IMG/VR virus record: IMGVR_UViG_3300034082_004296
Span: 32,001 to 96,000 of that record
Origin: a virus
Direction: 5' to 3' (one strand)
DNA: 64,000 nt
In this document: piece after piece, positions 1 through 64,000 of the stretch
How positions within the stretch are numbered: the stretch's first letter is position 1
Layout of the letters: the number at the start of each line of letters is the position of its first letter
Translations under genes and position numbers: made by a program
Notes under the pieces: model-generated
What the model saw: only the letters and a program-made list of their open reading frames with translations
What the model was told of the DNA's origin: nothing
Databases searched by the model: none

Positions 1-903
1 GTTCTTACCTGCCATATCACTATCGAATAGGATTAAGGTATTTGATTTGCTTAATAGGTTTTCTAACAAGAGTTTGCTTTTAGAAATACCAGTAGTTGCA
101 ATAGAATTATTTAGGAACATTGAATCTATTTGACCTTCAGTCACTAGAATAGGTTTTGAAAAGTCAACATTCAATACATTAAAATAATTATTGATCGAGT
201 CAATATCAGCAATAATGTCATCTTCGACATTTCGAACAAGTCCGTTCTTTTTTAACTCAGAATAGTTTTTAATTAGATATTTTGGTCCACTGATTCCTTC
301 TCCAATTCGACGTATTGCAAAGCCTAGGATCTTACCAGTTCGTTGGTCTAGATTAAAAAGATAGATTTTATCCTCTCTTGAATCAAAATAACTGCACCTT
401 TGAAATGCAGGAAGAGTGTCAAGGGCTCGATTCTTTATGAATAGTCCAAGTTCAGTGTCTGGATCAATCTCACTACATGGAGTCAATGAAAATCGAAGAG
501 CTACCTCTTCTATTTTTAAGAGATGATCGCTTGCGCTTTTATTGATTAGAAGTTCAATTAACGATCCTCTCTTCTTTTTAGAAGTTTGGGGTGTCCACTT
601 GACTTGGGCCTTGACATCAGGTAAACCTAATGAATATTTGAGCGCAAACTTAGAGATAAACTTAGGAATATCTGATTTTACTCCACATCCATCATTATAA
701 CATTTATAGAAACCTCGATCTGGATATATGTTACCTCTCTTTTTTCTGGAATCTGTTTTAGAATCACCACAATATGGGCAGGCAAAATTGATCTTATCGC
801 CAGATTCATATACCTCCTGTTTAAATCGATCTTCTGGAAATCTTTTCTTTAGGACATCCTTTATAAAGCTATATATGTTATAACCCGTCAATAGATCAAG
901 CAT
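1..903 (-). CDS. DNA primase (T4 gp61-like), runs off the window edge
   Basis: Not in the ORF track. My translation from ATG 903 gives MLDLLTGY...INFACPYCGDSKTDSRKKRG...YKCYNDGC (Zn finger) and VTEGQIDSMFL...LFDSD (TOPRIM). It overlaps the polymerase stop by 8 nt. Confidence 0.92.
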   Translation of the reverse strand, partial: MLDLLTGYNIYSFIKDVLKKRFPEDRFKQEVYESGDKINFACPYCGDSKTDSRKKRGNIYPDRGFYKCYNDGCGVKSDIPKFISKFALKYSLGLPDVKAQVKWTPQTSKKKRGSLIELLINKSASDHLLKIEEVALRFSLTPCSEIDPDTELGLFIKNRALDTLPAFQRCSYFDSREDKIYLFNLDQRTGKILGFAIRRIGEGISGPKYLIKNYSELKKNGLVRNVEDDIIADIDSINNYFNVLNVDFSKPILVTEGQIDSMFLNNSIATTGISKSKLLLENLLSKSNTLILFDSDMAGKN

Positions 904-2332
904 TTTCCTCCTCTTCTAATTCAAGAACAGGGTTTGCTTTTTCCTTCTTCTTCGTCATTCTTTTCAAATACTTATCGAGTTCAGGTTTTGGAACTATTGT
1001 AGTATTTAGGCCATATCGAGTAATGACTCCCAAGTATTCCTGAAAATCTTCCTCAGCTACATCAACATCAGCATTGCCGATTACCTTCCAGAATTTTTCT
1101 GGAACTTCAATGTATTCTAGTGTTTCTTGATCCACTATGTATAGAGGGTAGATATCAGCATCAGTCAATACTTTTTTACTCTTGACGGTTACTACTTCAA
1201 CTGCACGTTTTAAATTAGTATCAAGCGAGCTCATCTTCATTGCAGTAAGTAATCGATTTATTGGTTCAATTATTAGGGAAAAGAACTGTGAATCGATATC
1301 CATTAATAGAGCGATCTCGTCAGGATAGGTTCCAGGTGAGTATGCAAATACATCATGTCCGCCTTCATTTGTTTCAGGATTACAGTAGTAAAACTTGATC
1401 TTGTCCTTTTCTCTAATCTTAGGATATTTCTCAATAAGTCCAGTCTTAATTAGGATATGATTATAGATGGCGGCAGCTCGAGGAAAGATCGAGATTCCTT
1501 TCTTAAGTTCAAGTCTCTCTTCACTCGTGATATACTTATTATAGACTCGAATATTGAAATTAAATGCTAATTCATCTGGATGAAGAGAACGGGCTTCATT
1601 TTTAAGAACAGTTAGTCGAGGAATAATATCTTTTTCAATATCGAGTCGCTTACCTCGATCCATAATAAAGGAGGTAAGTTCAGTTAGTTTGTCTCGAGCC
1701 CAAATCGGATAAGAACCCTTAACTGGTTCAAGACCTTTGATTATCAAGTATCTCTTTTCTTGTGGTTCTAATTCATAATTTGGATTAGGTTCGTATGCCA
1801 CTCGAATAGCATAGTTTTTCTTTTTAAGCCAAATGCCAGTCTCTGACAAGTTTTCTAATTTAAACTTAAGTCGGTTTTTAGTATTAAATACTTTTCCATA
1901 TTTCTCAAAGCACATATCAAAATAATTGGAAAGTCGATGTCGGTCAATATTGATACAGATATTTAGTGCTTCATCTTTTGAAAAATCTGCACCAATGATT
2001 GAATCTAGGGCAGAGTCAAACTGTACATAGATTGAATCAGTATCGGTGTAAATAGCAGCTTCATCCTCAATCTTATTAATAGTATACCCATCGATTCCTA
2101 ATAATTTATGGAGTTCAGTGTCAAGATGCCACTTTTCTAGAAAATAGTGATTTACTGCCTTAATTGAAAACTTGATTAGATCTTGGCCCTGTAGAGTGAT
2201 TGACTGTGCGATATCTGGATTGTAGAAATAGAACCACTTATTCCCAAATGCTCCATAAATAGAGTTAATTAAGATCTTTATCGCGTTTTGCTTTAGATCA
2301 AGTTTTTTAATATGTTTTTCTTTATCTTCCAT
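896..2332 (-). CDS. Family B DNA polymerase, C-terminal part (gp43B-like)
   Basis: Motif B KILINSIYG near the N-terminus, motif C YTDTDS, KKNYA and IKGLE. No exonuclease domain or motif A. Confidence 0.93.
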   Translation of the reverse strand: MEDKEKHIKKLDLKQNAIKILINSIYGAFGNKWFYFYNPDIAQSITLQGQDLIKFSIKAVNHYFLEKWHLDTELHKLLGIDGYTINKIEDEAAIYTDTDSIYVQFDSALDSIIGADFSKDEALNICINIDRHRLSNYFDMCFEKYGKVFNTKNRLKFKLENLSETGIWLKKKNYAIRVAYEPNPNYELEPQEKRYLIIKGLEPVKGSYPIWARDKLTELTSFIMDRGKRLDIEKDIIPRLTVLKNEARSLHPDELAFNFNIRVYNKYITSEERLELKKGISIFPRAAAIYNHILIKTGLIEKYPKIREKDKIKFYYCNPETNEGGHDVFAYSPGTYPDEIALLMDIDSQFFSLIIEPINRLLTAMKMSSLDTNLKRAVEVVTVKSKKVLTDADIYPLYIVDQETLEYIEVPEKFWKVIGNADVDVAEEDFQEYLGVITRYGLNTTIVPKPELDKYLKRMTKKKEKANPVLELEEEENA

Positions 2333-2337
2333 GTAAT

Positions 2338-2366
2338 GTTATACTTATTAGACTCGATACAGTTTC
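2338..2366 (-). promoter_or_regulatory. Putative early/middle promoter (GAAACT-N17-TATAAC)
   Basis: Instance of a motif recurring upstream of at least 11 non-structural genes. Confidence 0.6.
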
Positions 2367-2423
2367 GGAAACTAAAATACTAAACGTTTCATAAACATTA
2401 AATCTTCGAAGGGTTTCTTGGAA

Positions 2424-2430
2424 ATAAATA
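2424..2430 (+). promoter_or_regulatory. Putative late promoter ATAAATA
   Basis: T4 late-box-like (TATAAATA) heptamer 18 nt before the ATG. Confidence 0.55.
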
Positions 2431-2448
2431 ACAAAAAGAAGTTTAGGT

Positions 2449-3075
2449 ATGGATGACCGTGGCCAAGATGGGACAGTTGATAAGACTTCAGAATTAAAGA
2501 CGGTTCTTCCATTCATGACAGAGTTTCCTTTTGGAGATTACGACATATCAATGGTTGAGCGAGGAGACGACCTTATAAAGCTGGGAGTCTCGCCAATTTT
2601 AGTGAAGGAGTTTGGAGATAATGGAACAATACGAAGCCTTAACTTCTACTATATTGAAGATGGATCAGACATTTCAATTTCTCTCTATGCGGGCGACGTT
2701 GAATGGATCGCAGAAGAGGCGATTCATATCAAAAAGATGGATGATTTACGTAAGACACTAGACGATTCACTAGAGAGCGATGACCTTCTATTAAAGACAA
2801 AGACGATCAAGAAGGGCAGAAAGTTCCTAAAGTTGCTAAACTGTGATAACGTTACTGGAATAGACTTCAACGAACTAATCATAGACTTTACTAATATTTA
2901 TGAGACCGCCCTAAATTCAAAGATTAGATTGGGTTTACAAAAATTGAGCGAGGCGACACTAAGATCCACTGAGTTTTCAGAAAAACAATTTAAAGCGGTG
3001 CGAGCCTTCCTTAATTTTCAAATCCATTACATAAAGATCCTACTTGGGATCGTGATTGCAGCTAAAATATACTAA
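2449..3075 (+). CDS. Hypothetical protein
   Basis: 208-aa ORF immediately upstream of phoH; no motif recognised. Confidence 0.75.
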   Translation: MDDRGQDGTVDKTSELKTVLPFMTEFPFGDYDISMVERGDDLIKLGVSPILVKEFGDNGTIRSLNFYYIEDGSDISISLYAGDVEWIAEEAIHIKKMDDLRKTLDDSLESDDLLLKTKTIKKGRKFLKLLNCDNVTGIDFNELIIDFTNIYETALNSKIRLGLQKLSEATLRSTEFSEKQFKAVRAFLNFQIHYIKILLGIVIAAKIY

Positions 3076-3078
3076 CTT

Positions 3079-3837
3079 ATGGCAAAACGAAGATTAAGCA
3101 AAGACGAATTAGAGGATATTGAAACTTGGCAACGGGAACGTGAAGCACTGACTGCCGCCAAGATGTTCACCAATAAAATAGAGATAAAGTGCAAGTCAAA
3201 GGCTCAAAAGGATGCCCTGACCGCTATTGAGGAGCATGATATCTCAATTATAACTGGACCTCCAGGAACAGGCAAGACTTACTTATCCTGTGCAAGAGCA
3301 TTAAAGTATCTAAAAGAGGATCCTGGTACGTATAAAAAGATTATCTTAATAAAATCAGTTAACGTACCTAAGGATGAGGAGATAGGTTACTTAAAGGGCA
3401 CATTAGAGGAGAAGATGGAGATGTACATGTATCCATTCATCTCTAACTTCCATAAAGTGATTGGTAAACAGGCGACTGAAGCACTAAAAGCATATGGAAA
3501 CATTGAGATACTACCTATCAAGTTTGCATTGGGTGTGACTCTAGATAACGCAGTCATCTTAATTGATGAAGCTCAACAGATAGCTAAGGATCACCTACAT
3601 ACACTATTGACCAGGATCGGTAGTAATTCCAAGATGGTATTCTTGGGAGATATTAAACAAAAATCGGTAAATAAGGGACAAAAGAGTGCTCTTGAGATCT
3701 TGATTGAACATTTTGTAGAGATTGAGGAGATAGGGATTGCTCAGCTTTCCAAAGAGGATATTGTACGTCACCCAATTATTATGAAACTAGAAGAGGTGTT
3801 TGAAAAGATAGAAAATTCTGAAAAACTAAATAAATAA
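3079..3837 (+). CDS. phoH: PhoH-family ATPase
   Basis: GPPGTGKT Walker A, IGYLKGTLEEKM, ILIDEAQ, LLTRIG, FLGD, DIVRHP. Confidence 0.95.
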   Translation: MAKRRLSKDELEDIETWQREREALTAAKMFTNKIEIKCKSKAQKDALTAIEEHDISIITGPPGTGKTYLSCARALKYLKEDPGTYKKIILIKSVNVPKDEEIGYLKGTLEEKMEMYMYPFISNFHKVIGKQATEALKAYGNIEILPIKFALGVTLDNAVILIDEAQQIAKDHLHTLLTRIGSNSKMVFLGDIKQKSVNKGQKSALEILIEHFVEIEEIGIAQLSKEDIVRHPIIMKLEEVFEKIENSEKLNK

Positions 3838-3852
3838 AAATAAAAGATTAAA

Positions 3853-4176
3853 ATGAAAAATCATGTAAAGAAATTTGGTTCATTTGTCAATGAACATTTT
3901 CACTATCCGAGCACAAAAAAACTTAGGTCTCAATTAGTAGGAGGAAAAGGGCAAAAGGCTCAATATGATGAACTTGGAGGAGGAGATCAAGTTGAGTTGG
4001 AAAGTCAGTTTGCAGAATTAAGCGGCGACCCTGAACTAGCCAAAGCATTTGTTAGAAAGCTATCTAAATATAACTCGATTGAGGATATAAAGGCAGGCTT
4101 AGAACAAATGTTGGATGTTTTAAGAAATCCTAGGACTGAAGATAATGAACCTGATTGGGACATGCGTAACTATTAA
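3853..4176 (+). CDS. Putative internal head protein with capsid-targeting-like leader
   Basis: Leader MKNHVKKFGSFVNE; ATAAATA at 3830-3836. Confidence 0.6.
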   Translation: MKNHVKKFGSFVNEHFHYPSTKKLRSQLVGGKGQKAQYDELGGGDQVELESQFAELSGDPELAKAFVRKLSKYNSIEDIKAGLEQMLDVLRNPRTEDNEPDWDMRNY

Positions 4177-4235
4177 TCTTTAACTTTTAAATGATTTGAA
4201 AACTCTGAAAAAATAAATAAAAATAAACTAGTATT

Positions 4236-4529
4236 ATGAATACAAATCATATAAAAACGTTTGGTCAATTTGTGAATGAATCTACTGAAGCGGGTTGGGA
4301 TCCAACTACTATTTCTTCTGTACAGGGAAAACTGGCGGTTACTAAAACTGGTAAACTGGACACAGCTACAATTCAAGCCCTTAAGGGTTATCAAGAAGGA
4401 CACTCAATATCAGTAACTGGGAAGATAGATAAAGCAACTCTAGCAAGTATGGGAATAAAAGGAAAATGGGTAGATGCAGGACATACATCGGCTGAACGAA
4501 AAGCAGGAATGAATTCAGCGATTCGATAA
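4236..4529 (+). CDS. Small peptidoglycan-binding-domain (PG_binding_1-like) protein with capsid-targeting-like leader
   Basis: Leader MNTNHIKTFGQFVNE, then VQGKL..TGKLDTATIQALKGYQEGHSISVTGKIDKATLASM; ATAAATA at 4213-4219. Confidence 0.7.
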   Translation: MNTNHIKTFGQFVNESTEAGWDPTTISSVQGKLAVTKTGKLDTATIQALKGYQEGHSISVTGKIDKATLASMGIKGKWVDAGHTSAERKAGMNSAIR

Positions 4530-4550
4530 AAATAAAATTTCCTAGATATC

Positions 4551-4580
4551 AAAAAAGCGACTTACTCAGGTCGCTTTTTT
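4551..4580. terminator. Bidirectional intrinsic terminator
   Basis: AAAAAAGCGAC-loop-GTCGCTTTTTT between convergent genes. Confidence 0.8.
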
Positions 4581-6136
4581 GATAAATCTACTATCTTATC
4601 TGATGTCTCAAATTTTTGTTCTCGATAGATCTCCTTTCTTACTTTTGCATGTCGAATCGAATAGCCATCGAGCTGATCGACTAGGTCCCAAACAAGGACT
4701 TTTGTCTTTTCGGCTAATTTTCTCATCCCTCGACCTATCGCTTGACGTAGGGTGACTTCAGCTTTTATTGATTCTGCTAAGATAATGTGGTGCAGATTCT
4801 TAGAGTCGATTCCAGTAGCAAAAGTACCGAAAGATGCGACCAAGATCACATCATCTTGTGATTCCAATATATCTTTAAATCGATCACGCTCTTTAGAGTC
4901 GACTTCGCCATCTATATAGAAGGTATTAGGGTTCCATTCCAATAATTTAGACTGGATTGCCTTTCCATAACCATTTTTGACGTCTGAAAAGAGGATCAGT
5001 GAGTTTTTTCCAAATTTTCGAGCAAGATCGCTAATAAAATCAAGTCTCTCCTTACTATCAAAGATAATTCCCTTTTCAATGGCTAACATGTCCCTCCCAA
5101 AGTCCTTGGGGTTGTTATACATCTCTTTTCCAGTCTCCTTGAGGTGCCAGTATTTTTGAATCATTGGATCCGATTCGTCATACTTTAGTTTGACAATCTT
5201 AATCTTAATATTTGGTGAATATCCATTATCAATTAGGTGTTTTGCTGAAAGAACCATCACCAATGGGCCAACATTTTCCTGCACTTTAAAGAAATCTGAA
5301 AACTGTTCATCTAGTTTAACGGTACCCGATAAACCAAGACGATATTCCCAATTGACGCAACATAGAAGGATCTCTCGAATGGAATTACCCTTAGACTTGT
5401 GTACCTCATCCACTTGAACTATTGAAAACTGTCGAAAGATTTCAACTGGGAGGTTTATTAGGCTCTGATAGGTTGAGATTACTATTTCAGCCGCATTGAA
5501 CCTCTCTTGAGTGAATTTGTCTTTACCTCCAATCGTACATACGTTCCATTCTTTACCAGGTCGAGCATACATTTCAAACTTTTCAGCGGTCTGGCCTACT
5601 AGTGAAATATTCGGGACTATAATTAGGGACTTCTTTTCTTTAGTAATCTTTCCTCCGTCTCTTAAGAATGAATTATAGATGAAAAAGATAAGGGTCTTAC
5701 CGGCAGAAGTCGCTAATTCTTGAGTACAAAACTTGTATTTAATTGCTCTAAATGCACCTTCTACTTGATAGTCCCTTGGCACGATTGGAAGGCCTCTCTC
5801 ATCAATAATTCCGTCCAGTAATTTCTCTACGTATTTTAGATACTGATCGCGACTTATTTTATTATTAACGAAAGTTTCTGCACCTTCAATCTCACAATCA
5901 TATCCAGACTTATCGGCAAAATTATAGATTTCCTTCCATAATCCAATGGCAATATTACCGTCCTTTGTAATAAATGAATCTAATCCGTCCCATACTCCAC
6001 GATCGACTAGGACATTAAACGCTGCTTTTTTAGATTTGCGCTTAAAAAACCTGAATAGACTAGTCTTTTCACTGTTTAAGGTGGAGTCAACTAGTTTGAT
6101 AAATTTCTTGTCTTGTGATACTTTGAATTTTAGCAC
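4562..6136 (-). CDS. uvsW: UvsW-like SF2 DNA helicase
   Basis: PRDYQ, ATSAGKT, DEVH, GLSGT, TGID, QAIGRGMR. Confidence 0.92.
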   Translation of the reverse strand: MLKFKVSQDKKFIKLVDSTLNSEKTSLFRFFKRKSKKAAFNVLVDRGVWDGLDSFITKDGNIAIGLWKEIYNFADKSGYDCEIEGAETFVNNKISRDQYLKYVEKLLDGIIDERGLPIVPRDYQVEGAFRAIKYKFCTQELATSAGKTLIFFIYNSFLRDGGKITKEKKSLIIVPNISLVGQTAEKFEMYARPGKEWNVCTIGGKDKFTQERFNAAEIVISTYQSLINLPVEIFRQFSIVQVDEVHKSKGNSIREILLCCVNWEYRLGLSGTVKLDEQFSDFFKVQENVGPLVMVLSAKHLIDNGYSPNIKIKIVKLKYDESDPMIQKYWHLKETGKEMYNNPKDFGRDMLAIEKGIIFDSKERLDFISDLARKFGKNSLILFSDVKNGYGKAIQSKLLEWNPNTFYIDGEVDSKERDRFKDILESQDDVILVASFGTFATGIDSKNLHHIILAESIKAEVTLRQAIGRGMRKLAEKTKVLVWDLVDQLDGYSIRHAKVRKEIYREQKFETSDKIVDLSKKRPE

Positions 6137-6151
6137 GAGAGTGCATTATTT

Positions 6152-6586
6152 TTATAGACCCAGTGTCTTTTCTATATCGAGTCGAGTTTTGATACCAAAG
6201 ATGATATTATCGATGGTCTTGATGGATTCATTGAAAAAGGTGATCTGGTTCTCGAATATCTCTAGAGATTCTTTAGTTGCTGATGTCCTACCCTCGATTA
6301 CCATGTTTTTTTCGTTGGCTTGATATCGGATCTGAAGATTCCTTGAGATATTTTCCATCTCCAAAGAACGCTCATCCCTGTATTTTTTTCTAAGTAGAGT
6401 CACGTGTTCCAATAGAGTATGATTGTCTTCTAACAATCTTTGACGAAGGGAGAGCATGTTTACTTGTGCCTCCTTAAGAGTTTTAAGGTTGGAAAGCTTT
6501 TCAATATTTTCATAGATCTCTTTAGAGACTTCAGCACGTCTGTCCTGAAATTTTTTAGAAATCTTGGATTTTGTCTCCTCGTTCAT
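6152..6586 (-). CDS. uvsY: UvsY-like recombination mediator
   Basis: 144-aa helical protein next to uvsW; C-terminal ESIKTIDNIIFGIKTRLDIEK resembles UvsY. Confidence 0.6.
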   Translation of the reverse strand: MNEETKSKISKKFQDRRAEVSKEIYENIEKLSNLKTLKEAQVNMLSLRQRLLEDNHTLLEHVTLLRKKYRDERSLEMENISRNLQIRYQANEKNMVIEGRTSATKESLEIFENQITFFNESIKTIDNIIFGIKTRLDIEKTLGL

Positions 6587-6629
6587 GCTAGAATAGTTTT
6601 ACTCTTTATACTCAAAAAAGAGGAAGGGT

Positions 6630-7121
6630 TTAACTCACAAAATCGATAAACTTATAATAGGTCGAGCCTATCTTAAAGTGTTCGTCGTTTACCATTTCGT
6701 CCTTACTTATCGATGAGACTACCTCGTTTCCTGCAGGAGAAGTCGAGCCGTCCTCAAAATAGTAATCAACAAATTCTTCACCTTTTTTACCAAGAATTAG
6801 GTTCTTGATCTTATATTTTTCAAAAATTTGTGGTATCTTATCTTTAAATGATACATCATCGTCAAGAACCATAAAGATGGATGGATAATCTATTAACTTA
6901 CCATCTTGACTAATAGCAGCAGACTGTTTTACATAATCGTCCTCAAGAAGATCAGAATCAAGAGCAGAGGTATAGGTCTCTTTGTCCTTGAATGTGATTA
7001 TCACAAAGGGAATCTTTGTTTGGATCGCATCCCTAACTTGGGTCCAAGTATGACTAGTCTCTTCAGTAGTAGACTTTATGTCCTGCTGATAGTCTTCGTA
7101 TAGTTTGATATATTTAGTCAT
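6630..7121 (-). CDS. Hypothetical late protein with leader motif
   Basis: MTKYIKLYEDY leader; ATAAATA on the - strand at 7144-7150. Confidence 0.65.
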   Translation of the reverse strand: MTKYIKLYEDYQQDIKSTTEETSHTWTQVRDAIQTKIPFVIITFKDKETYTSALDSDLLEDDYVKQSAAISQDGKLIDYPSIFMVLDDDVSFKDKIPQIFEKYKIKNLILGKKGEEFVDYYFEDGSTSPAGNEVVSSISKDEMVNDEHFKIGSTYYKFIDFVS

Positions 7122-7164
7122 CCTTTAAGATAAAACTTTTTATTATTTATCAATAAAATATAAT

Positions 7165-7752
7165 ATGAATGAAATAACTAGAATTTTAGTCTTTGACTTT
7201 GACGAGACACTATTTAGAATGCCCGGATATACTGATAGATTTTCAGTAGAGAGAATCCGACCGGAACTTAACTTTCCAGACCCTTACTCTTTTTACGATC
7301 ACCCAAGCTCAATGGATCCTGAGATACACAATATCCAACTGATAGGCCCAGTGTATGAAGATTGGAAAGCTGCAAGCGAAGATCCTAATGCAAGAGTGAT
7401 CTTAATAACTCATAGGACTGAGGAACTTCGACCTTGTGCCCAAAGACTATTGGACCAGCATAAAATTAAGTTTGACGAAACTTATTTCCTAGGTAGACTG
7501 AGTGAAAAGATCACGATTCTTGATGAGGAATTAAGCTATTTGCCCAATATCAAGGAGATCGCGATCTATGAGGATTCGCTAGAACAGTTAAGAAAGTATC
7601 AGGATTTCTTCTATGAAAAAGTAACTCGACTAAAAACCGTAAAGAGCCTAGATGATATGATAATATTAAACATGCAGTTTGTAGATAAGTCTAAAGTAAT
7701 CTCACTATACGACTTTAGTTCAGGCGAATCAAGAAGAATTGAATTGATATGA
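7165..7752 (+). CDS. HAD-superfamily phosphatase (Swiss-Army-Knife RNA-repair-like HAD)
   Basis: VFDFDETLFRMP motif I, LITHR motif II, K, IYEDS motif IV. Confidence 0.8.
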   Translation: MNEITRILVFDFDETLFRMPGYTDRFSVERIRPELNFPDPYSFYDHPSSMDPEIHNIQLIGPVYEDWKAASEDPNARVILITHRTEELRPCAQRLLDQHKIKFDETYFLGRLSEKITILDEELSYLPNIKEIAIYEDSLEQLRKYQDFFYEKVTRLKTVKSLDDMIILNMQFVDKSKVISLYDFSSGESRRIELI

Positions 7753-8345
7753 TAATAATGATAGAAGGTGCTCGGCACTCCGGTAAAACTTTTTTAATTG
7801 ATAAGTTTTTTGAACAAAATACAAATCCTGATGTTCACTACTACAAGTTTCAATTTGCAAAATACATTGATGATCTTGAGATGAGGGACCAAGAAACCGG
7901 TCCAGGTGTACACTATTTTAGTATCGCGAATGTCCTAACTATTCTTGAACTCAATAAGACTCTACTAAAGGATAAGATTCTAGTCTTTGATCGATGTATT
8001 TTTTCAGCATATGTGTGGTCGATCTATCGAGAAAGAATGGGACCATTTAGATTATTAGAAGAGTTTAGAAGAATACTAGTTAGTGATCTCTATCAAGACG
8101 TTAAACTATTGTATGTTGAACGTGATGAAAGCATTGAAATTATAAAGAGGGAAAAGGATTACTTTGGTAATTTTGAAAATTCAAATCGTGAAAGGGAACT
8201 CTTTGAGAGGATCTTCTCTGAATTCAATCCTCGAATAACAAATTCAGCTAGAAATAACGAATTTAGTCGCACAACCAATCATTTTGATGAGGCGAGTTCT
8301 ATTCAATTTAATCGAATGCTAAATGATCTAATAAATAGAGGTTGA
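7749..8345 (+). CDS. P-loop nucleoside monophosphate kinase (thymidylate/dNMP kinase-like)
   Basis: IEGARHSGKT and VFDRCIFSAYVW. Confidence 0.8.
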   Translation: MIIMIEGARHSGKTFLIDKFFEQNTNPDVHYYKFQFAKYIDDLEMRDQETGPGVHYFSIANVLTILELNKTLLKDKILVFDRCIFSAYVWSIYRERMGPFRLLEEFRRILVSDLYQDVKLLYVERDESIEIIKREKDYFGNFENSNRERELFERIFSEFNPRITNSARNNEFSRTTNHFDEASSIQFNRMLNDLINRG

Positions 8346-8377
8346 TAGCCATAATAAATAATAAAAAATATTTTAGG

Positions 8378-8935
8378 ATGGCTAGCAAATACATACCAAG
8401 CTATTTACAATACATTAAGGAAGCAGAAGAAGCGGCTTCTCCTCTAAAAGGTTACCCAGCAGATCAGCTGATTACCCGAATCGGTGAACTAATGGAGGTG
8501 TTATCAGATCAAGTAAGATTTGGAGTACCTTCAGATAACTTAGGTAGAGCAACTACTTATCGGGATGCAAATGGTGCTATTCAAAGAATCAAGGATATTG
8601 TACACTATTATACTAGCAAAAATGAGCAGGTCAGATTCTACTGCTGGTCGTTAAGCTATGGTGGAACCTGGAAAGCAGCTAAAAATCTTAGAAAAAAGAT
8701 AGAGGACGCTGGTGGATTTGGTGAAGAAATGAATAATGTCAACTTAAAAAAAGTAGTTGAGTATTTTGAGAACAACCCAGAGGATTCAGATAACCTTCGT
8801 AGTATCTCAATAAGTATTGACTCAGACAGTATCAGAAAAGCGATGGCTACACCAAAACCGGAAGAGAAACCGGAGGCGTCACCTGCCTCGACTGAAAAAC
8901 AGGCAGAGCAAAAACCAGCTGAACCAGAAATCTAA
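8378..8935 (+). CDS. Putative internal head protein
   Basis: Start revised to ATG 8378, after ATAAATA at 8354-8360; leader MASKYIPSYLQYIKE. Confidence 0.6.
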   Translation: MASKYIPSYLQYIKEAEEAASPLKGYPADQLITRIGELMEVLSDQVRFGVPSDNLGRATTYRDANGAIQRIKDIVHYYTSKNEQVRFYCWSLSYGGTWKAAKNLRKKIEDAGGFGEEMNNVNLKKVVEYFENNPEDSDNLRSISISIDSDSIRKAMATPKPEEKPEASPASTEKQAEQKPAEPEI

Positions 8936-8946
8936 AAGATAAATCC

Positions 8947-10821
8947 ATGGCAGGAATAAACAATTTAAAGGAAGTCTATGAAAAGAAGGGCGAGTCCTTC
9001 TTAAATGGACTACTTAACCAATACGTCATCATTAATGAAAAAGTAGACGGTGCGTTCTTTGGAGTAAAAAAGACCCAGGACGACACGTTCAAGTATTTCA
9101 AAAAATCGGGTGAGATCACATATGTTGACCAGGTACTAATGAAGTACTACAATCCTGCAATAAAACACTTTCATGATCTCCCTATTGAAAAGAGACAGCG
9201 AATTCCAGCAAATTTCTTTTTTGGGTTTGAATACTTTACTAAGAGTGACAGTAGATCGAGCAAGAGAAAAGAAATGCCTAAAAATAACCTGGTTCTTTCG
9301 TATATCCATCGATTGGATGAGACTGGTAAGATCGCCGAGACCCTACAGTCTAAGGAGCAGCTTACACGATGGGCTAATTACTTGGAAGTAGAGGCACCAC
9401 CAATAGTATTTGAAGGTAAACTAGACGATGAACAAAAGAGCAAGATACTAGAGTTCGTATATACTGAACAACGAGGTCTTGAAGAAAAGTTTAAGACTAC
9501 TTCATTTACTAAATACATCGTTTCAGTACTTTGTCCAGATGAAAAGTCAGAGTTTTCGGACAGGGACCTAGAGACTCTTGTATTTAGGTTCTATGGAGAG
9601 GATTCCGAAAACGAGGCATTTTTAGCAAAACTAGTGGATCCTATTTTTCAACAAAGATCACAGGATGTCCAGCCCAAGCAGTCAAACTCACAGGATTATA
9701 TTTGGTTAATTGTTATTGACCTAATGAATCACTTTGAGATGTATGATATCGACGATCTTCGTAAGATGGTAGCAGATACTGATCAGTATGAACAAAAATA
9801 CATAGGTCTTATCAATTGCATATTTAAGGACTTTATACAGGACTATTCTCAAAAGTATGAAGGTCTTGAATTGGACGTGCCTGAATACTTAAAGAGACCT
9901 GAATTTGAACTTGATGTAAACTTGGTGGGTGATCCAGAAGTGGTGAATATTATTAACCTAAATGCTACTAATCTTGAGATCTATAAAGTTTTACTTAATT
10001 TTTTTAGAAAGGTAAGAAAACGTTCAAGCTCAGGATTCTTTACCCCAGAAATGGTCTCACAGCTTAACCTAATCGTGCAAAAGATCAAGAACATTATTAT
10101 GGGAGACGCCGTGTATGAGGGACTCTTTCCAAGCTTTAGCGAGTTCATAGGATCACCTAGCGATTGGATGACGTTGAGCGAGATTGAGCACGCAAAAACA
10201 ATAGGTGAGACACTAGAGCCACAAAAGATAAACATTTTAATCGGAGGATTTCAACCTGTAACACTGGGTCATATCAAGGCAGCAACTGCAATGAAGGAAA
10301 AGAACGGAAATAAGACAATATTTGTAGCAATAAAGGGCGAGACACCTACTAAAAAGTCTCCGTTTTCCCTTACTACTACCAAGCTTATGCTAAACAAGGT
10401 ACAGCAAGAATATCCAGAAATGATAGCAGACGTCATGATCGTCCCTAGCGGGCAGATCACCGATATTATAAGAGAACTTAGACCTAAATACGAACCCATT
10501 CTATGGGGAACGACTGATCGCCGAGTAAAGGACTATGCTCTACAGTTTGACTATATCAAGAAGAGGGACATACCGTTAAGAATATCTAAGGATTTTAGAC
10601 TTGTTGAGCTTCCTAGCTTTGTAAAGTCAGAAGAGATTATAGAGCTAATTAAGGACTCTAACTTTGAAGGCTTTAAAAAAGAGACACCTGCATCAGTATC
10701 GGCTGAGTTTTTTAACTTACAGAAAGAGATAGGACAAAGAATTAAAGTAAACGAGGCTAGCCAGGACTCACGATTTAGTGAGCCTGATCAAAAGGATGAT
10801 GATTCTGAAGAAATAGTCTAA
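8947..10821 (+). CDS. Fusion of ATP-dependent ligase-like nucleotidyltransferase (Rnl2-like) and HIGH-type cytidylyl/adenylyltransferase
   Basis: N-terminal INEKVDG (motif I), FGFEYF, ETLVFR, LAKLV; C-terminal GGFQPVTLGH and SPFS. Confidence 0.7.
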   Translation: MAGINNLKEVYEKKGESFLNGLLNQYVIINEKVDGAFFGVKKTQDDTFKYFKKSGEITYVDQVLMKYYNPAIKHFHDLPIEKRQRIPANFFFGFEYFTKSDSRSSKRKEMPKNNLVLSYIHRLDETGKIAETLQSKEQLTRWANYLEVEAPPIVFEGKLDDEQKSKILEFVYTEQRGLEEKFKTTSFTKYIVSVLCPDEKSEFSDRDLETLVFRFYGEDSENEAFLAKLVDPIFQQRSQDVQPKQSNSQDYIWLIVIDLMNHFEMYDIDDLRKMVADTDQYEQKYIGLINCIFKDFIQDYSQKYEGLELDVPEYLKRPEFELDVNLVGDPEVVNIINLNATNLEIYKVLLNFFRKVRKRSSSGFFTPEMVSQLNLIVQKIKNIIMGDAVYEGLFPSFSEFIGSPSDWMTLSEIEHAKTIGETLEPQKINILIGGFQPVTLGHIKAATAMKEKNGNKTIFVAIKGETPTKKSPFSLTTTKLMLNKVQQEYPEMIADVMIVPSGQITDIIRELRPKYEPILWGTTDRRVKDYALQFDYIKKRDIPLRISKDFRLVELPSFVKSEEIIELIKDSNFEGFKKETPASVSAEFFNLQKEIGQRIKVNEASQDSRFSEPDQKDDDSEEIV

Positions 10822-10867
10822 AACTTTAGTCTACTTTGCAAATATAATATACAAAACTTTTCTTAAA

Positions 10868-12427
10868 ATGAAGTTTAATGAACTAGACGAATCTGATAAA
10901 CTTTACATCTGTGAGACATACTACAATCGAGATCTTTCTTGGGACGAACGCATTGCTGGACTCTCTGAAAAATTTGAGTGCTCCACTAGAACGATCGCTA
11001 ATTGGATCACAAAGCTTAACCTTAACGCAAAGACGGTTGAAGAATCCCCACAGTTAAAGCTGGCACAGTCCAGAGAATACAATAAAAAGACCAAGCGATT
11101 TATCATAACTTGGGCACAAAATAACACACCAGTACACACAGACTTTTTAAATAATATTAAGGCATATGCCGAATTTATTAATGCTGACCTACATGTGATC
11201 GCTGGTCGATACAAAAATCCAACTAGTATTTGGTCCACAAGTCAAGAATATGAGGAGGTTTGGGCTGAGGAGGTATTAGGCTATCTTGATGCAAATCGAC
11301 ACGATATCCACAAGTACTTATCTATTATGTCTGACGTAAAGATACAACCGACTGCTGTCAATCCAATGACTGGTATGGAAGGACTAAGCGGAATCAATTC
11401 TTGTGTGTTTGGTTCGCCGAAGGTACAGATGGAGATGATTCCAGTATTAGAAGGCAATGTTCCTAAGATGATGGTCACCACTGGAGCATGTACCACTAAA
11501 AACTATACTGATTCTAAATCGGGTAAAAAGGGAGAGTTTCACCACACTCTGGGTTTTGTGATCGTTGAGATCAAGAACGGAGAGATCTTTTTTATGAGAC
11601 AGGTGACTGCCACTGACAAAGGAAGCTTTACGGATCTATTCTATAGAGTAGATAAGGAGGAGGTGACTAGAATCAATAAAGTCTCTGCAATAGTTTGGGG
11701 AGACCTGCACTATGGCAGCCATGATACTAGAGTGGTCAGTAAGACTCTTGACCTAATGGAAGAACTTAATCCTGACCATGTAATACTACATGATGTTTTT
11801 GATGGAAAGTCTATTAGTCACCATGAGGAAAAGGATCCTTTCCTACAGTATCAAAAGGAGATGGATGGTACAAATTCTCTAAAAAAGGAGATCGAGGATC
11901 TCTTGGAAGGACTTGCCGATTTTGAAGAATATAATACGGTAATCGTTAGGAGCAATCACGATGATTTTGTGGATAGGTGGTTAAAAAACACCGACTGGCG
12001 CAAGAGCGTCACTCCTAAAAACTCTTTAGAGTACATGCAATACTCATCTGCAATACTTAGCGGTGAGGCACCAAATGGTGTGATTCCATGGGTGATAAAT
12101 GACAAGTATCCACACTTTATAACCCTAGGTAGAAGTGACAGCTATATAGTTAATGGATGGGAATTAGGTCAGCACGGAGACATAGGTTCAAATGGCAGTA
12201 GAGGTTCACTACAACAGTTTAGAAGACTTAATAATAAGATTGTAGTAGGCCATTACCACTCTCCAGGAAGAAAGGATGGAGCACTTGCAGTAGGAACATC
12301 AACCCAATTAAGAGTAGGTTACAACATAGGAGCTAGCGCATGGTTACAGTCTCATGTAATCATTCATGAAGATTCAAAAGCACAACACATTAACTTTATA
12401 AACGGAGAATATACTACTTTGAAATAA
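10868..12427 (+). CDS. HTH-containing calcineurin-like metallophosphoesterase
   Basis: GDLH, HDVFDG, SNHD, QHGD, GHYH; N-terminal helix-turn-helix-like LSEKFECSTRTIANW. Confidence 0.85.
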   Translation: MKFNELDESDKLYICETYYNRDLSWDERIAGLSEKFECSTRTIANWITKLNLNAKTVEESPQLKLAQSREYNKKTKRFIITWAQNNTPVHTDFLNNIKAYAEFINADLHVIAGRYKNPTSIWSTSQEYEEVWAEEVLGYLDANRHDIHKYLSIMSDVKIQPTAVNPMTGMEGLSGINSCVFGSPKVQMEMIPVLEGNVPKMMVTTGACTTKNYTDSKSGKKGEFHHTLGFVIVEIKNGEIFFMRQVTATDKGSFTDLFYRVDKEEVTRINKVSAIVWGDLHYGSHDTRVVSKTLDLMEELNPDHVILHDVFDGKSISHHEEKDPFLQYQKEMDGTNSLKKEIEDLLEGLADFEEYNTVIVRSNHDDFVDRWLKNTDWRKSVTPKNSLEYMQYSSAILSGEAPNGVIPWVINDKYPHFITLGRSDSYIVNGWELGQHGDIGSNGSRGSLQQFRRLNNKIVVGHYHSPGRKDGALAVGTSTQLRVGYNIGASAWLQSHVIIHEDSKAQHINFINGEYTTLK

Positions 12428-12451
12428 ATAACTTAGAAATAGGTAATTTGC

Positions 12452-12571
12452 ATGAAGTATATTTTAAACCACATTAAGTACATACTTGAAAAGGTAACTA
12501 ATACTCGTATCATATGTGATAAGTGTGGATGGAATTGGGCAATTATAATAATGAGCAAGCCGACGCTTTAA
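12452..12571 (+). pseudogene. 39-aa ORF, possibly a truncated Zn-ribbon late protein
   Basis: MKYILNHIKYILEKVTNTRIICDKCGWNW... after ATAAATA 12424-12430; only one CxxC. Confidence 0.4.
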
Positions 12572-12585
12572 AATAATCAATTAGC

Positions 12586-12777
12586 ATGGCCAAGAAAAAC
12601 GACAGTCAGCAAAATTTTGAAGATTACCGAAAAGGTAAAGCCAAATTACAAAATGCAGTTCTTCAGCACCCAGAAGAGAGTAAAGGAGGAAAATCAGTTT
12701 ATGATTTTATGAAAGGCTCAGTCAAACGAAACATGTGGGTGATTCCATATGAGCAGTTTAAAAAGCGAGATAAATAA
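12586..12777 (+). CDS. Hypothetical small basic protein
   Basis: 63-aa ORF in the late-gene orientation. Confidence 0.65.
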   Translation: MAKKNDSQQNFEDYRKGKAKLQNAVLQHPEESKGGKSVYDFMKGSVKRNMWVIPYEQFKKRDK

Positions 12778-12796
12778 CTAAAATCTTACAGGTAAT

Positions 12797-14755
12797 ATGA
12801 GTTTTGAAGCATACCTAAGAAACTGGCTACGTCTTAATGAAGCCAAGGACGACGACACAGCAGAAAAGAAAGAACCTAGTGATCAGCCTTCTGGAATGGA
12901 TGAACTCAGTACCATCATTGAGTCTGGAATAGGCGGCGAGACTAGCGATAAGATTGCTAGGACTACTTCATTTGAATCTATTGAACAGGTATTACAAAAA
13001 CTTGACATATTACTATTAGAAAAAATACAGTCTAATCCAGAACTACAGAAGATCCTAATGGCAATGGTAGTTCCTGGCAAGGTTGAGTGGTTGGGCGAAT
13101 ACTTGACCAAATCAAAAAAGAGCTTGAGTGCGCTATCTACTGATAAAAAGAAGGTGGACCCAAACCAAAACTTTGATGGCTATAAGAGGTTCCTGATTAG
13201 GGAGGCAGACGTAAAGAGTAGGATCTATAAGATGCACCTCATATTTAAGTATGTGACTGAGGCACCTGACCTGGATAAAGACACAAATATCCTACTTGCA
13301 CTAAAACAAATCGGGGCGCCTTTAACTGTATCGACTGAAGAGGGAGCACCGACTGTGAAGATTGGTAAGATTGGGAGAATCGACAATAAAGTAGAATCCA
13401 ATGAGTTTGAAATGATCGGCTCTAACGGAGAGAATAAGATAGTGAAGAAGGAGGAACTTAAGTCCATTCTTGAAAAAAATCCTGAATTGGCTGAACGTGC
13501 AAAATCGATGGCTACCGAGTCTCACAAGAAAAAGCTGAATAAGTTATTACAGAGAACAGAGGAAGCTATTAGAAAGGAGATTATGAACTCCCTAAATGAC
13601 ACTAAAAACATCATCTCAGATCTACCCAATGACGAGACTAGTAGAGAAAAGTTAGAGGTGGATTGGAAGCCTCTGATCGACGCCCTAGGTTATTCAAAGT
13701 TCTTTGCTGCACCAATCAAGGAGAAGGAGAAGGAAATCACCAAGACCGAGAGACCAAGTCTTAGAAAAAAGAACAGAATCAAGGAGAAACTAATGAATGC
13801 TCTTAACTCAGCATTGCTTCCTCCAATGACTAATGGCGAGATCTCTGAACCTGGTGGAGATTACTATAAACTATTTAAAAAGCTAGAGGAGCAAAATGCG
13901 GCCTGGCTTGAAGCTTCCATTAAGGAGTCATTGACTGATGTTGGTCGAATCGCACAGTTTAATACAGCAGCCAGAAATGAGGAGAGCTCGCTAGAAGAAA
14001 ATCAGTTAGCCTACCTATATGCATGTAGCGCATGGATAACTAAATATGTTGAGAGCGAGGTTGACGGAGAACTATCAAAGAGGGACACGGATAATGCATT
14101 AGCAAAGATTAAGTCGATCACCCAAGCCAAAGAGCGCGAGATCAAGAACTATTATCTCTCTAAGGACTTTAATATGAAGAACTTTAAAGGTATACAATTA
14201 AAGCCCGATCTTAGGTTACCTCTTTATCAAAAGGTTAGACTTGCAGTTAGCGAAGCAGACCGAATAGCTGAGAGCCCATTAAAGAACCTACTTAAGGGGC
14301 TAGGTCAAATCATAGTAGGACTCTTTTCAACGGTACCTGACAGAGGAAATGCAGAACTCGCTAGAAAGAATGCTGCCCAAAATCAAGCGATATTCAATGG
14401 AATATTTAGCATCATTAAAGGAGGAGTATACGCAGTAAGCAAGCAGGCTGGGCGAGACCTTGAAAAAGGAGTGAGCAAAGTCACTAATAAGCTAAGACTA
14501 GACGCAGTAGGCTTGACACCTTATGAAAAAGGAGAAGGTCCTAAATTCTATAAGTCAGCTGAAAAGAAGACAAATGAGGATGCTGGGATAGGTACCTCTC
14601 CAGGAACGGCGATGCAAACTCCAGGGAGCCTACCAGACAATACAATGGATACACTATCTCTAGCAGGGCCAGGAAGAAGAAAGAAAAAGAAAACGGGCTC
14701 TCAAATGGTAAAAAGAGTGTCAAGCTTTAAGGATTTCTTGAAAGGAGACGATTAA
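12797..14755 (+). CDS. Large putative virion (head-processed) protein
   Basis: ATAAATA at 12770-12776; leader FEAYLRNWLRLNE and C-terminal VSSFKDFL. Confidence 0.6.
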   Translation: MSFEAYLRNWLRLNEAKDDDTAEKKEPSDQPSGMDELSTIIESGIGGETSDKIARTTSFESIEQVLQKLDILLLEKIQSNPELQKILMAMVVPGKVEWLGEYLTKSKKSLSALSTDKKKVDPNQNFDGYKRFLIREADVKSRIYKMHLIFKYVTEAPDLDKDTNILLALKQIGAPLTVSTEEGAPTVKIGKIGRIDNKVESNEFEMIGSNGENKIVKKEELKSILEKNPELAERAKSMATESHKKKLNKLLQRTEEAIRKEIMNSLNDTKNIISDLPNDETSREKLEVDWKPLIDALGYSKFFAAPIKEKEKEITKTERPSLRKKNRIKEKLMNALNSALLPPMTNGEISEPGGDYYKLFKKLEEQNAAWLEASIKESLTDVGRIAQFNTAARNEESSLEENQLAYLYACSAWITKYVESEVDGELSKRDTDNALAKIKSITQAKEREIKNYYLSKDFNMKNFKGIQLKPDLRLPLYQKVRLAVSEADRIAESPLKNLLKGLGQIIVGLFSTVPDRGNAELARKNAAQNQAIFNGIFSIIKGGVYAVSKQAGRDLEKGVSKVTNKLRLDAVGLTPYEKGEGPKFYKSAEKKTNEDAGIGTSPGTAMQTPGSLPDNTMDTLSLAGPGRRKKKKTGSQMVKRVSSFKDFLKGDD

Positions 14756-14800
14756 TCTCAGACTTAGATAAGCATAATAAATAATAAAAACTAAAATACG

Positions 14801-16702
14801 ATGGGATTTATTGATTTAGGACTCAATGGAGTGGCTGGAGACGGCCTTATAAACCTTTCAAGACCTGCCGGCATTAATCAAAACACGACAGGTAGCGGAA
14901 CTGATGAAAAGACAGCAAAGGTCGAAGGTGAATCTGGAAACCAGATACCCTTGATCGGTACAAGCTCTTCGTTTAACCCGTTCTATATCTTTAGATATTC
15001 AAATTTTGCAGCTGGAGCCAGTGCAAATACTACTGGTAATTATGACTTGGCAGGACACCGTTTGCTCTATGATACTGCAAGGTACCTTGGAGACTCGGCT
15101 GCAAGATTAAGAAATGCGGCTAGGGAAGAAGTTCAGGATCCAACTGCAACTAAGATAGTTAAGTGGGCAAACGATCAAGCCGTAAAAGGAGCGAATCATA
15201 AAGGGCCACTGTATCCATATCCGTACTCTCTTTCGGATTTTTATCACTGTAAATGGTACGGTCAGATACCTAACAATCGATTACTGACTCTTAGACGATA
15301 TCCTATCCCGGTTGAGGATAACTTAGCGGTAGCTGCTGAGAAGCTTCCATTGGTACCTATTGCACAAGCTGTTACTTGGTGGGGCGAAGGGACTGGCAAT
15401 ACACTAGGTAAGATCTTGGCAATGACTTGGGGGTTTAACTGGACAACGTATCCAAAAAAGGGAGAGGAGATTCAAGATGTACAGGGAAACGAAATACAGC
15501 TTGAACAAATATTCGATGTGCTTGGTATAAAAACGGAAAATGAGCCGGCTAGACAATTATTAATTACTGCATTTGCTAACCAGTCAGGAACAAATCCATA
15601 TGCCTTATCTGGATTCGATAAAGTCCTACAGGAAAACATAAAAAAACAATATGAGGACGGTGCGTATGCTAATCGAATAAGAGGACCACTTAATGTAATA
15701 ACGGAGACACAACAGAGAGATAGAGGATATACATTTTCTTCAGGTACTGGCGGTATCGTGTTAACTTTTGAATATAAGTTAAGGACTCTTGGAACTCCAA
15801 GACTTAATCCAAAGATAGTGATGTTAGACTTAATTAGTAATTTTCTAAGTTTAACATATAATAGAGCTAGCTTTTGGGGAGGAGGATATCGTTATTTTCA
15901 ACAGACTGGTCCATTATTGCCTGGGTTTAATACAGACAGTATGGAGAAAGGCGATTATGCTAATGCATCTAAGGATCTACTTTCAATGTTGACTCAAATG
16001 GTAGCTGGCGGTGGATCAGATCTTAAAGATTTTATAAATAAAGCGATTTCGGCTGCGGGAAGCAGTGTCACTGATACCCAAGGTATAGAAGACATATTTA
16101 AGACTGCTGTTGAGAGTAGAGTCGGACAAAATTTACTTGCATCTAGACTGGGCGCACTTCACCAGACCCCACTAGTGATGAGGGCACTGGCTGACGGTAG
16201 AGCAGTTGGCGAGTGGCACCTAATGGTAGGAAATCCAATGGATCCAGCTGCCGTGATAGGTAACTTAATCCTAAAGAGTACCTCCATTGATTTTGGAGAA
16301 GAGTTAGGAGCAGATGACTTTCCAACTGAAGTAAAATTTACAGTCACATTGGACCACGGTAGACCTAGAGCAAAGCAAGATATCGAATCAATTTTTAATC
16401 ATGGAGGAGGAGACATGTTCTTTACTGCATTAGAACCGCCAGCAAGTACTAGAAATTCATTTGGAGAATATAATAGTCAGAGGGCACTGGACACTAATGG
16501 AACATTGCCTACTGCAACAAATGGAGCAGCCGCTGCCCAGCGATCACAATCAACTGCTACATTATCAGATAATGGAGCGACAGCTAACGCGGAAAACTTA
16601 GCAAACTATTTTAAAAAAGATGTTGAAAGAAGATACGGAGACGGATTCGCCAAGTCACCTATACTTACAGACTATTTCTTAAAACTATATACAAACGATT
16701 AA
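14801..16702 (+). CDS. Putative baseplate/tail-tube junction protein
   Basis: First gene of the baseplate cluster after ATAAATA 14777-14783; tube-like C-terminal strands (LILKSTSIDF..DDFPTEVKFTVTL). Confidence 0.45.
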   Translation: MGFIDLGLNGVAGDGLINLSRPAGINQNTTGSGTDEKTAKVEGESGNQIPLIGTSSSFNPFYIFRYSNFAAGASANTTGNYDLAGHRLLYDTARYLGDSAARLRNAAREEVQDPTATKIVKWANDQAVKGANHKGPLYPYPYSLSDFYHCKWYGQIPNNRLLTLRRYPIPVEDNLAVAAEKLPLVPIAQAVTWWGEGTGNTLGKILAMTWGFNWTTYPKKGEEIQDVQGNEIQLEQIFDVLGIKTENEPARQLLITAFANQSGTNPYALSGFDKVLQENIKKQYEDGAYANRIRGPLNVITETQQRDRGYTFSSGTGGIVLTFEYKLRTLGTPRLNPKIVMLDLISNFLSLTYNRASFWGGGYRYFQQTGPLLPGFNTDSMEKGDYANASKDLLSMLTQMVAGGGSDLKDFINKAISAAGSSVTDTQGIEDIFKTAVESRVGQNLLASRLGALHQTPLVMRALADGRAVGEWHLMVGNPMDPAAVIGNLILKSTSIDFGEELGADDFPTEVKFTVTLDHGRPRAKQDIESIFNHGGGDMFFTALEPPASTRNSFGEYNSQRALDTNGTLPTATNGAAAAQRSQSTATLSDNGATANAENLANYFKKDVERRYGDGFAKSPILTDYFLKLYTND

Positions 16703-16704
16703 TC

Positions 16705-17289
16705 ATGTTAACTACTAAGCTATTAAGAGTAAAAAAGTTTTTTACAAATGCATTTGGAGAGTCAGTAATAGACTTGACAAGCTCTACATTTAGTTTTGGA
16801 GAGGCAACTGGTCCAGCTGGACCAGTCGTAATTTCAGAATTTGAAAACATGCGACCTGACCTAGTGTCTGATCGTGTTCTTGGATCACAGGAATATTGGG
16901 AAGCGTTACTTAAATTTAATGGAATATCTAATCCGTTTTCGATTGAACAAGGTGAAATAATACTTGTTCCAGGAATCAGTGAGATCTCAAAACTGATAGT
17001 CCCTCCAAAGAGTATTTTAGAAAAGGGGACTGAGCCTACTAAAAAGAACGAAGATGCGGTGATTAGACCCAAGACTGCAAAAGACCAACAAAGATTACAG
17101 TCAATTAGGAGCAAGGTGCCCGAAGTAGTACCGCCTAATGTTAACCTGAGTGGTGTAAAAAACGTTAAGGTCGTAGAAGGAAGAGTAATCTTAGGAGGAG
17201 ACATGACGCAGACCAGTGCAACAAATACTAATCAAGCAGCGGCTAGAAGTAGGATACAGGATCAGTTAAAAAACGGGAATAATTTTTAA
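16705..17289 (+). CDS. Baseplate wedge protein (gp53/LysM-like)
   Basis: RPDLVSDRVLGSQEYWEALLKFNGISNPF..G..ILVP. Confidence 0.8.
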   Translation: MLTTKLLRVKKFFTNAFGESVIDLTSSTFSFGEATGPAGPVVISEFENMRPDLVSDRVLGSQEYWEALLKFNGISNPFSIEQGEIILVPGISEISKLIVPPKSILEKGTEPTKKNEDAVIRPKTAKDQQRLQSIRSKVPEVVPPNVNLSGVKNVKVVEGRVILGGDMTQTSATNTNQAAARSRIQDQLKNGNNF

Positions 17290-17291
17290 AG

Positions 17292-18806
17292 ATGGGATTT
17301 AATCAAGTCATAAAGACTCATATTCAGCCGTCAATTAAACTAATAACACTTGACGATTTTGACAATTCTGCTGAGAGTACAACTGGGTCGATCACTAGAA
17401 AAAACAAGGGCAGAGCAGACTTTAGTCAGCTCGCAGGTTCGATTAAACCGTTTGTTAAGTTGGCTGGACAGGTAATCACTGATATTGAGTATTTAACTAT
17501 CGACGAGTCTAGCTTTATTCCAAAGCTTGATCTAACATTTACGGACCCTTCTGGAGAATTTTCAGGTAATTATTTTCCAAAAAGAAATTTGATGGTGAGT
17601 GTATTTATAAACAGTGGAAATGACAAGCTTAAACCAGTAAAATCGGACTACTTAATCACTAAAGTAAAATCTATTCCTATTACTAACAGAGGAACAGGTA
17701 TTAATATTAGTCAGGGAACAATTTACATGATTAGGGCTGAGTTGTTTGTGCCTCGACTCTACAATAATGTCTCCAAAAGCTATCCTAATATAACATCAGT
17801 AGATGCAATAAAAGCGATATGTTCTGAATTAGGACTGGGTTACGCCCAAAACGAATTCACGCCAGCTGACTCTATGACCTGGATAAATTATAATACAAGT
17901 CCACTAAACTTCCTAAGAGAAATAACTAACTATGTGTATCAGGACGATGAGTCATTTTTTACAGGGTTTATCAGCAAGGAACTGATCTTTAACTTAATTA
18001 ACGTAAATGAACAATTGATAAAAAACGAGGTAGATGACACTTTTTCAAGTAATTCTAATCCACTTTCGTTAGGCGTAACCCAAACTCAAAAAAACGATCC
18101 AGCAAATGCAGCATTTGCAGAAGAGGTAGTGGTTAATTTTTTGACTAATCTAAGAAAAAACATTAATAAACCCAATTACATATATGAAGCTAACTTAATA
18201 TCTGATCAAGGTGCAGTACTTAAACAGGACGGATATAAGAAAAAGATTTATTATTACGATCATTTTGAGCCAGTTGAAACGGATGACAATGGACAGCCAA
18301 ATAAGTTTAAACAGTTCTTTGTTGCGCCAAATAATGCACCAGACCTACCCGAATCAACTATGTTGATTCCAGACGATGAGGGAATGGATGAGATCGGTAA
18401 TAAAAAATGGATGAATATTAATTACGGCAACACTCACGAACACTGGAATGCAGCTCGGGTGTTTAACTCACACAACTTAAAGGAACTAGAAAAGATAAAA
18501 CTTAGAGTCTTACTTAAGGGAGTAAACTTTCAGGTGATACGAGGAATGGTTATACCTGTCCTAATGACTCTTTCGCTTGGAGAAAAGATTCGTAAAGAGA
18601 GCGATCCAAATGGAGATACGCCGATCGACCTATCAAGTAATACATTTGAGGGAGAAACACTCGATTCTGAACTTACTGGCTGGTACTATGTAAAAGAGGC
18701 AAAGTACACATTTGATCCGACTGATCCTCACATATTCTATACTGAACTTATTCTAGCTAGAAGAGAATGGGTGCCTAATAAAATAATCTTTACCGCAAAT
18801 GCATAA
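17292..18806 (+). CDS. Putative baseplate hub protein (gp27-like)
   Basis: Lies between gp53-like and gp5-like genes; C-terminal LTGWYYVKEAKYTF typical of hub proteins. Confidence 0.55.
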   Translation: MGFNQVIKTHIQPSIKLITLDDFDNSAESTTGSITRKNKGRADFSQLAGSIKPFVKLAGQVITDIEYLTIDESSFIPKLDLTFTDPSGEFSGNYFPKRNLMVSVFINSGNDKLKPVKSDYLITKVKSIPITNRGTGINISQGTIYMIRAELFVPRLYNNVSKSYPNITSVDAIKAICSELGLGYAQNEFTPADSMTWINYNTSPLNFLREITNYVYQDDESFFTGFISKELIFNLINVNEQLIKNEVDDTFSSNSNPLSLGVTQTQKNDPANAAFAEEVVVNFLTNLRKNINKPNYIYEANLISDQGAVLKQDGYKKKIYYYDHFEPVETDDNGQPNKFKQFFVAPNNAPDLPESTMLIPDDEGMDEIGNKKWMNINYGNTHEHWNAARVFNSHNLKELEKIKLRVLLKGVNFQVIRGMVIPVLMTLSLGEKIRKESDPNGDTPIDLSSNTFEGETLDSELTGWYYVKEAKYTFDPTDPHIFYTELILARREWVPNKIIFTANA

Positions 18807-20079
18807 TTTCTATGGAGTACGAAATAAAGTTGATAACTTTAGAAAAGGTCTATTTTTAGACCCATATGATCAGCCGACCTACTTGACCTTTGCAATAGAT
18901 TTTAAGTTTGAGAGCATCCCTGAAGATGGTATAACTGGAACAAACACGACGATTGACCCATTATGGAAAAGCCCGCTCTTTGAAAAGGGATCAGAAGAAA
19001 ATTATAATAGTGCCCAAACATATTTAGGTTCGATCGGTTATAAGGACCGAGAGGAACGAATCGCAAAATTCAAGTCTATACTTGAGTACCTGACCTTTAA
19101 TGCGCCATGGTATTTTCAGTCAATCTCAGGCCTGGACAAGATGTGGGAGGTAGCGACTAACATGAGCGATGCACGTAAGAGCAAATCGGCAACTATTACT
19201 ATTGATACGATGGAAGCGATTGACTTAAGAATAACACAATTAGCAAATCTATATAGATCATCAATATACGATACTGTATACATGAGAGAGCTAGTACCAG
19301 ACAACTTGAGATGGTTCTGCATGGACGTGTATATAGCAGAGGCCAGAAATATTAGGTATAATCCAGCAGGACAATTTAGTAATGTTGCCAGTGCAATAGG
19401 CATAGACACAAGCGGAATAAATCGATTCTTGACTAATGCTGGTTCTGCTGCTAGTTCACTATTAGGCAATCGTGAGCTGGACCAGAGCAGCCCGTTAAAG
19501 CAGTTTGGTTTCGTAAAGTTTAAGTGTAGGCAGTGCGAGTTTGACTTTTCAGGCAGCTTTCCAGGAGGTCAAAAGCTTGATGTTTCGATGGAGACGACTG
19601 CTAAACCTACCGCAAATAGCTTCAAGATCAATGTCGGTTATTTTGAGGAGGAGAGTGAGTATAATGACTCTACTAAAATAACTGAAGATCCAGCGACTAG
19701 TTCAATTCGTAATCCATGGAACGCTCGAAACACGGCAGCTAATCTTCAGACTAGAATAGAAGGAGCATCTGATTTGCCTTTTGTTGGAGGATTCGTGGAT
19801 AATGCAAGACAGTATTCTCAAGACCGACTTCAAACGATTGGAGGACTTGTGAATCCCGCGCTTCGTGCTGCATTTAACTCATCCGGAATTAGGAGCATTG
19901 GGGATCTATATGCTGGTAACAATCCATTTACTGACGGCGAAGGAAAGACAATCAGCGGCAATTTTCCAAGAAACGACAGTTCAATCGCGAGCAGGGCTCA
20001 AGCATTATTAAATAACTCAATTTACCCAGATAAGTTTCCAAATAATGATGGTGACCGAAACCTGGGCAGAATCTACTAA
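18799..20079 (+). CDS. Putative tail-tube initiator (gp48/gp54-like)
   Basis: YFQSISGL..ITIDTMEAID tube-fold-like segment; baseplate cluster context. Confidence 0.45.
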   Translation: MHNFYGVRNKVDNFRKGLFLDPYDQPTYLTFAIDFKFESIPEDGITGTNTTIDPLWKSPLFEKGSEENYNSAQTYLGSIGYKDREERIAKFKSILEYLTFNAPWYFQSISGLDKMWEVATNMSDARKSKSATITIDTMEAIDLRITQLANLYRSSIYDTVYMRELVPDNLRWFCMDVYIAEARNIRYNPAGQFSNVASAIGIDTSGINRFLTNAGSAASSLLGNRELDQSSPLKQFGFVKFKCRQCEFDFSGSFPGGQKLDVSMETTAKPTANSFKINVGYFEEESEYNDSTKITEDPATSSIRNPWNARNTAANLQTRIEGASDLPFVGGFVDNARQYSQDRLQTIGGLVNPALRAAFNSSGIRSIGDLYAGNNPFTDGEGKTISGNFPRNDSSIASRAQALLNNSIYPDKFPNNDGDRNLGRIY

Positions 20080-20090
20080 TATAATACTAT

Positions 20091-20771
20091 ATGATGTTAG
20101 ACCGTAATCACGACATATCAAACAGGGACATAAACGACCTATTGGATAAGCAATTCTTAGGAGTTGTCGAGCTCATAGACGACCCTAGAAAGGAAGGTCG
20201 AGCCAGGGTTAGAGTATATAGCATCCATGACGATCTGCCCGCTGAGGATATACCATGGGCATATCCTAAAAACAAGAGTCTGTTCTTTGGACAAGGAGGC
20301 AAGGCCGGTTCAATCTCTATACCTAAAGTAGGAAGTATTGTTGCCGTTAGATTTGACAATGGTAATCCATACTCACCAGAATATTTTGCAATCCACGAAT
20401 TAGCACAAGATATCAAGGATGAGTTGAATACTGAGTATGATGGAAGCCATATCATTCTATTCGATGGAGACCAGGAGTTAAAGCTGTGGTTTACCGTAGG
20501 CAAAGGGCTAACTATCTCAGTAAAGGGCGCAAGTATTAACTTAGCACCGGATAACCTAATAACAATCAAGACTGATAATAAGGTGGTAGTTGATTCACCT
20601 AATATCGAATTAGGGTCACCAGACATTCCAAGCATATCAGAATATCTATTAAAGGGGGAGACTTTTCTTAACATGTTTAATACTCATGTACACCCATCAT
20701 CTGGCACTCCACCGCTAACTCCGATACTTCCAGACAGTGGAGTAATAAGCGGAACCACAAAAACTAAATAA
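20091..20771 (+). CDS. Baseplate central spike (gp5 OB-fold/gpV-like, no lysozyme domain)
   Basis: GVVE..DDP..EGRARVRV..H....IPWA, IPKVGSIVAVRFDNG; C-terminal NTHVH metal-binding tip. Confidence 0.85.
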   Translation: MMLDRNHDISNRDINDLLDKQFLGVVELIDDPRKEGRARVRVYSIHDDLPAEDIPWAYPKNKSLFFGQGGKAGSISIPKVGSIVAVRFDNGNPYSPEYFAIHELAQDIKDELNTEYDGSHIILFDGDQELKLWFTVGKGLTISVKGASINLAPDNLITIKTDNKVVVDSPNIELGSPDIPSISEYLLKGETFLNMFNTHVHPSSGTPPLTPILPDSGVISGTTKTK

Positions 20772-20773
20772 AG

Positions 20774-21355
20774 ATGGCACTAGAAGATCAAGCAAAAGCA
20801 GTAACTAAATTAGGATCACTAGGAACAGATATTCCTGGATTAGACGCAGATAGCGTGATTGAAAACCTGATCAAAAGGGACGAGAATCTTGGTAAATACT
20901 TAACAATGATTGATAATGCAAAAGCAGAAAAGGTATATCGCGGAATGTCTGAAGAAGAGGCAGAGGTGTCAGCTGAAGAGTCAAAGAAAAAAGTACTTGA
21001 AGAGATAAAAAAGAATCTTAAACCTGCAGTCGAGGAAGATATTATTAAGATGAAACAGGAATACAAGACAGCAAAGGAAGCACTTGACTCGATTCCGACT
21101 GAGACTCAAGCAACTGTCGCGACTGCTGCGTTACCTGCTGCACTTCATCCAGCAGTACCAAATCCAGCATATACTCTAGGCATTGCATTACAGACAAAAA
21201 AGAATCTACTTAAGACTCTTAATATAGTCCTGTCATCTCTAACCACTGTAATAACACTGGCTAATAAATTAAAGTTTGAGTTGCCACCAGTTGTGTTAAC
21301 CCTAGTTAGCACCCTAACGATTGTGACAACAGGCCTCTCACTTATTCCAGGTTAA
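20774..21355 (+). CDS. Hypothetical protein, baseplate cluster
   Basis: 193-aa ORF; coiled coil followed by a hydrophobic C-terminus. Confidence 0.65.
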   Translation: MALEDQAKAVTKLGSLGTDIPGLDADSVIENLIKRDENLGKYLTMIDNAKAEKVYRGMSEEEAEVSAEESKKKVLEEIKKNLKPAVEEDIIKMKQEYKTAKEALDSIPTETQATVATAALPAALHPAVPNPAYTLGIALQTKKNLLKTLNIVLSSLTTVITLANKLKFELPPVVLTLVSTLTIVTTGLSLIPG

Positions 21356-21629
21356 TCCCATTATCAAACTTATATTTTTCCCAATCTTGCTTATTCATTA
21401 GGTCAGGAAAGCGCTCTCCTCCATTACAGGATTCTTTGACATATAGCTTGCCTGGTATATCACAGCCGCAATATACACAATATTCTAGCCTTACGCACTC
21501 GTCTTTACAAATCATTGCACGATAGGCGACCTGTTCCTTTTCGTGTTCAGGCAGAAGATACATCTTGTCCCCAAGCATCTTGAGGTTACCTTCAATGTAG
21601 TGCTTAATATTTTTTAGAGTTATTTTCAT
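21342..21629 (-). CDS. Hypothetical Cys-rich (putative Zn-binding) protein
   Basis: CKDEC..CVYCGC..C. Confidence 0.65.
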   Translation of the reverse strand: MKITLKNIKHYIEGNLKMLGDKMYLLPEHEKEQVAYRAMICKDECVRLEYCVYCGCDIPGKLYVKESCNGGERFPDLMNKQDWEKYKFDNGINLE

Positions 21630-22390
21630 TGTTTCATCATTTTTTTTTCGACTTTAGTTATCTTACGTGCTTCATATCCTCCTCTAGCAGCATTAATTAA
21701 TTTTATGTGATTTACTACATCGATTAGCTGATCAAAGCGCCAAGCATCCTCTAATAGGTGGGTTTCGTTGAATTCATTGATGCTAAAAGTGGACTCTAGA
21801 AAGGTTGCGCCAAGCATCGAAGCACCTAATAAGAGTATGTCCGGCGTCATGAAGGAGTTATTCTTAAAACCTATTGAGTACTTTTTTTCAAATTCGATTG
21901 AGATAGCTTGAAGGTATTTTATGTAGTCAAGTCGAGGTTCCCCAAAAGAGTGATGGACTACCATATCTGGCTGAGATGCCTCGATCGCTCGGTCGATCTC
22001 ACGTTGAGAGTTGCCGCCAGTATAGAGAACAAGATAATCTGAACAGTCCCGAGCATGTGCAAGAAGGGTAAAATCCTTTAATCGAGCTTCAGAAATTCCC
22101 AACATAAAGCCTGTACCTCCGTTTGGAAGCTTAGAATAGTATGGACGAGCTAAGTCTACATCACGAATAGAGGAGACTACTGGAAACCATGAAATTTCTC
22201 GTTCTCTACACTCTAAATCAATTTCATCGTATTCTAAAGGCGAAGTGATGCTGCTCTTAGCCGGATCGAGCGCCAAATAATTGATTATGCCAGGATTAAA
22301 TGATCGGATCACATTTTTTATCCTGATCAAATTATTTGCGGTGTCCTGATTAGTCCAATCTATTGATAAACATATTTTTGCTTTTTCCAT
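21626..22390 (-). CDS. Degenerate NeuB/SpsE-like (sialic acid synthase TIM barrel) protein
   Basis: LVLYTGG..REIDRAIE, IGF, GASMLGATFLESTFSI, ARG..RKITKVE follow the NeuB pattern, but the catalytic His motifs are missing. Confidence 0.55.
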   Translation of the reverse strand: MEKAKICLSIDWTNQDTANNLIRIKNVIRSFNPGIINYLALDPAKSSITSPLEYDEIDLECREREISWFPVVSSIRDVDLARPYYSKLPNGGTGFMLGISEARLKDFTLLAHARDCSDYLVLYTGGNSQREIDRAIEASQPDMVVHHSFGEPRLDYIKYLQAISIEFEKKYSIGFKNNSFMTPDILLLGASMLGATFLESTFSINEFNETHLLEDAWRFDQLIDVVNHIKLINAARGGYEARKITKVEKKMMKQ

Positions 22391-22454
22391 TAGAACCTTT
22401 TCTTTTTTTCTTATACAATATAGATTAGATCTAGTTTAGAAAAAATCCCAATTA

Positions 22455-23462
22455 ATGGATCACTATGCAAATTTAGGAGTTCCCAAGACTGCTACCCAAG
22501 AAGAGATAAAAAAAGCATATCGAAAGCTTGCAGTAAAGTATCACCCAGACAAGACTAATGGTAACAAGGAGTCGGAAGAGCTTTTTAAAAAGATTTCAGA
22601 CTCATATACTGTGCTCTCAGATGAAAGGAAGAGGGAAGAGTATGATAAAAAATCTAGAGTAAATTCTAACTGGTCTTCAGGATATGAGAGCACGGGTTTT
22701 GGATTTGACGATTTTGTGAGAAATTTTGCGGATGCCGACTTTAGAAGAAGATCGAGTGATCGCGCAAGAAAGACACAGGGACGCACTCATCCAACTCCAC
22801 CTAAAACCGAACATCTTAATATTTATGTACACGATAAAATAGATTTAAAGGACGCGATTTTAGGTAAAAAGATCGAGATAAGTTTTAGTAGAGAAAAAAT
22901 AAATTATACTGGCAAGGCAGGTAACACGTTAACCTTTGATAAGATCGATGAGGAGAAAGAGATTAACATTAGTATCGACCTTAGAAAAAAATACATTGCG
23001 ATTAAACGTGATACTGGAGCATACATAATATCTGCTAGGGTACCTGGTCTAGGAAATGAGGATGTAATCACACAGTTAAACATATGGGGAGAGATTGAAC
23101 AGGTTCCTCTGATGGGAGACTTGCATGTGACACTGGAACTAATTATGCCTGAAAACATTAGGATCGAGGATAACTGCGTGATACAAACAGTCGATATATC
23201 TTTATCAAAATTACTCTTTAATGAGACCAAGATCAAGATAGAGACGATTGTCGACAAAAAATACGAAGTTGACTTTAATGGTCCGAAATCTGCATCTAAT
23301 CTTAAGTTTTCAATACCTAATGAAGGACTGGTTGATGGCCAAGGTAAGATCGGAGAATACCTAGTAAAATTTAACGTGACCTTGCCTCAGGTTGAAGAGT
23401 TACCAAATAAGGATTTAGTAAAATTAAAGTCGATATTATTAAATTGCGAAAATAAAACTTAA
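22455..23462 (+). CDS. dnaJ: DnaJ-family co-chaperone
   Basis: J-domain with HPD (YHPDK), G/F-like linker and C-terminal substrate domain (GDLHV); no Zn finger. Confidence 0.92.
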
Positions 23463-23508
23463 AAAGTTTAAAGAAGCCCTTAATAAATAATAAAAAATAT
23501 TTTGGGCT

Positions 23509-25485
23509 TTGTCAAATCTAAAATCAGCACAAACTAACACTAACGATTGGGTACTAATCGTTGAAAATGTAGGTGAAAAACTTCAAGTAAGGGATTCATC
23601 TACGACTGGCACAGTCCTCGAAGGAGTATGTGCGGTATTCGGTCAGATGAATAACAATCGCCGAGTATACGAAAAAACGGAATACTTACCTCACCTTACC
23701 TATCTTCAAGAAAAGATTAATAAGCGTCAGTTAGTAGGAACGGTTGACCACCCTCAACATTTCGAACCAAAATTAAGCGAAGCTTCACACATTATTGAAG
23801 GCTTAACATATGACGGTGGAGATAAAGTATACATTAAAGTAAGACTCCTAGAAAACACTCCACATGGTAAATTAGCGAAAGCATTACTTGACGGAGGAGT
23901 TCAGTTATCAGTTTCTTCAAGAGCAGCTGGACAGGTAAGTGAGAGTGGTTATGTAAAATTACAGCGAATCTTTACCTATGACTTAGTAGGAGAACCTGGA
24001 TTTACTGATGCAATTCTACGTAAAACAGTTAGTGAATCACTAAAGAATGACTTTTCAATGATTACTGAGAGTTATAACTCGATGAAGGAAAACTCTTTTA
24101 TTCATAAGTCTGGACTAATGGATATTTCAGAAAATTTAAACTTTGCAGATAATTTTAAAGTCTATAAGATAAATAAATTAGAAAATGGTTCAGGAACACA
24201 GTTCCGAGGAACTTTGCAAGAACAAAAAAATAACAACACAATGGCCGAGTTTGTAACAAAAGAACAAATGGACAAATATTCAGAAGTTCTTAAAACACAA
24301 TTCAATGGAATTAAAAAAGAACTTAAAAATCACAAGTCTGTTTTGGAGTCTGCTCAATCAGGTAATGGATCAACTAATTCAGAATTAGTTGGATTCGTAA
24401 ATTATTTAGCAGAATCTCTAGAAGGAGTGATTAATTTCGCTGATTATCTTTCTCACAAACTAAACGAGTCAGTTAAATATACTGAGCACGTTTCTGAGAC
24501 AGTTAACAACTCTATCGATTATTCTTCTTATTTAGGAGAAAAATTGAACCAGTCAGTTAACTATCAAGATTACCTTTCAACTAAGGTGAACGAGTCAATC
24601 AACTACGCAGAGTATATTAAAGAAAATGTAAACAATTCTATTAAGTACCAAAATTATTTGGCTGAAGAACTAGATAAAGGATTACAGTATGTTGAATACG
24701 TTGCTGAAGGAACTAATCGTTCTATTGAGTTCGGAGAATATCTTTCAGAAAATATTAACTTAAACAGAGATTACTCTCAATATGTTGCTGAAAAATTAGG
24801 ACAGTCTATTGGATACTCTGAATATTTAGCTGAATCTCTAGGAGACGGAAACCATGTAGGTACTCGAAATGTTTTAGGTAAAGTTTCTAAATTAAATGAA
24901 TCTAATTCAATTGACAATCTAATCTCTAAGGTTGATCAAGTGATTACTGAAGTAAACGATAAGTCATCTAAAGCAGTTCTTGAGAGCAAGTATCCTTTCT
25001 TAAAGGTTATGGGAGAAGCAAACAAGAAAGTTTTCTTTAACTTACAATCAGACACTAAACAAGCTATCGTTGAAGCTCTTAACGGATCAGTTTGGTTTAA
25101 CGAAAACGACATCGTTGGTATCATGGAAGCTGTTGTAAATCACAAAGAACAAAATATTCCTACCTATATCAGATTCATGCCAGTAGAATACAAAGCTACT
25201 TGGAACGAAATGAATGAAAACGAAAAAAGTAAAGTTCACGCAAAAGCACAGCTTTATACAGTAAACACTCCATACCAAGTTAAAGCATTTTGGGATGATA
25301 TTGATATGAGAGGAATCAATGAAAGAATTGAAACACAAAAATATAACACAAAAATAACGCAACAACTCAACGAGAGCCAAAGTACAGAAGGCTTAATACC
25401 TGTAAATCAGGTTGTTGAGATGCAGAGAGGTTACTCTCAAGGTTACTTAGAAACAATGTTGAGAAACGCTGGTTCTAGATTGTAA
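23509..25485 (+). CDS. Prohead protease (gp21-like) fused to scaffold/core protein
   Basis: NNNRRVY, GTVDHP (His), SVSSRAAG (Ser), TYDLVGEPGF; long coiled-coil C-terminus; TTG start after ATAAATA 23483-23489. Confidence 0.9.
   Translation: MSNLKSAQTNTNDWVLIVENVGEKLQVRDSSTTGTVLEGVCAVFGQMNNNRRVYEKTEYLPHLTYLQEKINKRQLVGTVDHPQHFEPKLSEASHIIEGLTYDGGDKVYIKVRLLENTPHGKLAKALLDGGVQLSVSSRAAGQVSESGYVKLQRIFTYDLVGEPGFTDAILRKTVSESLKNDFSMITESYNSMKENSFIHKSGLMDISENLNFADNFKVYKINKLENGSGTQFRGTLQEQKNNNTMAEFVTKEQMDKYSEVLKTQFNGIKKELKNHKSVLESAQSGNGSTNSELVGFVNYLAESLEGVINFADYLSHKLNESVKYTEHVSETVNNSIDYSSYLGEKLNQSVNYQDYLSTKVNESINYAEYIKENVNNSIKYQNYLAEELDKGLQYVEYVAEGTNRSIEFGEYLSENINLNRDYSQYVAEKLGQSIGYSEYLAESLGDGNHVGTRNVLGKVSKLNESNSIDNLISKVDQVITEVNDKSSKAVLESKYPFLKVMGEANKKVFFNLQSDTKQAIVEALNGSVWFNENDIVGIMEAVVNHKEQNIPTYIRFMPVEYKATWNEMNENEKSKVHAKAQLYTVNTPYQVKAFWDDIDMRGINERIETQKYNTKITQQLNESQSTEGLIPVNQVVEMQRGYSQGYLETMLRNAGSRL
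24241..25485 (+). CDS. Probable nested in-frame scaffold protein (internal start MAEFVTKE)
   Basis: Internal GATAAATA at 24168-24175 and A-rich AAAAAAATAACAACACA directly before in-frame ATG 24241. Confidence 0.55.
   Translation: MAEFVTKEQMDKYSEVLKTQFNGIKKELKNHKSVLESAQSGNGSTNSELVGFVNYLAESLEGVINFADYLSHKLNESVKYTEHVSETVNNSIDYSSYLGEKLNQSVNYQDYLSTKVNESINYAEYIKENVNNSIKYQNYLAEELDKGLQYVEYVAEGTNRSIEFGEYLSENINLNRDYSQYVAEKLGQSIGYSEYLAESLGDGNHVGTRNVLGKVSKLNESNSIDNLISKVDQVITEVNDKSSKAVLESKYPFLKVMGEANKKVFFNLQSDTKQAIVEALNGSVWFNENDIVGIMEAVVNHKEQNIPTYIRFMPVEYKATWNEMNENEKSKVHAKAQLYTVNTPYQVKAFWDDIDMRGINERIETQKYNTKITQQLNESQSTEGLIPVNQVVEMQRGYSQGYLETMLRNAGSRL
24403..24843 (+). repeat. About 11 copies of a 14-aa (42-nt) coiled-coil repeat in the scaffold
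   Basis: YLAESLEGVINFAD/YLSHKLNESVKYTE/HVSETVNNSIDYSS/YLGEKLNQSVNYQD/YLSTKVNESINYAE/... Confidence 0.85.
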
Positions 25486-25513
25486 CAAAAAACTAAAAAA
25501 ATCATTTTAACAA

Positions 25514-27172
25514 ATGGCACGTACTAAAATTTTCAAACGTTCAAGCGACAATCGCTTAGCGAACACATGGCAGCCGATTTTAGAAGGTTACGGTGCTGAT
25601 GTTGCTAAGACTCCATGGTTAGCTGAGTATGCTCACAACCACGCGATCTTTGATAACACTACACCTATCTTCGAGCAAACGACTCCAGGTGTATTTTTCC
25701 AAACTCCAGGTTCTCTTGGTGGTTTTATGGGGAACCCATCAGCTCCAACATCAGCAATGACTCCGTTCACTGCAGGTGCTAAGAATTCTTTCTCAGCTGA
25801 TGCTAACGGTTCAGGTGATAAATTTCCATCACTTTTACCAGTTGCTATTCAAGTAGCAGCAAAAACTATTGGTTTTGACCTAGTTCCAGTTATCCCTATG
25901 GATTCTCCAGTTGGATTCCTTCCTTACTTGGATTATCTATATGCTGGCGGTAGAACTTCTACTGGTAACTTCGATCCTTATTTGGTTAAGTTAGAAGGTT
26001 TAACATCAGATAGCTTCGCTGTTGCTCTTACTCCTGGTGATGCAGTAGCTATTGTTCCTGCTGGTGATTTCACAGCAGAGTTCGTTGGTTATTCACGTGT
26101 AGACGGTACAATAATCATCAAGATCACAGACGACGGTTCAGTTGACGGCGCTACTACTGCTGCTGCAGAGTATGTTGGTGCAGCGATTACTATCGATGGT
26201 AACGCCCTTGTTGTTGGTGCTGCATGTACTGGAGTTTCTCTAGTTTCTGCATTAGAAAACCACATCTCTGGTTTCACTTCAGTATCTGATGCAGATTACG
26301 CAACTACTCCATTCAATGGTTCTTACCTTCCTTCTACAGGATCTGTACCTGGATCAATGAAGAGAGAAGCTGGTGAAAACTCTAAATTCCGTCAAATGGG
26401 ATTAAGAATGTTCACTAAGTTTGTTGAGGCTGAGACTGACCAAGTTTCTATCTCTGCAACTGTTGAGCAGATCCAAGACTTGAACAGAGTTTGGAACTAT
26501 GACGTTATCTCTATGTTAGAGAACGTAGCGGTTAATGACTTGGCTCAATCAATCAACAAAAGATTAGTTGACCGTGTATTACAATTAGCTGATGTTCACT
26601 CTACAGAAGTTAACTTAGTTGAAGGTGGTGGTGGTGTTATTACTGACCTTGACTTGACTGCTGGTGGATTTGATAACACTTCTACATTACAAAGAAGATT
26701 AGTTACTAAAGTTCTTGAAATGGCAAACTTGATTTACCATAGAGGACGTTTCGGAGCTGGTACTTTCTTAGTAACTAATGGACGTGTTGCTTCTGCAATG
26801 GCTGATGTTGCTGGTTACTCAATCGCGCAAGTTCCAACTGATATGGGTGGAGTTGCAGGTAACCTTTACCCAGCTGGTAAAGTTTATGGAGTACAAGTTT
26901 ACGTTGATCCTAACATGGCTTGGGGAGACTCAAGAATCATGATTGGTCGTAAAGGTGCTGACGAAGAGCCAGGTGTTAAATTCATGCCATATATCATGGC
27001 TGAATCTCTTCAGACTATTTCTGAAGGTACATTCTCTCCAAAAATCGGTATGAAATCAAGATACGCGATTACTGAAGCTGGATGGCATCCTGAAACTCAG
27101 TACATTAATATTAATGTTACTGGAGCTGCTCTTGGAGTTCTTACAGGTTCAAATGTACTAGTAGGTATCTAA
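25514..27172 (+). CDS. Major capsid protein (gp23-like)
   Basis: DLVPVIPMDSPVG, TVEQIQDL, INKRLV, FMPYI, FSPKIGMKSRYA; strongly biased codons. Confidence 0.95.
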   Translation: MARTKIFKRSSDNRLANTWQPILEGYGADVAKTPWLAEYAHNHAIFDNTTPIFEQTTPGVFFQTPGSLGGFMGNPSAPTSAMTPFTAGAKNSFSADANGSGDKFPSLLPVAIQVAAKTIGFDLVPVIPMDSPVGFLPYLDYLYAGGRTSTGNFDPYLVKLEGLTSDSFAVALTPGDAVAIVPAGDFTAEFVGYSRVDGTIIIKITDDGSVDGATTAAAEYVGAAITIDGNALVVGAACTGVSLVSALENHISGFTSVSDADYATTPFNGSYLPSTGSVPGSMKREAGENSKFRQMGLRMFTKFVEAETDQVSISATVEQIQDLNRVWNYDVISMLENVAVNDLAQSINKRLVDRVLQLADVHSTEVNLVEGGGGVITDLDLTAGGFDNTSTLQRRLVTKVLEMANLIYHRGRFGAGTFLVTNGRVASAMADVAGYSIAQVPTDMGGVAGNLYPAGKVYGVQVYVDPNMAWGDSRIMIGRKGADEEPGVKFMPYIMAESLQTISEGTFSPKIGMKSRYAITEAGWHPETQYININVTGAALGVLTGSNVLVGI

Positions 27173-27194
27173 TCTTAATAGACAGATATAAATT

Positions 27195-27223
27195 AAAGAG
27201 GATTCGAAAGAGTCCTCTTTTTT
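27195..27223 (+). terminator. Intrinsic terminator after the capsid gene
   Basis: AAAGAGGATTC-GAAA-GAGTCCTCTTTTTT. Confidence 0.85.
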
Positions 27224-27260
27224 GTTTATGGAGATAAATAATAAAAAACTTATAGAAATT

Positions 27261-27629
27261 ATGACAAGTTTAATGTCAACATTCTTAGGAATACAATCTC
27301 AATTTAAAGTGTTTCATTGGCAGACACAATCTTATGCTAAACATCAAGCATATGGTGGAATATATGATACACTTAGTGAATTATCTGACGATTTTATGGA
27401 AATATACATGGGAAAATACGGTCGAGTAGCCCTAGAGGGAGATACTGATTCTATCTTATTAGGTAATATTGGAGAAGTAAACATAGAGGAATTCCTGGAC
27501 ACTATTGTAGAATTCTTATTAAGTTTTAATCATAAGCTAGATGGTAACAAGGACAGTGATCTCTTAAATCTTAGAGATGAGATGCTAGCTGCAATTAATA
27601 AGCTTAAATACTTATTAACTCTAAAATAA
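27261..27629 (+). CDS. Ferritin/Dps-like four-helix protein
   Basis: HWQT.SYAKHQA...YD...D.FME.Y.G; start revised to ATG 27261, after ATAAATA 27234-27240. Confidence 0.75.
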   Translation: MTSLMSTFLGIQSQFKVFHWQTQSYAKHQAYGGIYDTLSELSDDFMEIYMGKYGRVALEGDTDSILLGNIGEVNIEEFLDTIVEFLLSFNHKLDGNKDSDLLNLRDEMLAAINKLKYLLTLK

Positions 27630-27640
27630 TTTTAAGAAAG

Positions 27641-28246
27641 ATGTCATTTATAAATTGGGGACACGAGACACCTGAACAATTACAGGCTCGTAAAAAAATG
27701 GAAGATACTCTTCTTTTTGAACAGGCAGCATATAGTGCGGCAATGGCGGCAGCTGCCGCTGCGGGATCAAGCGCACCACTTAGTACATACATTGTGACTA
27801 TCGATACTGCATGGCTATATCCAATAGCTGATATTGACTATGTTCTTGAAACTACTGAGATTAACTTTGTACAGGAAGGAAATGATCTTATTTTTAATAC
27901 ACTAGGCGATCTTACTGATTTTTACGATGAGGTATTTATTAAAACATCTGAGAGTCAGCCAGTAGGGAATGTTGGATATTCACTTGGAGTAGGTACACTA
28001 TTGTTAGAAAAGAGAAAATCTCTTAATTTAAAACTTAGTACTGGAGAAAAGGTTGTTACGTGGAGATTATTTGAACAATTAACAAATCAAGAGGACGTAC
28101 TTAGTCCAGGAAATTCGCCAGATGGCACCATTGGATATGGTTCTATCTACAACGATTATGATCTAAATGGAATACAAGATCCAACTAATGCAAGCCCGCC
28201 TCCTGCATATTCAGATCCACTCAGAATTATTAAGTATATTGATTAA
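27641..28246 (+). CDS. Hypothetical (probably virion) protein
   Basis: 201-aa ORF with LFE followed by a poly-Ala linker. Confidence 0.65.
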   Translation: MSFINWGHETPEQLQARKKMEDTLLFEQAAYSAAMAAAAAAGSSAPLSTYIVTIDTAWLYPIADIDYVLETTEINFVQEGNDLIFNTLGDLTDFYDEVFIKTSESQPVGNVGYSLGVGTLLLEKRKSLNLKLSTGEKVVTWRLFEQLTNQEDVLSPGNSPDGTIGYGSIYNDYDLNGIQDPTNASPPPAYSDPLRIIKYID

Positions 28247-28251
28247 ACAAC

Positions 28252-28279
28252 AAAAGAGGACTTATGTGTCCTCTTTTTT
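28252..28279. terminator. Bidirectional intrinsic terminator
   Basis: AAAAGAGGAC-loop-GTCCTCTTTTTT. Confidence 0.85.
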
Positions 28280-28282
28280 AGT

Positions 28283-28470
28283 ATGGCGGGCTCTCTTAAC
28301 CGAGAGAATAAACTAGTTCAAATGAAATTTGAGTTTATGATGGCATCCTTTTGAGCTCGTGAATCTTGAATTTTGAATATTCATCGCAATCAAACATCGG
28401 TTCTAGATAGTGTGTAGGGCATTGCTGCTCTTATAAACTTGCATACTCTTGCTCAGGTTAAGATCGCCCA
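28283..28470 (-). ncRNA. Putative structured RNA of about 190 nt, 3' of the DIP1984-like gene
   Basis: Nested pairings GGGC/GCCC, UCUUAACC/GGUUAAGA, AGAGUA/UAUUCU, AGUUUAU/AUAAACU, GCAAU/AUUGC; internal AUUCAAA-AUUCAAG-AUUCACG repeats; longest ORF-free gap in the window. Confidence 0.6.
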
Positions 28471-28471
28471 T

Positions 28472-28900
28472 TTAGATCTCAGTAGTATGATTAAATTTAT
28501 CTAGTTTTTCCTGTATCAATTCGATCTTGTTTTCGATCTCATCAATCTTGGCATCTTGCCATAGGATATCAAGCTCAGCATTCATCACAGTTGTGACGTT
28601 TTCGTATCTTTCTCTCCAAGTACCATTAGCAGTACTTACGGATCTTACTCTTTGTACCAGAGCTTTTAATTCAGAAAGCTCAAAAACTAGTGATCTAATT
28701 GGTTCAGAAGCAGTGTGGATTCGGGTCTTTAATTCGACTAAGTTAGCCAATTCGTTCTCAGCTTGTAAATAGAGATCTTTAGTACTATATGGTCTCTCTG
28801 CTCCCTCTTGAACAGAGTTATAACGATGGATCTTTTCCCAAATCTTCTGGATTCCAGCGATCTTTTTATTCTTTTCCTTTAGAGCTTGTGCGATTGTCAT
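28472..28900 (-). CDS. DIP1984-like coiled-coil protein
   Basis: MTIAQALKEKNK...NSVQEG..RP...LVELKTRIH..,..IQEKLDKFNHTTEI resembles the recalled family pattern MKLAEAL..QEG..P..N. Confidence 0.65.
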   Translation of the reverse strand: MTIAQALKEKNKKIAGIQKIWEKIHRYNSVQEGAERPYSTKDLYLQAENELANLVELKTRIHTASEPIRSLVFELSELKALVQRVRSVSTANGTWRERYENVTTVMNAELDILWQDAKIDEIENKIELIQEKLDKFNHTTEI

Positions 28901-29159
28901 AATTATTATTTTTTTGTTTTTTAGTTACTCGTCGTCGATACTTCCTTAAATCATTAACTAGAATAACTTTAGGTGCAGTACCATTATAGATAGGATCATT
29001 TTGCCAAGTAGTATAGATTAGTCTACCCATTTGATCGTTAATGATATAAATAGTAGAACGATCAGCTGTTGCAACAACATACTCATTAGAAATAGGCTCT
29101 TGTAAAAAGCTTAAGTTAACACAGGCTGTCAGAAAAAGGATTAATATAATTGTTTTCAT
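28866..29159 (-). CDS. Hypothetical exported protein or lipoprotein
   Basis: MKTIILILFLTAC signal/lipobox-like N-terminus. Confidence 0.6.
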   Translation of the reverse strand: MKTIILILFLTACVNLSFLQEPISNEYVVATADRSTIYIINDQMGRLIYTTWQNDPIYNGTAPKVILVNDLRKYRRRVTKKQKNNNYDNRTSSKGKE

Positions 29160-29165
29160 GATTAA

Positions 29166-29396
29166 TTATACTATTACTTCAGGGTAAGGTTTCCATTCTA
29201 CCTCTTCTTCGTTCCTTCTGAAGGCAAGAAGTATCTCGCCAGACTCATCTTTACCGATAGCCACAAATCCATACCCTTCACAGATATGTGGAAGATAGAA
29301 ACCATTTTCAATCTTGGAGGCTATTTCTAAGATATCAAAGTCCCATCCAAACTCAGGATCTTTGTGTTCACAATATTGTTTTGAAAACTCTGCCAT
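29166..29396 (-). CDS. Hypothetical protein
   Basis: 76-aa ORF in the operon. Confidence 0.7.
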   Translation of the reverse strand: MAEFSKQYCEHKDPEFGWDFDILEIASKIENGFYLPHICEGYGFVAIGKDESGEILLAFRRNEEEVEWKPYPEVIV

Positions 29397-29420
29397 TCTA
29401 TTTAGATTTAATTAATAATC

Positions 29421-29463
29421 ATTAATAGTTAGTAATAATTATTAATAGTTAGTAATAATTATT
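29421..29463. repeat. Tandem 20-bp direct repeat
   Basis: ATTAATAGTTAGTAATAATT x2, with partial flanking copies, in an intergenic gap. Confidence 0.85.
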
Positions 29464-29587
29464 CTTTTGTATCAAGAAATTCCTCAAACCACAAAAAAAG
29501 AAGAATACCAGGTATAGTTAAAATAATTCCTGGAAGTATAAACAAAGCAATTATGGATCTGCCAACCACCGTCAAGTATTTTTTCAT
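29459..29587 (-). CDS. Small membrane protein (42 aa)
   Basis: My translation MKKYLTVVGRSIIALFILPGIILTIPGILLFLWFEEFLDTKE; ATGA overlap with the upstream stop. Confidence 0.6.
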   Translation of the reverse strand: MKKYLTVVGRSIIALFILPGIILTIPGILLFLWFEEFLDTKE

Positions 29588-29826
29588 TTTATTAGTTTTA
29601 CTCTTGTTACTTCACCCTTTCTATTTACTCGATACTTTATTTTAAACGTATCTACCATTATTGTATACTGTTCATTTAGATGAAGACAATTCCACTCACA
29701 GTTATCGTGGTGATATAGGTGAACGTGTATCTCGTCTAGTTTTTTACACTTTAGATATTGTACTCTTTGATGATTCCAATTAGAACAACTAGTTAGCAAT
29801 AAAAGTAATATTAATAGTCTCTTCAT
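29584..29826 (-). CDS. Putative lipoprotein
   Basis: MKRLLILLLLLTSC lipobox. Confidence 0.7.
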   Translation of the reverse strand: MKRLLILLLLLTSCSNWNHQRVQYLKCKKLDEIHVHLYHHDNCEWNCLHLNEQYTIMVDTFKIKYRVNRKGEVTRVKLIK

Positions 29827-29836
29827 AATATAGATC

Positions 29837-31204
29837 TTAGCTATTATACTCTTTTTGAAGTGCTTTTTTCAATTCTTGTAAATCTTCTCGATACATGTTC
29901 AGAGGCTCCTTCTTCTTAATCTCTTCAAGTTCCCTCTCTTTTTGAAACTCAGCACTTATTAAGTCTTCATATGTTTCCTTAGTAAGTGAATGAATCGGCA
30001 TCCCTAATAGGTATTGATATGATCCATTTATCTCATCAAAGTTATCTGTCTCCAAGTAGAGAATTATCTCTTTTCTAGGAACATTATTGATCTTTAACTT
30101 ACCCTCAATTATGGCTTTTACGAAACGTGCTCTATTTGAGAGTAGAGCGAGTTCTTGATTTAGAGTATCAATAATAAATTGCTTTCTCTTTTCATAAAAA
30201 GTGAGCCTAAATTGAACGAAATATTCAATAATCTCACTGGCTGAATTAAAGATTTTTAATTTACCGTGTTCGTCCAATACTGTAAAGTTCTCAGTCTGGC
30301 GTTCTTCCATCTTTAGGAGTCTCTTTAATCTTACTGAGTCACCTAACATCTTAAGATCTTCTCGTCTAAACTTAAGAACATAATTGATGTTAGACTTGCA
30401 GTTATTTTCGTAACTTGCAATTCTTCGGGAATCTTCAAGATCGATTAAGTGCTGGTCGAATTTTTCATAAGTAACAGAAGGAGGAAGCTCTGTAATATTC
30501 ACAGTCGTGGTATTTTTTACTTCATACTTTCCACTAAATATCCATGAAAACTTTTCGGGGTCTATTAGTTCGCAACCTCCAATAAACTCTCTGTTCCATG
30601 GAGTAGGTTCAGCATATTTTTTACCCTCTAGAGATTTTAAACAGGCATCGATTAGGCTAATTGGATTGCGATTTAATATATTTGTTGCGAAGCCTACTGC
30701 AATCCCGCTACCGCCATTCAGGAGGACAGTTGGGATAATAGGTAAGAAATATTTAGGTTCGATCTCATTGCCTTCCTCGTATCGAGATTCTAATAATTCA
30801 AAATCTTTATATAGGAGTCTAAAGTTCTTATGTAACTTGGTTGCTATATAACGAGGAGCGGCTGCTTCTGGCGAACGTAAGGATCCAAACTGACCAATAT
30901 CTTCTAATACTGGCATTGAGTTCTTAAACCTTTGTGCCATGCCAATAATTGCTGAATTAAGAGAGCCGTCTCCATGGTGATAAAAAGCGTCTGCCGCCAC
31001 CCGACCGGCTAATTGAAAGATCTTCATTGGTTTTTCTGAACCGTTCTTCCATACTTTATTTGCAACAAAGATTACTTTGCGTTGAGTTGGCTTGAATCCA
31101 TCGATCACTGATGGAATTGCCCGCTCTTCAACGACATATACTGCATACTCCTTATAGTCGTTATCTAAATAGTCGGTTACTGTCTTTATTTCTGGCTTTC
31201 GCAT
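29837..31204 (-). CDS. DNA topoisomerase II, GyrA/ParC-like subunit (gp52)
   Basis: RAIPSVIDGFKPTQRK, YHHGD, AAPRY (catalytic Tyr), GIAVGFAT. Confidence 0.96.
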   Translation of the reverse strand: MRKPEIKTVTDYLDNDYKEYAVYVVEERAIPSVIDGFKPTQRKVIFVANKVWKNGSEKPMKIFQLAGRVAADAFYHHGDGSLNSAIIGMAQRFKNSMPVLEDIGQFGSLRSPEAAAPRYIATKLHKNFRLLYKDFELLESRYEEGNEIEPKYFLPIIPTVLLNGGSGIAVGFATNILNRNPISLIDACLKSLEGKKYAEPTPWNREFIGGCELIDPEKFSWIFSGKYEVKNTTTVNITELPPSVTYEKFDQHLIDLEDSRRIASYENNCKSNINYVLKFRREDLKMLGDSVRLKRLLKMEERQTENFTVLDEHGKLKIFNSASEIIEYFVQFRLTFYEKRKQFIIDTLNQELALLSNRARFVKAIIEGKLKINNVPRKEIILYLETDNFDEINGSYQYLLGMPIHSLTKETYEDLISAEFQKERELEEIKKKEPLNMYREDLQELKKALQKEYNS

Positions 31205-31527
31205 TTAAAATAATTGTTTTCTATAAGATACTCATAAAGACCTTCAAGATCTTTACATATTTCCACTTGTTCACCATCATTGATCTTAGAATATGCATTC
31301 ATTTCTGGATTTCCTACACCGTCTTGTAAATAGTTTTTCTCATACATAAACCAATTAAACCAGTCTAATCCTTCAGCTGTTAAGATTTCTCCCCAAAGAT
31401 ACTCGATTACGACATGGTAGCCTTCAGTAAACTCTATTAAATCGACTCCCTGTTCATAGGATTTATCAATCCGTGATGAGTTTTGGACCATCTGGTCAGT
31501 GATAAATTTAAAGTGTTCAAATGTCAT
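31186..31527 (-). CDS. Hypothetical protein
   Basis: 113-aa ORF, EGLDWFNWFMYE; upstream AAAACT-N16-TAAAAG. Confidence 0.7.
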   Translation of the reverse strand: MTFEHFKFITDQMVQNSSRIDKSYEQGVDLIEFTEGYHVVIEYLWGEILTAEGLDWFNWFMYEKNYLQDGVGNPEMNAYSKINDGEQVEICKDLEGLYEYLIENNYFKCESQK

Positions 31528-31558
31528 AAGTTGGGATTTTCTTATCTTTTACTTGGGC

Positions 31559-31669
31559 CTAAACTAAAGTTTTGATTGCCCATGAAATGAGACCTATTAT
31601 GGATCCCATTATAATCATCCAAATAAAGACAAACTTAGGCCTTCTTTCAAACTCGTTGTAGTATTTCAT
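31559..31669 (-). CDS. Small membrane protein (36 aa)
   Basis: My translation MKYYNEFERRPKFVFIWMIIMGSIIGLISWAIKTLV fills the gap after the topoisomerase gene. Confidence 0.5.
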   Translation of the reverse strand: MKYYNEFERRPKFVFIWMIIMGSIIGLISWAIKTLV

Positions 31670-31675
31670 TAGTTA

Positions 31676-33538
31676 TTAGTTATTTCCAAGGATTCTGTCC
31701 TTTCGTGGTTGAGAATCCTTACCAAACCATGACTCAAGTGAGTCTCGATAGTCTTTATCGTTCTTGATTTGCACAAGATAAGGATTTTTGATTATTTCTT
31801 CGTATTCGGCGTCCTCGAGGGCTCCCAATCCCTTTTTGTATTCGATTTCCCAAGAAGAGGTCTTATTCTTCCTCAGCCAGGCATCAAACTCTTCATTTGT
31901 GTAAAAATTAAGTGAGTCTTTGCCTTTTTTAGCGACAACTAGTGGAGTCATTACCTTGTATACCCTACCTTGGTCAAAAAGTTCGGGCCAAAAGCGATTA
32001 AAAAAGTTAATTAAGGTTGCTGCAATGTGACTACCGTCAGGATCGGCGTCAGTATAGATATAGATGCGACCGTAGCGTAGTCCTTTAGGTTCTTCGCCTA
32101 ATTTTAGTCCCAGGGAGGCCATTAACTGCACGGCTTCGTCATTTTTAGCGATTTCAGAGGGTTTCATCTCACTTACATTGATAAATTTACCCTTTAGAGG
32201 AAATGCACCAATTATTTGAGTGTCTCTAAACTTACGAACTGCTGAAACTGCTGAAAGACCTTCATATATGCCTAGGATACATACTCCGCGGTCACCTTTG
32301 CGTTGTGCATCGATCAATTTAGGTATTTTTGTCTTATCTAGGTCCTTATTTAGCTTTCTGAGCTCAGCTCTCTCTTGAGCAAGGGCTTTTTTCTCTATCC
32401 AATCTAGGACCGACTGTATTATTTCAGACTTAAAGACTAGTTTTGCTAACTTATCTGTCACTTCGTGCTTAGTTCCGAAATCTTTGACCTCAGTGATCAG
32501 TTTTTCCTTAGTTTGTGAGCTAAAGAATGAATTTACAATAGTCGAATCGATAAAAACGTATATGTGATTGCGGATATCGCTTGGCTTGACGTCGACTTTG
32601 TGTTTTTTCTTGATCATCTCTCTTAATTGAGCGATTAATTGATTAGTAATGTACTCTACGTGAGTTCCGCCATCTTTAGTATGTACTGAATTGACAAAAC
32701 TTACGTTTTGAAAGCCATTTTCAGACTTTGCAAAGCCTATTTTCCAATCTTTGGTCTCTTCAAAAAAGTATTCTTGAGCATAGAGCTGGATATATTCCTC
32801 AAAGCTCTTAAATTTAAGAACAAAATCCTCTTTTTTACCGTCCTTGACCTTAGTTAGCTTCAAGGTAAGCTTGTTATTACATGCAACTAGGTCCAAGCAA
32901 CGTTTAAAAAGTATCTGAAAAGACTTTTCGTCAATTAATCGCATCTTAAATCGTTCAAGGTCCGGAAAAAATGAGATTTCGGTGAATCCACGCTTGGCTG
33001 GGGTGATCTTTGCAGTAGTTCGTTTTCCCATATTGTCAGTAAAGACTTGGTCAAATCGGTTTTTACCATCACATGTGGAAATAGTGAACTTTTTGCTAAA
33101 TATATTAGTTAAAGTGGAACCAACACCATTTGTTCCGGCAACAGTACGCTGTTCTGAGTCATCAAAGTTGGATCCAGCCTTTAGATTTGAGAAAATCATT
33201 TCAGGAATCCATTCTTTATGGACTGGGTGTTTTTCTACTGGAATTCCGCCGTTATCCCATACTGAGATTTCAGTAGTGTCTAAATTAATCGTCACCCTAA
33301 TCTCATTCAGTTTAGGATTTCGACGATGTTCATCTACCGAATTTGAAACAATCTCATCAAATAATTTAATAAAGCCCGGATTATAGTGAACCTCTTCAAC
33401 CGTTACCTTCTCTCCATCATATAGATGTTGCTCTCCAGTATGGATAGCGACTGATCCAATATACATTGATGGTCTGAGCAAAACATGCTCAATGTCAGTC
33501 AGTTTTTGATATTTTGTTTCTATTGATTTTTTAGCCAT
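31676..33538 (-). CDS. DNA topoisomerase II, ATPase/TOPRIM subunit (unsplit gp39+gp60)
   Basis: EHVLLRP, EIVSNSVDE, GTNGVG, EGLSA, PLKGK, DADPDGSHI, YKKGLG. Confidence 0.96.
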   Translation of the reverse strand: MAKKSIETKYQKLTDIEHVLLRPSMYIGSVAIHTGEQHLYDGEKVTVEEVHYNPGFIKLFDEIVSNSVDEHRRNPKLNEIRVTINLDTTEISVWDNGGIPVEKHPVHKEWIPEMIFSNLKAGSNFDDSEQRTVAGTNGVGSTLTNIFSKKFTISTCDGKNRFDQVFTDNMGKRTTAKITPAKRGFTEISFFPDLERFKMRLIDEKSFQILFKRCLDLVACNNKLTLKLTKVKDGKKEDFVLKFKSFEEYIQLYAQEYFFEETKDWKIGFAKSENGFQNVSFVNSVHTKDGGTHVEYITNQLIAQLREMIKKKHKVDVKPSDIRNHIYVFIDSTIVNSFFSSQTKEKLITEVKDFGTKHEVTDKLAKLVFKSEIIQSVLDWIEKKALAQERAELRKLNKDLDKTKIPKLIDAQRKGDRGVCILGIYEGLSAVSAVRKFRDTQIIGAFPLKGKFINVSEMKPSEIAKNDEAVQLMASLGLKLGEEPKGLRYGRIYIYTDADPDGSHIAATLINFFNRFWPELFDQGRVYKVMTPLVVAKKGKDSLNFYTNEEFDAWLRKNKTSSWEIEYKKGLGALEDAEYEEIIKNPYLVQIKNDKDYRDSLESWFGKDSQPRKDRILGNN

Positions 33539-35130
33539 TATTTCTTTGCTAATTTTTTTACTTTTAGTGCGTCTAAAAAGTATTTAGGCACGTTTTTATT
33601 TTCTAGGATTTGGTCAAAACACTCGTCTAATATGTAGGTCTCTGCCCAATCGTCATCATTTCTTATTGATCTACCATATGCTTGTAAAAGGTCCACCAGG
33701 GTCTTCCAATTATACCACTCTGGTCGAGTTTCAAGTCTCTTCTTAATCTTTGTACTAACAAGATTAGGAAAAGGTACTTTTAGGATTACTTGAAAACGAG
33801 AAAGTTCGTCTTTTAGATCGACTCCATTAATCATCGATGGTGAGACTAGGACAGTTTCTATTTTTGAAGTAAGGTGATCCTCTAGTGACTTTTCTCTAGT
33901 TATTGAATCATGGAATATTAAACGAACATCTTGAATAGAGTTTTGAATCCACTTACTAAACTCATAATTCGCTGTGTGGATAATACCCTTATGTTCGTGG
34001 TTCTTTTCTAGGATCTTACCAATTATTGGTACTGCTCTAGCAAAAGTCTCCTTCTTATTATAATAGGACATTTTACCGAATCTTACGTAGATTACAGGTC
34101 GAGCTTCAGCTTTAAATGGACAAGGTAATGCAAGATAGGTTGACTCATGGTCCTCAACTCCCATAATAAATGAAAATAACTCTCGATCAAGTAGTGTACC
34201 TGACATTAGGATCACATGGTCATACTGGTCCCAAAATAACTCTTTAAGATAGAGATTTCCCCAAATGGGTTCAACTAAGATTCGGGTCTTGCCATACTGG
34301 TCTAGGTCCTTTTCAAAAGTCCAATTAGTCTTGTAGTTTTCTCGATCGTTGACGAATCTGTTGTATTTACACATTGACTTATCGACGTGATCGGCTTTCT
34401 TAATTAGATCAATCTTTTTTTTCTTAGCTCGGGTTTCCTTAGCTTCCTCCAATAACTCATAGGCTTTTTGCTCAAGTAAGGGAACAAGTATATCTTTAGT
34501 CCAGTCTGAAAGTTCAGTCAAGCTTGAAATATTATCGAGGTCTCGTTCCATCCAATCTTGCCAGACATCTAATATCTTTAAACTGCGTTCAGAATAGGTA
34601 GAGAGGATAAAATCACAAAAGGTCTCCTCAAAAGCATGAGCCTCATCAATTATAAGAAGTTTAGAATTACGCTCAGCCATCATCTCTGGAGAATACATTG
34701 AGTATGCTGTCACTAGATGAAAATTGGCTAGACTTACTGGGCTCTTTAAAAACTTTGATTGTGCGATCTTATGAGGACAGATAGTACAACGCTTTTCATT
34801 TGCTTTATTTATGACTTGAGCATCACCGCAACCCATACCTTGAGTACGACACCAGTAATTGTTCTTGCCCTTAAGATTGGCTGCAAAACCAAAGTCTTTT
34901 ACGTATTGATCTTGTAGGATTTTAGTATTGGTAATAATATCAGTTTTGGCCTTTTTTGAGTGTTCACCTCGATACCACTCAGCAATCATGATCGCGGCAT
35001 ATGATTTTCCAACTCCAGTGGGAGCATCCACCATGATAAATTTCTTTCCATCCTTAATAGAAGACTTTACAAAGTCCAGTATTTGGACCTGTTGAGGTCT
35101 TGGTGAAAACTCAAGAGGGATATCGCTCAT
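33538..35130 (-). CDS. DinG/XPD-like SF2 helicase
   Basis: PRPQQ, APTGVGKS, Cys cluster, DEAH, MSGT, GVDL, QAYGRSIR..DD. Confidence 0.88.
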   Translation of the reverse strand: MSDIPLEFSPRPQQVQILDFVKSSIKDGKKFIMVDAPTGVGKSYAAIMIAEWYRGEHSKKAKTDIITNTKILQDQYVKDFGFAANLKGKNNYWCRTQGMGCGDAQVINKANEKRCTICPHKIAQSKFLKSPVSLANFHLVTAYSMYSPEMMAERNSKLLIIDEAHAFEETFCDFILSTYSERSLKILDVWQDWMERDLDNISSLTELSDWTKDILVPLLEQKAYELLEEAKETRAKKKKIDLIKKADHVDKSMCKYNRFVNDRENYKTNWTFEKDLDQYGKTRILVEPIWGNLYLKELFWDQYDHVILMSGTLLDRELFSFIMGVEDHESTYLALPCPFKAEARPVIYVRFGKMSYYNKKETFARAVPIIGKILEKNHEHKGIIHTANYEFSKWIQNSIQDVRLIFHDSITREKSLEDHLTSKIETVLVSPSMINGVDLKDELSRFQVILKVPFPNLVSTKIKKRLETRPEWYNWKTLVDLLQAYGRSIRNDDDWAETYILDECFDQILENKNVPKYFLDALKVKKLAKK

Positions 35131-35309
35131 GTAGTAGTTTCTAGTTTTATTATTATCTTTTTAATGTCCTGATGAATCTCCCTTATTTCTAAGGCAAGTT
35201 CATTGTTAGAATCAGCCTTTTCCATGGAGGAGGAAACCCGTCGACAACACTCTCTAATTATCGCAAGTTCACGTTTTGAAAGCTTGGGGCCAAGTAGTTT
35301 TCTTAACAT
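35127..35309 (-). CDS. Hypothetical protein
   Basis: 60-aa ORF; TATAAATA upstream on the - strand (35317-35324). Confidence 0.55.
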   Translation of the reverse strand: MLRKLLGPKLSKRELAIIRECCRRVSSSMEKADSNNELALEIREIHQDIKKIIIKLETTT

Positions 35310-35342
35310 CTTTCGTTATTTATACAATTCTATTAATAAAAC

Positions 35343-36143
35343 TCAAAATTGCTCACTGGTTTCAATTTGGATAGGATGATACCACATTCTGCGACCGTTC
35401 TTGTCGGTAAACCAGTGGCCCTTGCCATAACACTTCATCCACTCATCAAAACCGCTAGGTTGGATATCAAATGGATTTTCCCAATCCTTTAATTGACCTC
35501 CTCCAAGAAAGTATGCCTCTCGAGGAAGCCGTTCGCATAGGTCTAGGATAGATGGGTTCATAGTGATTGCGGTACGAGCATCCACAAAAGGATCCTGTGC
35601 TGCATGGAAAACTATCTCAGCTCTAAGATAGTTGCCAATTCCGTTAAAGTATTGCTGGTTCATGAGCACCAGGTGAATCGGCTTATTAAATTCCTTCTTG
35701 CCTAGGTTAGCGAAGATATTCTCCCTAAAAAGCCTAGATTCATGTACTGGACACGGCCCTCTATTTTGGGACCAATCAGTAGCAACATTCCACCTAGCAA
35801 ATCGACGAGTGTCAACCAAGCATAGACTATGCTGATCAACAGTATTGAATTTCATGTGAGTATGTTTTGGTACAGCATCACGGTGACATAGCGCCCAGTG
35901 ACCAGACATGCCCATCGAGCAGCTGATCTTCATAAAGACCTCACCTCCTTGAATTAGGGAGAGCATGAGCTCCTTGCCTCGAGATTCAGCAGTAATACTG
36001 AATATCTGAAGGTCAGTCGGCTGGACTATACCTAGTTTTCGATTCATGGCACTTTCTGAAAAGGAGATTGATGTAAAATTCCTTTCTCTGCAGGCTAGAT
36101 TTATGAAATCCGCCATTATTTTTATCTCTGCAAGTTCTGGCAT
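35343..36143 (-). CDS. nei: Fpg/Nei-family DNA glycosylase/AP lyase, NEIL1-like
   Basis: MPELAE catalytic N-terminus, RGKEL, GMSG, D.RRF, H2TH FNGIGNYLRAEI, zincless finger DKNGRRMWY. Confidence 0.93.
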   Translation of the reverse strand: MPELAEIKIMADFINLACRERNFTSISFSESAMNRKLGIVQPTDLQIFSITAESRGKELMLSLIQGGEVFMKISCSMGMSGHWALCHRDAVPKHTHMKFNTVDQHSLCLVDTRRFARWNVATDWSQNRGPCPVHESRLFRENIFANLGKKEFNKPIHLVLMNQQYFNGIGNYLRAEIVFHAAQDPFVDARTAITMNPSILDLCERLPREAYFLGGGQLKDWENPFDIQPSGFDEWMKCYGKGHWFTDKNGRRMWYHPIQIETSEQF

Positions 36144-36204
36144 ATCATTAAGATACTAAAAAAAAATTGACATATTAAAATAAATAACTAAAAAAGTATC
36201 TAAC

Positions 36205-38172
36205 ATGTCATATTTGTTAAATTATAAAAATTGGAGAGCACTATATGAAAGCCAAACTAATATTTTTGAAGATGGAGAAGACCCATACGGAGGAGTTGGT
36301 ATGATTGATGATACCAAAATCAAAGATAAAGGCACAGTTGATCCATTTGCAGACATGCCAAAAGAGGGCAAGAAAAGATTAGAGTATTTAGTAAATAAAG
36401 CAGGAGACCTAGATTCACAGGCGATAAAAAAGGCAGGAGCAGCGCCAGCAACTTCACTTCTACCCTACGATGCAATAACTGACTGGATGATTACTGCAGG
36501 TAAGCCTACTACAAGGAGCGATGGAAAAGGAGGATATAAAGATTTTTCACCAGAATGGAAGAAAAGATTTAAAGATAGAGAGCCTTCCATGAAATTAGAA
36601 GACTGTATTCAATGTATGCAGTATTGGAATGGAATAATTGATACGACTAAAACAAAAAAAGAAACTATTGAAATAAACGGTAAACCGTATGATGTTGCAA
36701 ATTATGACACTGCTCGAGTAATTAGACAATTGGATCAATTAAGTAATCTCAAAAAAGTTAAATCTTTAGTAGAAGAGGCATGGAAGGCTAAAGGCATTAT
36801 ATATTTTAATACTGGCTCGCCTTCAGAATATGAGTTTGAAGGAACTAAGTATTCTATTGAGAAAGACAAACAGGTAACATTTGACCCAAATTTAATCGTT
36901 GAAAAGAGTAAGATTTTACTAGAAAAAGCGAAAAAAACATTTGTAAACACTGGAAAAACCAGAAGAAATTCAAAGACTGATATGCTTTCTCCAAACCCCA
37001 ATTCAGATAATGTATGGTTTGATACAGGAGAGGGAGGAAAATATTATTCAAAGAAATCTAGAGATCAAACTGGAAGCTTTTGGCTATGGTATCAAATAAT
37101 ATCGGACGATGCTCAATTTCAAAAGTTATTAGCTAGATTCGATGATCCAACTTATGTGAGGACAGTATTCACAAAAATGACGGAGCAGGATAAGATAAAC
37201 ATAATAAAGGGTATTTCGGACGCTGCACAGAAGAAATTTGAGAAAGGATCAGTCGGAGCAATGGAAGGGATCTATGGCGCTACTTCCATCGTGTGGTGGC
37301 CGGTTGAAGCTAAAGAGACGATGCCAAAAACAACGGTCCTTAAACCAGCTAGTCCAGGAATTGACGTTGAATATGAAAATGAATGGGACTTTTCTTGGCC
37401 GTATGCTAAAGAAGGAGGAGTAGGAAAAGAACTTGCAATGACCTACTTTAAGAGTGATTCAGCAATAATACAAGATGGCAAGGACAAAGAGATAGACAAT
37501 GCAGTCAAGCAAATCATGGCTGAAATTAAGAGCAAAAATGGTACTCTTAAATCATTAAAGTATAGAGTAGTAGCATCGACGAGTGACGAACCTTCTAAAT
37601 ATGCAAGCCCTAATAAAGTAGCCGCAAAATACGATATTGCAAATAATCAACCTTTAGTTAGAGACCGTGCTAAGGTAATCGAAACTGCCCTAACTGCTGC
37701 GATCACTGCGAACGGAATTGATCCGACCCTGGTCACTAAAGACGGCGAAGACCTTACTCCTAATAATATTCTAGACGATGGAAGTGCAAAATACCAAGAG
37801 AAAAAATGGATGCGGCTTGATCATAAGGACCCTAGAGCAACGGCTGCTACTGATGCTGAATATAAAGCACTATTCGCTAAACCTAAACATTCAGGGCTTC
37901 TATTTAATATAGTATATACAACCATTGAAAAGGAAAAGAGTGAACCTACTCCTGAAGAAACGACCGTATCTGATTATGAGGTAGTAGGAGAATGGCTATT
38001 CGAGATCAAGTGGGCAGGCGGAGGAAGCTACAAGAAAAAGAGAAGAAGAACTCACACTAGAAGACCGATGAGGGGAATCCCTTGGGATAAATTGTTTCCG
38101 CCTCTTCCTGCAGGTGGAGGATGGAGCGTCGAAGACTTATGTGACGCATATGGTAGATCAGGACCAGGATAG
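36205..38172 (+). CDS. Putative head-packaged protein with OmpA-like C-terminal-type domain
   Basis: ATAAATA 36180-36186; leader MSYLLNYKNWRALYE; YFKSDSAII...VVASTS...NQPLVRDRAKVI fits the OmpA_C pattern. Confidence 0.55.
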   Translation: MSYLLNYKNWRALYESQTNIFEDGEDPYGGVGMIDDTKIKDKGTVDPFADMPKEGKKRLEYLVNKAGDLDSQAIKKAGAAPATSLLPYDAITDWMITAGKPTTRSDGKGGYKDFSPEWKKRFKDREPSMKLEDCIQCMQYWNGIIDTTKTKKETIEINGKPYDVANYDTARVIRQLDQLSNLKKVKSLVEEAWKAKGIIYFNTGSPSEYEFEGTKYSIEKDKQVTFDPNLIVEKSKILLEKAKKTFVNTGKTRRNSKTDMLSPNPNSDNVWFDTGEGGKYYSKKSRDQTGSFWLWYQIISDDAQFQKLLARFDDPTYVRTVFTKMTEQDKINIIKGISDAAQKKFEKGSVGAMEGIYGATSIVWWPVEAKETMPKTTVLKPASPGIDVEYENEWDFSWPYAKEGGVGKELAMTYFKSDSAIIQDGKDKEIDNAVKQIMAEIKSKNGTLKSLKYRVVASTSDEPSKYASPNKVAAKYDIANNQPLVRDRAKVIETALTAAITANGIDPTLVTKDGEDLTPNNILDDGSAKYQEKKWMRLDHKDPRATAATDAEYKALFAKPKHSGLLFNIVYTTIEKEKSEPTPEETTVSDYEVVGEWLFEIKWAGGGSYKKKRRRTHTRRPMRGIPWDKLFPPLPAGGGWSVEDLCDAYGRSGPG

Positions 38173-38176
38173 AGGA

Positions 38177-38779
38177 TCACTCTATTCTGTTAGTTAATAA
38201 TAAAGTGGAAGATATTCGATATCTTCCATTTTTGTTTACATAGACCTTTTGATATACTCCACAAAAGGTAGCCTCCTTCTTTAATAGCTTTGAGTTATGA
38301 CCTGGAGACTCGATCCAATAATTTAGGACACACTGTGCAGCTAACTTAGGATCGACTATTTTGGATCCAATATTTTTAAGCCAAAGATCGCCAACTTTTT
38401 GTTTTGTAGGATCCTTAAATACCATTGGTCCAGCATTAAGACAGTTCTCAGCAATCATGCCGCCTGCTCCTAATTTTACGCCAAATCGTTCAACTCTTGT
38501 TTCAGGAGAGACTAGATTTTCAATAAGATGTAGTGAATCATAATTTCGCTCAAAGTGGCCTCCTTCATCGTATATAGACAGGTATTCGCAATGGTGTTCA
38601 CAAGCACGAGTCGCTTTAGAGTCTAGCTTAAGTGGATTGAGCCCATTTTTTTGACGATATTCATTTATGGCATCAAGTAGAAGAGTTGAGAATTCAGCCT
38701 CAGTAGTTAAAAGGTTTTTAGGAACTTGAGAAAAAGTGATCGTAGAGATCAATAGAAGGGTTAATGTTATTAATTTCAT
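38177..38779 (-). CDS. Secreted CAP (SCP/Tpx-1/Ag5/PR-1) domain protein
   Basis: Start revised to MKLITLTLLLISTITFSQ; INEYRQKNGLNPL, HCEYL, GH, AENC, WIESPGHNSKLL. Confidence 0.85.
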   Translation of the reverse strand: MKLITLTLLLISTITFSQVPKNLLTTEAEFSTLLLDAINEYRQKNGLNPLKLDSKATRACEHHCEYLSIYDEGGHFERNYDSLHLIENLVSPETRVERFGVKLGAGGMIAENCLNAGPMVFKDPTKQKVGDLWLKNIGSKIVDPKLAAQCVLNYWIESPGHNSKLLKKEATFCGVYQKVYVNKNGRYRISSTLLLTNRIE

Positions 38780-38865
38780 GGCTCTTACATTTACTGTGGA
38801 TATAGTTATAATACAATAAAAAGAGTCGGTTTTAAAAGATAAATAACTAAAAAACTTATTTAAAA

Positions 38866-40410
38866 ATGGGTGGTTATTTATTAAATTATAACAAGTGGAG
38901 AGCTCTATATGAGTCAGCTCAACTAAATGAGGCAATTGAGATACCTGGATTTAATCTTAAACCGGTAGAAAAAGGAAATAAGCTAGTTTCTAGAGTTTCG
39001 TATCCATCACTTGGAATTAATCCAAAATACGATAATGAGCTAAATTCAATCATGACTAAAACAGTCGGTAAGGAGACAATTCCTAAGTTATTTGTAGTAA
39101 ATGGTAGTGAAGTTGATTCTCAGGCTGAATATCGAAAAATATTTACTGCGCTAGTTTATGGAGTGATCCAATATTTTGAAGATGATACATTAAAGGATAA
39201 GATCGATGATATTGCTCCACAACTTAAATTCACAACAACGATTTCAGGTAAAGTACAATTGTATGGTTCAAGTAGTGGAAGGATTAGTACACAAGGACAA
39301 ATTGTGGAACCGAATACTGGTGGGGCAGTCTATATTTCAAACACAGCTGACACTAAAGAGTCATCAGTAATCGGGATATGTAAATATATCAATGGATTTA
39401 ATTTACAGAATTGGATGACAGGTAATTTCCTACAGATAGATCCAACGAAGATTCTTGATCAAAACAATGTAACTGATTTAACTGGAGCGATGAGAGAGGC
39501 ATATGTTGAAGAACGAGGATTCTTACGATTAGTCAGTCCAGCAAGTGCAAGCATTACTGCTGGAGCAAGGGGTACTGAGACTGAAACTGTTCAAGGTGCA
39601 CAGGCGCAAACTGGTAATGCAGAGATTGCATTTACTGCTGGAAAATCAGATATTGATGATAAAGGAGTTAAAGTTGATGCAAATCACCCTAAAGTAAAAG
39701 AGATTGGTGACAAGATCATAGGGTATTTAGGAAACAATGGTGTAATTGATTCAATGACGTTAACCTCATCTGCAAGTCCAGAATATGGATCGATCCAAAA
39801 CGTTGCAGGCTGGGAAAAATCTTATCCTAAGGGGACTACTGGAACAGCTGATCCTGGTGCAGGAGCGGATGACGCTGGTAAAAACATGAAGCTTGCATAC
39901 GATCGAGGAGTCGTATTTAGTAATGCGTTATACGCTTATTTAGGAGGACATGTAAAACAAAATGCAATTGCCGTTTCTTGGAAGATCTCAACTGATGCTC
40001 CAGGAGGAGGAAAGAATATCACTTACTCAGTTGCTACTAAAAGTGAATCTCCACAAACAATCACAAAAACGACTTACCAAGGAGCAAAAGTATCTGTCAA
40101 AAATGAAGATAACTCAATCGTAGTCTATAAGATTACGTATGATGCGTCAGCAATTGCTAAAAATAAAGATGGACTTTTCACAAAAGAACGAATTGATTAT
40201 AATAAATTAAAAGTAGGTGATAAGATCATAGTATACGCTAAGGACATGAAGACTAAACTTGGAAAAGATGAAGATGAACCTGTCACAGTAAGTAAGGTTG
40301 AAGATAATAATGTTTACGTAAATTATAAAGAAAACACCGATATCTTGATACCTAAAGATAGATACATTAAACAAGTAGGAAAAGCTGAAAAGCAAGAAGC
40401 TGAAATCTAA
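38866..40410 (+). CDS. Second putative head-packaged protein with OmpA-like domain
   Basis: ATAAATA 38839-38845; leader MGGYLLNYNKWRALYE; FTAGKSDI...LTSSASPE...NMKLAYDRG. Confidence 0.55.
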   Translation: MGGYLLNYNKWRALYESAQLNEAIEIPGFNLKPVEKGNKLVSRVSYPSLGINPKYDNELNSIMTKTVGKETIPKLFVVNGSEVDSQAEYRKIFTALVYGVIQYFEDDTLKDKIDDIAPQLKFTTTISGKVQLYGSSSGRISTQGQIVEPNTGGAVYISNTADTKESSVIGICKYINGFNLQNWMTGNFLQIDPTKILDQNNVTDLTGAMREAYVEERGFLRLVSPASASITAGARGTETETVQGAQAQTGNAEIAFTAGKSDIDDKGVKVDANHPKVKEIGDKIIGYLGNNGVIDSMTLTSSASPEYGSIQNVAGWEKSYPKGTTGTADPGAGADDAGKNMKLAYDRGVVFSNALYAYLGGHVKQNAIAVSWKISTDAPGGGKNITYSVATKSESPQTITKTTYQGAKVSVKNEDNSIVVYKITYDASAIAKNKDGLFTKERIDYNKLKVGDKIIVYAKDMKTKLGKDEDEPVTVSKVEDNNVYVNYKENTDILIPKDRYIKQVGKAEKQEAEI

Positions 40411-40431
40411 TCTTGACTTTAGATATTTGAT

Positions 40432-40458
40432 AAGGGAGTCTAACGACTCCCTTTTTTT
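40432..40458 (+). terminator. Intrinsic terminator
   Basis: AAGGGAGTC-TAAC-GACTCCCTTTTTTT. Confidence 0.85.
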
Positions 40459-40991
40459 GGCATTATATATACGTACCCATTAAATGTGGTCTTGCTCTTA
40501 TCTAGTGAATGAAATGTAGCATCAAACTTGATAGATTTATTTTTACGATCAATCAATATGATCGAAACAATAGTAGCTGCTTCGTCGTTGGGTCGAGAGA
40601 TAGCTGCCTCATGGGTAGAAGAGTGAATCCAACCCTGAACAGCTTTCTGTGCAAGCGCTTCAAGATCGATCTCACCGCGATCACTAATGATATTTGTAAA
40701 AAATGAACCTGACGTTTCGTATCTATATAAACACTCAGCATTGCTCCAATAACCTAGGCTATCTGAATGTCTCTGCATGGGCCGATTAAAATTTCCATAT
40801 GCTACTCTGGTACAAAACTTTCGCATCAGGGAGTCCTCAAATGCCATAAATGGAGAGAGGCTTTGTGTGATTCTATACTCATTAATCTTTTTCCAGATCA
40901 AACTATCAAGCTTAGTAGATTCGATTCTTTCTACTTGTGAAATCGAAGAGAATGAAAGTAATGCAAAAAATATTATTGCAATTGTTTTCAT
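40440..40991 (-). CDS. Second secreted CAP-domain protein
   Basis: Signal peptide MKTIAIIFFALLSFSSISQ; INEYRITQSL, H, AECL, WIHSSTH. Confidence 0.75.
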   Translation of the reverse strand: MKTIAIIFFALLSFSSISQVERIESTKLDSLIWKKINEYRITQSLSPFMAFEDSLMRKFCTRVAYGNFNRPMQRHSDSLGYWSNAECLYRYETSGSFFTNIISDRGEIDLEALAQKAVQGWIHSSTHEAAISRPNDEAATIVSIILIDRKNKSIKFDATFHSLDKSKTTFNGYVYIMPKKGSR

Positions 40992-41072
40992 GGCTTTAAA
41001 TTTAATTGGTTATAGCTATAATACAAAAAATTATCGAAATAAAAAAGATAAATAATAAAAAATTAAATTGTA

Positions 41073-41306
41073 ATGGCAAATCCAGTTATGAACTACAACC
41101 AGTTTATGTCAGCATTCAAAAAAGCTGAAGCGGGATACCGTGGAAAAGCTAATGTTGCGGCTAACGATAGATCAGGTTCTATGAAGATCAATCAAGGTTT
41201 AGTTGAAGGTCCAGTTAAAGGAAAAGGAACTCCTCAACTTGATAAGTATACTAAACAATACATGACTACTGCAAAGAACAAGAGTGTAGTAGGTAAGAAG
41301 AAGTAA
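41073..41306 (+). CDS. Small basic late protein
   Basis: ATAAATA 41048-41054; MANPVMNYNQFM leader. Confidence 0.65.
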   Translation: MANPVMNYNQFMSAFKKAEAGYRGKANVAANDRSGSMKINQGLVEGPVKGKGTPQLDKYTKQYMTTAKNKSVVGKKK

Positions 41307-41326
41307 TCAATAAAAATCTAGGACCA

Positions 41327-41584
41327 ATGAATAGAGCTATCATGAGATTTGAGCAATATGCTCTACTTGAAAAGAAGGGCGACCTTAAGAAGCTAGTAGG
41401 TAAGGACGAGGACGAAGAGCTTACGATAAATGATGCCAAGAAGATTGGGGTCAAGGTTGCTAACATGGAAGGAGAGGACAAGAAGAAATACGTTGGTATC
41501 ATCAACTTTTTAGGGGCTTCATGTAACATCTATAACGAGCTTTGGAAGAATTATAAACGAACGAGAGATCGTAAAAAAGACTAA
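41327..41584 (+). CDS. Small late protein
   Basis: MNRAIMRFEQYALLE leader. Confidence 0.65.
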   Translation: MNRAIMRFEQYALLEKKGDLKKLVGKDEDEELTINDAKKIGVKVANMEGEDKKKYVGIINFLGASCNIYNELWKNYKRTRDRKKD

Positions 41585-42717
41585 TGGATAAAGTATTTGA
41601 AAAGGCGTATTCTGATGAGGCTAGCTCAAAGGATGGAGGTTTCATCTTTCAAGCAATCCTAAACTATGACCTGTCCTGGTCAATAGTCAATGGCGAGACT
41701 GCACTCGATCAAAAAAATATCCAAGGTTGGCTTAAGCAAGTAGATGTTTTTCCAGATATGCGGTTTGAAGAGGGCCATGCCACTCTTACCTATGTTATCT
41801 TAAGTGAAGTAAATCTACTTAAAAGAAAGTTTGAGCTTGCGAGCGAGGCAATCAAGAGATTACTTAATCCAGATTATGCTCGAGAAATGGACGGTTTACC
41901 TGCTGAAGTGACACCGGAAGAAGAGACACCAAAACCGGTCGAGACCGACATAACTGACGACGATTGGAACAATCTCTTACCATCTGGTCCAAATCCACCA
42001 TTGGGATTACCTGAGCCACAAAAGAGAATTGGTCAAGGCCAAGTAGCTTTGCCTTCGGGCCCATCTGCTCCACTAGGTCTTCCGCCAGCAACTTCTGAAT
42101 CAAGAGTAAATGAGGTTCTTTTTACTACAAAGTTGACTTCTGCTCAAATCAAGGCGATTAATGACAAGTACTTTAGCAACACTCACTATGAGGTAAGGTT
42201 CACAGTAGATCGAATGGTCCTACGTGAGGTCTCAACCAGTGGACTTGATACGGGTTCTCCCAATGTGACACTTAAACTTTCTACAGGTATGGTGGACACG
42301 CTTGATGGAAAAGCAATCAATAGCTGGGACGGATTTAAGGTAAAGGTATCGGGTAAAAACACTCTAATTAATAATGAGTCGCTGTTGATAGACAACACGA
42401 CTGAACCCAAGATCTCAGAAATAATGGTATATGACCCTATTGAAAACGTGAATGAACTTATCTTTAGGACTATCCTACCTTCTTTAGTATTGGAATTTAA
42501 GGGAGACCGTGTACAAATAGATAACTATTCAAACCGCTCTTCACAAGTATCTATACGATCTAACATTGATTTTGAAAACTTATTTAATATTGAGGAGGCA
42601 CCCGCCTCTGAGATAGTAGACACAGAAGAGGGAGAGGAACCTGAAGAGGAGAATACTGAAGAAACTCAGGAACCAACTACACCCGAACAAAATATTGCTC
42701 CAAAGCAAAATAAATAA
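41584..42717 (+). CDS. Hypothetical virion-associated protein with Pro-rich linker
   Basis: Duplicated LPSGP..PLGLP motif; LFE/VNE-type sites; acidic tail. Confidence 0.65.
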   Translation: MDKVFEKAYSDEASSKDGGFIFQAILNYDLSWSIVNGETALDQKNIQGWLKQVDVFPDMRFEEGHATLTYVILSEVNLLKRKFELASEAIKRLLNPDYAREMDGLPAEVTPEEETPKPVETDITDDDWNNLLPSGPNPPLGLPEPQKRIGQGQVALPSGPSAPLGLPPATSESRVNEVLFTTKLTSAQIKAINDKYFSNTHYEVRFTVDRMVLREVSTSGLDTGSPNVTLKLSTGMVDTLDGKAINSWDGFKVKVSGKNTLINNESLLIDNTTEPKISEIMVYDPIENVNELIFRTILPSLVLEFKGDRVQIDNYSNRSSQVSIRSNIDFENLFNIEEAPASEIVDTEEGEEPEEENTEETQEPTTPEQNIAPKQNK

Positions 42718-42736
42718 CTAAAATAATCGATACACA

Positions 42737-43312
42737 ATGGCAGGTTTACCATATTGGACCAACTCAGTCGCAGCTCGAGAATACTACGAACCGATCTATA
42801 AGAATCAGTTTGAGGTGATCTTGAACCCACCGGCAGTAATCTCTGGTAGCAATGTAGCTCTTTTAGTGGAGCACGTGACCGAGATTTCAGGTCTGCCTGA
42901 AATAAATTCTAACGGGACTCTAGTTGAACAGTCTTACAAGTTCGCTAAAAGATCCTTTGCTGGAGGAATCCCAGACACTACAACTGCTGACTTAACTATT
43001 AAATTTACAGTCAACTTAAATGAAGAAAATGACGCATATGTCTATAATATCCTTAGGGCATGGAACGATATCGTTTACAATCCTCAAACGGGTAGTCAAG
43101 GACTAAAAAGAGACTATGTAGGTTCAATGTCAGTACACGTTGCAAACAAGACTGGTGAGATCTTTAGAGAATGGAACTTTCCAGTGATCATTCCAAATGA
43201 TAAACTGACTGAACTCTCTTTAAATTACACTGAAAATGGAATCTATGACGTAACGATGAAATATAGAGCAGACTACTGGGTTGAAACTAGAGTAGGTCAG
43301 ATTAACGTATAA
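42737..43312 (+). CDS. Tail tube protein (gp19-like)
   Basis: EPIYKNQFEV, RSFAG, LRAWNDIVYNPQTG..GLKRDY, LSLNY, ADYW. Confidence 0.85.
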   Translation: MAGLPYWTNSVAAREYYEPIYKNQFEVILNPPAVISGSNVALLVEHVTEISGLPEINSNGTLVEQSYKFAKRSFAGGIPDTTTADLTIKFTVNLNEENDAYVYNILRAWNDIVYNPQTGSQGLKRDYVGSMSVHVANKTGEIFREWNFPVIIPNDKLTELSLNYTENGIYDVTMKYRADYWVETRVGQINV

Positions 43313-43327
43313 AAAATCGAGATAAAA

Positions 43328-44032
43328 ATGGAAATGTTTAACACACATCGTCGAGATATCCTAAATTTCGATAACTATATGGATCTTAAGAAACCAGGAT
43401 TCGGAGGACCTAAATCTGCAATCGAATTACGGGATGCTCGAGGTAATATGAATGATCGCGATCCTAAACTTAAAGGATTTAGACGAACTGTTGAGAGAGA
43501 CCCTGCTTTTTCTCACCCTGTATACGACCCTACGTACAAGGCAATGACTGGCGATCTTGTTTATCGACAAGAAAAAAAGAAGCCGTTTACGTATGATGAT
43601 CGAATCACTGGAATTCCAGTTGTAGAGATCGAACCAGTAGAAGAGGGAAGAGCCTATTCTTCATTTACCCGATTCATTAATGAAGAAGTAGAAGATGAGT
43701 TAGAAGACGAATTGGATGCTGAATTAGAAGATGAGTTAGAAGATGAGTTAGAAGACAATCAATATGCTGAATTAGAAAATGATTATGAAGAGAGTGACTC
43801 AGATGATTGGAACGAAGATGAATATCGTCAGGAGGCAACTGCTTTCAATAATACTATGTCAGACCTGCGTAGCATAGAGGCTATGCTTCGAGGATTTGAA
43901 AACGGAGAAAACTTTGATGATGAAGAGGAAGACTTTGGTACAAACCCATTAGAAGACGAGGAGAGTCCGTTTGGAGAGATACCCGACTGGGTAAAGGAGC
44001 TTCAAGCTCCAGAAGATTCTGAAGGATATTAA
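43328..44032 (+). CDS. Acidic putative prohead core protein
   Basis: Internal FTRFINE motif then an (E/D)-rich region with ELED repeats. Confidence 0.55.
   Translation: MEMFNTHRRDILNFDNYMDLKKPGFGGPKSAIELRDARGNMNDRDPKLKGFRRTVERDPAFSHPVYDPTYKAMTGDLVYRQEKKKPFTYDDRITGIPVVEIEPVEEGRAYSSFTRFINEEVEDELEDELDAELEDELEDELEDNQYAELENDYEESDSDDWNEDEYRQEATAFNNTMSDLRSIEAMLRGFENGENFDDEEEDFGTNPLEDEESPFGEIPDWVKELQAPEDSEGY
43691..43756 (+). repeat. 12-nt coding tandem repeat (GAAGATGAGTTA; EDEL)
   Basis: EDELEDELDAELEDELEDELED. Confidence 0.85.
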
Positions 44033-44035
44033 TCG

Positions 44036-44063
44036 AAAACCTCATAGCAATATGAGGTTTTTT
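44036..44063. terminator. Bidirectional intrinsic terminator
   Basis: AAAACCTCATA-GCAA-TATGAGGTTTTTT. Confidence 0.85.
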
Positions 44064-44066
44064 GTT

Positions 44067-44465
44067 TTATATAGTTATAGTTGAGACCAAATCAAGTGGT
44101 AATTCTAGTGGATCTGCATCATTTAAGGTGGATATTATTCCATAACTAAATTCAAACTCAGGATACTCATTAGTGATAAAGTCGATTGTGTTTAAAACTA
44201 CTGATGCAGAAAGATTGGAGTTTAGGTATATTATCCTACTGTATTTTTCGTTCTTGACATTAATTGCCTTATCTAAAAGTTTCTTAATCTCATAATTTAA
44301 TAAAAAAGACTGCACCTTATTTGGAACAATAAACTTTGTACTAAACTTGTCCTTAATCAGCTTACTCACGTTTAGGATGTAATCGCTACGATCCTTTCGA
44401 TTAAATGTCAGGATAAAGCTCTTATAGTCTTTAACAAAAACAATTGATACTTTTCTCTTTTCCAT
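44067..44465 (-). CDS. Hypothetical protein
   Basis: 132-aa ORF at the end of the nucleotide-metabolism operon. Confidence 0.7.
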   Translation of the reverse strand: MEKRKVSIVFVKDYKSFILTFNRKDRSDYILNVSKLIKDKFSTKFIVPNKVQSFLLNYEIKKLLDKAINVKNEKYSRIIYLNSNLSASVVLNTIDFITNEYPEFEFSYGIISTLNDADPLELPLDLVSTITI

Positions 44466-44466
44466 T

Positions 44467-44886
44467 CTATATGTCTAGTTTTACAACGTCAATATTTGCA
44501 GCACGCAATATTGTGATTCCAGAAACATCTCGATATGTCTCACGATAAATTACAAGCTTGATTCCTGCCTGGATTATTAGTTTTGAGCACTCCTTACATG
44601 GAGAATAGGTCACATAGAGTGTAGCACCTTCTGTGCTTTGAGTGGATCGAGTCACCTTCATCATTGCATTGGCCTCAGCGTGTAATACATACCAATTAGT
44701 GTCTCCGTTTGCATCTTCACAATCGTTTGGAAAACCCTTAGGCGTGCCGTTAAATCCGTCTGAAATAATGGTACCGTCCTTAACGATTAGAGCACCGACT
44801 TTTTTACGTTTACAACAAGAAAGATTGGACCATTCTGTGGCCATCTTCAAGTAGGTAATATGATATTTAAGATCCTTGTTCGTCAT
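44467..44886 (-). CDS. dCMP deaminase
   Basis: S.C.RKKVGA, GFNGTP, HAEANA, PCKEC. Confidence 0.95.
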   Translation of the reverse strand: MTNKDLKYHITYLKMATEWSNLSCCKRKKVGALIVKDGTIISDGFNGTPKGFPNDCEDANGDTNWYVLHAEANAMMKVTRSTQSTEGATLYVTYSPCKECSKLIIQAGIKLVIYRETYRDVSGITILRAANIDVVKLDI

Positions 44887-45082
44887 TCTTTTCTTTGGGT
44901 TTAACGATACTGTCCGGTGTAAGAGAATAAACTATCGTGACTATTCCTACCCATTGTGGATAAGAGATGACTGATCTAAATACTTTATCTAGACTAGTCC
45001 ATTCATATATGAAATCACAGAGCAAGGAAATTACTAGTAATTTGATGGCTGTTCCAATTATTGATACTATTGCTTTTTTCAC
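44867..45082 (-). CDS. Small membrane protein
   Basis: Two hydrophobic segments. Confidence 0.6.
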   Translation of the reverse strand: MKKAIVSIIGTAIKLLVISLLCDFIYEWTSLDKVFRSVISYPQWVGIVTIVYSLTPDSIVKPKEKNDEQGS

Positions 45083-45948
45083 AGGTTTACGTTTTTAAGA
45101 ATCCAATCATATAGCGGATCAGGTAAGTCAGTTGGCTCATCTTGTCCATCAAAGAGAGATACGAAATTAGAGGTTGGTGTACCGATTATGTTAATTAGAT
45201 CTAGATCGACTTTAGGAATCTCTAAGGGCTCAAACTTACGAGTAATCATCTTCTTTGCGATCTCAAAATGACGCTCGTAGATATGAGAAGAGTTAGCGAT
45301 ATGCGTATATGTACCTAACTCTAATTCAGGATATCCTGCATGGTGACGAAGATGGTTCAGCATCTGCGATTGTAGGATAGCAAAGAATGCAATATCTGTA
45401 GGAAGTCCCAAGATCACATCATTGCTGCGCATGCTCACAGTAAGGTTAAGCTTATTATTTCTGATCTGAAAGATTCCATACATTGTACATACAAAATCCT
45501 TATTTCCTTGTCTCTGATGGGTAGGCAGGTTAAAGTGCAGGACAGCCTGTCGTGAATCCTTGTCTTGAGCTAATGATTCAAGTGCCCATTGATATTGAGT
45601 AAAACCGTGTTCATTCTGGTTATTAAATAGCAGATTGCCGTATGAAGAGTTTACAGTATCATCTTCATTTTTAATAGATTCCCAAAACTTTGCGTATTTT
45701 GCGATATATTCAACATCATTTCTACCCATAAAATACCATAGAAATTCTGCAGCAATATACTTGGATTGAGAAGACCTAAACTCGTTTCTATAGAGACACG
45801 AAAGAGGATCTTCAATCACCAATGCTACATCACACATTTCATTGATCCTCATGTCCCGAGGCTGAGTCACATATTCTGGACTAGTCATCAATTCATGTAA
45901 GAGTTCTTCGTATGCGGCAGCAAAGGAATTTGCTTGAATTATTACCAT
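45079..45948 (-). CDS. Thymidylate-synthase-fold enzyme, probably dCMP hydroxymethylase/methylase (gp42-like)
   Basis: DSRQA, DFVCT (catalytic Cys), MRSNDVILGLPTD (Asp at the specificity position), HIYERHF. Confidence 0.8.
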   Translation of the reverse strand: MVIIQANSFAAAYEELLHELMTSPEYVTQPRDMRINEMCDVALVIEDPLSCLYRNEFRSSQSKYIAAEFLWYFMGRNDVEYIAKYAKFWESIKNEDDTVNSSYGNLLFNNQNEHGFTQYQWALESLAQDKDSRQAVLHFNLPTHQRQGNKDFVCTMYGIFQIRNNKLNLTVSMRSNDVILGLPTDIAFFAILQSQMLNHLRHHAGYPELELGTYTHIANSSHIYERHFEIAKKMITRKFEPLEIPKVDLDLINIIGTPTSNFVSLFDGQDEPTDLPDPLYDWILKNVNL

Positions 45949-46041
45949 AACTTAGTTTTTATTTTTATACATGTTACTTTTAAAAAGTTTCGATTTTTAA
46001 ATAAAACTTTGCTAGCATCATACAATGTATAACTAGTTTGA

Positions 46042-47709
46042 CTAAATTTTAATTATTTCCATTTCTGAGAAATGATCCTTCTGATTTACTAATATTCGAT
46101 GATCAAAAAGTTCTTCAGGTAGAGATTCATGAGAAACAACAAAGATTGTCATATTATATTTGGTTGAATACTCTTTAAGGATTGATATTGCACGATAAAC
46201 ATTTGTCTTATCTAAAGAACTAAAGATTTCATCAAGAAACATTACGTTCATGGTGCTGTGCTTCATTTTAATTATTTCAATAAACGCAAGCAATACAATA
46301 AGGTTCATCTTTTTTCGCTGCCCACTGGATAAACTCTCAGGAGAGATTTGCATTCCTAAATAAGTAATATGTGGATCAAACTCATTATCGAATTCAAATG
46401 AAAACTTAAATTCTAATTTTTCAGAGATCTCAAGAATCCTAGCATTTAGGGTAGGAATAATTCGGTCAATCATATCACGTTTGATTCCATTTTCAGATAG
46501 AAGATCATCTAAACTTAGTGAAACTGATCTGGTAGAATTTAACTTATCGATTGCGTGTGAATCCTCGCCTATTTGATCCTCTAAGCTCTTAATTATCCCA
46601 GAGATAGAAGATATTTCTTCTGATCCATCATTCTCCTGAGCAGCCTCTAGTGAGGACTCTAAAGCTTGTAATTCAGCCTTCTTATTGAAATAATTAGAAT
46701 CAATATCACCCCGATCTAATAATAATGAAGTTAAGCTCTCATTGATCTCATCAGCTAATTTTTTCTTATTAACTAGTGATTCTTTTAATTTAGTAATCTT
46801 CTCTTCGATCTTTTCTTTTATCTCGATTGAAGAATCAGATTTTAAATCATTAAGACAGTGAGGACATCGGTTTTTAGCGTATATTGTGAGTCGGTTCGAT
46901 AAGTCTCTAATCTCTGAATTTATTGTAATAACCTCCTCTTGAGCGGCTTTATTTGTCTTGGTTTGAGAATCAATTTTATCTTTAAGTTTAGTCTTTAAGA
47001 CTAGAGCTGCAGATACTTCTACCTTTTTATTGGTGATATCAAGGGTAAGCTTATCAGTAAGAGCCTCCTTCTTTTTGCTCAGTCTCTCTTTTAGTGCCTC
47101 AAGTTGAGCTTCATAAGTTTCTAAATTAGATTGACTGCTTTTTAGAGTAGCTGAGTGAATATCAAGATCAGATTTATTTTCCTTCAATTCCTCCTTTACT
47201 CTACTCCGCATATCAGAAAGAATATCAATTCCAAATATTCGATCAACAATTTTTCGTTTATCATCTTTGCTTAGATTTACAAATGATTTAAAATCATCAA
47301 ATGAAAGACTAATAGTATTACAAAAAACTGAAAATGGAATACGTGAAAGTTCCTCTTCAATAAACTCATCGACTTTTCTCTTATCTGGTAGATTAAATTG
47401 AGAGCCGTTTATTTTAATATCACTAAAGTTTGGATCAATTCCTCTGTCAAGCTCAACAATCTCACCAGAGTTGGTAACAAACTTTACGTTAGTATAGGCA
47501 TTTCGATTTATCCAATTTGGGATATCTTTCATTTTACGAATAGCCGAACGTCCATATATTGAGACGGTCAGCGCTTCTTTAATTGAAGATTTACCTGCAC
47601 CATTTTCTCCCTCAACTAGGATTAGTCCTGGTTTATCGTCAAACTTAAATGTTTGTAACATATTACCATAAGATAATATGTTTCTATATGAAAATTCTAT
47701 TAGTCTCAT
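46042..47709 (-). CDS. Rad50/SbcC-like recombination ATPase (gp46)
   Basis: GENGAGKS, CPHC zinc hook, LSSGQ signature, FLDEIF, VSH. Confidence 0.95.
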   Translation of the reverse strand: MRLIEFSYRNILSYGNMLQTFKFDDKPGLILVEGENGAGKSSIKEALTVSIYGRSAIRKMKDIPNWINRNAYTNVKFVTNSGEIVELDRGIDPNFSDIKINGSQFNLPDKRKVDEFIEEELSRIPFSVFCNTISLSFDDFKSFVNLSKDDKRKIVDRIFGIDILSDMRSRVKEELKENKSDLDIHSATLKSSQSNLETYEAQLEALKERLSKKKEALTDKLTLDITNKKVEVSAALVLKTKLKDKIDSQTKTNKAAQEEVITINSEIRDLSNRLTIYAKNRCPHCLNDLKSDSSIEIKEKIEEKITKLKESLVNKKKLADEINESLTSLLLDRGDIDSNYFNKKAELQALESSLEAAQENDGSEEISSISGIIKSLEDQIGEDSHAIDKLNSTRSVSLSLDDLLSENGIKRDMIDRIIPTLNARILEISEKLEFKFSFEFDNEFDPHITYLGMQISPESLSSGQRKKMNLIVLLAFIEIIKMKHSTMNVMFLDEIFSSLDKTNVYRAISILKEYSTKYNMTIFVVSHESLPEELFDHRILVNQKDHFSEMEIIKI

Positions 47710-48818
47710 TAATCGTATTGTTTGGTGTTTCTCAAAGAATCGTAGATTTCTTTAAAACGGTCTACTATTTTTTGAGACTGATGTGATGGAAGATTCATTA
47801 TCTTTATTCTCTCATCAAGTAGAGTAAAGATATTATATTCATAATTTGAATCTATTTCAATATCGCTCTTTTCTCTTAATTGATCCTTTGAATAAGAGCC
47901 TAATTCAAGACGACGATGTCCATAATCTTTTACAAGTTCAGTAAATTGAGATATTGGAAACTTTTTTGAAAATTCAGATTCTATTAAAACATCAATAAAA
48001 TTATTATTGAAGAGTTCACGAATATCTTCAGGAGTCTCATTTAATAGCTCAAAGATATCAAATTTTAGATGTTTTGGAGAAAAGTGATTTGGCACAAATT
48101 TTTCTTGTACTTCTTTTCCACTAACATCTAATACGTAGAAACCTTTAGTGTTTCCTCGATCTCCTCTATCCATTTCATATGGAGTTCCAACATAGAGAAC
48201 ATTTCCTTTTTCTTGGCGAATATGAATATGTCCAGAATAAATTCTAGAGAATGATTGGATATCTTCCGGTTCTAGGCCATGCTCAAGCTTTTGAACTTTA
48301 TTAAAGTTAAATCCTTTAAAATCAGTATGGCAAAATACGTATCTAGCTGAGATATTCTTTTGAATTTGAGCTTTAAGTTCAGGTAGATTCTCAATCCACG
48401 GTAACATTAGAAACTTATGAGAATTTATCGATAATATTTCCGGTTTTGAGTATACTTGGAAATTAGGATATATTTTATCAAATCCTTCTAGTGAATGAGT
48501 ATCAGTTCGATCTTTATAGTATACGTCATGGTTACCAAGAATTACAAAGACTCCTCTTTTAAATTTTTTAGTAAGTACTTCAGCTATCTTTAGGGATAGT
48601 TTATAGATACGTACATTAGTAGATTCCCTAACGTGATTCCAATCACCAACTTGGACAAGTATATCTGTTTCTGGATTAAATCCTTCTTCATCAATCATTT
48701 TAATAAAATGATCAATTAGATATTGACTTTGAATTTCAGACCATTCAACTGAATTGTTTCGTATACCTAGGTGAAGATCACCAAGTACAAATATTTTTCG
48801 AATATTGTCTAATTTCAT
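47709..48818 (-). CDS. Mre11/SbcD-like nuclease (gp47)
   Basis: GDLHLG, VGD, GNHD, SGHIH. Confidence 0.93.
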   Translation of the reverse strand: MKLDNIRKIFVLGDLHLGIRNNSVEWSEIQSQYLIDHFIKMIDEEGFNPETDILVQVGDWNHVRESTNVRIYKLSLKIAEVLTKKFKRGVFVILGNHDVYYKDRTDTHSLEGFDKIYPNFQVYSKPEILSINSHKFLMLPWIENLPELKAQIQKNISARYVFCHTDFKGFNFNKVQKLEHGLEPEDIQSFSRIYSGHIHIRQEKGNVLYVGTPYEMDRGDRGNTKGFYVLDVSGKEVQEKFVPNHFSPKHLKFDIFELLNETPEDIRELFNNNFIDVLIESEFSKKFPISQFTELVKDYGHRRLELGSYSKDQLREKSDIEIDSNYEYNIFTLLDERIKIMNLPSHQSQKIVDRFKEIYDSLRNTKQYD

Positions 48819-49042
48819 CCTTGAGTTGCTAACTGGTCAATATCTATTACTTTTGAAATACTCGTAAGTTTTGCTAAAAACGCAGTAAGAGCAGCAGGGG
48901 TCGCAAAAGTATAAGTGGTTGGCAGGATTGAGTTAGCATCATAGAACGTTATGTCGGTTGATGAAGTCTGTTCATACCGATATACTTGCTCAAGGTTAAG
49001 ATATACTGATCCACCTGTGTGAGTTAATTTTATCCAAATCAT
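48815..49042 (-). CDS. Hypothetical protein
   Basis: 75-aa ORF, translationally coupled to its neighbours. Confidence 0.65.
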   Translation of the reverse strand: MIWIKLTHTGGSVYLNLEQVYRYEQTSSTDITFYDANSILPTTYTFATPAALTAFLAKLTSISKVIDIDQLATQG

Positions 49043-49587
49043 TAGTGTATTCTTTTTTTATGCATTTTTCCTTCTAGGAATTGGTATTTTTTATTTAGTT
49101 CAATGATTAGTATTTCCTGAATCTCAGTTTCAAGGGAATCAAAGATCTTTTTATATTCCATTGAAGATATTGAAGAGATTGCTTCTAAAATATAGATTGG
49201 ACTATAGAAAGTAATGCCCTTATTAGTAACGTCCAAGTTTTCATGAACCCTATTAAAAATCAGGTTAATGTCCTCCTTTGAAAATCTTATTTTTGCAACG
49301 GAGGAGTTTTTGTCGGTCAGCTCACTAACATACTTGCTTAATACATCGTCAGTCTTTAAAAAATCAAAGATTATATCAAGTATAAATGAAGATTCGAGCT
49401 GCTCCTCATAATCATAAAGATCCTTTAGATAATTATCGGAATAATCGGAAGATACTGATATCTTTTTTGAAAACTCATACTCATCAGAGTCTCTAAGCTT
49501 GTCTCCATTATAATAACTATTATTAAATATTTTATCTTCTCTTACCTGGTCGTCAGAGTTTTCTTCTGTGAATTCTTCGGTGCTCAT
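49042..49587 (-). CDS. Hypothetical protein, possibly late-transcription co-activator gp33-like
   Basis: Acidic N-terminus; C-terminal helical pattern only loosely gp33-like. Confidence 0.35.
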   Translation of the reverse strand: MSTEEFTEENSDDQVREDKIFNNSYYNGDKLRDSDEYEFSKKISVSSDYSDNYLKDLYDYEEQLESSFILDIIFDFLKTDDVLSKYVSELTDKNSSVAKIRFSKEDINLIFNRVHENLDVTNKGITFYSPIYILEAISSISSMEYKKIFDSLETEIQEILIIELNKKYQFLEGKMHKKRIH

Positions 49588-49601
49588 TCATAAAGATTAT
49601 T

Positions 49602-51086
49602 TTATATTGAATTAAAGAGAGCGTCATAGTCGTCCTCAATTAAGTTTTCATTTACAAACGATGGAGAGGCATTAGTTATTTCAGAGTATTCTGATCTTAA
49701 CTCATCTGCCATTCGACTCACTTCTTCATCGTCGCTATAGAATTCGCTGTTTTGTCCAACTTCTTCAGAAAGTCTAAAGTAGTCCTTATGCATAGTATAA
49801 AACTTGTAACTTTCTTCGTAACCGTTGTCTCTATTCGCAATCACTTTGATTTTCATTCTACTCTCTAATGGACTTCTCATAAGACCAAATAGAGCGTCAA
49901 CTGTGTGGATTAGACCAAATGACTCAGCTACTGAATCCATACCCAAATCAAAGTTGTCAATGTCTTCTCTACGAATCTGAGTAGCACTAATAACACACCA
50001 TTCATTTCGCATAGCAACACCTCTAAGTTCTTCAGAGATTGCTTTGATCTTTTCATATAGGCCGTTTTGAGTGTTGATTGGTTTAAGTAGGTTTAAGTAA
50101 TCAACAACGATGACTTTAAATTTTCGATTCATCTTTTGTTCTAGTCGAACAAAATAATTCTCAATGTCGATTGCAGTTGCGCCACCGGTTGGAAATTCTT
50201 TGATAACAAGTTCACCAATAGTTTGACCTGAAGCCTTAAGTTCATTTATCTTTTTCTCAATTAGCTTAGCTGCATGTTCGTCTGTGATATTAGCATAATC
50301 TTCAGACTTGATGTTTAAAATATTTGAACCGATTCTTTTCATATAGGCACGATCAGCTAATTCTACCGTGACTAGTCCAGTTGCATTTCCAGTCAAGAAT
50401 GATCGAGCTGCAATATTTCCAAGCACCATTGATTTTCCAACCTTTGGTCTACCTTGAAAAACAACTAGCGCTTTTGAATTCCAGCCACCACCCTGTACCT
50501 TATCTAAGAATGGAAATCCAGTAGGACTACCTGATTTAGAAATTTGGATATGGGATTCAGGGTTAAAGAAATTTAAACCAGTATCTGCGCTAGAAAAATT
50601 TAGAGCAAGCTTACTACTAATATCATTTCTGATTTTTTCAGAAATCTTATCAATATTTCCAGGATCAATTGGGGTAGTCTTTAAATAAGTAAGAAGATCA
50701 AATACTGTTAGGTTTAGATTTCTTAGAAGAATAAACGACCTAACGTACTTATAAAGATAATCATAATTGTATTCGGTCAAGTTAAAGGCATATAACTCAT
50801 TAAACTCGTCATCATTTAGATTAACATGAGAAAGATCAAGGTAACTCTTTAATTCCTTTCGGTTTGGAATCTTTTCGTATTCTTTAAAAAACTTAACGGC
50901 TGCCTTAAATGACTCCTGTCGATCATCCTCATTAAAATAGCTAGGCTTCATCATTGTGATTAGCTCTTCTCTTCTTAACGAATCATGATTGGATGGACGT
51001 AGGTCATTTATGTCATTCTCAGAATTAAGAATAAAATTCCAAACCATCTTTTCAAGAGAGTCAATATTTTCTGTAAAATCAATCAT
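49602..51086 (-). CDS. Replicative DnaB-like helicase (gp41)
   Basis: PTGF..LD, GRPKVGKS, IKEFPTG, VVDYLNL, SATQ, AESFG. Confidence 0.93.
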   Translation of the reverse strand: MIDFTENIDSLEKMVWNFILNSENDINDLRPSNHDSLRREELITMMKPSYFNEDDRQESFKAAVKFFKEYEKIPNRKELKSYLDLSHVNLNDDEFNELYAFNLTEYNYDYLYKYVRSFILLRNLNLTVFDLLTYLKTTPIDPGNIDKISEKIRNDISSKLALNFSSADTGLNFFNPESHIQISKSGSPTGFPFLDKVQGGGWNSKALVVFQGRPKVGKSMVLGNIAARSFLTGNATGLVTVELADRAYMKRIGSNILNIKSEDYANITDEHAAKLIEKKINELKASGQTIGELVIKEFPTGGATAIDIENYFVRLEQKMNRKFKVIVVDYLNLLKPINTQNGLYEKIKAISEELRGVAMRNEWCVISATQIRREDIDNFDLGMDSVAESFGLIHTVDALFGLMRSPLESRMKIKVIANRDNGYEESYKFYTMHKDYFRLSEEVGQNSEFYSDDEEVSRMADELRSEYSEITNASPSFVNENLIEDDYDALFNSI

Positions 51087-51417
51087 TCGTTAAGTAAAAA
51101 TAAGTTAATCCTTTTTTTGTAAAATAGATGAATTCTCCTTGAGTAGTAAGATATTCTTCGTTGATCATCGTCTTTAATGATTTAACTAAGTTTGTCTTAA
51201 AAGTTTCATCTTTTATCCTTTCACCAAAAACGTATTTTAGAGACTTGGATGAAAACTTTATGCCATCCGGGTCAATATCCTTGTCTTTGGAAGCAGCAAC
51301 CCTTATAATGTACTGTAGGATCTCAAAAAGGAGGGTAAACTCATCGCTCAATCCCTCCTCATTATATAAGTTCAGATAATACTTTATCGGTAGATCAGAA
51401 CGTAGATTCATCGTCAT
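51079..51417 (-). CDS. Hypothetical protein (winged-helix-like C-terminus)
   Basis: Between uvsX and gp41; LKTMINEEYL...IYFTKKG. Confidence 0.6.
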   Translation of the reverse strand: MTMNLRSDLPIKYYLNLYNEEGLSDEFTLLFEILQYIIRVAASKDKDIDPDGIKFSSKSLKYVFGERIKDETFKTNLVKSLKTMINEEYLTTQGEFIYFTKKGLTYFYLTND

Positions 51418-52597
51418 CGTTTAAATCATTAAGTTCACTTGTCTCTAATAGATCAATTTCATCTTGTGTTTCTGGGAATTTAAAGGTAGGCTTAATTACT
51501 TTTTCATCAAGTTCCAATAGTACGTCATGAGTAAATAATCGAGCTGAAAAAAATTCTTTGACTTGTACTAAATCACCATTGTGTCGAATAACATAATTTT
51601 TTCCAAGTTTCTTTGGTAGAAAATAGAATTTTTCTCCATCTACTTCAAATTCTGAACAGATTGATTGTTCGTCTGCTTTAAGCTTTGAAAACTCTTTTTC
51701 AGTCAATTTATTTCCTCGACCTACTCCACAATTTTCCCAACTAACAAACTGTTCAAGACCAACATATTGATTCATACCTTTATGGAAAGAGATATGGAAT
51801 TCAATGTCGATTGGTTTAGCTAAACGATTCTTTCTAGTCTTGGACCTAACGATAATTCCAGTAGTGGTTTTGGCATCGTCTCTTAAGGTACCTTTACTCA
51901 ACATCAAGATTATTGAAGCTGAAAACTCAGGACCACCACCACCAGACATTCCTTTAGGAGTGTATTGATCCATCGACGCATATGTGTGATTTGTAAAAAT
52001 AAATGGAACTTTTAAGTTAGATAGTTCAAGAGTAAATGACTTGAATAGAGATCTCATCTCTTTAGAACGAAGTCCCATATCTGATGCATTTTTACCAGCA
52101 TCCATGTCTCGCTTGCTCTTATCTGTATCCAACATTCCGACTGAATCTACAAAGATCGCAGCCTTTAATCCTGGATTTTCTCTCATCGTTTCGATAAAAT
52201 CATTGATAAAGAACTTAACATCACTGATTAAACCCATACGAAGGTATTTTAATTTTTCTAGATCTACTCCAAACTTAGTGTAGTCAGACCGGTCAATTGC
52301 ACCCTCAGTATCGATATAGAAAACGAAATAGTCTTTCTTTTGAAGTTCACGAACAGCATTTAAACAAAGAAATGTTTTACCTGCACCAGAGTCTCCAGCA
52401 ATTCCAATACTTCGAGTGTTTGGATATCCTCCAAATACTGAACCTGAAATTTGTGCATTTAAAAGATAATTTCCAGTTGGAATATAATCATCAATGTCGG
52501 AGAATCCCATTAAGGTGACTTTGGACTTTACTTTCTTTTCTAATAGATCATTGAACTTATTAAAAGCATTAATTGCGTCATTTGTTGACTTTGCCAT
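51395..52597 (-). CDS. uvsX: UvsX/RecA-like recombinase
   Basis: TGNYLLN, GDSGAGKT, DTEG, VDSVG, NHTY, GGGG. Confidence 0.94.
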   Translation of the reverse strand: MAKSTNDAINAFNKFNDLLEKKVKSKVTLMGFSDIDDYIPTGNYLLNAQISGSVFGGYPNTRSIGIAGDSGAGKTFLCLNAVRELQKKDYFVFYIDTEGAIDRSDYTKFGVDLEKLKYLRMGLISDVKFFINDFIETMRENPGLKAAIFVDSVGMLDTDKSKRDMDAGKNASDMGLRSKEMRSLFKSFTLELSNLKVPFIFTNHTYASMDQYTPKGMSGGGGPEFSASIILMLSKGTLRDDAKTTTGIIVRSKTRKNRLAKPIDIEFHISFHKGMNQYVGLEQFVSWENCGVGRGNKLTEKEFSKLKADEQSICSEFEVDGEKFYFLPKKLGKNYVIRHNGDLVQVKEFFSARLFTHDVLLELDEKVIKPTFKFPETQDEIDLLETSELNDLNDDDESTF

Positions 52598-52642
52598 AAT
52601 TAATTTGTTTTAATATATTCTACTAGAGAATGGGCAAAAGTT

Positions 52643-53200
52643 CTATTCAGAGATGTATGAAAGTAATAAAATAGAACAGGATAAGGCTAACGTATCGCAT
52701 ATCTCTCCTCTCATGACTCTGCTAAATCTTACTTTATCTATAGAGTGAAGCTTTGATTCGGGATTAAGAACTTTTGCTGTAAATCCGGACGGTTCATCGC
52801 TATAATTAGTTAGGTTGACTGCATAACACTTATAAGTCTTAGTAAAAGGAACAGTATGTTGGATTTGACCTAAATAAAAAATATCATTTACATCAATATC
52901 ATTCAATCCAAGTTCATGGTCTATGCAATCTGATAGAGACTCATGATAGGTGTTAAATTCGTCTGGTTCAAGTGTAGTTGTGATGCATCGATGGTTTTCT
53001 CCATCCAATACATAATCGTGATATTTAGCTAAGTATAAGTTTTTTATTTGGCCGTTTTCATTAACGTCAAAAGGAAGCAAACATATTGCTTCCTTTGAGG
53101 ATGAAATTCTTTTAAAGCTTCCCTTGTCTCCAGTGAAACTTAGAATCTTAAACTTATCGTCTGAATATTCTTCTTTTGAATTAAACTGATCATTCTTCAT
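52643..53200 (-). CDS. Degenerate NUDIX-fold protein
   Basis: AICLLPF..,DCIDHELGL (eroded Nudix box), YLGQI, YAVNLT. Confidence 0.5.
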   Translation of the reverse strand: MKNDQFNSKEEYSDDKFKILSFTGDKGSFKRISSSKEAICLLPFDVNENGQIKNLYLAKYHDYVLDGENHRCITTTLEPDEFNTYHESLSDCIDHELGLNDIDVNDIFYLGQIQHTVPFTKTYKCYAVNLTNYSDEPSGFTAKVLNPESKLHSIDKVRFSRVMRGEICDTLALSCSILLLSYISE

Positions 53201-53828
53201 GGATCTCGGTGATATTTACAGTAGGTCCAGACTTGCTTCTCTGAGTTTTTAGTGGAACCACCATGTCTGAGATAGCTGACTGTATTACAGTTTTATTTAT
53301 CGCTCGAAAAACGTAATCAGATAATTCACTTAAAAACTTTTCTTTGTCCTTAGCGTTACTATACATCATCTTTAGAAAATCCTGTTCAGGAAGATTCATA
53401 GTTACTTGAAGATCTATTTTACGCTCTTCTGAATTAAACATCTCAAACATATTAGTAGTAGGCTGAGCCTGTTGAAAATGTCGAGGCTGAGCATCACCAT
53501 TTTGTTCTAAAGAATTTGGCGGCATTGTCTGAGTTTGATTTACTCTAGGTTGAACAGTCGGTCTCTTTGGTCCAGAAATGGATTCAACTTCTGCTTTACT
53601 TAAAGGCTGCATGTCTCCATGTATCATGAGTAGACTTGTATTAAGTTGAGCAGTATCTACACTTGACCCATCATCAAATAGGGCAAAGAATCGGTCTCCC
53701 CTAGGCTCAATATTTCTGCAGGTAACAACTTTGCCTAATAATTCAGGACGATTTGTCTTGATCCACTGAAATTTTGCTCCAGAAAAGTTTTCCATTAAGG
53801 AAATTAGTTTATTTTCATCAAATTGCAT
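53190..53828 (-). CDS. Hypothetical protein
   Basis: Start revised to MQFDENK to avoid overlap with the upstream gene. Confidence 0.65.
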   Translation of the reverse strand: MQFDENKLISLMENFSGAKFQWIKTNRPELLGKVVTCRNIEPRGDRFFALFDDGSSVDTAQLNTSLLMIHGDMQPLSKAEVESISGPKRPTVQPRVNQTQTMPPNSLEQNGDAQPRHFQQAQPTTNMFEMFNSEERKIDLQVTMNLPEQDFLKMMYSNAKDKEKFLSELSDYVFRAINKTVIQSAISDMVVPLKTQRSKSGPTVNITEIHEE

Positions 53829-53844
53829 CTGATCTTGATTTTTT

Positions 53845-54177
53845 TTAGGAATTAAGTTCTTCCATAGTTGAGGCAGTCTTATTCTCCTCAATAGCTTTAA
53901 TAAATTCTTCATCTAACGAACCATTATTTGGAAGATTTGAGTCTGGTTGAACCAGTGTGATTGTTGAAAAGTGATCTGCTGGAATAGGATCAATCGACTT
54001 ATTCCATAGTGGATTATACATTTCGCCAGTTGAGCGATTTATTGCAAACTTATCTTTGCTTGTAGGCAAAGCTGCCATCTTTTTTCTAACCTCCTTGATT
54101 TGTTGAGGAGATGGTGAATTTTTACATGCGTCTAGAAATCCTTCTAGCCAGTTTACAAAATCTTGTGTTGTGTTCAT
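53845..54177 (-). CDS. Hypothetical protein
   Basis: MNTTQDFVNWLEGFLD. Confidence 0.7.
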   Translation of the reverse strand: MNTTQDFVNWLEGFLDACKNSPSPQQIKEVRKKMAALPTSKDKFAINRSTGEMYNPLWNKSIDPIPADHFSTITLVQPDSNLPNNGSLDEEFIKAIEENKTASTMEELNS

Positions 54178-54178
54178 A

Positions 54179-54409
54179 TTAATCGGTTATTTTAAAATTT
54201 ATCTCTTCTTTTAGTTTTTCAATGTCTAAATCATCTGCAGTGTCTGCATTTAGGACAGTCAGTGTCAGCTTTTCGATATCACTGGATCGATATGCTATCA
54301 CATAATAGTCAGTTAATTTATCTTCTAATTGAGCAATTGACTTATTAATGGGTTGTAGTTGAGTTATTGAATCTTCCGGAAAAGCAACTACGAGTATTGG
54401 CTTTGCCAT
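54179..54409 (-). CDS. Hypothetical protein
   Basis: 76-aa ORF coupled to the polymerase N-part stop. Confidence 0.65.
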   Translation of the reverse strand: MAKPILVVAFPEDSITQLQPINKSIAQLEDKLTDYYVIAYRSSDIEKLTLTVLNADTADDLDIEKLKEEINFKITD

Positions 54410-55830
54410 TATTTTGAATTTTTTAACTGTTTAATCTCACCCTGAGTCTTGATACGTTCATCATATAGACGAGTAAGAATTTTCCTAGCAACTGAATCTG
54501 TTTTACTTGAAAACATAGTATCGTTCTTAGTATGGATTTCAGTACCGTCTTTTTTAACTTTATCGGTTTTTCCAAGATAGGTATCTGGTGAGATATTAAA
54601 TTGAATTTGTATGTTAGGATACATTGATGAAAAGTCATAGCATGCAACTGCACCATAATATCCAGGAATTGGATCCTTTACATAGGCGCCGGCATAGGTT
54701 CCATCAATAACTTCTTCTCCCCAAGGAAGTTTCATCATCTTCATGTTCTTGTTTAAGAACTCACGACACATTAGAATTTCAGCAATATACACTGGACTAA
54801 ATACTTTATTTACTTCAACTTGAGCGACGTTTGCCATAGCGAAGGCAACATCCATTAGAGCTAGCTTATCTTCGATTAGTTTAACTAGAATAACGTCAAT
54901 TACGTTATACATAGTAAAAAGATAAGTATCTTTTTGAAACTCTCTAAATGAAGGATAATCGTGGTGCAATTTAGCTGTACCTAGGACAAGATCTGCAATG
55001 TAATCAAGCTTATAGTTTTCTACAACTTTATAAGGCTTCATTTTTTCAAAGACTTGCATGTAATCAAGAACTCCTAAGTGAGTAGGAATCTTGACTTTAG
55101 AAACAGTTGATCGAGTTGGCATTTTTTCCATCATATCGATCTTTAGGTTCTTACCGCGATTCATCAGATACTTCCAGTCAAATTCTGTTACATTCCAGCC
55201 AGTCACAAAATTAAAGTGGGGCATAATCTTATGGAAATAGAATTCCATTAATTCATCTTCACTCTTAAAGAACTTATATTTAATTTTGAAATCTTGATTA
55301 AAGAGGCGAGCATCTTCTGGTTTTTTAGGAACGGTTTTTCTAAAGTATTCATTGACCTCTTTTTCCATTTGAACGATCTGTTCTGGTGCAAGACCATCAG
55401 GCTGATCTTCGGTATTTAAAATAGAGAGAATGTAGGTGATGTTGTCTTCATTACAGAATGAGATCAACCCAACTGGCATTCTAGCTTTGTCTGGTTCTGG
55501 AAAAGAGTCATCAATTAATTTAATCTCAATATCGAGATATGTTTTCTTAGGAAAATTATCAAAGTTATAGACTAGCTCAAGTTCTTCAGCCGTTAATTTT
55601 TCTTGAATTAACTCTTGAATTCTAAACTGGTTCATGTATTGTCCTTGAGACTGACCCTTTTTTACAAACTTTCCATTCCAATTTTTAGTAGTGGTTGGCG
55701 TTTGAGATTCTACCCAATTATACATTTCATGGTCCATTAGTCTTTTTCTAATAAATTCTATTTTTCCATTATTGTTATAATAAGAAATTGTTAAAATATT
55801 ATCATTTAATACTTCGGCGCCAATTATCAT
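54409..55830 (-). CDS. Family B DNA polymerase, N-terminal part with 3'-5' exonuclease and motif A (gp43A-like)
   Basis: LDIE (ExoI), GWNVTEFDWKYL (ExoII), YKLDYIA, YNVIDV (ExoIII), YAGAYV, YDFSSMYPNI (motif A), NISPDT; ends at the first fingers helix. Confidence 0.93.
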   Translation of the reverse strand: MIIGAEVLNDNILTISYYNNNGKIEFIRKRLMDHEMYNWVESQTPTTTKNWNGKFVKKGQSQGQYMNQFRIQELIQEKLTAEELELVYNFDNFPKKTYLDIEIKLIDDSFPEPDKARMPVGLISFCNEDNITYILSILNTEDQPDGLAPEQIVQMEKEVNEYFRKTVPKKPEDARLFNQDFKIKYKFFKSEDELMEFYFHKIMPHFNFVTGWNVTEFDWKYLMNRGKNLKIDMMEKMPTRSTVSKVKIPTHLGVLDYMQVFEKMKPYKVVENYKLDYIADLVLGTAKLHHDYPSFREFQKDTYLFTMYNVIDVILVKLIEDKLALMDVAFAMANVAQVEVNKVFSPVYIAEILMCREFLNKNMKMMKLPWGEEVIDGTYAGAYVKDPIPGYYGAVACYDFSSMYPNIQIQFNISPDTYLGKTDKVKKDGTEIHTKNDTMFSSKTDSVARKILTRLYDERIKTQGEIKQLKNSK

Positions 55831-56060
55831 ACTTTAGGTTTAAACATTTCATTAATATGACCACATTTAGCACAAGCAATTACTGGAATTGGGACTATTG
55901 AGTCTTGATCCGAGCCTGTCATAAATCTTGAAACTTTTTTAATCATCATTTTTTCTTCAAACACCTTTCCTTGACACTCTTCACATTCCATGTATGGAGC
56001 ATCTGCTAGATTAATGTTTAATTGCGGTTGAGATTGGCCGCCGAGTTGTGTTGAATCCAT
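55827..56060 (-). CDS. Zn-ribbon protein
   Basis: CEEC...CAKCG; start revised to MDSTQ. Confidence 0.7.
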   Translation of the reverse strand: MDSTQLGGQSQPQLNINLADAPYMECEECQGKVFEEKMMIKKVSRFMTGSDQDSIVPIPVIACAKCGHINEMFKPKV

Positions 56061-56076
56061 AGTTATTATACTTTTT

Positions 56077-56544
56077 TTAATAGCCTCTTTTCTGTCTGTC
56101 ACGATTTTCTGCGTTCTTTGCCATGTACATGTTGTACATTTCCTGCGGAGTCATGCCAATTGAGATAGCATAATTCATAAAGAAGTGTAACATGTCAATG
56201 ATTTCAAACTTTGCTTCAAGCTGATCACTTTCAGTTAGATCTGAGAACTTCATAAAGCCGTACTTGCCAAAGTCCTTTTTCCAATACTTCCAAATAGCGT
56301 TTCCGCTACCGTCCTTGATTCCGCCTAGGGCGTCAGTTGCTTCATGAATTTCATCTACCATCGCATGAGTATTTGCATGCCAAAATGACATAATTTCGCG
56401 AAGAGTCATGTTGTCAAAATTCCATCCATATACGTGATTTTGAGTGTCCTTTTGGAGAGCCATGATGTCGCCTAAAGTGTCAGTACTTTTTGAATATAGA
56501 TCTTCGATCGTAAGATCGGCACAAGTATTATCGATATTTGCCAT
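56077..56544 (-). CDS. Dimeric all-alpha dUTPase/dCTPase (gp56-like)
   Basis: DEIHE, WKYWK, FEIIDMLHF, KNAENRDRQKRGY. Confidence 0.88.
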   Translation of the reverse strand: MANIDNTCADLTIEDLYSKSTDTLGDIMALQKDTQNHVYGWNFDNMTLREIMSFWHANTHAMVDEIHEATDALGGIKDGSGNAIWKYWKKDFGKYGFMKFSDLTESDQLEAKFEIIDMLHFFMNYAISIGMTPQEMYNMYMAKNAENRDRQKRGY

Positions 56545-56631
56545 TCTTATAGTATTTTGATATATTATACTATAAAACGAGCCGAGGATCTTAATTTTTC
56601 TATTTTTTTAGATTTATTGATGCTATTTAAG

Positions 56632-56638
56632 ATAAATA
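56632..56638 (+). promoter_or_regulatory. Putative late promoter ATAAATA
   Basis: 21 nt before the tail sheath ATG. The same heptamer precedes about 18 late genes. Confidence 0.7.
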
Positions 56639-56659
56639 ATTAAAAATATCTATACAGAG

Positions 56660-59600
56660 ATGGCTGAACCAAGGATAAACTTAAATAATTACAAGTCTAG
56701 TGGTGTATACACAGTTGAGATTGATGCAAGTGAGAACGTAGTCTTACCTCTTACCACCGGTCGTTTAATCGTAGGGTCAAGTAGAGTAGGTCCTTTCAAT
56801 ACAGTAGTATTGATTAACGATATTCGAACTCTAAGAGCAGTATTTGGAGAAATTGATCCAAAATTAGAAAAAGCAGGAAGCTATTTTCATAGAACAATTG
56901 AGGTTGCTCTAAGAGAAGGACCTGTTTTTGCAATGAATGTTTTACCTTTGGATACTGAGATCGCGACACCTTCACTAAACTTAGACCAGGCAGCATTTAC
57001 TACATTTAATACTGAGTCTGCTTCAAAGAATGAGGGAGTCAATCAATATCCAATGGTTGAATTCTTTAATCGCCAAAGATTATGGTTTGCGGATGCTGCA
57101 AAAGTAAACAAATCTAAAAACTTAGCTCTAGGTGATGATTATATCACTAACCCTGGAGGATTTGGTATAACAACGTCTGAATCGAATAAAGTTCTTTCTT
57201 TCGCTAACCTAGGTCAATATAACATGACAGTATGGGTTAGAAAAGCAAATGTTACTGGTTTTGATGTTACTGCTAAAGAGTGGTACGCAAGCGTAGGAGG
57301 AGGAAACGTTGAATTTCCTTCATTTGTTCACCCAGACGATTTTATTTCTGATTATTTCGTTGAAGTAATAGTGGTAAACGGTGATTGGACTAATTATTTA
57401 AAACTTTCAAAGGATCCGATCTACAAGGCATATTTTGATGAAGTAGGTCTAAAAACAGCCAATTCTGCTAACTTCTTTGCATTAAGAGAGATTACAGTTA
57501 TTAATAGAACGATTGGTTGTTTGATTCCTGATTTTAGAGATCAAAGCGGCGTGACTGTTTCAATTGATAGATTAGTAAATAGAGCATTTCCTACTACTGG
57601 ATTGATTTGTGCACTAGATGCTGAAAAATTAGATTTGATTGACTTAACTGATGATAACTTTATTGATACTGAAGTACCTACACATAGAGTAGATATCATT
57701 GGTCACGGATTTGATGAATTAGCATATTATGCAGATGATGGAGGTTTCGATAACGTATATGTTGGTGGAGTTTCTACTTTTACAAGAAATAACTTAGGTA
57801 CAGGTTATACTACTGCGACTGGCGTAGCTACGACTAGTGCGGGAGGCGGTACTGGATTAACGGTTGACATTACTGCACTTGCCGGCGCGATCACTGCGGT
57901 TACTGTAAATAACGCAGGTACTGGATATGAGGTTGGCGATACTGTCACAATCACTGGAGGTGCAATTCCGGAAGTCCTAACCATAACTGCAGTAACATAC
58001 CTTAATCCAGGAGTTGCGGCTACTCCACTGATTGATACAATCAGTTATAAAAAACCAGTAGACGCTGAGTTGATTTTTGAGATCACAAGCACTGAGACTG
58101 AGCCGAGTTTCCTACTTAATGCTGCTGCAGGTGATACATATATTATTAATGCTGCTACTGATTACTTAATTGCTGTACAAGGAAGTAAAATGTATGAAGC
58201 ATATGCCAATGGATTCTTAAAGACTGGAGATATTAGTTCAAACGGTGGACTTAACCCTAACCGATACTTAAAAGTTATTGATAACTTGACAGTAACAGTT
58301 GGACCAACTACTCTAAAATACATTAAGATTGAAGTATATGCTAACTTAGGTTTGACTACCCTAGTCAATGAAAACACATACACTGTTTCTGGTACTAATT
58401 ATCTTAAAGTGACACTAGATGATGGTGATGATTTTAAGAATACTTTTGACTTGACTGATACTAACTTTTTTGCAAGTTATTCTATCTCTCAACCAAACGT
58501 ATTAACGTTAGAATTAGATGGAGCAATTACTGTCCAAAACAAGGCACTAGTTAACAAATATATCAAAGCAAATAATTATATTAAAGCTACTGTAACTGAT
58601 GGTCGAGCTAGACTATTAAAAATAGTGTCAGTTCTTACCCCAAATCCATTAACTGCACCTGATACGATTAAGGTGACTACAATGGCACCTACTGTAGAAG
58701 AAGTAATTGGATTAGATGTTACTGGAAATGAGATTCAAGTATACTTAGGAATCCCTAACTTTGTAAGTAGTCTAAAGGGTCAGATTCTTACTGGATTTAA
58801 GTTGAGAAATGATCTTTTACCTGATGGAACTGCTGAGAGATTAGAAGGAACTGGTGGGATTTTAGATTATCTTTTCACAGATACTCTTATTCCTCAAGCA
58901 TTAGCAAACGGCGAGATGGTTGACTTTAGATATGTTGTCGATTCTTATTCTGGAACGATTTCAAGTTCTTCTAAATACCATTTGGCTAAGCTTGCTGCAC
59001 TTAATGGACAAGCTATGGCGATCCTAAATGCACCATCGATGCAGCAGTTTGAGAGATCGGTTGATCCTAGCTTCATCAATACTACAACTAGACTAGTTTC
59101 GACTGAATATATTTCACAAGGAGGTAATGCAGCATTGAATCCTAGTTTCCTATATAAGTTTGCAGAAGAGGATGTGAAAGGAGTTCCTTTGTCTTCTTAC
59201 GCATCTTATCACTTTCCTAACTTAATAGTAAGAAGCGGAAGCAAGAATGTTTCAGTTCCACAAGCTGGATATATTTCTAACTTATATGTTAGAAAATTCA
59301 AGAACGGTACTCCATTCTTAATTGTAGCTGGTGGAAAACGAGGAGCATTGAACGATCCAGAAATAGTAGGATTAGAATATGACCTTACTGATGAGGATAG
59401 AGATTTCTTAGAGCCAGTAGGATTTAACTTAACTGTTAAACGTAGAGGATTTGGAATTATTTTATTCTCTAATAACACTGCATACCAAAGAATTAATTCG
59501 GCTCTTAATAATGCTCACGTTAGAGATAACTTATCTACTATTGAGAGAGATATCGAAAAGATCTTATTTAACTTCTTATTTGATTTCAATGACGAGATCA

Positions 59601-59851
59601 CAAGATTGAGAGTAAGAACGATTGTTGAAAATTATTTGAACGCAGTAGTTAATGCACAAGGACTTTCTACATATGAAGTAATCTTTGATACTTCAAATAA
59701 TACAAACGAGGTAATTTCTGCAAATGCGGCAATTATTGATATCCGAGTAGATTTCCCAAGAGGAATCCAAAAGTTCATCAACCGAATCACTATTACAAGA
59801 GTCGGAGGAACATTAAGTTCGGATTCAACTGGATTTATTCCAAGCTTCTAA
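56660..59851 (+). CDS. Contractile tail sheath protein (gp18-like) with inserted domains
   Basis: SSGVYTVEID, GPFNT, C-terminal AGGKRG, SALNNAHVR, FDFNDEITR, DTSNNT.EVI. Confidence 0.93.
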   Translation: MAEPRINLNNYKSSGVYTVEIDASENVVLPLTTGRLIVGSSRVGPFNTVVLINDIRTLRAVFGEIDPKLEKAGSYFHRTIEVALREGPVFAMNVLPLDTEIATPSLNLDQAAFTTFNTESASKNEGVNQYPMVEFFNRQRLWFADAAKVNKSKNLALGDDYITNPGGFGITTSESNKVLSFANLGQYNMTVWVRKANVTGFDVTAKEWYASVGGGNVEFPSFVHPDDFISDYFVEVIVVNGDWTNYLKLSKDPIYKAYFDEVGLKTANSANFFALREITVINRTIGCLIPDFRDQSGVTVSIDRLVNRAFPTTGLICALDAEKLDLIDLTDDNFIDTEVPTHRVDIIGHGFDELAYYADDGGFDNVYVGGVSTFTRNNLGTGYTTATGVATTSAGGGTGLTVDITALAGAITAVTVNNAGTGYEVGDTVTITGGAIPEVLTITAVTYLNPGVAATPLIDTISYKKPVDAELIFEITSTETEPSFLLNAAAGDTYIINAATDYLIAVQGSKMYEAYANGFLKTGDISSNGGLNPNRYLKVIDNLTVTVGPTTLKYIKIEVYANLGLTTLVNENTYTVSGTNYLKVTLDDGDDFKNTFDLTDTNFFASYSISQPNVLTLELDGAITVQNKALVNKYIKANNYIKATVTDGRARLLKIVSVLTPNPLTAPDTIKVTTMAPTVEEVIGLDVTGNEIQVYLGIPNFVSSLKGQILTGFKLRNDLLPDGTAERLEGTGGILDYLFTDTLIPQALANGEMVDFRYVVDSYSGTISSSSKYHLAKLAALNGQAMAILNAPSMQQFERSVDPSFINTTTRLVSTEYISQGGNAALNPSFLYKFAEEDVKGVPLSSYASYHFPNLIVRSGSKNVSVPQAGYISNLYVRKFKNGTPFLIVAGGKRGALNDPEIVGLEYDLTDEDRDFLEPVGFNLTVKRRGFGIILFSNNTAYQRINSALNNAHVRDNLSTIERDIEKILFNFLFDFNDEITRLRVRTIVENYLNAVVNAQGLSTYEVIFDTSNNTNEVISANAAIIDIRVDFPRGIQKFINRITITRVGGTLSSDSTGFIPSF

Positions 59852-59870
59852 TTAGATTTAGATATATTAG

Positions 59871-59896
59871 AAAGGAGGCGACTAGCCTCCTTTTTT
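59871..59896 (+). terminator. Intrinsic terminator
   Basis: AAAGGAGGC-loop-GCCTCCTTTTTT. Confidence 0.85.
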
Positions 59897-59925
59897 ATTT
59901 TAGATAAATAAGAATAAAGATTATT

Positions 59926-60393
59926 ATGAAATTAAGCGAACACTTATCATTGGCTGAAGTAACTCGAAGTGAGACTGCAAAGAGGAGAGGAATTTCCAAT
60001 ATGCCTACTGAAGCACATATTACAAATTTTAAGTTACTTGCAGAAAAGGTTTTTGAGCCGATTAGAAAACATTTTGGAAAACCGATTCACATTTCTTCTG
60101 GTTATAGATCAGAGGCTTTAAATAAAGCAATTGGCGGATCATTGACTTCTCAACATTGTAGCGGAGAGGCAATTGATATTGACATGGATGGGGGTGCAAA
60201 TGGCATCACAAATAAAATGGTTTTTGACTATATTAAGGATAATCTTCAATTTGACCAATTGATTTGGGAATTCGGGACAGATTCTGCTCCAGATTGGGTA
60301 CACGTTTCTTATGAATCTACTGGAAAACAACGTAAGCAGATTCTAAAAGCTATTAAAAAAGGAGGAGCGACTAGCTACATACCTTACAAATAA
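59926..60393 (+). CDS. Peptidase M15 family endolysin
   Basis: SSGYRS..LN..IGGS..SQH..GEAIDI, WVHVS; ATAAATA 59904-59910. Confidence 0.88.
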   Translation: MKLSEHLSLAEVTRSETAKRRGISNMPTEAHITNFKLLAEKVFEPIRKHFGKPIHISSGYRSEALNKAIGGSLTSQHCSGEAIDIDMDGGANGITNKMVFDYIKDNLQFDQLIWEFGTDSAPDWVHVSYESTGKQRKQILKAIKKGGATSYIPYK

Positions 60394-60421
60394 AAAAGAG
60401 GAGCTAACTGCTCCTCTTTTT
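60392..60421. terminator. Bidirectional intrinsic terminator
   Basis: AAAAAAGAGGAGC-loop-GCTCCTCTTTTT. Confidence 0.85.
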
Positions 60422-60423
60422 AT

Positions 60424-60723
60424 CTATTCAAATTCTTCTAGAGAGATATCGTTAGGGTCATCTAAGATTGCGATAATCTCATTTGCCATTATGACATAGT
60501 GTTTTTCTCCTTTGTATGTTAGCTCTAATCCAGCATAACGATTAAAAAGGATTTGATCTCCAGGCTTAACCACCATCTCGTTGTGTTTAGTACCGTCTCC
60601 AGTATTAACAACAATTCCGATATTTGGTTTTTTGACTGCTTTTTCAGGAAGCATAATTCCTTGACTCGTGCGAGTCTCCTTTTGTTTAGGTTTAACTAAT
60701 ACTCTTTCGTATAGAGGTTTCAT
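60424..60723 (-). CDS. groES: Co-chaperonin GroES
   Basis: MKPLYERVLVK..E.RT.QGI.LP..A, VKPGDQILF..YAG, EIIA. Confidence 0.93.
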   Translation of the reverse strand: MKPLYERVLVKPKQKETRTSQGIMLPEKAVKKPNIGIVVNTGDGTKHNEMVVKPGDQILFNRYAGLELTYKGEKHYVIMANEIIAILDDPNDISLEEFE

Positions 60724-61859
60724 AATGATGATAGGTTATTTTTTAAGTTAGTGAATTCCCTAAAATTAAAGCGCGTGATAGAGTAGTCATTAAAGAAATC
60801 TACTAGAGATTCTCTGATCTCATCTGGAAAAACTTTAATAGAAAGACGAGTTAACCTAATGTTAAATAATAGGTGTTCTCTGATCTCATCTATTTTATCC
60901 TGATCCTTAATCTTATTGATTGTTTGTATCTCCTCGACCACTCCAGAAATGACTGACTCATTTAGCTCATCTAGTAGAGATATAAAGCTTTCTCCAAACT
61001 TATTATACACTGCAGCAATTACTTTTTTGGCTTTTGCTGGAGACACGCTAGTTATTTTTGGGATATTATCAGACTTATCACCTAATAATATCTTACTTAG
61101 GACGTCCTCGACAAGATCTACTTTATACTCAACATAGTCTTTGCTTGCTAAATTTGAGATGGTCTTTTCTATGGTTGCTCCAGTAATGTGCACATCGCTT
61201 AAGGAAAAGAAGTTATCTATCTCCTCATTCGCTGCAGTAGGAACAAGCTGAGTGGGAACAAATAGCCTCTTGGTTTTGGCCATTTGTTTAGGTGTGATAA
61301 GTAGCACGTTTTTGTTCGGTGTACCCGTCAACTGTTTTAGATCCTGATCTACTGAGTATATCAGGATATCGTCGCTAATTATGTCACACAGATATGCAAT
61401 GATGTCATCACCTTCAGTACCTTTAAATTTATATTGATTTATTCCAGCACGATCAACCAATTGAGGCATTAGTATGTGCTGAAAATAATCAAAGAAAAGA
61501 TACTGATGATCGTCATATTTACGGTTTCCCTTATACTTAAATTCAGTAGGCGCAGAAGAAGTCTTGAAGTCAGAGTTTTTGAAAAACTCATTCGTATATT
61601 CTTTTCTCCAACTTGTTGAATCAAACACGATATGCACCCTTTCTGGGTGAGAGGAAATCGGTGTGATTAGGGAATTTAAGTAGGTAAAACAGAAATTTCT
61701 AAAGGTTACTCTTACGTGGTCCTTTAGCATGAATCCATCATCATTAAATAGATCATTAACATAGTATGCGTCACCAGTTCTCTTGTCTTTTGCTGACAAT
61801 GACTTGGTGACGCTTATTGCGACATTAATAAAGGCGTTCCCGTCTATGATTAAGTCCAT
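60720..61859 (-). CDS. T4 RNase H-like 5'-3' exonuclease (FEN/PIN fold)
   Basis: IIDGN, VFDS..WRK, YKGNR, EGDDIIA, SVDQDLKQL, GDKSDNIP. Confidence 0.92.
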   Translation of the reverse strand: MDLIIDGNAFINVAISVTKSLSAKDKRTGDAYYVNDLFNDDGFMLKDHVRVTFRNFCFTYLNSLITPISSHPERVHIVFDSTSWRKEYTNEFFKNSDFKTSSAPTEFKYKGNRKYDDHQYLFFDYFQHILMPQLVDRAGINQYKFKGTEGDDIIAYLCDIISDDILIYSVDQDLKQLTGTPNKNVLLITPKQMAKTKRLFVPTQLVPTAANEEIDNFFSLSDVHITGATIEKTISNLASKDYVEYKVDLVEDVLSKILLGDKSDNIPKITSVSPAKAKKVIAAVYNKFGESFISLLDELNESVISGVVEEIQTINKIKDQDKIDEIREHLLFNIRLTRLSIKVFPDEIRESLVDFFNDYSITRFNFREFTNLKNNLSSL

Positions 61860-61868
61860 GTTAACTTT

Positions 61869-62156
61869 TTAATTTTTATCTTGTGATTCGTTTTTCTCGC
61901 TAGTCTTACGGATTGCTCGAATGGCTGCAGAAAGAGTCTCAGATTCTAATAAATTAAATCCTCCTTTTGCTTGTGAGTAATTAGCAGATGCGATTAGGAC
62001 AAATAGCGCTTGACTGATATTCATTGTGCTGATAAAATCTTCATAAGCATTATCGTCAGCATAGGTAATTGTTCCAAATAGGATGTTTTGAGTAGCCTCA
62101 GTCGTTTGAGTTTTCTCTTTTTCAAGAGTTACTTGTGATTCTTTATTTTCTTCCAT
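61869..62156 (-). CDS. Hypothetical protein
   Basis: 95-aa ORF in the operon. Confidence 0.7.
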   Translation of the reverse strand: MEENKESQVTLEKEKTQTTEATQNILFGTITYADDNAYEDFISTMNISQALFVLIASANYSQAKGGFNLLESETLSAAIRAIRKTSEKNESQDKN

Positions 62157-62170
62157 GGTAATAGGTTATT

Positions 62171-63202
62171 TTAAAGATTTGAGAATAGAGAATCATATTC
62201 ATCGTCAGAGTCAGTCGAAGAAACGGATTCAGATTCGATTGCTGTTTCTAAATCAAGTGAAGCAGGTTTAGCTGGAGTACTTGAAAACTCTAGATCATCA
62301 TTAACACTGGCTTTAGGGGCGTTTGATTTTCCAGGTTTCATTTTAGAACGAATTAATTCATTCATTTTAGTATCCTTACTTCTTTCAAGAATCATCTCCA
62401 ATACTTCTCTTTGAGGAACTGCTGCAATAATAGCTTCCGCTACTTTAGTGAAAGTTTCTTCTGTCCAATCTTGGTGAAAATATTCATCCATTTTTGGAGT
62501 ATTTTTTGTCATGAACTCGGTTACAAGCTTAACTGATTTTTCATCATTTTTAACCTGTACTTGAGTATCACCGATTTTAAATACTAGTGGAGTAACTTCA
62601 TCCATGAATTTACACTTAGACCAATCTCTAAAATCTTTGGTTTTTTTACCAACAACACAAAGAAGATCTTTTCCTTCAAGTAGGTGATAAGGATTTACTT
62701 TTTTACTAGTTGAAAATCCATCAAGCTCTTCAGGATTTACTAATTGGTCAATAAGCATTCCAATTTGATTTCTAAACTTGAAGATTTTAATAGTTCCTTC
62801 AAGATCAGGTCTTTGTGGATCTTTCTTGATGTAAACAGCTGAGTGATTAGTACTCCATCGTGAGAAGTTTCTACCAATTTCTTCAGCGATTTCAGGTTCC
62901 TCTTTTTTCAAAGATCTTAGAACTGATTCCATTGTCCAAAGGATTGAAGGTTTTTCAACATTCGATGGACAGTCAATAATTAAGGATTCCTTAGTTAAAG
63001 GATTCCAAAATTTAGCAGTGTACTTTGTGTACTTGCTTTTTGTTTTGTCAAACACATACGGAATAAATCGGAAAACTGACTTATACGAACCGTTGTGCGC
63101 ATTTGGATCCGGATCATACACGTTCGGATCTACTTTTTTACTGCCACCAGCCTGAGGTTTCTTTGTGAATCCGTCTTCTGGTAAATCAAAAAAATCTGTC
63201 AT
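62171..63202 (-). CDS. Single-stranded DNA-binding protein (gp32-like)
   Basis: SVFRFIP, YIKKDP..P..EG.IKIFKF, NPYHLLEGKD, acidic tail DDEYDSLFSNL; start revised to MTDFFDL. Confidence 0.88.
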   Translation of the reverse strand: MTDFFDLPEDGFTKKPQAGGSKKVDPNVYDPDPNAHNGSYKSVFRFIPYVFDKTKSKYTKYTAKFWNPLTKESLIIDCPSNVEKPSILWTMESVLRSLKKEEPEIAEEIGRNFSRWSTNHSAVYIKKDPQRPDLEGTIKIFKFRNQIGMLIDQLVNPEELDGFSTSKKVNPYHLLEGKDLLCVVGKKTKDFRDWSKCKFMDEVTPLVFKIGDTQVQVKNDEKSVKLVTEFMTKNTPKMDEYFHQDWTEETFTKVAEAIIAAVPQREVLEMILERSKDTKMNELIRSKMKPGKSNAPKASVNDDLEFSSTPAKPASLDLETAIESESVSSTDSDDEYDSLFSNL

Positions 63203-63263
63203 AATTTTTGTTGTTATTTTTATATTCTTGTACTGGTAATCCGATAAAAGTTTTAAAAAAAAC

Positions 63264-63290
63264 AAAAAATGCCTCAAAAAGAGGCATTTT
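63264..63290 (-). terminator. Intrinsic terminator
   Basis: AAAATGCCTC-loop-GAGGCATTTT. Confidence 0.8.
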
Positions 63291-63311
63291 CCGGTTTATA
63301 GGTTTAGGAGT

Positions 63312-63581
63312 TTACTTAGCTGAAATCTCGTCAGTTAGAACTTGGCGAAGGTTTTTTGCTCCTTCTTGAATCTTAGTCATTTCAGCTTTAACCATTGGAT
63401 GCTTGATTGCTTTTCTAATCTCTTGCATTTTCTTTTTAAGTCTGTTTCCAGCGCTTTTTACGCCTTTTCCATAATACTTATCAGCATCGTCTTCTGCTGA
63501 AGATACAAGAGAAACAATCGGTTCGAATATTGCAGCCTGTGCTGATGCAATTTCCGCTTTTAATTTTTCAAAATCGTTCAT
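63312..63581 (-). CDS. Histone H1-like (Bacteroidota Hc1-type) small basic protein
   Basis: DADKYYGKGVKSAGNRLKKKMQEIRK resembles the recalled pattern DA.....GNKAAG.RARK. Confidence 0.6.
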   Translation of the reverse strand: MNDFEKLKAEIASAQAAIFEPIVSLVSSAEDDADKYYGKGVKSAGNRLKKKMQEIRKAIKHPMVKAEMTKIQEGAKNLRQVLTDEISAK

Positions 63582-63600
63582 ATTTAATACTTTTTATAGT

Positions 63601-63628
63601 ATTATACTAGATATTGAGTATTGGTTTT
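63601..63628 (-). promoter_or_regulatory. Putative early/middle promoter (AAAACC-N16-TATAAT)
   Basis: Best-matching instance of the recurring motif. Confidence 0.65.
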
Positions 63629-64000
63629 TATATTGAATTAACTATATGATCTACTTTGCTTGAGAAAGTAGCGTCTGGATATAGTTCTAGAGCTCGAGTA
63701 ACCCATACTTCCATGACATGATCGTATTCTGACTCACTCATGTAATTAGATTCAATAAAAGGCAGGAGATAATCGTCAAAAACTTGATCGATTGGACAGT
63801 TTTGCTCCTTTGAGCTATAGTACATTCCTTCAATCATTGATTCTATCTCGTCCATCAATAGAAAGTAACGATAACTCTTTTTAGCTCCTTCCCTTTTGTG
63901 TTTACTGCTAACCTGAGAATTAAAAGGCGAGCGGTTCATTCCTAACTGATCTAGGTGATTTGTTTCGTGTGATAAAATATCAATTAGTCGATAGTGTAAT
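63628..64000 (-). CDS. HExxH zincin-like protein, 5' end outside the window
   Basis: The frame stays open to the edge: LHYRLIDILSHETNHLDQLGMNR...DEIES. Confidence 0.6.
   Translation of the reverse strand, partial: LHYRLIDILSHETNHLDQLGMNRSPFNSQVSSKHKREGAKKSYRYFLLMDEIESMIEGMYYSSKEQNCPIDQVFDDYLLPFIESNYMSESEYDHVMEVWVTRALELYPDATFSSKVDHIVNSI

Follow-up and report, generated by a model that had tools for sequence, protein, structure and literature searches.

Complementary halves of a family B DNA polymerase encoded at two distant loci in an uncultured T4-like phage

Two polymerase genes and their neighbourhoods

The window analysed here is the whole stretch of 64,000 nucleotides between positions 32,001 and 96,000 of IMG/VR record IMGVR_UViG_3300034082_004296. 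The record derives from an uncultured T4-like phage with a genome of ~250 kb and, at 176 kb, is ~70% complete (CheckV). Two minus-strand ORFs of the window encode parts of a family B DNA polymerase (PolB): (i) an N-half of 473 aa, whose C-terminus is ...RLYDERIKTQGEIKQLKNSK followed by the stop codon; and (ii) a C-half of 478 aa, which begins with MEDKEKHIKKLDLKQNAIKILINSIYG (Table 1). A sequence-only reading had assigned complementary motifs to these ORFs, and matches to Pfam, PHROGs, and RB69 bear this out. The halves are located in different transcription units and are separated by 52,076 bp, within which the coding strand changes at least 12 times, in agreement with the ~52 kb of the earlier estimate.

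Table 1. Features at the two polymerase loci, in window coordinates
Feature	Position	Strand	Remarks
gp61-like DNA primase	1..903	-	377 aa in the genome; runs past the window start
C-half	896..2332	-	Second fingers helix, motifs B and C, and thumb; residues 1-378 vs. RB69 546-896 (structural alignment)
Clade-specific extension of the C-half	899..1219	-	About residues 372-478, past the RB69 thumb end
Bipartite promoter-like element	2339..2365	-	AAAC-N17-GTATAA(C); ends 7 nt before the C-half ATG
gp41/DnaB-like helicase	49602-51086	-	Downstream of the N-half, in its leftward block
UvsX-like recombinase	51395-52597	-	Downstream of the N-half, in its leftward block
N-half	54409..55830	-	ExoI-III, motif A, and first fingers helix; ends at ~RB69 residue 496
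Zinc-ribbon ORF	55827..56102	-	Four-Cys; probable start ATG at 56060 (77 aa)
MazG/dimeric-dUTPase-like NTP pyrophosphohydrolase	56077..56544	-	First gene of the 17-gene leftward block of the N-half
AGTATAAT box	56564-56571		Upstream of the MazG/dUTPase-like gene

The C-half was proposed to have a promoter motif of its own and to be coupled to primase, and the sequence agrees: the promoter-like element lies within a 116-bp divergent intergenic region (2333-2448), and the primase start and the C-half stop overlap by 8 nt. A GTATAA box at this position is kept in most relatives. A 64-aa ORF that overlaps the C-half start lacks conservation and is probably not a real gene. The extension of the C-half (~100 aa) is conserved and is confidently predicted to form a small alpha/beta domain, with a Lys-rich stretch and then an acidic tail behind it. 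It has no Pfam match, its Atlas matches are only unnamed or low-information clusters, and a fold search against all PDB representatives yields a best Z of 3.0, giving no fold assignment.

The N-half had been described as following a dUTPase gene and preceding uvsX and gp41. The order holds, except that the zinc-ribbon ORF (77-91 aa) intervenes between the first gene and the N-half, and the name dUTPase rests on a weak dUTPase_2 match (E 0.0012, below the cut-off), the NTP pyrophosphohydrolase family being a better fit. The zinc-ribbon ORF, for which no family match was found, is kept upstream of the N-half in relatives, and its stop codon overlaps the N-half ATG (ATGA).

Promoters are assigned here by motif enrichment. 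The bipartite form (AAAC-N15-19-GTATAA) is enriched, as are upstream-region counts; AGTATAAT by itself is not enriched across the window (8 occurrences vs. 4.7 expected). A AGTATAAT box ahead of the zinc-ribbon ORF was dropped as a candidate promoter because distant relatives do not conserve it. Each half is preceded by a -10-like, GTATAA-type promoter-like element and not by the late ATAAATAA motif, which suggests that the two may be co-expressed.

Division of the polymerase at the fingertip

According to Pfam, the N-half contains DNA_pol_B_exo1 (the exonuclease family PF03104, E 1.5e-10) and positions 20-143 of the DNA_pol_B profile, and the C-half contains positions 145-238 of the latter. 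On PHROGs phrog_262, which represents full-length gp43 (856 positions), the N-half spans 60-488 and the C-half 500-841. The halves are therefore complementary, with neither gap nor overlap in their domain content. Both match RB69 gp43 (phmmer E 1.7e-32 for the N-half), and a model of the C-half superimposes on RB69 residues 589-896 with a Z of 22.9 (rmsd 2.8 A over 293 residues), other rows of this comparison reaching 546-903. Alignment with RB69, phage 25, and phage 133 places the junction, in RB69 numbering, between ~496 and 542-546. The break thus falls inside the fingers tip, between the R482-bearing helix and the motif B helix, and leaves a fingertip ~46 residues shorter than that of RB69. 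The N-half ends 14 residues past R459 (RB69 R482), and the C-half starts 18 residues before the motif B Lys.

The exonuclease residues of the N-half (D100/E102, N213/D218, and Y308/D312) are invariant in 26 clade members. Also invariant are D399 of motif A, which is on the N-half, and K19...G27 of motif B, D97/D99 of motif C, and KKNY (171-174; the KKRY-type motif), which are on the C-half. Since the catalytic Asp residues are divided in this manner, each half by itself has an incomplete polymerase site. One substitution counts against a heterodimeric enzyme: Gln (Q463) is found here in place of RB69 K486, a triphosphate contact.

PolB enzymes with a split intein occur in Nanoarchaeum and in some phages, and P0203, a distant relative of the present phage, has an intein splicing domain. 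The two halves could accordingly be imagined to be joined covalently after synthesis, either by protein trans-splicing or through RNA trans-splicing of intron halves. However, Pfam detects an intein domain in neither half, as the sequence-only reading had held, and both ends align straight onto the RB69 fingers helices, with no room for an IntN (~100 aa) or an IntC (~35 aa); the Cys/Ser/Thr +1 context is also missing at the C-half start. Both junctions lie in tight coding contexts, the N-half stop overlapping the ATG of the following ORF and a -10-like box standing 7 nt before the C-half ATG, and the window has no match to an Rfam intron or to any other Rfam RNA family. A split intein was rejected on the missing domain and the lack of spare length at the ends, and an intron or trans-splicing RNA on the Rfam result and the tight junctions, so that covalent joining of any kind is extremely improbable.

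Conservation of the two-locus arrangement

As the record is a metagenomic contig, two distant half-genes could stem from an assembly chimera of two phages, with one broken polymerase gene from each. The arrangement recurs, however, in four independently assembled contigs from other samples, whose halves are 50-95% identical to those of the window and lie on one strand 44.8-67 kb apart, as well as in deposited ~250-kb genomes. In the relatives, the gene neighbourhoods around each half are conserved and the interval between the halves is collinear. These observations contradict a misassembly, which the sequence-only reading had raised as an alternative, and make a chimera barely credible.

The divergence of the two halves is matched across relatives (N-half/C-half identities of 95/92, 75/74, 59/55, and 50/54%), and dN/dS for both (0.02-0.05, against relatives with dS of at least 1) indicates strong purifying selection. 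In 0 of 79 related loci was the other half present within 3 kb. Half-length N-parts form 345 clusters at 90% identity, and the nearest full-length proteins are just 27-33% identical. The two-locus arrangement is not peculiar to this genome; it marks a large clade and is also found in published huge-phage genomes.

Another reading is that the halves form no joint enzyme, the N-half being a lone exonuclease, the C-half having another role or none, and a host or undetected polymerase replicating the genome. The incomplete record leaves space for this, and exonuclease and polymerase functions are separate in RM378-type phages (as cited in PMC3061061). On the other hand, it is hard to see why the N-half motif A and the C-half motifs B and C should all be invariant under strong purifying selection if no complete site forms, and the matched divergence of the halves points the same way. 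The 176-kb record contains one N-half and one C-half, as do its relatives, and no further PolB, PolA, or PolIII alpha was found in the six related records (G000-G005), which jointly exceed the genome length; given the completeness of the record, it is only these overlapping relatives, taken together, that exclude another polymerase elsewhere. Neither a second partner for either half nor a full-length polymerase came to light in this set, and lone halves are highly unlikely.

A putative heterodimer and its known counterparts

The replicative PolB of this phage is very probably composed of two polypeptides, encoded by unlinked genes, that associate non-covalently into one enzyme, with both the break and the unlinking dating back to the ancestor of a large clade of ~250-kb freshwater T4-like phages. 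Behind this explanation stand observed features, namely the anatomy of the halves, their conservation, the selection upon them, and the absence of joining elements. The exonuclease would come from the N-half, together with the palm strand that carries motif A and the first helix of the fingers; from the C-half would come the second helix of the fingers (motif B), the palm strand that carries motif C, and the thumb. Only in the heterodimer would the two metal-binding Asp, D399 (N) and D97/D99 (C), meet in an active site, and the interface would consist of a shared palm beta-sheet and an antiparallel pairing of the two fingers helices. The two parts would be supplied from different groups of replication genes: the N-half gene accompanies uvsX and gp41, and the C-half is translationally coupled to primase.

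Complex prediction gives an ipSAE of 0.82 for the two halves vs. 0.00 for the best of three controls, which supports binding, although this pass may stem from likeness to solved single-chain PolB structures; the ipSAE mark is reached by 58 of 80 solved complexes and by 2 of 110 mismatched pairs. Between runs, at least 94% of contacts agree, and partner pLDDT is at least 85. The predicted contacts join N-half residues 395-398 (motif A strand) to C-half residues 101-104 (motif C strand) and 159-163, and the fingers helices are paired. All computed evidence agrees with the heterodimer from unlinked loci that the sequence-only reading had proposed; its assembly, activity, and timing of expression are what we infer, and unlinked split PolBs have precedents in Methanothermobacter and PhiKZ. 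According to PMC2988022, 43A and 43B of Aeromonas phage 25 co-purify with polymerase activity, and a split Pfu polymerase behaves as wild type (PMC3061061), which indicates that finger-tip splits can be active.

Such a heterodimer might require a third, clade-specific component for stability or processivity, for instance the zinc-ribbon protein or the C-half extension. The zinc-ribbon ORF is conserved, overlaps the N-half start, and would be translationally coupled to it, the extension is conserved and confidently folded, and the PhiKZ DNAP-N/C-Rhc enzyme has an unusual processivity subunit (PMC13648687). No gp45-type clamp was matched by Pfam PF09116 or PF02916, a search that is weak on this point since the record is incomplete and control genomes are also silent; the same negative counts, if weakly, against the heterodimer as such. 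However, gene neighbourhood by itself is weak evidence, the most divergent relative (G003) has no match to the zinc-ribbon ORF, and the extension lies outside the predicted N/C interface. A third component of this kind is quite unlikely.

The heterodimer could also be unlinked for a function and not as a tolerated accident. Separate transcription units would let the phage set the ratio or timing of the halves; the primase-coupled C-half with its clade-specific C-terminal domain could form a polymerase-primase module; and the open, shortened fingertip (K486 replaced by Gln) could alter nucleotide selectivity, e.g., toward modified dNTPs, as an engineered finger-tip split did in Pfu polymerase (PMC3061061). 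This functional reading is unlikely.

Over long evolutionary times, an abundant lineage of environmental phages has apparently kept an essential single-chain replicase as a pair of genes that are transcribed separately. Split polymerases predominate in the PolB subgroup to which the largest known phages belong: among the 150 nearest clusters at 50% identity, 116 are half-length. Such polymerases will be given a wrong size or overlooked by annotation pipelines and by surveys that use polB as a marker gene, and polB phylogenies should concatenate the halves. The natural heterodimers offer ready material for work on the tolerance of PolB for an open fingertip.

As the sequence-only reading noted, some T4 relatives split gp43 at the fingers tip into neighbouring genes. 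Bicistronic 43A/43B is described for Aeromonas phages 25, 31, 44RR, and 65 and Acinetobacter phage 133 (Petrov et al., 2006, 2010; reviewed in PMC2988022 and PMC3061061). Here as there, a polymerase of the same family is broken between two long helices, without an intein, into two polypeptides. Their cistrons are 2 bp to ~3 kb apart on one strand, with one homing-endonuclease gene between them in phage 25 and eight genes over 2.9 kb in phage 133 (genomes checked), whereas the halves in the window are 52 kb apart in separate transcription units. In a tree, Lak, LR756xxx, and MA9V fall together with the clade of the window, and RB69, phage 25, and phage 133 lie across a branch with SH-aLRT 100. 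This branch suggests that the split probably arose independently of the Tevenvirinae gp43 lineage.

The same break point and PolB subgroup are shared with Lak megaphages, the huge phages LR756500, LR756504, and LR745206, and Chryseobacterium phage MA9V-2. Their halves are 26-34% identical to those of the window, have longer, coiled-coil-like tails at the break, and lie 3.4 (MA9V-2), 10, 101, 221, and 281 kb apart, three pairs being on opposite strands; a second break seems to divide the C-part of Lak-A2 and that of LR756500. For a single origin of the split in the huge-phage PolB group, the AU test gives a borderline p of 0.044, the group having been named after the tree was seen. Literature searches yielded neither an account of phages with unlinked finger-tip splits nor any published discussion of the split in these genomes.

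The chimallivirus PhiKZ forms its polymerase from DNAP-N (gp82) and DNAP-C (gp50), products of unlinked genes that make a stable 1:1 complex, with the motif A Asp on one subunit and the motif C Asp on the other (PMC13648687, 2026 preprint, cryo-EM). The window shares with it a phage PolB from two unlinked genes with divided catalytic Asp, assembly being inferred here. The PhiKZ break is inside a large palm insertion domain, whereas that of the window is at the fingertip and no palm insertion is present; the PhiKZ enzyme is also much larger (1369 aa), belongs to another, divergent PolB clade, and has the clamp-like subunit Rhc (PMC13648687). In Methanothermobacter thermautotrophicus, PolB is assembled non-covalently from the products of two genes 85 kb apart (Kelman et al., 1999, as cited in PMC3061061), and the far-apart genes are paralleled in the window, where assembly is predicted. 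That enzyme is archaeal, and its break is in the palm, ~83 residues C-terminal to the finger-tip position. Polymerases of split design were thus known before from a few phages and archaea, and the unlinked finger-tip split is a variation on them.

A family B polymerase in two reading frames

As the sequence-only reading had described, the family B DNA polymerase (PolB) of this T4-like phage (IMG/VR source contig of 176,210 bp, with the window at bases 32001-96000; 36.7% G+C, CheckV completeness ~70%) is encoded by two separate ORFs, and Pfam, PHROGs, and alignment to the single-chain polymerase of RB69 agree on this division. In Pfam, the N-half aligns with PF03104 (exonuclease) and with PF00136 over positions 20-143, and the C-half with PF00136 over positions 145-238. 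Against phrog_262 (full-length gp43, 856 positions), the N-half spans 60-488 and the C-half 500-841, while each also matches a half-length PHROG of its own (phrog_2062 and phrog_1918, respectively). Both halves match RB69 gp43 in the PDB. When the two ORFs are aligned to it, as had been proposed, the N-half ends at RB69 ~496 (R459 corresponding to RB69 R482) and the C-half starts at RB69 ~542-546 (K19 corresponding to RB69 K560), so that the break lies at the fingers tip; ~46 RB69 fingertip residues have no counterpart in either half. Inteins, stated at the outset to be absent, are ruled out, as no Pfam intein domain was matched and the junction alignment places both ends directly on the RB69 fingers helices. 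Introns are ruled out by the lack of any Rfam match in the window.

Every family B catalytic motif is present, and none varies across 24-26 aligned clade members: on the N-half, Exo I (D100/E102), Exo II (N213/D218), Exo III (Y308/D312), and motif A (D399); on the C-half, motif B (K19-G27), motif C (D97/D99), and KKNY (171-174). With motif A on one half and motif C on the other, the metal-binding palm strands therefore reside on separate polypeptides. Pairwise dN/dS against the relatives is 0.02-0.05 for both halves alike, at dS of at least 1. Within the first fingers helix, Q463 of the N-half corresponds to RB69 K486, which contacts the triphosphate; glutamine occupies this position in the window and most close clade members, and lysine is retained in Lak and LR756500. 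The C-half also has a C-terminal extension. AlphaFold2 predicts that it begins with a small alpha/beta domain (pLDDT ~85); next come a Lys-rich segment and an acidic tail. The extension has no Pfam match, its best fold-search hit in the PDB has a Z of 3.0, and it lies outside the interface predicted between the halves; it might stand in for the clamp-binding tail or contain it.

Coordinates of the polymerase halves and associated features (window positions unless another record is named)
Feature	Position	Strand	Remarks
N-half	54409-55830	-	473 aa
Codon of N-half Q463	54439-54441	-	
C-half	896-2332	-	478 aa
C-half extension	899-1219	-	~100 aa, conserved, beyond RB69 thumb end
Zinc-ribbon ORF	55827-56102	-	probable start ATG 56060; four Cys, CxxC...CxxC
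64-aa ORF	2322-2516	-	overlaps C-half start and divergent gene at 2449
Topoisomerase II subunit genes	29837-31204, 31676-33538	-	separate genes
AAAC-N15-19-GTATAA examples	2339-2365, 6606-6631, 45965-45990, 63602-63627	-	
Polymerase locus, Chryseobacterium phage MA9V-2	OR513085 149314-155537		between the halves, a gene for a TnpB-family RNA-guided endonuclease and two hypothetical genes
C-part, Lak-A2	MK250019 ~345.6-347.6 kb		ORF of 273 aa; later piece ~1 kb downstream
C-part, LR756500	~251.7 kb		ORF of 261 aa

Probable assembly of the halves, and their recurrence in relatives

The two proteins probably associate non-covalently. Such an association would place the N-half's motif A strand within the palm sheet, beside the motif C strand that the C-half supplies, with antiparallel pairing of the two fingers helices. 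The predicted complex reaches an ipSAE of 0.82, versus 0.00 for the best control (among solved complexes, 58 of 80 attained this ipSAE mark, as did 2 of 110 mismatched pairs), with at least 94% contact agreement between runs and partner pLDDT of at least 85; the top predicted contacts join N 395-398 to C 101-104 and C 159-163. The heterodimer first put forward from sequence is favored by the model, but this is a prediction that reflects likeness to single-chain PolB and no independent proof of binding, because such structures have been solved. A finger-tip split is compatible with full activity in engineered Pfu (PMC3061061) and in 43A/43B of phage 25 (PMC2988022).

Two alternatives had been raised, namely that each half has a separate partner or a full-length polymerase exists elsewhere, and that two genomes were misassembled. 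As to the former, the contig contains a single N-half and a single C-half and lacks any further PolB, and neither PolA nor PolIII alpha was found in four of the scanned records (G000, G001, G002, and G004). As to the latter, four independently assembled IMG/VR contigs each carry one copy of both halves on one strand, at N/C identities to the window of 95/92% (G004, spacing 52.7 kb), 75/74% (G001, 67 kb), 59/55% (G002, 53.6 kb), and 50/54% (G003, 44.8 kb). The neighbor genes of both halves are kept, and the interval is collinear throughout (52 of 65 ORFs in G001, 31 of 65 in G003), which rules out an assembly artefact. At none of 79 related loci does the partner half lie within 3 kb. Deposited "uncultured Caudovirales phage" genomes (~250 kb) also hold identical or near-identical halves (CAB4175628, CAB4175526).

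Gene neighborhoods and promoter-like motifs

The N-half stands third in a leftward block of 17 genes, ordered MazG/dUTPase-like, zinc-ribbon ORF, N-half, small ORFs, UvsX, gp41-like helicase, gp47/gp46, and thymidylate synthase. The stop of the zinc-ribbon ORF overlaps the N-half ATG (ATGA); this ORF is retained there in G001, G002, and G004, matches no family, and could encode a polymerase accessory protein. The C-half opens a leftward block of seven genes that includes primase (8-nt overlap), a gp4-like head completion protein, and portal. The 64-aa ORF at its start is probably not a gene, as every relative lacks a counterpart. Between the halves lie genes for prohead protease, major capsid protein, topoisomerase II subunits, helicases, and others. 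The topoisomerase genes are gp39/gp52-like and, as in T4, separate; in G003, the most divergent relative, the topoisomerase II block has no match inside the interval.

Across the contig, two motif classes are enriched upstream of genes, ATAAATAA and a GTATAAT-type box. The former is found in 32 of 81 upstream regions, most often ahead of structural genes, and would be late-like, as it resembles the T4 late promoter. A bipartite motif, AAAC-N15-19-GTATAA, is found ahead of replication and nucleotide-metabolism genes (8 observed in the window versus 1.2 expected). One copy ends 7 nt upstream of the C-half ATG, where the box is kept in most relatives; this supports the earlier assignment of a promoter of its own to the C-half, and suggests a transcript with a very short leader or none. 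Promoter roles and expression timing are inferred here from motif enrichment.

Distribution, origin, and comparison with known split polymerases

At 90% identity, the half-length N-parts of this clade fall into 345 clusters, 50-96% identical to the query, with which the nearest full-length proteins share only 27-33% identity; among the best 150 of the 50%-identity representatives in an exhaustive search, 116 have 400-600 aa and 24 at least 750 aa. The break point is shared with five further published genomes, in which the halves lie 3.4 kb (MA9V-2, with a TnpB gene between), 10 kb (LR756500), 101 kb (LR745206), 221 kb (Lak-A2), and 281 kb (LR756504) apart, the last three on opposite strands. 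The TnpB position in MA9V-2 hints that mobile elements pry polymerase halves apart. In a tree of concatenated halves, the window clade and these five genomes cluster together, and a fully supported branch parts them from T4-type gp43, including the split enzymes of phage 25 and phage 133; three full-length proteins are nested within the split group. A single split clade scored borderline in the AU test (p 0.044), and the split may have arisen once or several times.

The C-parts of Lak-A2 and LR756500 appear to be broken again past the motif C region, which could represent an insertion, an intron, or a third subunit. Lak phages have been reported to recode TAG. A metagenomic protein of the same PolB subgroup (P0203, 959 aa) has an intein splicing domain at its end (residues 880-956) and could be either truncated or a split-intein form.

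In the literature searched, no paper reports a finger-tip split with unlinked halves in phages, and the arrangement sits unremarked in public genomes. Finger-tip splits and unlinked PolB splits are each known already. The cistrons of finger-tip-split gp43 are 2 bp to 3 kb apart (PMC3061061), a spacing that holds in phage 25 and phage 133 as checked here, whereas the halves in the window's relatives are 44.8-67 kb apart. Methanothermobacter PolB is also unlinked (85 kb; PMC3061061), and so is PhiKZ gp82/gp50, seen by cryo-EM (PMC13648687); however, the former is broken in the palm and the latter in a palm insertion, in contrast to the fingers tip in the window phage.

Follow-up and report, generated by a model that had tools for sequence, protein, structure and literature searches.

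A structured RNA linked to a DIP1984/DUF6847-like gene in a T4-like phage: a candidate two-part protein–RNA particle

Introduction

In Bacillus, multimeric proteins recognise triplets set at even intervals along single-stranded RNA, HutP doing so on the hut leader and TRAP on the trp leader; the HutP sites consist of NAG followed by four spacer bases, giving a 7-nt period. In type III toxin-antitoxin (TA) systems (ToxIN, CptIN, and TenpIN), a protein gene lies adjacent to a repeat RNA, the pair being bounded by a terminator and carried on mobile DNA, with 34–45-nt repeats located upstream of the gene and cut apart by the endoribonuclease toxin. Bacterial Y RNA, the partner of Ro60 (Rsr), has an end-to-end stem around a functional loop and is encoded beside its partner gene, including in some phages, and 6S RNA is a rod closed by both of its ends around a bubble that mimics an open promoter. 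The DIP1984/DUF6847 protein family has no function on record in the literature we searched, and searches on DUF6847, DIP1984, “septicolysin”, p2ABAYE, and p2AB5075 found no RNA partner. The family includes the protein of structure 3KDQ (uncharacterised, from Corynebacterium diphtheriae), and its members are often labelled “septicolysin”.

Here, we analysed a 64,000-nt stretch of DNA (the window), corresponding to bases 32001–96000 of a 176-kb T4-like phage record judged to be ~70% complete. An earlier sequence-only reading of the window had singled out a DIP1984-like coiled-coil protein gene followed by a rod-like RNA with heptamer repeats, and put the two forward as a candidate ribonucleoprotein system, with a particle, a toxin/antitoxin-like pair, a sponge, or an autoregulatory element as suggested roles. 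The locus is flanked by topoisomerase II subunit genes and by the gene for a T4-type major head protein, and its features, in window coordinates, are as follows:

28472–28900, minus strand: gene for a 142-a.a. DIP1984/DUF6847-like helical protein (ORF, HMM matches, AlphaFold2 model, 3KDQ fold match)
28282–28474, minus strand: whole conserved RNA, 193 nt, from the stop codon to just before the terminator (covariance models, full-length match over 1–193)
28444–28469, minus strand: 5′ arm of the closing rod, P1 (fold; covariation, helices 1–5)
28288–28310, minus strand: 3′ arm of the closing rod, P1 (fold; covariation; wobble counts)
28419–28428, minus strand: small hairpin with a GCAA-type loop, P2 (model helix 6, double changes)
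28379–28398, minus strand: first periodic array, with GAU occurring three times at intervals of 7 and 6 nt (sequence; columns conserved in the family consensus)
28322–28376, minus strand: G-poor rail of ~8 units, U-U/C-C-A-A-R, with spacing of 7, 7, 8, (14), 8, and 7 nt (periodicity, consensus, composition)
28243–28277, minus strand: intrinsic terminator with its hairpin at 28277–28252 (terminator search; hairpin also in the fold)

The likeness of this locus to HutP and TRAP lies in the layout of the RNA, not in the protein. Short units at fixed spacing on non-paired RNA, two arrays, and a protein predicted to be oligomeric are common to both; however, the protein fold is unrelated (neither HutP nor TrpBP was among the Pfam matches of the phage protein at E-values up to 0.1), and the phage RNA lies behind its gene inside a closing rod, whereas theirs are leaders that control a terminator. 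Given that the next gene converges on the RNA, there is nothing downstream to regulate in the window. Type III TA systems resemble the phage module in joining a protein gene to an adjacent repeat RNA, in being set off by a terminator, and in their presence on mobile DNA, but the phage units are 7 nt long, lie downstream of the gene within one closed fold, and accompany a helical-bundle protein. With Ro60 and its Y RNA the module shares the end-to-end stem around a central loop and the position beside a partner gene; unlike Y RNA and YrlA, the phage RNA carries no tRNA-like module, and we detected no TROVE domain in four neighbouring proteins using Pfam and no Y RNA or YrlA using Rfam. The resemblance to 6S RNA put forward from the sequence extends to a similar size and a rod closed by both ends, but no further: there was no 6S or other relevant Rfam match in 28100–28600, even at E-values up to 10, the centre is a conserved 7-nt periodic rail instead of a 6S-type bubble or open-promoter mimic, and the phage RNA is tied to one protein gene. 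A scan of the 64-kb window with Rfam 15 at gathering score, 6S included, matched 0 families, and 0 tRNAs were found across the same stretch. The canonical DIP1984/DUF6847 members share with the phage protein a length of ~142–150 a.a., the same fold, and, in the replicons examined, an unannotated folded stretch behind the gene.

Results and Discussion

The DIP1984/DUF6847-like protein

The phage protein gave full-length matches to Pfam PF20935 (DUF6847; E-value of 1.1e-5, 25.8 bits against a cut-off of 27) and to NCBIfam NF038048 (DIP1984_fam; E-value of 1.1e-7, 32.1 bits against a cut-off of 70), so that the phage branch falls below both curated HMM cut-offs. Precomputed Pfam annotation assigns PF20935 to an identical protein and to many homologues. 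The start codon is fixed by the invariant N-terminus MTIAQALKEKN that the homologues share. An AlphaFold2 model built with 31 homologues (mean pLDDT of 90.7) predicted helices at residues 3–27, 40–64, 66–87, and 112–139 and a beta-hairpin at 93–106. Two structural comparison methods returned 3KDQ as the best match, with a probability of 1.00 and TM-scores of 0.57/0.54 in Foldseek and a Z-score of 12.4 in VIA-align (rmsd of 5.1, 140 of 142 residues aligned), where the next-best rows were two-helix hairpins covering ~63 residues (Z ≤ 9.1). The DIP1984 likeness named in the sequence-only reading holds, given the E-values of the profile matches and the fold. A profile search returned 1,757 clusters at 50% identity (E ≤ 0.001), and among the best 150 representatives nearly all are 140–157 a.a. 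long and match from end to end.

The earlier claim of an oligomeric protein is supported by a predicted self-association. The homodimer prediction scored 0.60 (0.00 for the best control), passing a mark attained by 20 of 30 proteins whose solved structures are pairs and by 1 of 23 whose structures are single chains, and the runs agreed on ≥98% of contacts with a partner pLDDT of ≥90; given that 3KDQ is a solved relative, and that a relative has been solved with four chains, this pass may reflect the memory of the model. The dimer as predicted is formed through helices 2–3 and loops at one end. The invariant residues K8, K10, N11, Q130, D134, N137, and H138, which lie at the beginning of helix 1 and the C-terminal end of helix 4, fall outside this interface and likely constitute a putative ligand site. 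No recognised RNA-binding domain occurred among the Pfam, NCBIfam, and PHROGs matches, and searches of PADLOC, PHROGs, and PDB sequences gave no functional lead, the PADLOC matches being coiled-coil noise only.

The RNA element in the window

A spacer of ~190 nt, as originally described, separates the TAA stop codon of the gene (28472–28474) from a terminator hairpin (28277–28252, minus strand), the latter being the only terminator-like site within 27600–29900. The hairpin is preceded by an A-tract and followed by a U-tract, and a converging 201-codon ORF faces it from the other side, indicating that the terminator probably works in both directions. No sigma-70-like site separates the gene from the spacer. 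The 192 nt after the stop codon have a minimum free energy (MFE) fold of −45.8 kcal/mol (z of −2.96), a stability equalled by 0 of 200 shuffled sequences. All of the end pairs that had been proposed by eye, namely GGGC/GCCC, UCUUAACC/GGUUAAGA, GAG/CUC, and AGAGUA/UAUUCU, are present in this fold. The two inner helices proposed alongside them (AGUUUAU/AUAAACU and GCAAU/AUUGC) were rejected as not conserved: the strands are complementary in the window, but across the family they pair in 44.2% of cells against 44.0% in shuffles, with 232 of 500 shuffles scoring as high. The spacer carries no conserved ORF. Two small ORFs readable in the window (22 and 20 codons) were considered as coding sequences and rejected, their counterparts in close relatives having 2–7 codons or no start codon.

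Conservation and covariation

A single-protein search of viral contigs for close relatives returned nothing; with an alignment as the query, we collected loci encoding homologues from viral (51), genome-bin (16), and metagenome (56) sequences. An exact 14-base word from the rail was also tried as a locator in viral contigs and abandoned, as only 2 of 118 loci so found held the gene, such a word being too short to be informative in A+T-rich phage DNA.

In nearly all of the collected loci, the 330 nt after the stop codon follow one layout, comprising a 5′ arm, GAU units, UCAA-type units, a complementary 3′ arm, and often a terminator, whose place after the RNA is taken in some loci by the next gene. 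The layout persists at protein identities as low as ~27% and extends to a G+C-rich Planctomycetota contig, and the arm sequences differ wholly between clades while their complementarity is kept. Four of the 51 viral loci (L044, L048, L050, and L051) are without the rail. In one of these (L050:440–619), the arms are like those of its relative L045 and the periodic centre is missing, as if the rail had been deleted.

To describe the structure, MAFFT and RNAalifold were applied to 13 divergent sequences and recovered only 7 pairs; as the arms misalign, this approach was set aside for a covariance model seeded with six sequences, iterated, and rebuilt on 37 sequences (R2). The RNA in the window scored 159 bits with the R1 model and 142.5 bits with R2. 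Among 51 distinct sequences, 83.7% of cells pair compared to 60.1% in column shuffles, and double changes occur at 26 of the 28 pairs (302 cells against 105 expected). Sliding the partner by 1–3 columns as a control lowers the pairing to 33–53%, and a 12-sequence set gave the same picture. These counts come from model-fitted alignments and are, accordingly, biased towards the modelled structure. In an alignment-free comparison, the 5′ 50 nt pair better with the 3′ region than shuffled 5′ arms do (median z of −2.4, 54 loci), in agreement with the above; a cross-locus duplex control was noisy, given that G+C-rich terminators pair with anything.

As to the covariation check suggested in the sequence-only reading, P1 covaries strongly and P2 covaries as well, both of its pairs showing double changes (AU 12, GC 10, CG 7, and UA 6). 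Wobble pairs across P1 and P2, counted on the gene strand, number 111 for GU and UG against 29 for AC and CA, an excess that fits an RNA made from the gene strand, and not a DNA cruciform or an antisense RNA. Helices 7–8 of the model, which would pair a GAU unit with the first UCA unit, showed no covariation, both sides being nearly invariant.

The heptad rail

The heptamer repeats noted at the outset are a property of the family. In 49 loci, TCA recurred at a distance of 7 in 100 instances (3.1 expected), with additional peaks at 14/15 (37 and 49 occurrences) and 22 (52 occurrences), and the GAU and UCAA units are conserved column by column in the family consensus. The rail is poor in G (10%, compared to 16% overall) and has a predicted unpaired probability of 0.54, compared to 0.27 for the arms.

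Linkage of the RNA to the gene

Searching 339 kb of sequence with R2 produced 54 matches at E ≤ 0.01, all located directly 3′ of a homologue on the same strand and none elsewhere. Five phage records totalling 828 kb each contained one significant match, at the gene, all other matches having E ≥ 0.3; in the 176-kb record studied here, the RNA in the window is likewise the sole significant match. The RNA is new, conserved, structured, and strictly linked to a gene of the DIP1984 fold.

Genomic context in related phages

Comparison by blastn to deposited phages gave no match, tblastn matched two distant uncultured phages only, and tblastn of the phage protein against plasmids gave none. In the closest contigs, a common order is kept, consisting of a topoisomerase gene, small ORFs, the DUF6847-like gene, the RNA, the terminator, and a converging head module. 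Compared to window positions 27222–31204, these contigs (L002–L017) share 44–68% identity in the DUF6847 protein, 69–95% in the topoisomerase II subunit, and 75–94% in the head protein. The preserved order, together with the faster divergence of the DUF6847 protein relative to its flanks, indicates that the module is vertically inherited in this phage lineage yet fast-evolving, and its fixed place between topoisomerase and head genes points to a role in infection and not to a recently acquired selfish insert.

Canonical relatives on plasmids and chromosomes

Using the Pfam model, canonical members were found in 2 of 401 sampled Bacteroidota genomes (the control genome, Deinococcus radiodurans, also matched), and one canonical protein used as a query matched 370 plasmid records, 341 of them from Acinetobacter and many of these small plasmids. 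We read six replicons, comprising two Bacteroidota chromosomes, p2ABAYE of Acinetobacter baumannii AYE, and plasmids of Picosynechococcus, Streptomyces, and Enterococcus. Behind the canonical gene in all six lies an unannotated, strongly folding stretch of at least 200 nt (fold z of −3.21 in p2ABAYE). Five of the six have GCGAG plus three bases at the 5′ end, answered near the 3′ end by three bases plus CUG; in the Streptomyces plasmid, only a 5′ GGCG was seen of this shared end motif. A tRNA-like T-loop sequence is present in two (L189, a Bacteroidota chromosome, and L249, the Streptomyces plasmid). Among the few canonical relatives examined, the 7-nt periodicity is weak or occurs in other units, e.g., CAC and UAC. 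Rfam matched only two tRNAs in eight related loci, canonical DIP1984 included.

The end motif, seen at L191:1885–2082, L190 (reverse strand), L189, L248, and L250, is similar to an internal loop of the kink-turn kind, in which G-A pairs stand in tandem. At the corresponding position, the phage RNA reads GGGCGA and GA-GCCC, suggesting that the phage and canonical RNAs all belong to one old family.

A proposed protein–RNA particle and competing explanations

Given that the RNA is always found with the gene and belongs to no catalogued RNA family, the two are probably halves of an undescribed protein–RNA particle. We favour, with moderate confidence, a two-part particle made of the gene product and the 193-nt RNA, in which protein dimers sit on the heptad rail. 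Gene and RNA are co-oriented, with no promoter-like site between them and one shared terminator. The RNA would be made as the tail of the messenger and then perhaps trimmed to the rod, P1 tying its ends and presenting a largely single-stranded, G-poor loop with three GAU and about eight UCAA units at 7-nt spacing. Parallel two-fold dimers, as predicted for the protein, may line up along these units, each protomer taking one, with the conserved polar patch where helix 1 begins and helix 4 ends as the binding surface; a single RNA would then scaffold or retain several dimers, giving a defined particle. Weighed against this are the viral loci without a rail (4 of 51), the 7-nt period that is weak or in other units in the few canonical relatives examined, the lack of a recognised RNA-binding domain among the profile matches of the protein, the bias of the model-fitted alignments, and the fact that linkage alone also fits a 3′ untranslated region (UTR) acting only in cis. 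Under the latter explanation, there is no trans-acting particle; rod and terminator shield the messenger from 3′ exonucleases, and the rail is where the protein, if anything, adjusts how stable its messenger is or how well it is translated. The extent of the RNA from stop codon to terminator, with no promoter-like site in between, and its strict attachment to one gene are as expected for such a UTR. A stabiliser, however, needs no ~55 nt of conserved, 7-nt periodic, G-poor sequence across ~30%-identical proteins, and loci in which the RNA is followed by the next gene without a terminator also speak against it; we consider a purely cis-acting element rather unlikely.

The rail itself, with a pyrimidine-C dinucleotide every 7 nt, raises the prospect of a decoy or sponge that traps a host RNA binder (Rho, an RRM-type protein, or a ribonuclease), the phage protein being a mere helper or unrelated. 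The composition and even spacing of the rail do resemble the loading sites of multimeric RNA binders, and the module is carried by a lytic phage and shares its strand with the topoisomerase genes; nevertheless, the same pairing of gene and RNA is found in unrelated bacteria, on plasmids as well as chromosomes, with differing RNA sequences, which a co-travelling partner explains better than one host-specific target, and a decoy therefore appears unlikely. Quite unlikely, in our estimation, is a type III-like toxin–antidote pair, in which the free protein would be harmful and a multi-unit RNA would neutralise several protomers. A two-part module of protein and repeat RNA with a patchy spread (the 2 of 401 Bacteroidota genomes and the 370 plasmid records, many of them small Acinetobacter plasmids) would suit this idea, but gene and RNA come in the opposite order, the repeat units measure 7 nt and not 34–45 nt, the helical fold is not that of an endoribonuclease, PADLOC offered nothing beyond coiled-coil noise, and synteny is stable within a lytic phage lineage. 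Finally, an inverted repeat with short direct repeats could mark an element acting as DNA (iterons, an origin, or an inverted-repeat-flanked recombination site), and the two readable ORFs of 22 and 20 codons could be short coding sequences. The one-stranded wobble pairs (111 to 29), a 7-nt period that does not fit the DNA helical repeat, the fixed position and orientation relative to gene and terminator, and the lack of conservation of the short ORFs in close relatives make both highly improbable.

Extending the protein–RNA particle beyond phages, we tentatively suggest that DUF6847 proteins and their downstream RNAs could constitute a widespread, unrecognised class of particles in phages, plasmids, and bacteria. 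In such a class, dimers would sit on a rod-held 7-nt rail, the protein branch and the RNA unit would co-evolve (UCAA here, others elsewhere), and the particles would act in conflicts between mobile elements and hosts; we regard this broader proposal as possible, if somewhat doubtful. Should the particle be real, it would provide the first functional handle on a family of at least 1,757 clusters at 50% identity, among whose members are a protein with a crystal structure that was deposited in 2009 and another encoded by hundreds of clinical Acinetobacter plasmids, and a new class of structured RNA would join the small set tied to one protein. The periodic rail would amount to a directly testable binding code, and the module is also present in cultivable hosts (p2ABAYE of A. 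baumannii AYE and the Enterococcus, Streptomyces, and Picosynechococcus plasmids).

Host and minor features of the locus

Sixteen homologous loci (L171–L186) lie in bins labelled as freshwater Crocinitomicaceae, Flavobacteriales, and other Bacteroidota, with one labelled as Planctomycetota. The contigs come from freshwater sites. A freshwater Bacteroidota bacterium is the probable host, unless the binning grouped phage contigs with their hosts.

In the ORF list of the window, the ORFs around the gene (28472–28900, minus strand) are tightly packed. The DUF6847-like gene is without a Shine-Dalgarno-like sequence (window 28901–28930), and its start is overlapped by 35 nt, in another frame, by a 97-codon ORF (28866–29159, minus strand) found in only some relatives (6 of the loci examined). 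Further upstream, in the gap between a 42-codon and a 76-codon ORF, a 20-nt A+T-rich word occurs in two perfect tandem copies with a partial third (29421–29460, minus strand).

Follow-up and report, generated by a model that had tools for sequence, protein, structure and literature searches.

The question raised by this locus is whether a phage-encoded DNA glycosylase of the Fpg/Nei superfamily, described in an initial annotation as resembling metazoan NEIL1 more than bacterial Fpg/Nei, indeed belongs with NEIL1, and what such an enzyme would do for the phage that carries it.

The locus and its phage

The gene (nt 35343–36143, minus strand) is contained in a stretch of 64,000 nucleotides, hereafter the window, corresponding to positions 32,001–96,000 of the IMG/VR virus record IMGVR_UViG_3300034082_004296 (176,210 bp, estimated to be ~70% complete). 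It consists of an intron-less ORF coding for a 266 aa protein, designated as P0001, whose N-terminus reads MPELAEIK, and the local GC content (0.40) is inside the range of the window. Virion genes coding for a major head protein, a head protease and a tail sheath protein were found in the element. Replication genes for the large and medium subunits of a topoisomerase II, a DnaB-like helicase and a family-B polymerase are also present, and a gp46/47-like SbcCD pair for recombination is encoded by the same phage. These genes mark the element as a tailed myophage whose replication genes are T4-like. A match to a sigma-70-like promoter (TTCATA-17-TATAAT, nt 36221–36249, minus strand) is located about 80 nt 5' of the start codon of the glycosylase; it is a consensus match only, and such sites are no more numerous than expected from shuffled sequence.

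Similarity to NEIL1 and to other Fpg/Nei glycosylases

Sequence closeness was ranked by a phmmer search of P0001 against all PDB chains. Human NEIL1 was retrieved with an E-value of 1.2e-46 (162 bits), followed at a large distance by the best bacterial Fpg, that of Thermus (E 6.2e-7, 32 bits), and by Lactococcus Fpg (E 1.4e-5), mimivirus MvNei1 (E 5.5e-4, 22 bits), Arabidopsis FPG (E 0.011), E. coli Nei (E 0.27) and NEIL2 (E 0.38). NEIL3 was not among the matches, with E-values accepted up to 10. Identity with mammal-like NEIL1 representatives was 38–39%.

The initial annotation had listed nine pairs of motifs shared with human NEIL1, and all nine were recovered in the phmmer alignment: FINLAC/FVNEAC, SRGKELML/ARGKELRL, PKHTHMKF/PRHAHLRF, LCLVDTRRFARW/LCFVDIRRFGRW and RGPCP/RGPCV, then FRENIF/FRENVL, YFNGIGNYLRAEI/FFNGIGNYLRAEI, WMKCYG/WLRCYG and DKNGRRMWY/DRHGRTIWF. 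Judged at the level of sequence, the agreement goes far beyond chance.

In profile searches, the Fpg N-terminal domain (PF01149) was detected with an E-value of 4.6e-14 and 53.5 bits, versus a cut-off of 25.5 bits. The Neil1-DNA_bind domain (PF09292) scored 19.2 bits, under its 25-bit cut-off, and 21.1 bits in the genome scan; a precomputed PF09292 match is carried by many close relatives of the phage protein. Scores for the equivalogs of bacterial Fpg (NF002211, 68 vs 212 bits; TIGR00577, 62.8 vs 203 bits) and of bacterial Nei (NF007763, 40 vs 252 bits) stayed below the thresholds, and the only PHROG match, phrog_21295 (54 bits), is annotated as "unknown function". These data support the assignment of the phage protein to a NEIL1 type, distinct from ordinary Fpg/Nei.

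Predicted structure

An AlphaFold2 model of the phage protein, built with an alignment of 87 sequences, reached a pLDDT of 95.7 and a pTM of 0.91. When the model was searched with Foldseek, the top 31 ranks were all occupied by human NEIL1 (E 3e-25, TM 0.81–0.86). A second, independent structural search against representative structures, scored by Z, again gave NEIL1 first (Z 30.4, rmsd 2.0 Å over 251 residues, 37% identity), before Thermus Fpg (Z 23.7), MvNei1 (Z 23.6, 20% identity), E. coli Fpg (Z 23.5), Arabidopsis FPG (Z 20.9), the entry 4MB7, described as "a viral DNA glycosylase" (Z 20.5), E. coli Nei (Z 20.4), NEIL3 (Z 19.4), M. smegmatis Nei2 (Z 18.8) and NEIL2 (Z 12.2).

Catalytic residues, DNA-binding elements and lesion loop

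Residue equivalences were taken from the phmmer alignment with human NEIL1, and conservation was counted in three family alignments, with 30, 87 and 126 members. Pro2, the N-terminal nucleophile, and Glu3, the catalytic acid (codons at nt 36135–36140, minus strand), correspond to NEIL1 P2 and E3 and are invariant in the family alignments, as is Lys57 in the RGKEL motif (codon at nt 35973–35975, minus strand), corresponding to the catalytic lysine Lys54 of human NEIL1. Also part of the catalytic N-terminus is E6, at the same position in both proteins, and the gap-filling triad M79, R113 and F115 is equivalent to NEIL1 M81, R118 and F120. In the H2TH region, Q163 and N171 align with NEIL1 Q168 and N176, the former being invariant in the family. 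Each of E6, M79, R113, F115, N171 and R251 occurs in about 90% of the rows or more.

The H2TH DNA-binding motif (residues 163–177, including Q163, N167, G168, G170, N171, Y172 and R174; nt 35613–35657, minus strand) is near-identical to that of NEIL1 and conserved in both the phage-type and the eukaryotic clades; it is recognised by the alignment and by the helices of the model, the Pfam H2TH score of 23.6 bits being under the gathering cut-off of 34.7 bits.

At the C-terminus, no CxxC pair was found in the last 80 residues, and C238 is the sole cysteine in the last 60, indicating that a Cys4 zinc finger is not formed. In its place, strands 243–246 and 252–255 of the model form a beta-hairpin (residues 243–255, nt 35379–35417, minus strand) bearing Arg251, the equivalent of human NEIL1 Arg277; among phage-type rows, R251 and W254 are each found in 99%. 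The lack of a four-Cys zinc finger and the match with the zincless finger of NEIL1, as initially proposed, are therefore borne out. The protein ends 10 residues beyond this hairpin, so that the C-terminal tail of NEIL1 (~100 aa in mammals) is absent, as is an insert of ~20 residues behind the H2TH helix. The tail of human NEIL1 docks the enzyme on replication proteins.

A difference from NEIL1 was found in the loop aligned to its lesion-recognition loop (residues 213–225, nt 35469–35507, minus strand), where the phage clade has a motif of its own, GGGQLKDWxNP. The phage protein has G216 and L218 at the aligned positions of the human lesion-loop residues K/R242 and Y244, respectively, which are thus not retained. 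Y211, G215 and G216 each recur in at least 85% of the phage-type rows; in the eukaryotic sequences the commonest residue at the same columns accounts for only 24–37%, the loop being variable among eukaryotic NEIL1 proteins. Since the lesion loop differs from that of NEIL1, the substrate range may differ as well.

Gene order and selection

The glycosylase is the first gene of a conserved minus-strand block. It is followed by a small ORF of 60 aa (nt 35127–35309, minus strand), with no match in Pfam or PHROG, whose position is kept in 11 close relatives at 49–82% identity. The downstream neighbour is a DinG/Rad3-like helicase (nt 33538–35130, minus strand; phrog_2488, E 2e-96) with Helicase_C_2 and ResIII domains, and the same strand block includes a T4-type topoisomerase II large subunit (nt 31676–33538, minus strand; phrog_543, E 2e-194). 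The medium subunit lies at nt 29837–31204 (minus strand; phrog_551, E 2e-143).

In IMG/VR, 358 confirmed relatives of the glycosylase were retrieved, and synteny was counted in the best 80 loci of these 358. The order glycosylase then DinG-like helicase was observed in 54 of the 80, the topoisomerase II large subunit was syntenic in 46 and the medium subunit in 32. In the converse search, begun with the helicase, the glycosylase was present within 5 kb in each of the 35 loci whose helicase was at least 71% identical and whose upstream DNA sufficed; the three loci with a helicase at 61–62% identity are without it. Identity of the glycosylase (55–86%) is lower than that of its neighbours (74–96%), indicating faster divergence, and pairwise dN/dS against relatives (0.07–0.11) denotes purifying selection. 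The glycosylase is a real, conserved phage gene.

Distribution of NEIL1-like genes

A search of a protein collection clustered at 90% gave 1,334 matches to the phage protein, many of them named "endonuclease VIII-like 1" by JGI, and an exhaustive search of the 50% representatives gave 1,054 matches, 135 with an E-value below 1e-30. Two kinds of proteins were distinguished. Those of the first kind are ~250–300 aa long, start with sequences such as MPE[LI]AE and lie on phage-like contigs; in the ESM Atlas, clusters sharing these features are 63–95% "Viruses", Uroviricota being the commonest, and the contexts sampled include genes for HNH proteins, UvdE, clamp loader, T4 portal and ligase. Those of the second kind (350–790 aa, starts like MPEGPELHLAS) are eukaryotic wherever members are named, and include Metazoa (Sycon, Hypsibius, Callithrix) and Amoebozoa (Mastigella, Pelomyxa, Endostelium), as well as one euglenid transcript and one MMETSP transcript. 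A row from Planoprotostelium is shorter (289 aa) and nevertheless groups with the Amoebozoa of the second kind.

Among the 50,697 GenBank phage records of INPHARED, no NEIL1-like gene was found by tblastn; four matches proved to be mislabelled Listeria Fpg fragments (27% identity) and were discarded. A megablast search of 12 kb against INPHARED also gave no match, and no cultured relative was found in this collection, from which records very close to the present genome may be missing. Within the databases searched, the phage members thus occur only in uncultured phages.

A motif-based scan of 185,579 prokaryotic species genomes retrieved only 11 loci, all in MAGs. One of them (L007, from a Saprospirales MAG) was considered as a bacterial host locus and rejected, the contig being phage-like, with clamp loader, 5'-3' exonuclease and UvdE genes; a further one, L006, was uninformative in this respect. 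Only the loci of the marine "Ca. Poribacteria" (L008–L015) look chromosomal. Their neighbourhood, conserved in order, consists of two sulfatases, an RlmL-like methyltransferase, a YkuD transpeptidase and a GFO/IDH oxidoreductase, flanking genes that indicate a cellular chromosome and not a phage. In the three Poribacteria MAGs searched, the NEIL1-like gene was the only match to the Fpg/Nei family; other members of the phylum have a zinc-finger homologue instead.

Predicted role in the phage

Taken together, these data are best explained by a compact, NEIL1-type bifunctional glycosylase/AP lyase, belonging to the family most closely related to NEIL1, that removes oxidised bases from the phage's own replicating DNA, a reading to which we assign a probability of about three in four. 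Family membership, intact residues, the fold, purifying selection and synteny are observed; from them we infer the enzymatic activity, the substrates and the biological role. The intact catalytic set, the fold, the purifying selection and the placement in a replication block make a working bifunctional glycosylase/AP lyase most likely, and the position of the gene at the head of a conserved block that also encodes topoisomerase II and a DinG-like helicase makes phage DNA its most likely target.

Met1 would be removed and the amine of Pro2 would attack C1' of a flipped-out damaged base, assisted by Glu3 and Lys57, with formation of a Schiff base and with beta,delta-elimination as the mode of strand cleavage. 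The space vacated in the helix would be occupied by Met79, Arg113 and Phe115, and the phosphates of the lesion strand would be held by the H2TH motif and by Arg251 of the zinc-free hairpin. Probable targets are oxidised pyrimidines, formamidopyrimidines and hydantoins in replicating phage DNA.

The enzyme would act alongside the phage UvdE, ligase and recombination nucleases. A UvdE gene (186 bits; TIGR00629 172 bits, above cut-off) and an ATP-dependent ligase are indeed encoded in the same genome, and in unrelated phage contigs UvdE directly adjoins NEIL1-like genes, which together support a role in repair. In the 176-kb record, ~70% complete, PNK3P (the 3'-phosphatase for beta,delta-elimination ends), an NAD-dependent ligase, any HhH-GPD glycosylase, the MBD4 type included, and ThyX were not found.

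A further target was suggested by the initial annotation, namely lesions of a modified cytosine. In a rival explanation built on it, the enzyme would be specialised for decay products of a putatively hydroxymethylated genome, such as 5hmU arising by deamination of 5hmC, 5fC/5caC and 5-hydroxycytosine-type lesions, and would serve a modified-cytosine lifestyle instead of oxidative repair in general. Part of the idea has a basis in the genome. At 9 kb from the glycosylase, a dCMP hydroxymethylase homologue of the thymidylate-synthase family is encoded (nt 45079–45948, minus strand), with T4 gp42 as best PDB match (1.5e-20); it keeps the catalytic Cys of the FVCT motif and an Asp aligned to T4 gp42 Asp179, scores under all ThyA equivalog cut-offs and adjoins a dCMP deaminase gene (nt 44467–44886, minus strand; phrog_174, E 2e-52). 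In 34 related loci among the best 80 of the 358, the hydroxymethylase and the glycosylase are 5–8 kb apart, and the conserved lesion-loop motif of the phage clade would fit a dedicated substrate. However, this co-occurrence is explained by common descent within a single syntenic lineage. NEIL1-like genes are also present in more distant phages (G066, 318 kb and 96% complete, G068, G070 and G072) that encode a canonical ThyA (~300 bits) and no hydroxymethylase-like gene, so that a link with 5hmC, though possible, is not obligate, and the neighbours of the Poribacteria genes are ordinary chromosomal ones. A specialisation of this kind is therefore unlikely.

Considerably less probable is a use of the enzyme as a weapon or in counter-defence, in which it would nick damaged host DNA or process abasic sites left by defence glycosylases of the host. 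An AP lyase, as this protein is by family, could do so, and the present phage may use cytosine modification to shield its DNA; nevertheless, the sequence gives no sign that the target has changed, its residues for catalysis and DNA binding being those of repair enzymes, the gene lies among replication genes and not among host-takeover genes, related genes adjoin UvdE repair genes, and cuts at abasic sites in its own DNA would harm the phage.

Finally, that eukaryotic contamination or a chimeric assembly brought a NEIL1 fragment into a phage contig, as the eukaryotic origin of the best named matches might suggest, is ruled out by the helicase-first search, by the same gene in the same order in dozens of independent metagenome contigs and by a dN/dS of 0.07–0.11 in the phage lineage, in addition to the modest identity with mammal-like NEIL1 (38–39%), a GC content within the window's range and the lack of introns.

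Relation to known enzymes

The phage protein is collinear over the whole catalytic domain with human/metazoan NEIL1 (PDB 1TDH, 4NRV, 5ITQ–5ITY, 6LWA–6LWR, 8FTJ), and matches it in the catalytic residues, the gap-filling triad, the H2TH motif and the zinc-free hairpin. It differs in size, 266 aa versus about 390 aa, in lacking the disordered tail and the insert, and possibly in position, since the phage clade may lie beside eukaryotic NEIL1 as its sister and not within it.

MvNei1 of mimivirus (PDB 3A42/3A45/3A46) is also a viral Fpg/Nei protein of the same fold, but is far more distant in sequence, and comes from a giant eukaryotic virus, whereas the protein described here comes from a tailed phage. 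MvNei1 has been presented as a "viral NEIL1 orthologue" with a zincless finger, in a study where NEIL1 is treated as a metazoan clade, "MeNeil1", with MvNei1 placed outside (PMC3188539). With bacterial Fpg/MutM and Nei (E. coli, Thermus, Lactococcus) the phage protein has in common the superfamily, the fold and the catalytic N-terminus, but not the Cys4 zinc finger. The genes of "Ca. Poribacteria" belong to the same zinc-free, NEIL1-like subfamily (37–41% identity); they are chromosomal, whereas the present one is phage-borne.

Given that pipelines already name such genes "endonuclease VIII-like 1", the novelty lies not in the enzyme class but in the distribution of the NEIL1-like genes and in their relationship to eukaryotic NEIL1. 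H2TH glycosylases have been reported to be lacking in Archaea and to be candidate eukaryotic acquisitions from mitochondria, phage members not being discussed (PMC8307549), and our literature searches found no paper on a phage NEIL1. The nearest relatives of NEIL1 turn out to form a large family in uncultured large phages, with occurrences also in a few marine bacteria and in Amoebozoa. With real sister sequences at hand, ideas on how NEIL1 and the zincless finger originated can be put to the test, and the small, naturally tail-less variants are suited to structure-function work on lesion recognition. Large aquatic phages appear to keep their own base-excision repair beside their replication genes. 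The interest of the gene is thus evolutionary and practical rather than mechanistic.

Phylogeny and direction of transfer

Trees were inferred with FastTree (137 rows) and with IQ-TREE (LG+C20 PMSF, 86 rows), using an outgroup of six sequences, namely E. coli Fpg, E. coli Nei and four zinc-finger homologues. The NEIL1-like sequences were split from this Fpg/Nei outgroup with supports of 99 and 96 in the two trees; NEIL2/3, actinobacterial Nei, plant Fpg and giant-virus Nei were compared by PDB sequence and structure scores only. Neither tree placed the phage protein within bacterial Fpg/Nei, the outcome that had been named in advance as contrary to the proposal, and the view that it is closer to NEIL1 than to those enzymes is upheld by sequence, structure and trees alike.

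In the IQ-TREE analysis the eukaryotes formed one clade (support 97), together with one metagenomic row of 305 aa, and P0001 was found within a small phage clade (support 98–99). The free trees, rooted on the outgroup, showed the eukaryotes nested among phage sequences. As a conclusion, this nesting was dropped, because a tree constrained to unite the phage and bacterial rows, 56 in all, in a single clade had a better likelihood (by 17.8 lnL units; AU p 0.63). With a six-member outgroup, the safe statement is that eukaryotic NEIL1 has its closest relatives in the phage/bacterial family, and vice versa.

Horizontal exchange between phage or bacterial and eukaryotic lineages, as put forward initially, is in part sustained, since phages, a few bacteria and eukaryotes in one clade imply some transfer across domains. 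Its direction and date are not, as the AU test does not reject the constrained tree. A recent transfer through the present phage is not favoured either, the protein lying deep in the phage lineage and sharing only 38–39% identity with mammal-like NEIL1.

Eukaryotic NEIL1 (animals, Amoebozoa) might descend from a phage/bacterial lineage of zinc-free glycosylases, a tentative scenario that agrees with the rooting of the free trees but that we regard as possible and somewhat doubtful, the AU test being equally compatible with a sister relationship or with the reverse direction. If true, a core enzyme of human base-excision repair would stem from the gene pool of tailed phages, with the compact phage enzymes as the ancestral, tail-less form of NEIL1.

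Within the phage radiation, the sequences of Poribacteria and Marinimicrobia formed a clade of their own (support 99). P0201 and P0205 sit on contigs of about 1 kb.

UvdE and other genes accompanying NEIL1-like glycosylases

Outside the window, the phage record carries on the minus strand a UvdE/UvsE UV-damage endonuclease gene (L116; G000:C1:107612-108412), whose product was matched by PF03851 (186 bits) and, above the family cut-off, by TIGR00629 (172 bits). In unrelated phage contigs, namely L007, from a Saprospirales MAG, and L113/L114, a gene of the same family directly adjoins a NEIL1-like gene, suggesting that UvdE and the NEIL1-like enzyme form a repair pair recurring in phages. Two unrelated phage contigs also carry, at a short distance from their NEIL1-like gene, an SmpB-like gene (PF01668; L113:9878-10321 and L115:6034-6486), SmpB being the tmRNA partner protein. 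Phage-like contig L113 further contains sulfotransferase-domain genes (PF00685; L113:2799-4962), separated by a few genes from its NEIL1-like gene and from the gene for an HD-domain protein.

Divergence of the glycosylase block

Within the syntenic lineage (L017-L068), identity with the window was 55-86% for the glycosylase (window 35343-36143, minus strand), 64-95% for the adjacent helicase and 70-96% for topoisomerase II, the glycosylase diverging markedly faster than these neighbours, despite a dN/dS still near 0.1. Between glycosylase and helicase lies a 60-aa ORF (window 35127-35309, minus strand), for which no family match was found; its position is conserved in 11 close relatives, with 49-82% identity.

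NEIL1-like genes in Poribacteria

In marine 'Ca. Poribacteria' MAG contigs (L008-L015), the NEIL1-like genes (e.g., L013:6001-6813) reside in a conserved cellular neighbourhood including two sulfatases, an RlmL-like methyltransferase, YkuD and a GFO/IDH oxidoreductase. The NEIL1-like gene is the sole Fpg/Nei-family gene in the three Poribacteria MAGs searched, and in other genomes from this phylum a zinc-finger homologue takes its place. It looks as if, in Poribacteria, the bacterial enzyme was replaced by a phage-type one.

Possible cytosine modification genes

A minus-strand gene of thymidylate-synthase fold (window 45079-45948), having T4 dCMP hydroxymethylase (gp42) as best match, retains the FVCT-motif Cys and an Asp aligned to gp42 Asp179, and adjoins a dCMP deaminase gene (window 44467-44886, minus strand). 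Searches of the 176-kb record, estimated to be about 70% complete, detected neither a canonical ThyA nor ThyX; the relative G074 carries both a ThyA and a hydroxymethylase-like gene. 5hmC or one of its derivatives may be present in the DNA of this phage.

Other genes in the window

Two large plus-strand genes (window 36205-38172 and 38866-40410), neither matched in Pfam or PHROG, encode products sharing a near-identical N-terminal leader, YLLNY..WRALYES. Tail-to-tail with the first lies a minus-strand gene for a CAP-domain protein (PF00188; window 38177-38779). Finally, in a minus-strand ORF (window 896-2332), similarity to family-B DNA polymerase is confined to the C-terminal half of the profile (phrog_262, positions 500-841), consistent with a putative part of a split polymerase.

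Follow-up and report, generated by a model that had tools for sequence, protein, structure and literature searches.

Cassettes pairing a putative capsid-packaged OmpA-like protein with a secreted partner recur in T4-like phages and may form an exclusion system

The internal proteins of phage T4 (IPI, IPII, IPIII, and Alt) share a short propeptide in which aromatic residues three apart precede an L/I-x-E end, placed on unrelated, fast-evolving proteins (PMC3012670, PMC9026906). Targeting by this CTS needs residues 4 and 7, and gp21 cleaves after L/I-x-E (PMC9026906); the CTS is all that the diverse internal proteins have in common (PMC3012670). T4 also encodes exclusion factors that act on virion proteins. 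Spackle inhibits the gp5 lysozyme of the incoming phage (PMC7677548), and Imm acts by binding the tape measure protein that the virion ejects (bioRxiv 10.64898/2026.03.06.709160). Unlike the gene pairs described here, T4 sp and 5 are not adjacent, duplicated, or organized as a cassette. The target of Imm is a tail component, and Imm has neither gene linkage, CAP or OmpA folds, nor a family of parallel pairs. In bacteria, the periplasm-acting effector-immunity pairs of the T6SS are adjacent and one-to-one, with a signal peptide on the product of the second gene that brings it to the compartment in which the delivered protein works; they comprise many unrelated families, occur in arrays, and evolve fast.

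The locus analyzed here lies in a window of 64,000 nucleotides (positions 32,001 to 96,000 of IMG/VR record IMGVR_UViG_3300034082_004296). The genome is that of a T4-like (T4-superfamily) phage with hosts among the Bacteroidota, probably Flavobacteriia. The phage group consists of uncultured, freshwater Bacteroidota phages. Two convergent units, A1(+)/C1(-) and then A2(+)/C2(-), occupy window positions 36205-40991:

36205-38172, + strand: A1, 655 aa
38177-38779, - strand: C1, 200 aa; true start ATG at 38779, stop at 38177
38866-40410, + strand: A2, 514 aa
40440-40991, - strand: C2, 183 aa

This layout bears out the first-pass annotation, in which the same two-gene unit occurs twice, tail-to-tail. 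The gap between A1 and C1 is 4 nt and that between A2 and C2 is 29 nt. A 252-aa ORF beginning at TTG was considered for C1 and rejected as an over-extension. The bodies of A1 and A2 had been described as highly diverged, and pairwise BLAST indeed found no similarity between them beyond the leader. Neither protein has a match among 50,697 phage records, and searches for close relatives among IMG/VR and GenBank phages yielded none or almost none. Alignment-based scans of IMG/VR and metagenomes yielded only three further loci.

The leaders of A1 (YLLNYKNWRALYES) and A2 (YLLNYNKWRALYES) are identical at 12 of 14 residues, as their earlier description as near-identical implied. The A1 leader (aa 1-15) carries Y7..W10..L13-Y-E15, and the A2 leader (aa 1-16) carries Y8..W11..L14-Y-E16; E15 is invariant in 18 A1 homologues. 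As a sequence pattern, this matches the T4 capsid-targeting logic of aromatics three apart followed by L-x-E. The motif is present at 18 of 211 N-termini genome-wide versus 1.2% of internal windows, and approximately 18 unrelated late proteins carry the tag. A Phage_lysozyme2 protein likewise bears the leader, and no gene for a secreted partner converges on it. Within a genome, adjacent cargo genes have homogenized leaders, with 30 shared residues in one relative (L013) and identical leaders in another (L015). The genome also shares the setting of the T4 internal proteins, with late promoter-like motifs and two head genes:

23509-25485: gp21-type protease (Peptidase_S77, E 1.4e-10; S80, E 1.9e-6)
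25514-27172: gp23-like capsid protein (major head protein)

By analogy with T4, A1 and A2 are probably capsid-packaged. Their mature masses of 54-72 kDa are large relative to the classical T4 internal proteins. In contrast to the putative cargo proteins A1 and A2, the T4 internal proteins known so far work inside the cytoplasm (anti-restriction, ADP-ribosylation) and have neither a peptidoglycan-binding domain nor a dedicated secreted partner.

The two gene types of each unit are preceded by different motifs:

36179-36187, + strand: late-type promoter motif AATAAATAA; its end lies 17 nt upstream of the start codon of A1
38838-38846, + strand: late-type promoter motif GATAAATAA, upstream of A2
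38801-38816, - strand: upstream element of partner gene C1, TTGTATTATAACTATA, 22 nt from the start codon
41011-41026, - strand: upstream element of partner gene C2, TTGTATTATAGCTATA, 20 nt from the start codon and containing the palindrome TATAGCTATA
40432-40453, + strand: hairpin and T-run terminator for A2, overlapping the C2 stop codon

The sequence NATAAATAA occurs 68 times genome-wide. Forty-four of these occurrences precede a gene start by no more than 40 nt, mostly by 15-22 nt, the spacing seen before A1, A2, the tail sheath gene, and other + strand genes. The late-type motif before both A1 and A2 agrees with their earlier designation as late genes, insofar as a promoter motif can indicate it. 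C1 and C2 have a common 16-nt upstream element, TTGTATTATARCTATA. In the form GTATTATA..TATA, it precedes exactly the four secreted-partner genes of this genome, with no further gene so marked in 176 kb, and it is found again upstream of partners in relatives. The clear middle-type promoter once assigned to C1 gives way to this element, as no T4 MotA-type box is present. A sigma-70/T4-middle promoter was also considered for the sequence upstream of C1 and rejected because consensus matches are no commoner than in shuffles (25 versus 17.5 +/- 4.2); E. coli rules are also unlikely to apply to a Bacteroidota host.

A diverged OmpA_C-like segment had been proposed in both + strand proteins, and the AlphaFold models of both contain an OmpA-like fold that lies below Pfam detection; OmpA/MotB/Pal domains are the first matches to each model. 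The predicted parts of the two proteins are as follows:

37360-38016, + strand: A1 OmpA/MotB-like domain with an insertion, peptidoglycan-binding-type (about aa 386-604)
39577-40044, + strand: A2 OmpA/MotB/Pal-like domain (aa 238-393)
A1 aa ~50-385: N-terminal half, variable and mostly helical
A1 aa 605-655: basic tail, pI 10.6, ending in conserved DLCDAYG
A2 aa ~30-235: N-terminal domain, high-confidence model, matched to no known fold
A2 aa ~440-510: C-terminal small beta-barrel

An unbiased search with the A2 domain (from an A2 AlphaFold model of pLDDT 78.5) against 48,161 PDB representatives gave OmpA-like structures (OmpA/MotB/Pal-type) as all of the top 33 matches, the best being 9uu2 (Z 10.1, rmsd 2.5 Å, 105/109 residues). 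Foldseek matches to the A1 domain (aa ~386-577) are weak (E 4e-3 to 0.2) and OmpA-like in 34 of the 35 listed down to rank 49; by VIA, Z values reach 8.5 (rmsd 3.9, 128 aa), a score that an unrelated AIR-synthetase domain equals. The family profiles align with each other (A2 257-426 with A1 412-601; hhalign 90%, E 1.8e-6), and by this profile comparison the two domains are homologous. Invariant positions in the A1 family (18 members) are E15, STSDEP 458-463, N481, L484, R488, and A489, among them an OmpA-type Asp/Arg motif, STSD(461)...NN..LV..R(488)A, whose equivalence is by motif alignment only. In the A2 motif, SSASPE...N340..L343...R347, which is also invariant and likewise equated by motif alignment only, the Asp position is Ser/Glu. 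In OmpA/MotB/Pal domains (PF00691), a conserved Asp and Arg hold the diaminopimelate of peptidoglycan; on the motif alignment, A1 would retain both residues, and A2 would retain the Asn/Leu/Arg part. Unlike OmpA/MotB/Pal, A1 and A2 have large insertions, no signal peptide, and a capsid-targeting-like leader in front; PF00691 gave no match at E <= 1 in A1, A2, the 18 and 34 family members, or the whole genome. A simple orthology of A2 with the Pfam-OmpA protein of the relative L006 was ruled out on comparison. With the N-terminal parts of both proteins as queries, ESM Atlas feature searches returned only matches at noise level, PDB sequence searches with both family profiles gave no meaningful match, and no catalytic, toxic, or wall-damaging domain was recognized in either protein.

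The secreted partners resemble bacterial CAP/SCP proteins (YkwD-like; BB0689) in being small and secreted; they differ in being phage-encoded and coupled to a specific neighboring gene. We know of no established function for the bacterial members. Both partners had been called CAP-domain proteins. For C1, this holds by Pfam (PF00188, 42.8 bits versus a cut-off of 21.1, E 1e-10), and its nearest solved relative is Borrelia BB0689 (4D53). C2 itself has no Pfam match, and its assignment comes from profile comparison: it aligns with the C1 family over 145 columns (hhalign 96%, E 4e-9), and 12 of the 40 members scanned from its family of 144 representatives match PF00188 (best E 1.4e-12). On these profiles, C2 is a diverged CAP relative. 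Both proteins have a W-x-x-S-P-x-H motif, and both begin with a predicted signal peptide:

C1 aa 1-17: signal peptide, predicted cleavage TFS|Q
C2 aa 1-18: signal peptide, predicted cleavage SIS|Q

The signals show the n/h/c pattern, and the +1 Gln (Q18 in C1) is invariant in both families, which upholds the earlier call of Sec signals ending in SQ. Gln at +1 after Sec cleavage is the Bacteroidetes Q-rule (PMC5837995). From these features, C1 and C2 are predicted to be exported to the periplasm. A C2-family protein (E 2e-38) is also encoded in a Flavobacteriia chromosome, among housekeeping genes and with no cargo gene; this fold must therefore have a role in cells that does not depend on phage cargo.

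Evidence that the two genes of a unit belong together comes from relatives. An A1-type gene is always followed by a C1-type CAP gene in eight neighborhoods (the window, L003, L005, L006, L011, L012, L013, and L016), even where the identities are only 24.5% and 38% (L016). An A2-type gene is always followed by a C2-type gene in six (the window, L005, L013, L014, L015, and L016). In four neighborhoods, a third family of OmpA-like cargo is paired with secreted proteins of a family of its own, which is not CAP. Relatives of this third cargo family in other phages reach Pfam OmpA (L006, 36.8 bits, E 5e-9; L015, 22.6 bits, E 1e-4, the latter under the cut-off). The partners of the third family (142-154 aa) have no detectable relation to C2 (hhalign 0.9%), and the partner folds therefore differ. 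No swapped pair was seen in the ten related neighborhoods read; the two gene types co-occur with type fidelity in all ten. The OmpA-like fold and this co-occurrence answer two of the three refuting conditions set in the first-pass annotation. The pairs also occupy different sites: L014, a relative of the window phage, has A2-C2 without A1-C1 at the Fpg-adjacent site, and the neighbors of A1-C1 differ in L003. Proteins of the L003 and L014 loci are both on record from a 248,064-base contig. In L015, four cargo/partner pairs stand in a row, strictly alternating. One of its partners is a 78-aa membrane-type protein, close in size to the small membrane protein Imm, which has 83 aa. In the window genome, convergent partners of leader-tagged genes account for 4 of the 11 signal-peptide genes. 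All of the relatives come from one phage lineage, and part of the synteny is therefore shared ancestry. The maintained pairing suggests, but does not prove, a system of injected proteins and their neutralizers. One-to-one adjacency and type fidelity across genomes are features in common with T6SS pairs. The differences are that delivery here would fall to the head and tail of a virion, that each gene of a convergent pair has its own promoter where T6SS pairs are co-transcribed, and that no toxic activity was identified in the cargo.

These data partly support the interpretation in the first-pass annotation, that the virion delivers a wall-binding protein during entry and that its periplasmic partner neutralizes it when it arrives from superinfecting phage. 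We read the region as two copies of a cassette type recurring in this T4-superfamily phage group, in which the partner neutralizes incoming cognate cargo, and we hold this reading tentatively, with a little less than even confidence. The late cargo product, which begins with a T4-like capsid-targeting propeptide, would probably enter the prohead core, be cleaved behind the leader Glu by the gp21-type protease, and be ejected in processed form at infection. Given its OmpA/MotB-like domain, the cargo would be expected to act on or hold peptidoglycan in the periplasm during entry. The convergent second gene, under its own dedicated upstream element, would yield a Sec-exported protein that builds up in the periplasm soon after infection and binds or otherwise neutralizes cognate cargo from later virions of the same or related phages. 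The envelope of the infected cell would be protected and secondary entry blocked, as with Spackle-gp5 and Imm-tape measure in T4. Since the cargo made by a phage would be cytoplasmic and its partner periplasmic, the two could meet only when cargo comes from outside. Counting against this model, the cytoplasm is described as the destination of ejected T4 internal proteins (PMC9026906), and an OmpA-like domain would have no known ligand there.

By analogy, C1 and C2 would resemble Spackle, an early Sec-exported periplasmic phage protein that counters a wall-active virion protein from outside, protects the cell, and excludes kin. Spackle is not a CAP protein, however, and its target is the baseplate spike lysozyme rather than a putative capsid-packaged OmpA-like protein. 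The partners would likewise resemble Imm, a phage envelope protein that blocks secondary infection through a protein ejected from the virion.

Sequence divergence bears on whether cargo and partner specificities diversify together. Relative to the closest relative, C1 and C2 are 86-89% identical versus 50-71% for A1 and A2. In a mirror-tree comparison, the hypervariable segment of A1 (aa 146-285) does not track C1 (Spearman 0.09). The C-terminal half of A1 correlates with C1, and physical linkage explains this correlation equally well; because the part of A1 that tracks C1 also physically adjoins it, the mirror-tree is uninformative for binding. The greater conservation of the CAP partners, together with a hypervariable half of A1 that does not covary with C1, argues against co-diversifying specificity, and the "diversifying lock-and-key" once proposed fits poorly on the CAP side. 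Complex prediction for A1 (aa 17-655, 18 rows) with C1 (aa 19-200, 16 rows) gave 0.62, 0.00, and 0.01 against a mark of 0.32, in three discordant runs without controls.

A doubtful alternative, though a possible one, is that the cassettes are real and their products do not act on one another. The secreted proteins, copied from periplasmic proteins of the host, could modify the envelope early and in a general way, with roles such as receptor masking, wall remodeling, or lysis timing, and cargo and partner would be adjacent because recombination driven by the conserved, promoter-bearing flanks of this hyperplastic region carries both genes along as one block. In T4-type phages, shuffling of regulatory cassettes is a known process. 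The host chromosomal C2 homologue without cargo and the slower evolution of the CAP partners favor this explanation. The conserved sequences that flank each unit, late motif and leader at one end and partner element at the opposite end, could also serve as recombination sites, and the homogenized leaders of adjacent cargo genes in L013 and L015 count on the same side. However, free shuffling predicts swaps, for example A1 with C2, and the ten neighborhoods hold none. Even among deeply diverged relatives, each of the three cargo families stays with its own partner family; cargo and partner genes alternate without exception in runs of up to four pairs, and only partner genes have the upstream element.

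An antidote, which we regard as improbable, would fit the structural and linkage evidence for the exclusion model just as well. Here, the cargo would hold or open the wall at the entry site, and the partner, made minutes later, would release or inactivate the phage's own injected cargo so that the envelope is resealed, with exclusion at most a side effect. Such a partner would be useful in every infection, at low multiplicity as well as high, in keeping with its stronger conservation; yet A1 and A2 have no wall-damaging domain that could be found, and a domain that only binds may need no antidote. Least probable of all is that A1 and A2 are not capsid cargo and that the N-terminal motif serves another late function, with the wall reached only at lysis (helping endolysin action, or tethering particles or debris) and the partners being unrelated lysis or envelope regulators: packaging does come from motif analogy, the proteins are large, and an OmpA-like domain best suited to the periplasm would be reached there by a cytoplasmic late protein after holin action, but the leader has T4 CTS spacing and ends in a protease motif with an invariant Glu, the genome encodes an S77 protease and a gp23-like capsid protein, and the spread of the tag over unrelated late proteins mirrors that of the T4 CTS (PMC3012670).

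Extended beyond the two window units, the neutralization reading would make the cassettes an effector/immunity-like system: many unrelated capsid-packaged proteins injected into the periplasm, each with a cognate periplasmic or membrane neutralizer from a dedicated promoter that would make the infected cell specifically immune to the entry machinery of kin, serving kin-specific exclusion or inter-phage competition and shuffled as two-gene units. We consider this generalization unlikely as it stands, although it is worth stating. The first-pass annotation had presented the system as not previously described. Exclusion as a concept has precedents in Spackle-gp5 and Imm-tape measure; the cassette organization does appear undescribed. 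New here are the type fidelity across relatives and sites, the third cargo family with a non-CAP partner, and the partner-exclusive upstream element.

If the coupling is functional, phages of this group would possess capsid-packaged proteins able to act in the periplasm during entry, and exclusion factors encoded beside their targets as exchangeable two-gene cassettes. Specificity would therefore be predictable from sequence, unlike that of T4 Sp or Imm. Bacterial and phage CAP-domain proteins would gain a first functional context, and the three OmpA-like cargo families with their several partner folds would provide natural cognate and non-cognate pairs for testing how phages recognize and block their kin. 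Regardless of coupling, these uncultured phages now have a defined capsid-targeting tag of T4-like type, a motif for late promoters, and a regulatory element specific to the partner genes.

The first-pass annotation had described a two-gene unit present twice, in which a plus-strand gene for a leader-bearing protein (A1 or A2, the putative cargo) faces, tail to tail, a minus-strand gene for a secreted CAP-like protein (C1 or C2, the partner). This layout was recovered, with the four genes occupying 36205-40991. The features discussed here are as follows:

23509-25485, prohead protease with Peptidase_S77/S80 matches
25514-27172, gp23-like major head protein
36205-38172, plus strand, A1, 655 aa
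38177-38779, minus strand, C1, 200 aa
38866-40410, plus strand, A2, 514 aa
40440-40991, minus strand, C2, 183 aa

A 252-aa version of C1 with a TTG start was rejected as an over-extension; every homologue begins at the MK... signal peptide. A1 and A2 have 12 of 14 leader residues in common, beyond which BLAST finds no further similarity, and BLAST shows only weak N-terminal similarity between C1 and C2.

The phage belongs to the T4 superfamily, has a contractile tail and encodes a tail sheath. Its IMG/VR viral contig is 176,210 bases long and about 70% complete (the window is bases 32001-96000 of it). The capsid protein's closest database relatives, at most 37% identical, include Prevotella Lak phages, Tenacibaculum phages and cyanomyoviruses. 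The prohead protease ORF (658 aa) matches S77/S80 over only about its first 200 residues, which are followed by a long C-terminal extension. Minus-strand genes in the surroundings belong to replication and nucleotide metabolism (split topoisomerase II, helicase, Fpg/Nei glycosylase, dCMP deaminase and thymidylate synthase).

T4 internal proteins have only a ten-residue capsid-targeting sequence in common, in which residues 4 and 7 direct packaging; gp21 cleaves it at its end, after L/I-x-E (PMC3012670, PMC9026906). In the A1/A2 leader, a Tyr and a Trp are spaced three residues apart and precede L-Y-E, whose Glu is invariant in the A1 homologue alignment. Other late proteins of the genome carry a tighter form of the tag, MLNFNQFINE, whose F4, F7, I8 and E10 fall at matching positions of the T4 sequence MKTYQEFIAE. 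We infer on good grounds that A1 and A2 are loaded into the capsid and cleaved. A Phage_lysozyme2 enzyme is also among the tagged proteins, so that part of the cargo would act on the cell wall if the tag does signal packaging.

This lysozyme (205 aa; PF18013, E 2e-22; leader MKHILNLQNWRKLNE) is encoded outside the window at L018:1399-2016 (G000:C1:11511-12128). It is preceded by a 459-aa protein with the tag-like N-terminus TFESFAIFE, and its convergent neighbour (163 aa) lacks a signal peptide. Within the window, the plus-strand genes that follow the two pairs, at 41073-44032, also have tag-like N-termini (77 aa, MANPVMNYNQFMSAF; 85 aa, MNRAIMRFEQYALLE; 234 aa, ILNFDNYM); the 77-aa and 85-aa proteins are 82-95% conserved between relatives, unlike A1 and A2. 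Adjacent cargo genes in one genome have near-identical leaders, distinct from the leaders elsewhere (L013:801-2888 and L013:3592-5379, with 30 residues in common, MS.IL.FKDWFKVYESAGFKY.PGMAIFE; L015:2761-4392 and L015:5001-6551), a pattern suggestive of gene conversion, or of recombination at this site. Two large leader-tagged paralogues (L006:1553-5821; 711 and 698 aa, 35% identical, both beginning MKYISLFDDF) directly precede the OmpA cargo in the lineage of L006, L011 and L012; no family match was found for them.

Neither A1 nor A2 has a match in Pfam or PHROGs. Among 5.8 billion proteins, A1 has 17 homologues at 42-57% identity; A2 has 36 homologues. An invariant A1 block, STSDEP...NN..LV..RA, reads like the OmpA motif (TD...N..LS..RA), and A1 also contains a segment that is strongly basic and, at its C-terminus, a conserved DLCDAYG. 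With an AlphaFold model of moderate quality (pLDDT 66.6), OmpA-like domains, including PorE, AbOmpA, OprF, MotB and Pal, make up 34 of the 35 Foldseek matches shown down to rank 49, at weak E values of 4e-3 to 0.2. Residues ~387-577 of A1 reach a VIA-align Z of up to 8.5, a value equalled by an unrelated AIR-synthetase domain. The A2 model is better (pLDDT 78.5). In an unbiased comparison of its residues 238-393 with 48,161 PDB representatives, the top 33 matches are all of OmpA/MotB/Pal type (the best, at Z 10.1 and rmsd 2.5 A, aligns 105 of 109 residues). Profiles of the two families, A1 and A2, match each other across exactly the OmpA-like region (hhalign 90%, E 1.8e-6), and a third leader-tagged family, found in relatives, reaches Pfam OmpA (E 5e-9 in L006; E 1e-4, below cut-off, in L015). 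We conclude that both A1 and A2 have a predicted, diverged OmpA-like domain; the structure matches and the profile alignment thus bear out the segment noticed at first pass. OmpA domains use an Asp/Arg pair to hold diaminopimelate. Judged by motif alignment, A1 keeps this pair and likely binds peptidoglycan; A2 keeps the Arg, with an ASPE variant at the Asp position, and its binding is less certain. No fold match was found for the N-terminal half of either protein. The A2 C-terminus (aa ~440-510; 40183-40395) is modelled as a small beta-barrel that weakly matches Tudor/SH3-like structures (Z 5-5.8), and A2 has a sub-threshold Pfam match to Phage_ProQ_C_like (E 0.036).

C1 is a CAP/SCP protein (PF00188, 42.8 bits) whose closest solved relative is Borrelia BB0689. 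C2 is a diverged CAP member (hhalign to the C1 family 96%, E 4e-9, 145 columns); an exhaustive profile search gave 144 representatives of its family, and PF00188 matched 12 of the 40 scanned. Both partners have predicted signal peptides of the classical kind, in which the Gln at +1 is invariant. Under the Bacteroidetes Q-rule, cleavage precedes Gln (PMC5837995), and the Sec signal previously described as "ending in SQ" reflects this rule. Because C1 and C2 follow this rule, their signal peptides point to a Bacteroidota host, and some C2-family members are binned in Flavobacteriia MAGs. A C2 homologue (E 2e-38) also lies between housekeeping genes of a Flavobacteriia chromosome, in a small secreted-protein operon, with no cargo gene at the locus; the fold of the partner thus either came from hosts or has a counterpart in them. 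That gene (L021:3247-4739; GC 43%) encodes a 191-aa protein whose signal ends FSQ, has NAD kinase, PdxJ, MscS and DnaG as neighbours, and shares its operon with three further small proteins whose N-termini resemble signal peptides or those of lipoproteins. The phage partner gene may derive from a host gene of this kind.

The linkage of each cargo type to its own partner type is our main new result. A1-type genes are convergent with C1-type CAP genes in the window, L003/L004/L008/L009, L005, L006/L007/L010, L011, L012 and L013, and distantly in L016 (cargo 24.5% identical, partner 38%). A2-type genes are paired with C2-type genes in the window, L005, L013, L014, L015 and L016, and the third OmpA-like family with its own secreted, non-CAP partner of ~145 aa, homologous detectably between distant copies, in L006, L011, L012 and L015. 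No swapped combination was seen in the neighbourhoods of the window and relatives L003-L016. The two units are independent, since the Fpg-adjacent site of L014 carries A2-C2 but no A1-C1, and L003 has A1-C1 among quite different neighbours. The L003 A1 and L014 A2 proteins are each recorded from a 248,064-base contig and so probably represent one phage lineage. L015 has four consecutive pairs, one with a 78-aa membrane-type partner, and of the 11 signal-peptide genes in the window's genome, 4 are the convergent partners of genes that carry the leader tag.

Two of these four pairs are tandem cassettes outside the window in the same genome (L017:1123-3298; G000:C1:16122-18297). Their leader-tagged proteins (195 and 188 aa), alike only over the first ~39 residues, are each convergent with a secreted protein (147 or 139 aa; 28% identical), and none of the four has a Pfam match.

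The motif NATAAATAA precedes plus-strand genes. It has 68 copies genome-wide, 44 of them no more than 40 nt ahead of a gene start, in most cases at 15-22 nt; the sheath gene is among the genes so preceded. The T4 late promoter is TATAAATA, which the motif resembles, and we read NATAAATAA as a putative late promoter. Partner genes have an upstream element, GTATTATA..TATA, of the form GTAT(T/A)ATA..TATA, which includes the palindrome TATAGCTATA. Counting sites up to 80 nt upstream of a gene, this form occurs four times in 176 kb, exactly at the four convergent partner genes mentioned above. Partners in relatives are preceded by an identical or similar element, and both L016 partners share an identical 38-nt upstream stretch. 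Each cassette therefore has two conserved regulatory boundaries, the late motif and leader at one end and the partner element at the other. Only 4 nt separate the stop codons of A1 and C1 (38170-38179), without an intervening terminator. Late A1 transcription would run antisense across C1, and convergent transcription must collide at this junction; in L006, L011 and L013 there is even a 4-nt overlap between the two genes. A clean A2 terminator overlaps the C2 stop codon. That the antisense arrangement and this terminator act as a temporal switch is speculative.

The cargo proteins diverge far more quickly than their partners. Between the window and L005, identity is 92-97% for backbone genes, 89% for C2, 86% for C1, 71% for A2 and 50% for A1. 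A1 is mosaic: its variable N-terminal half does not track C1 (Spearman 0.09-0.26), and its C-terminal half does (r up to 0.86), a correlation expected from physical adjacency alone. The diversifying lock-and-key proposed at first pass thus fits poorly on the CAP side.

The folds and the exclusion concept are already known. In the literature searched, we found no description of an OmpA-like domain behind a capsid-targeting tag, of CAP proteins coupled to a tagged OmpA-like protein, or of such a cassette architecture in general, with its regulatory element specific to the partner. Topology, type fidelity, alternation and dedicated regulation make functional coupling the best reading, and we give coupling of any kind about an even chance. 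Linkage of the genes without interaction between their products is unlikely, though it deserves serious weight. That the partner is an antidote to the phage's own injected cargo seems improbable. That A1 and A2 are not capsid cargo at all is slightly less probable again; the tag pattern stands at 18 of 211 N-termini versus 1.2% of internal windows.

Every functional step of the coupling is one that we infer. Cargo made in the cytoplasm and loaded into capsids would meet a periplasmic partner of the same phage only if it came from outside, either in superinfection or from the infecting particle itself. The partner would then neutralise the incoming cargo. This full chain is the most likely form of coupling, at somewhat short of even odds, and would resemble the T4 cases of Spackle and gp5 (PMC7677548) and of Imm and the tape measure protein (bioRxiv 10.64898/2026.03.06.709160).
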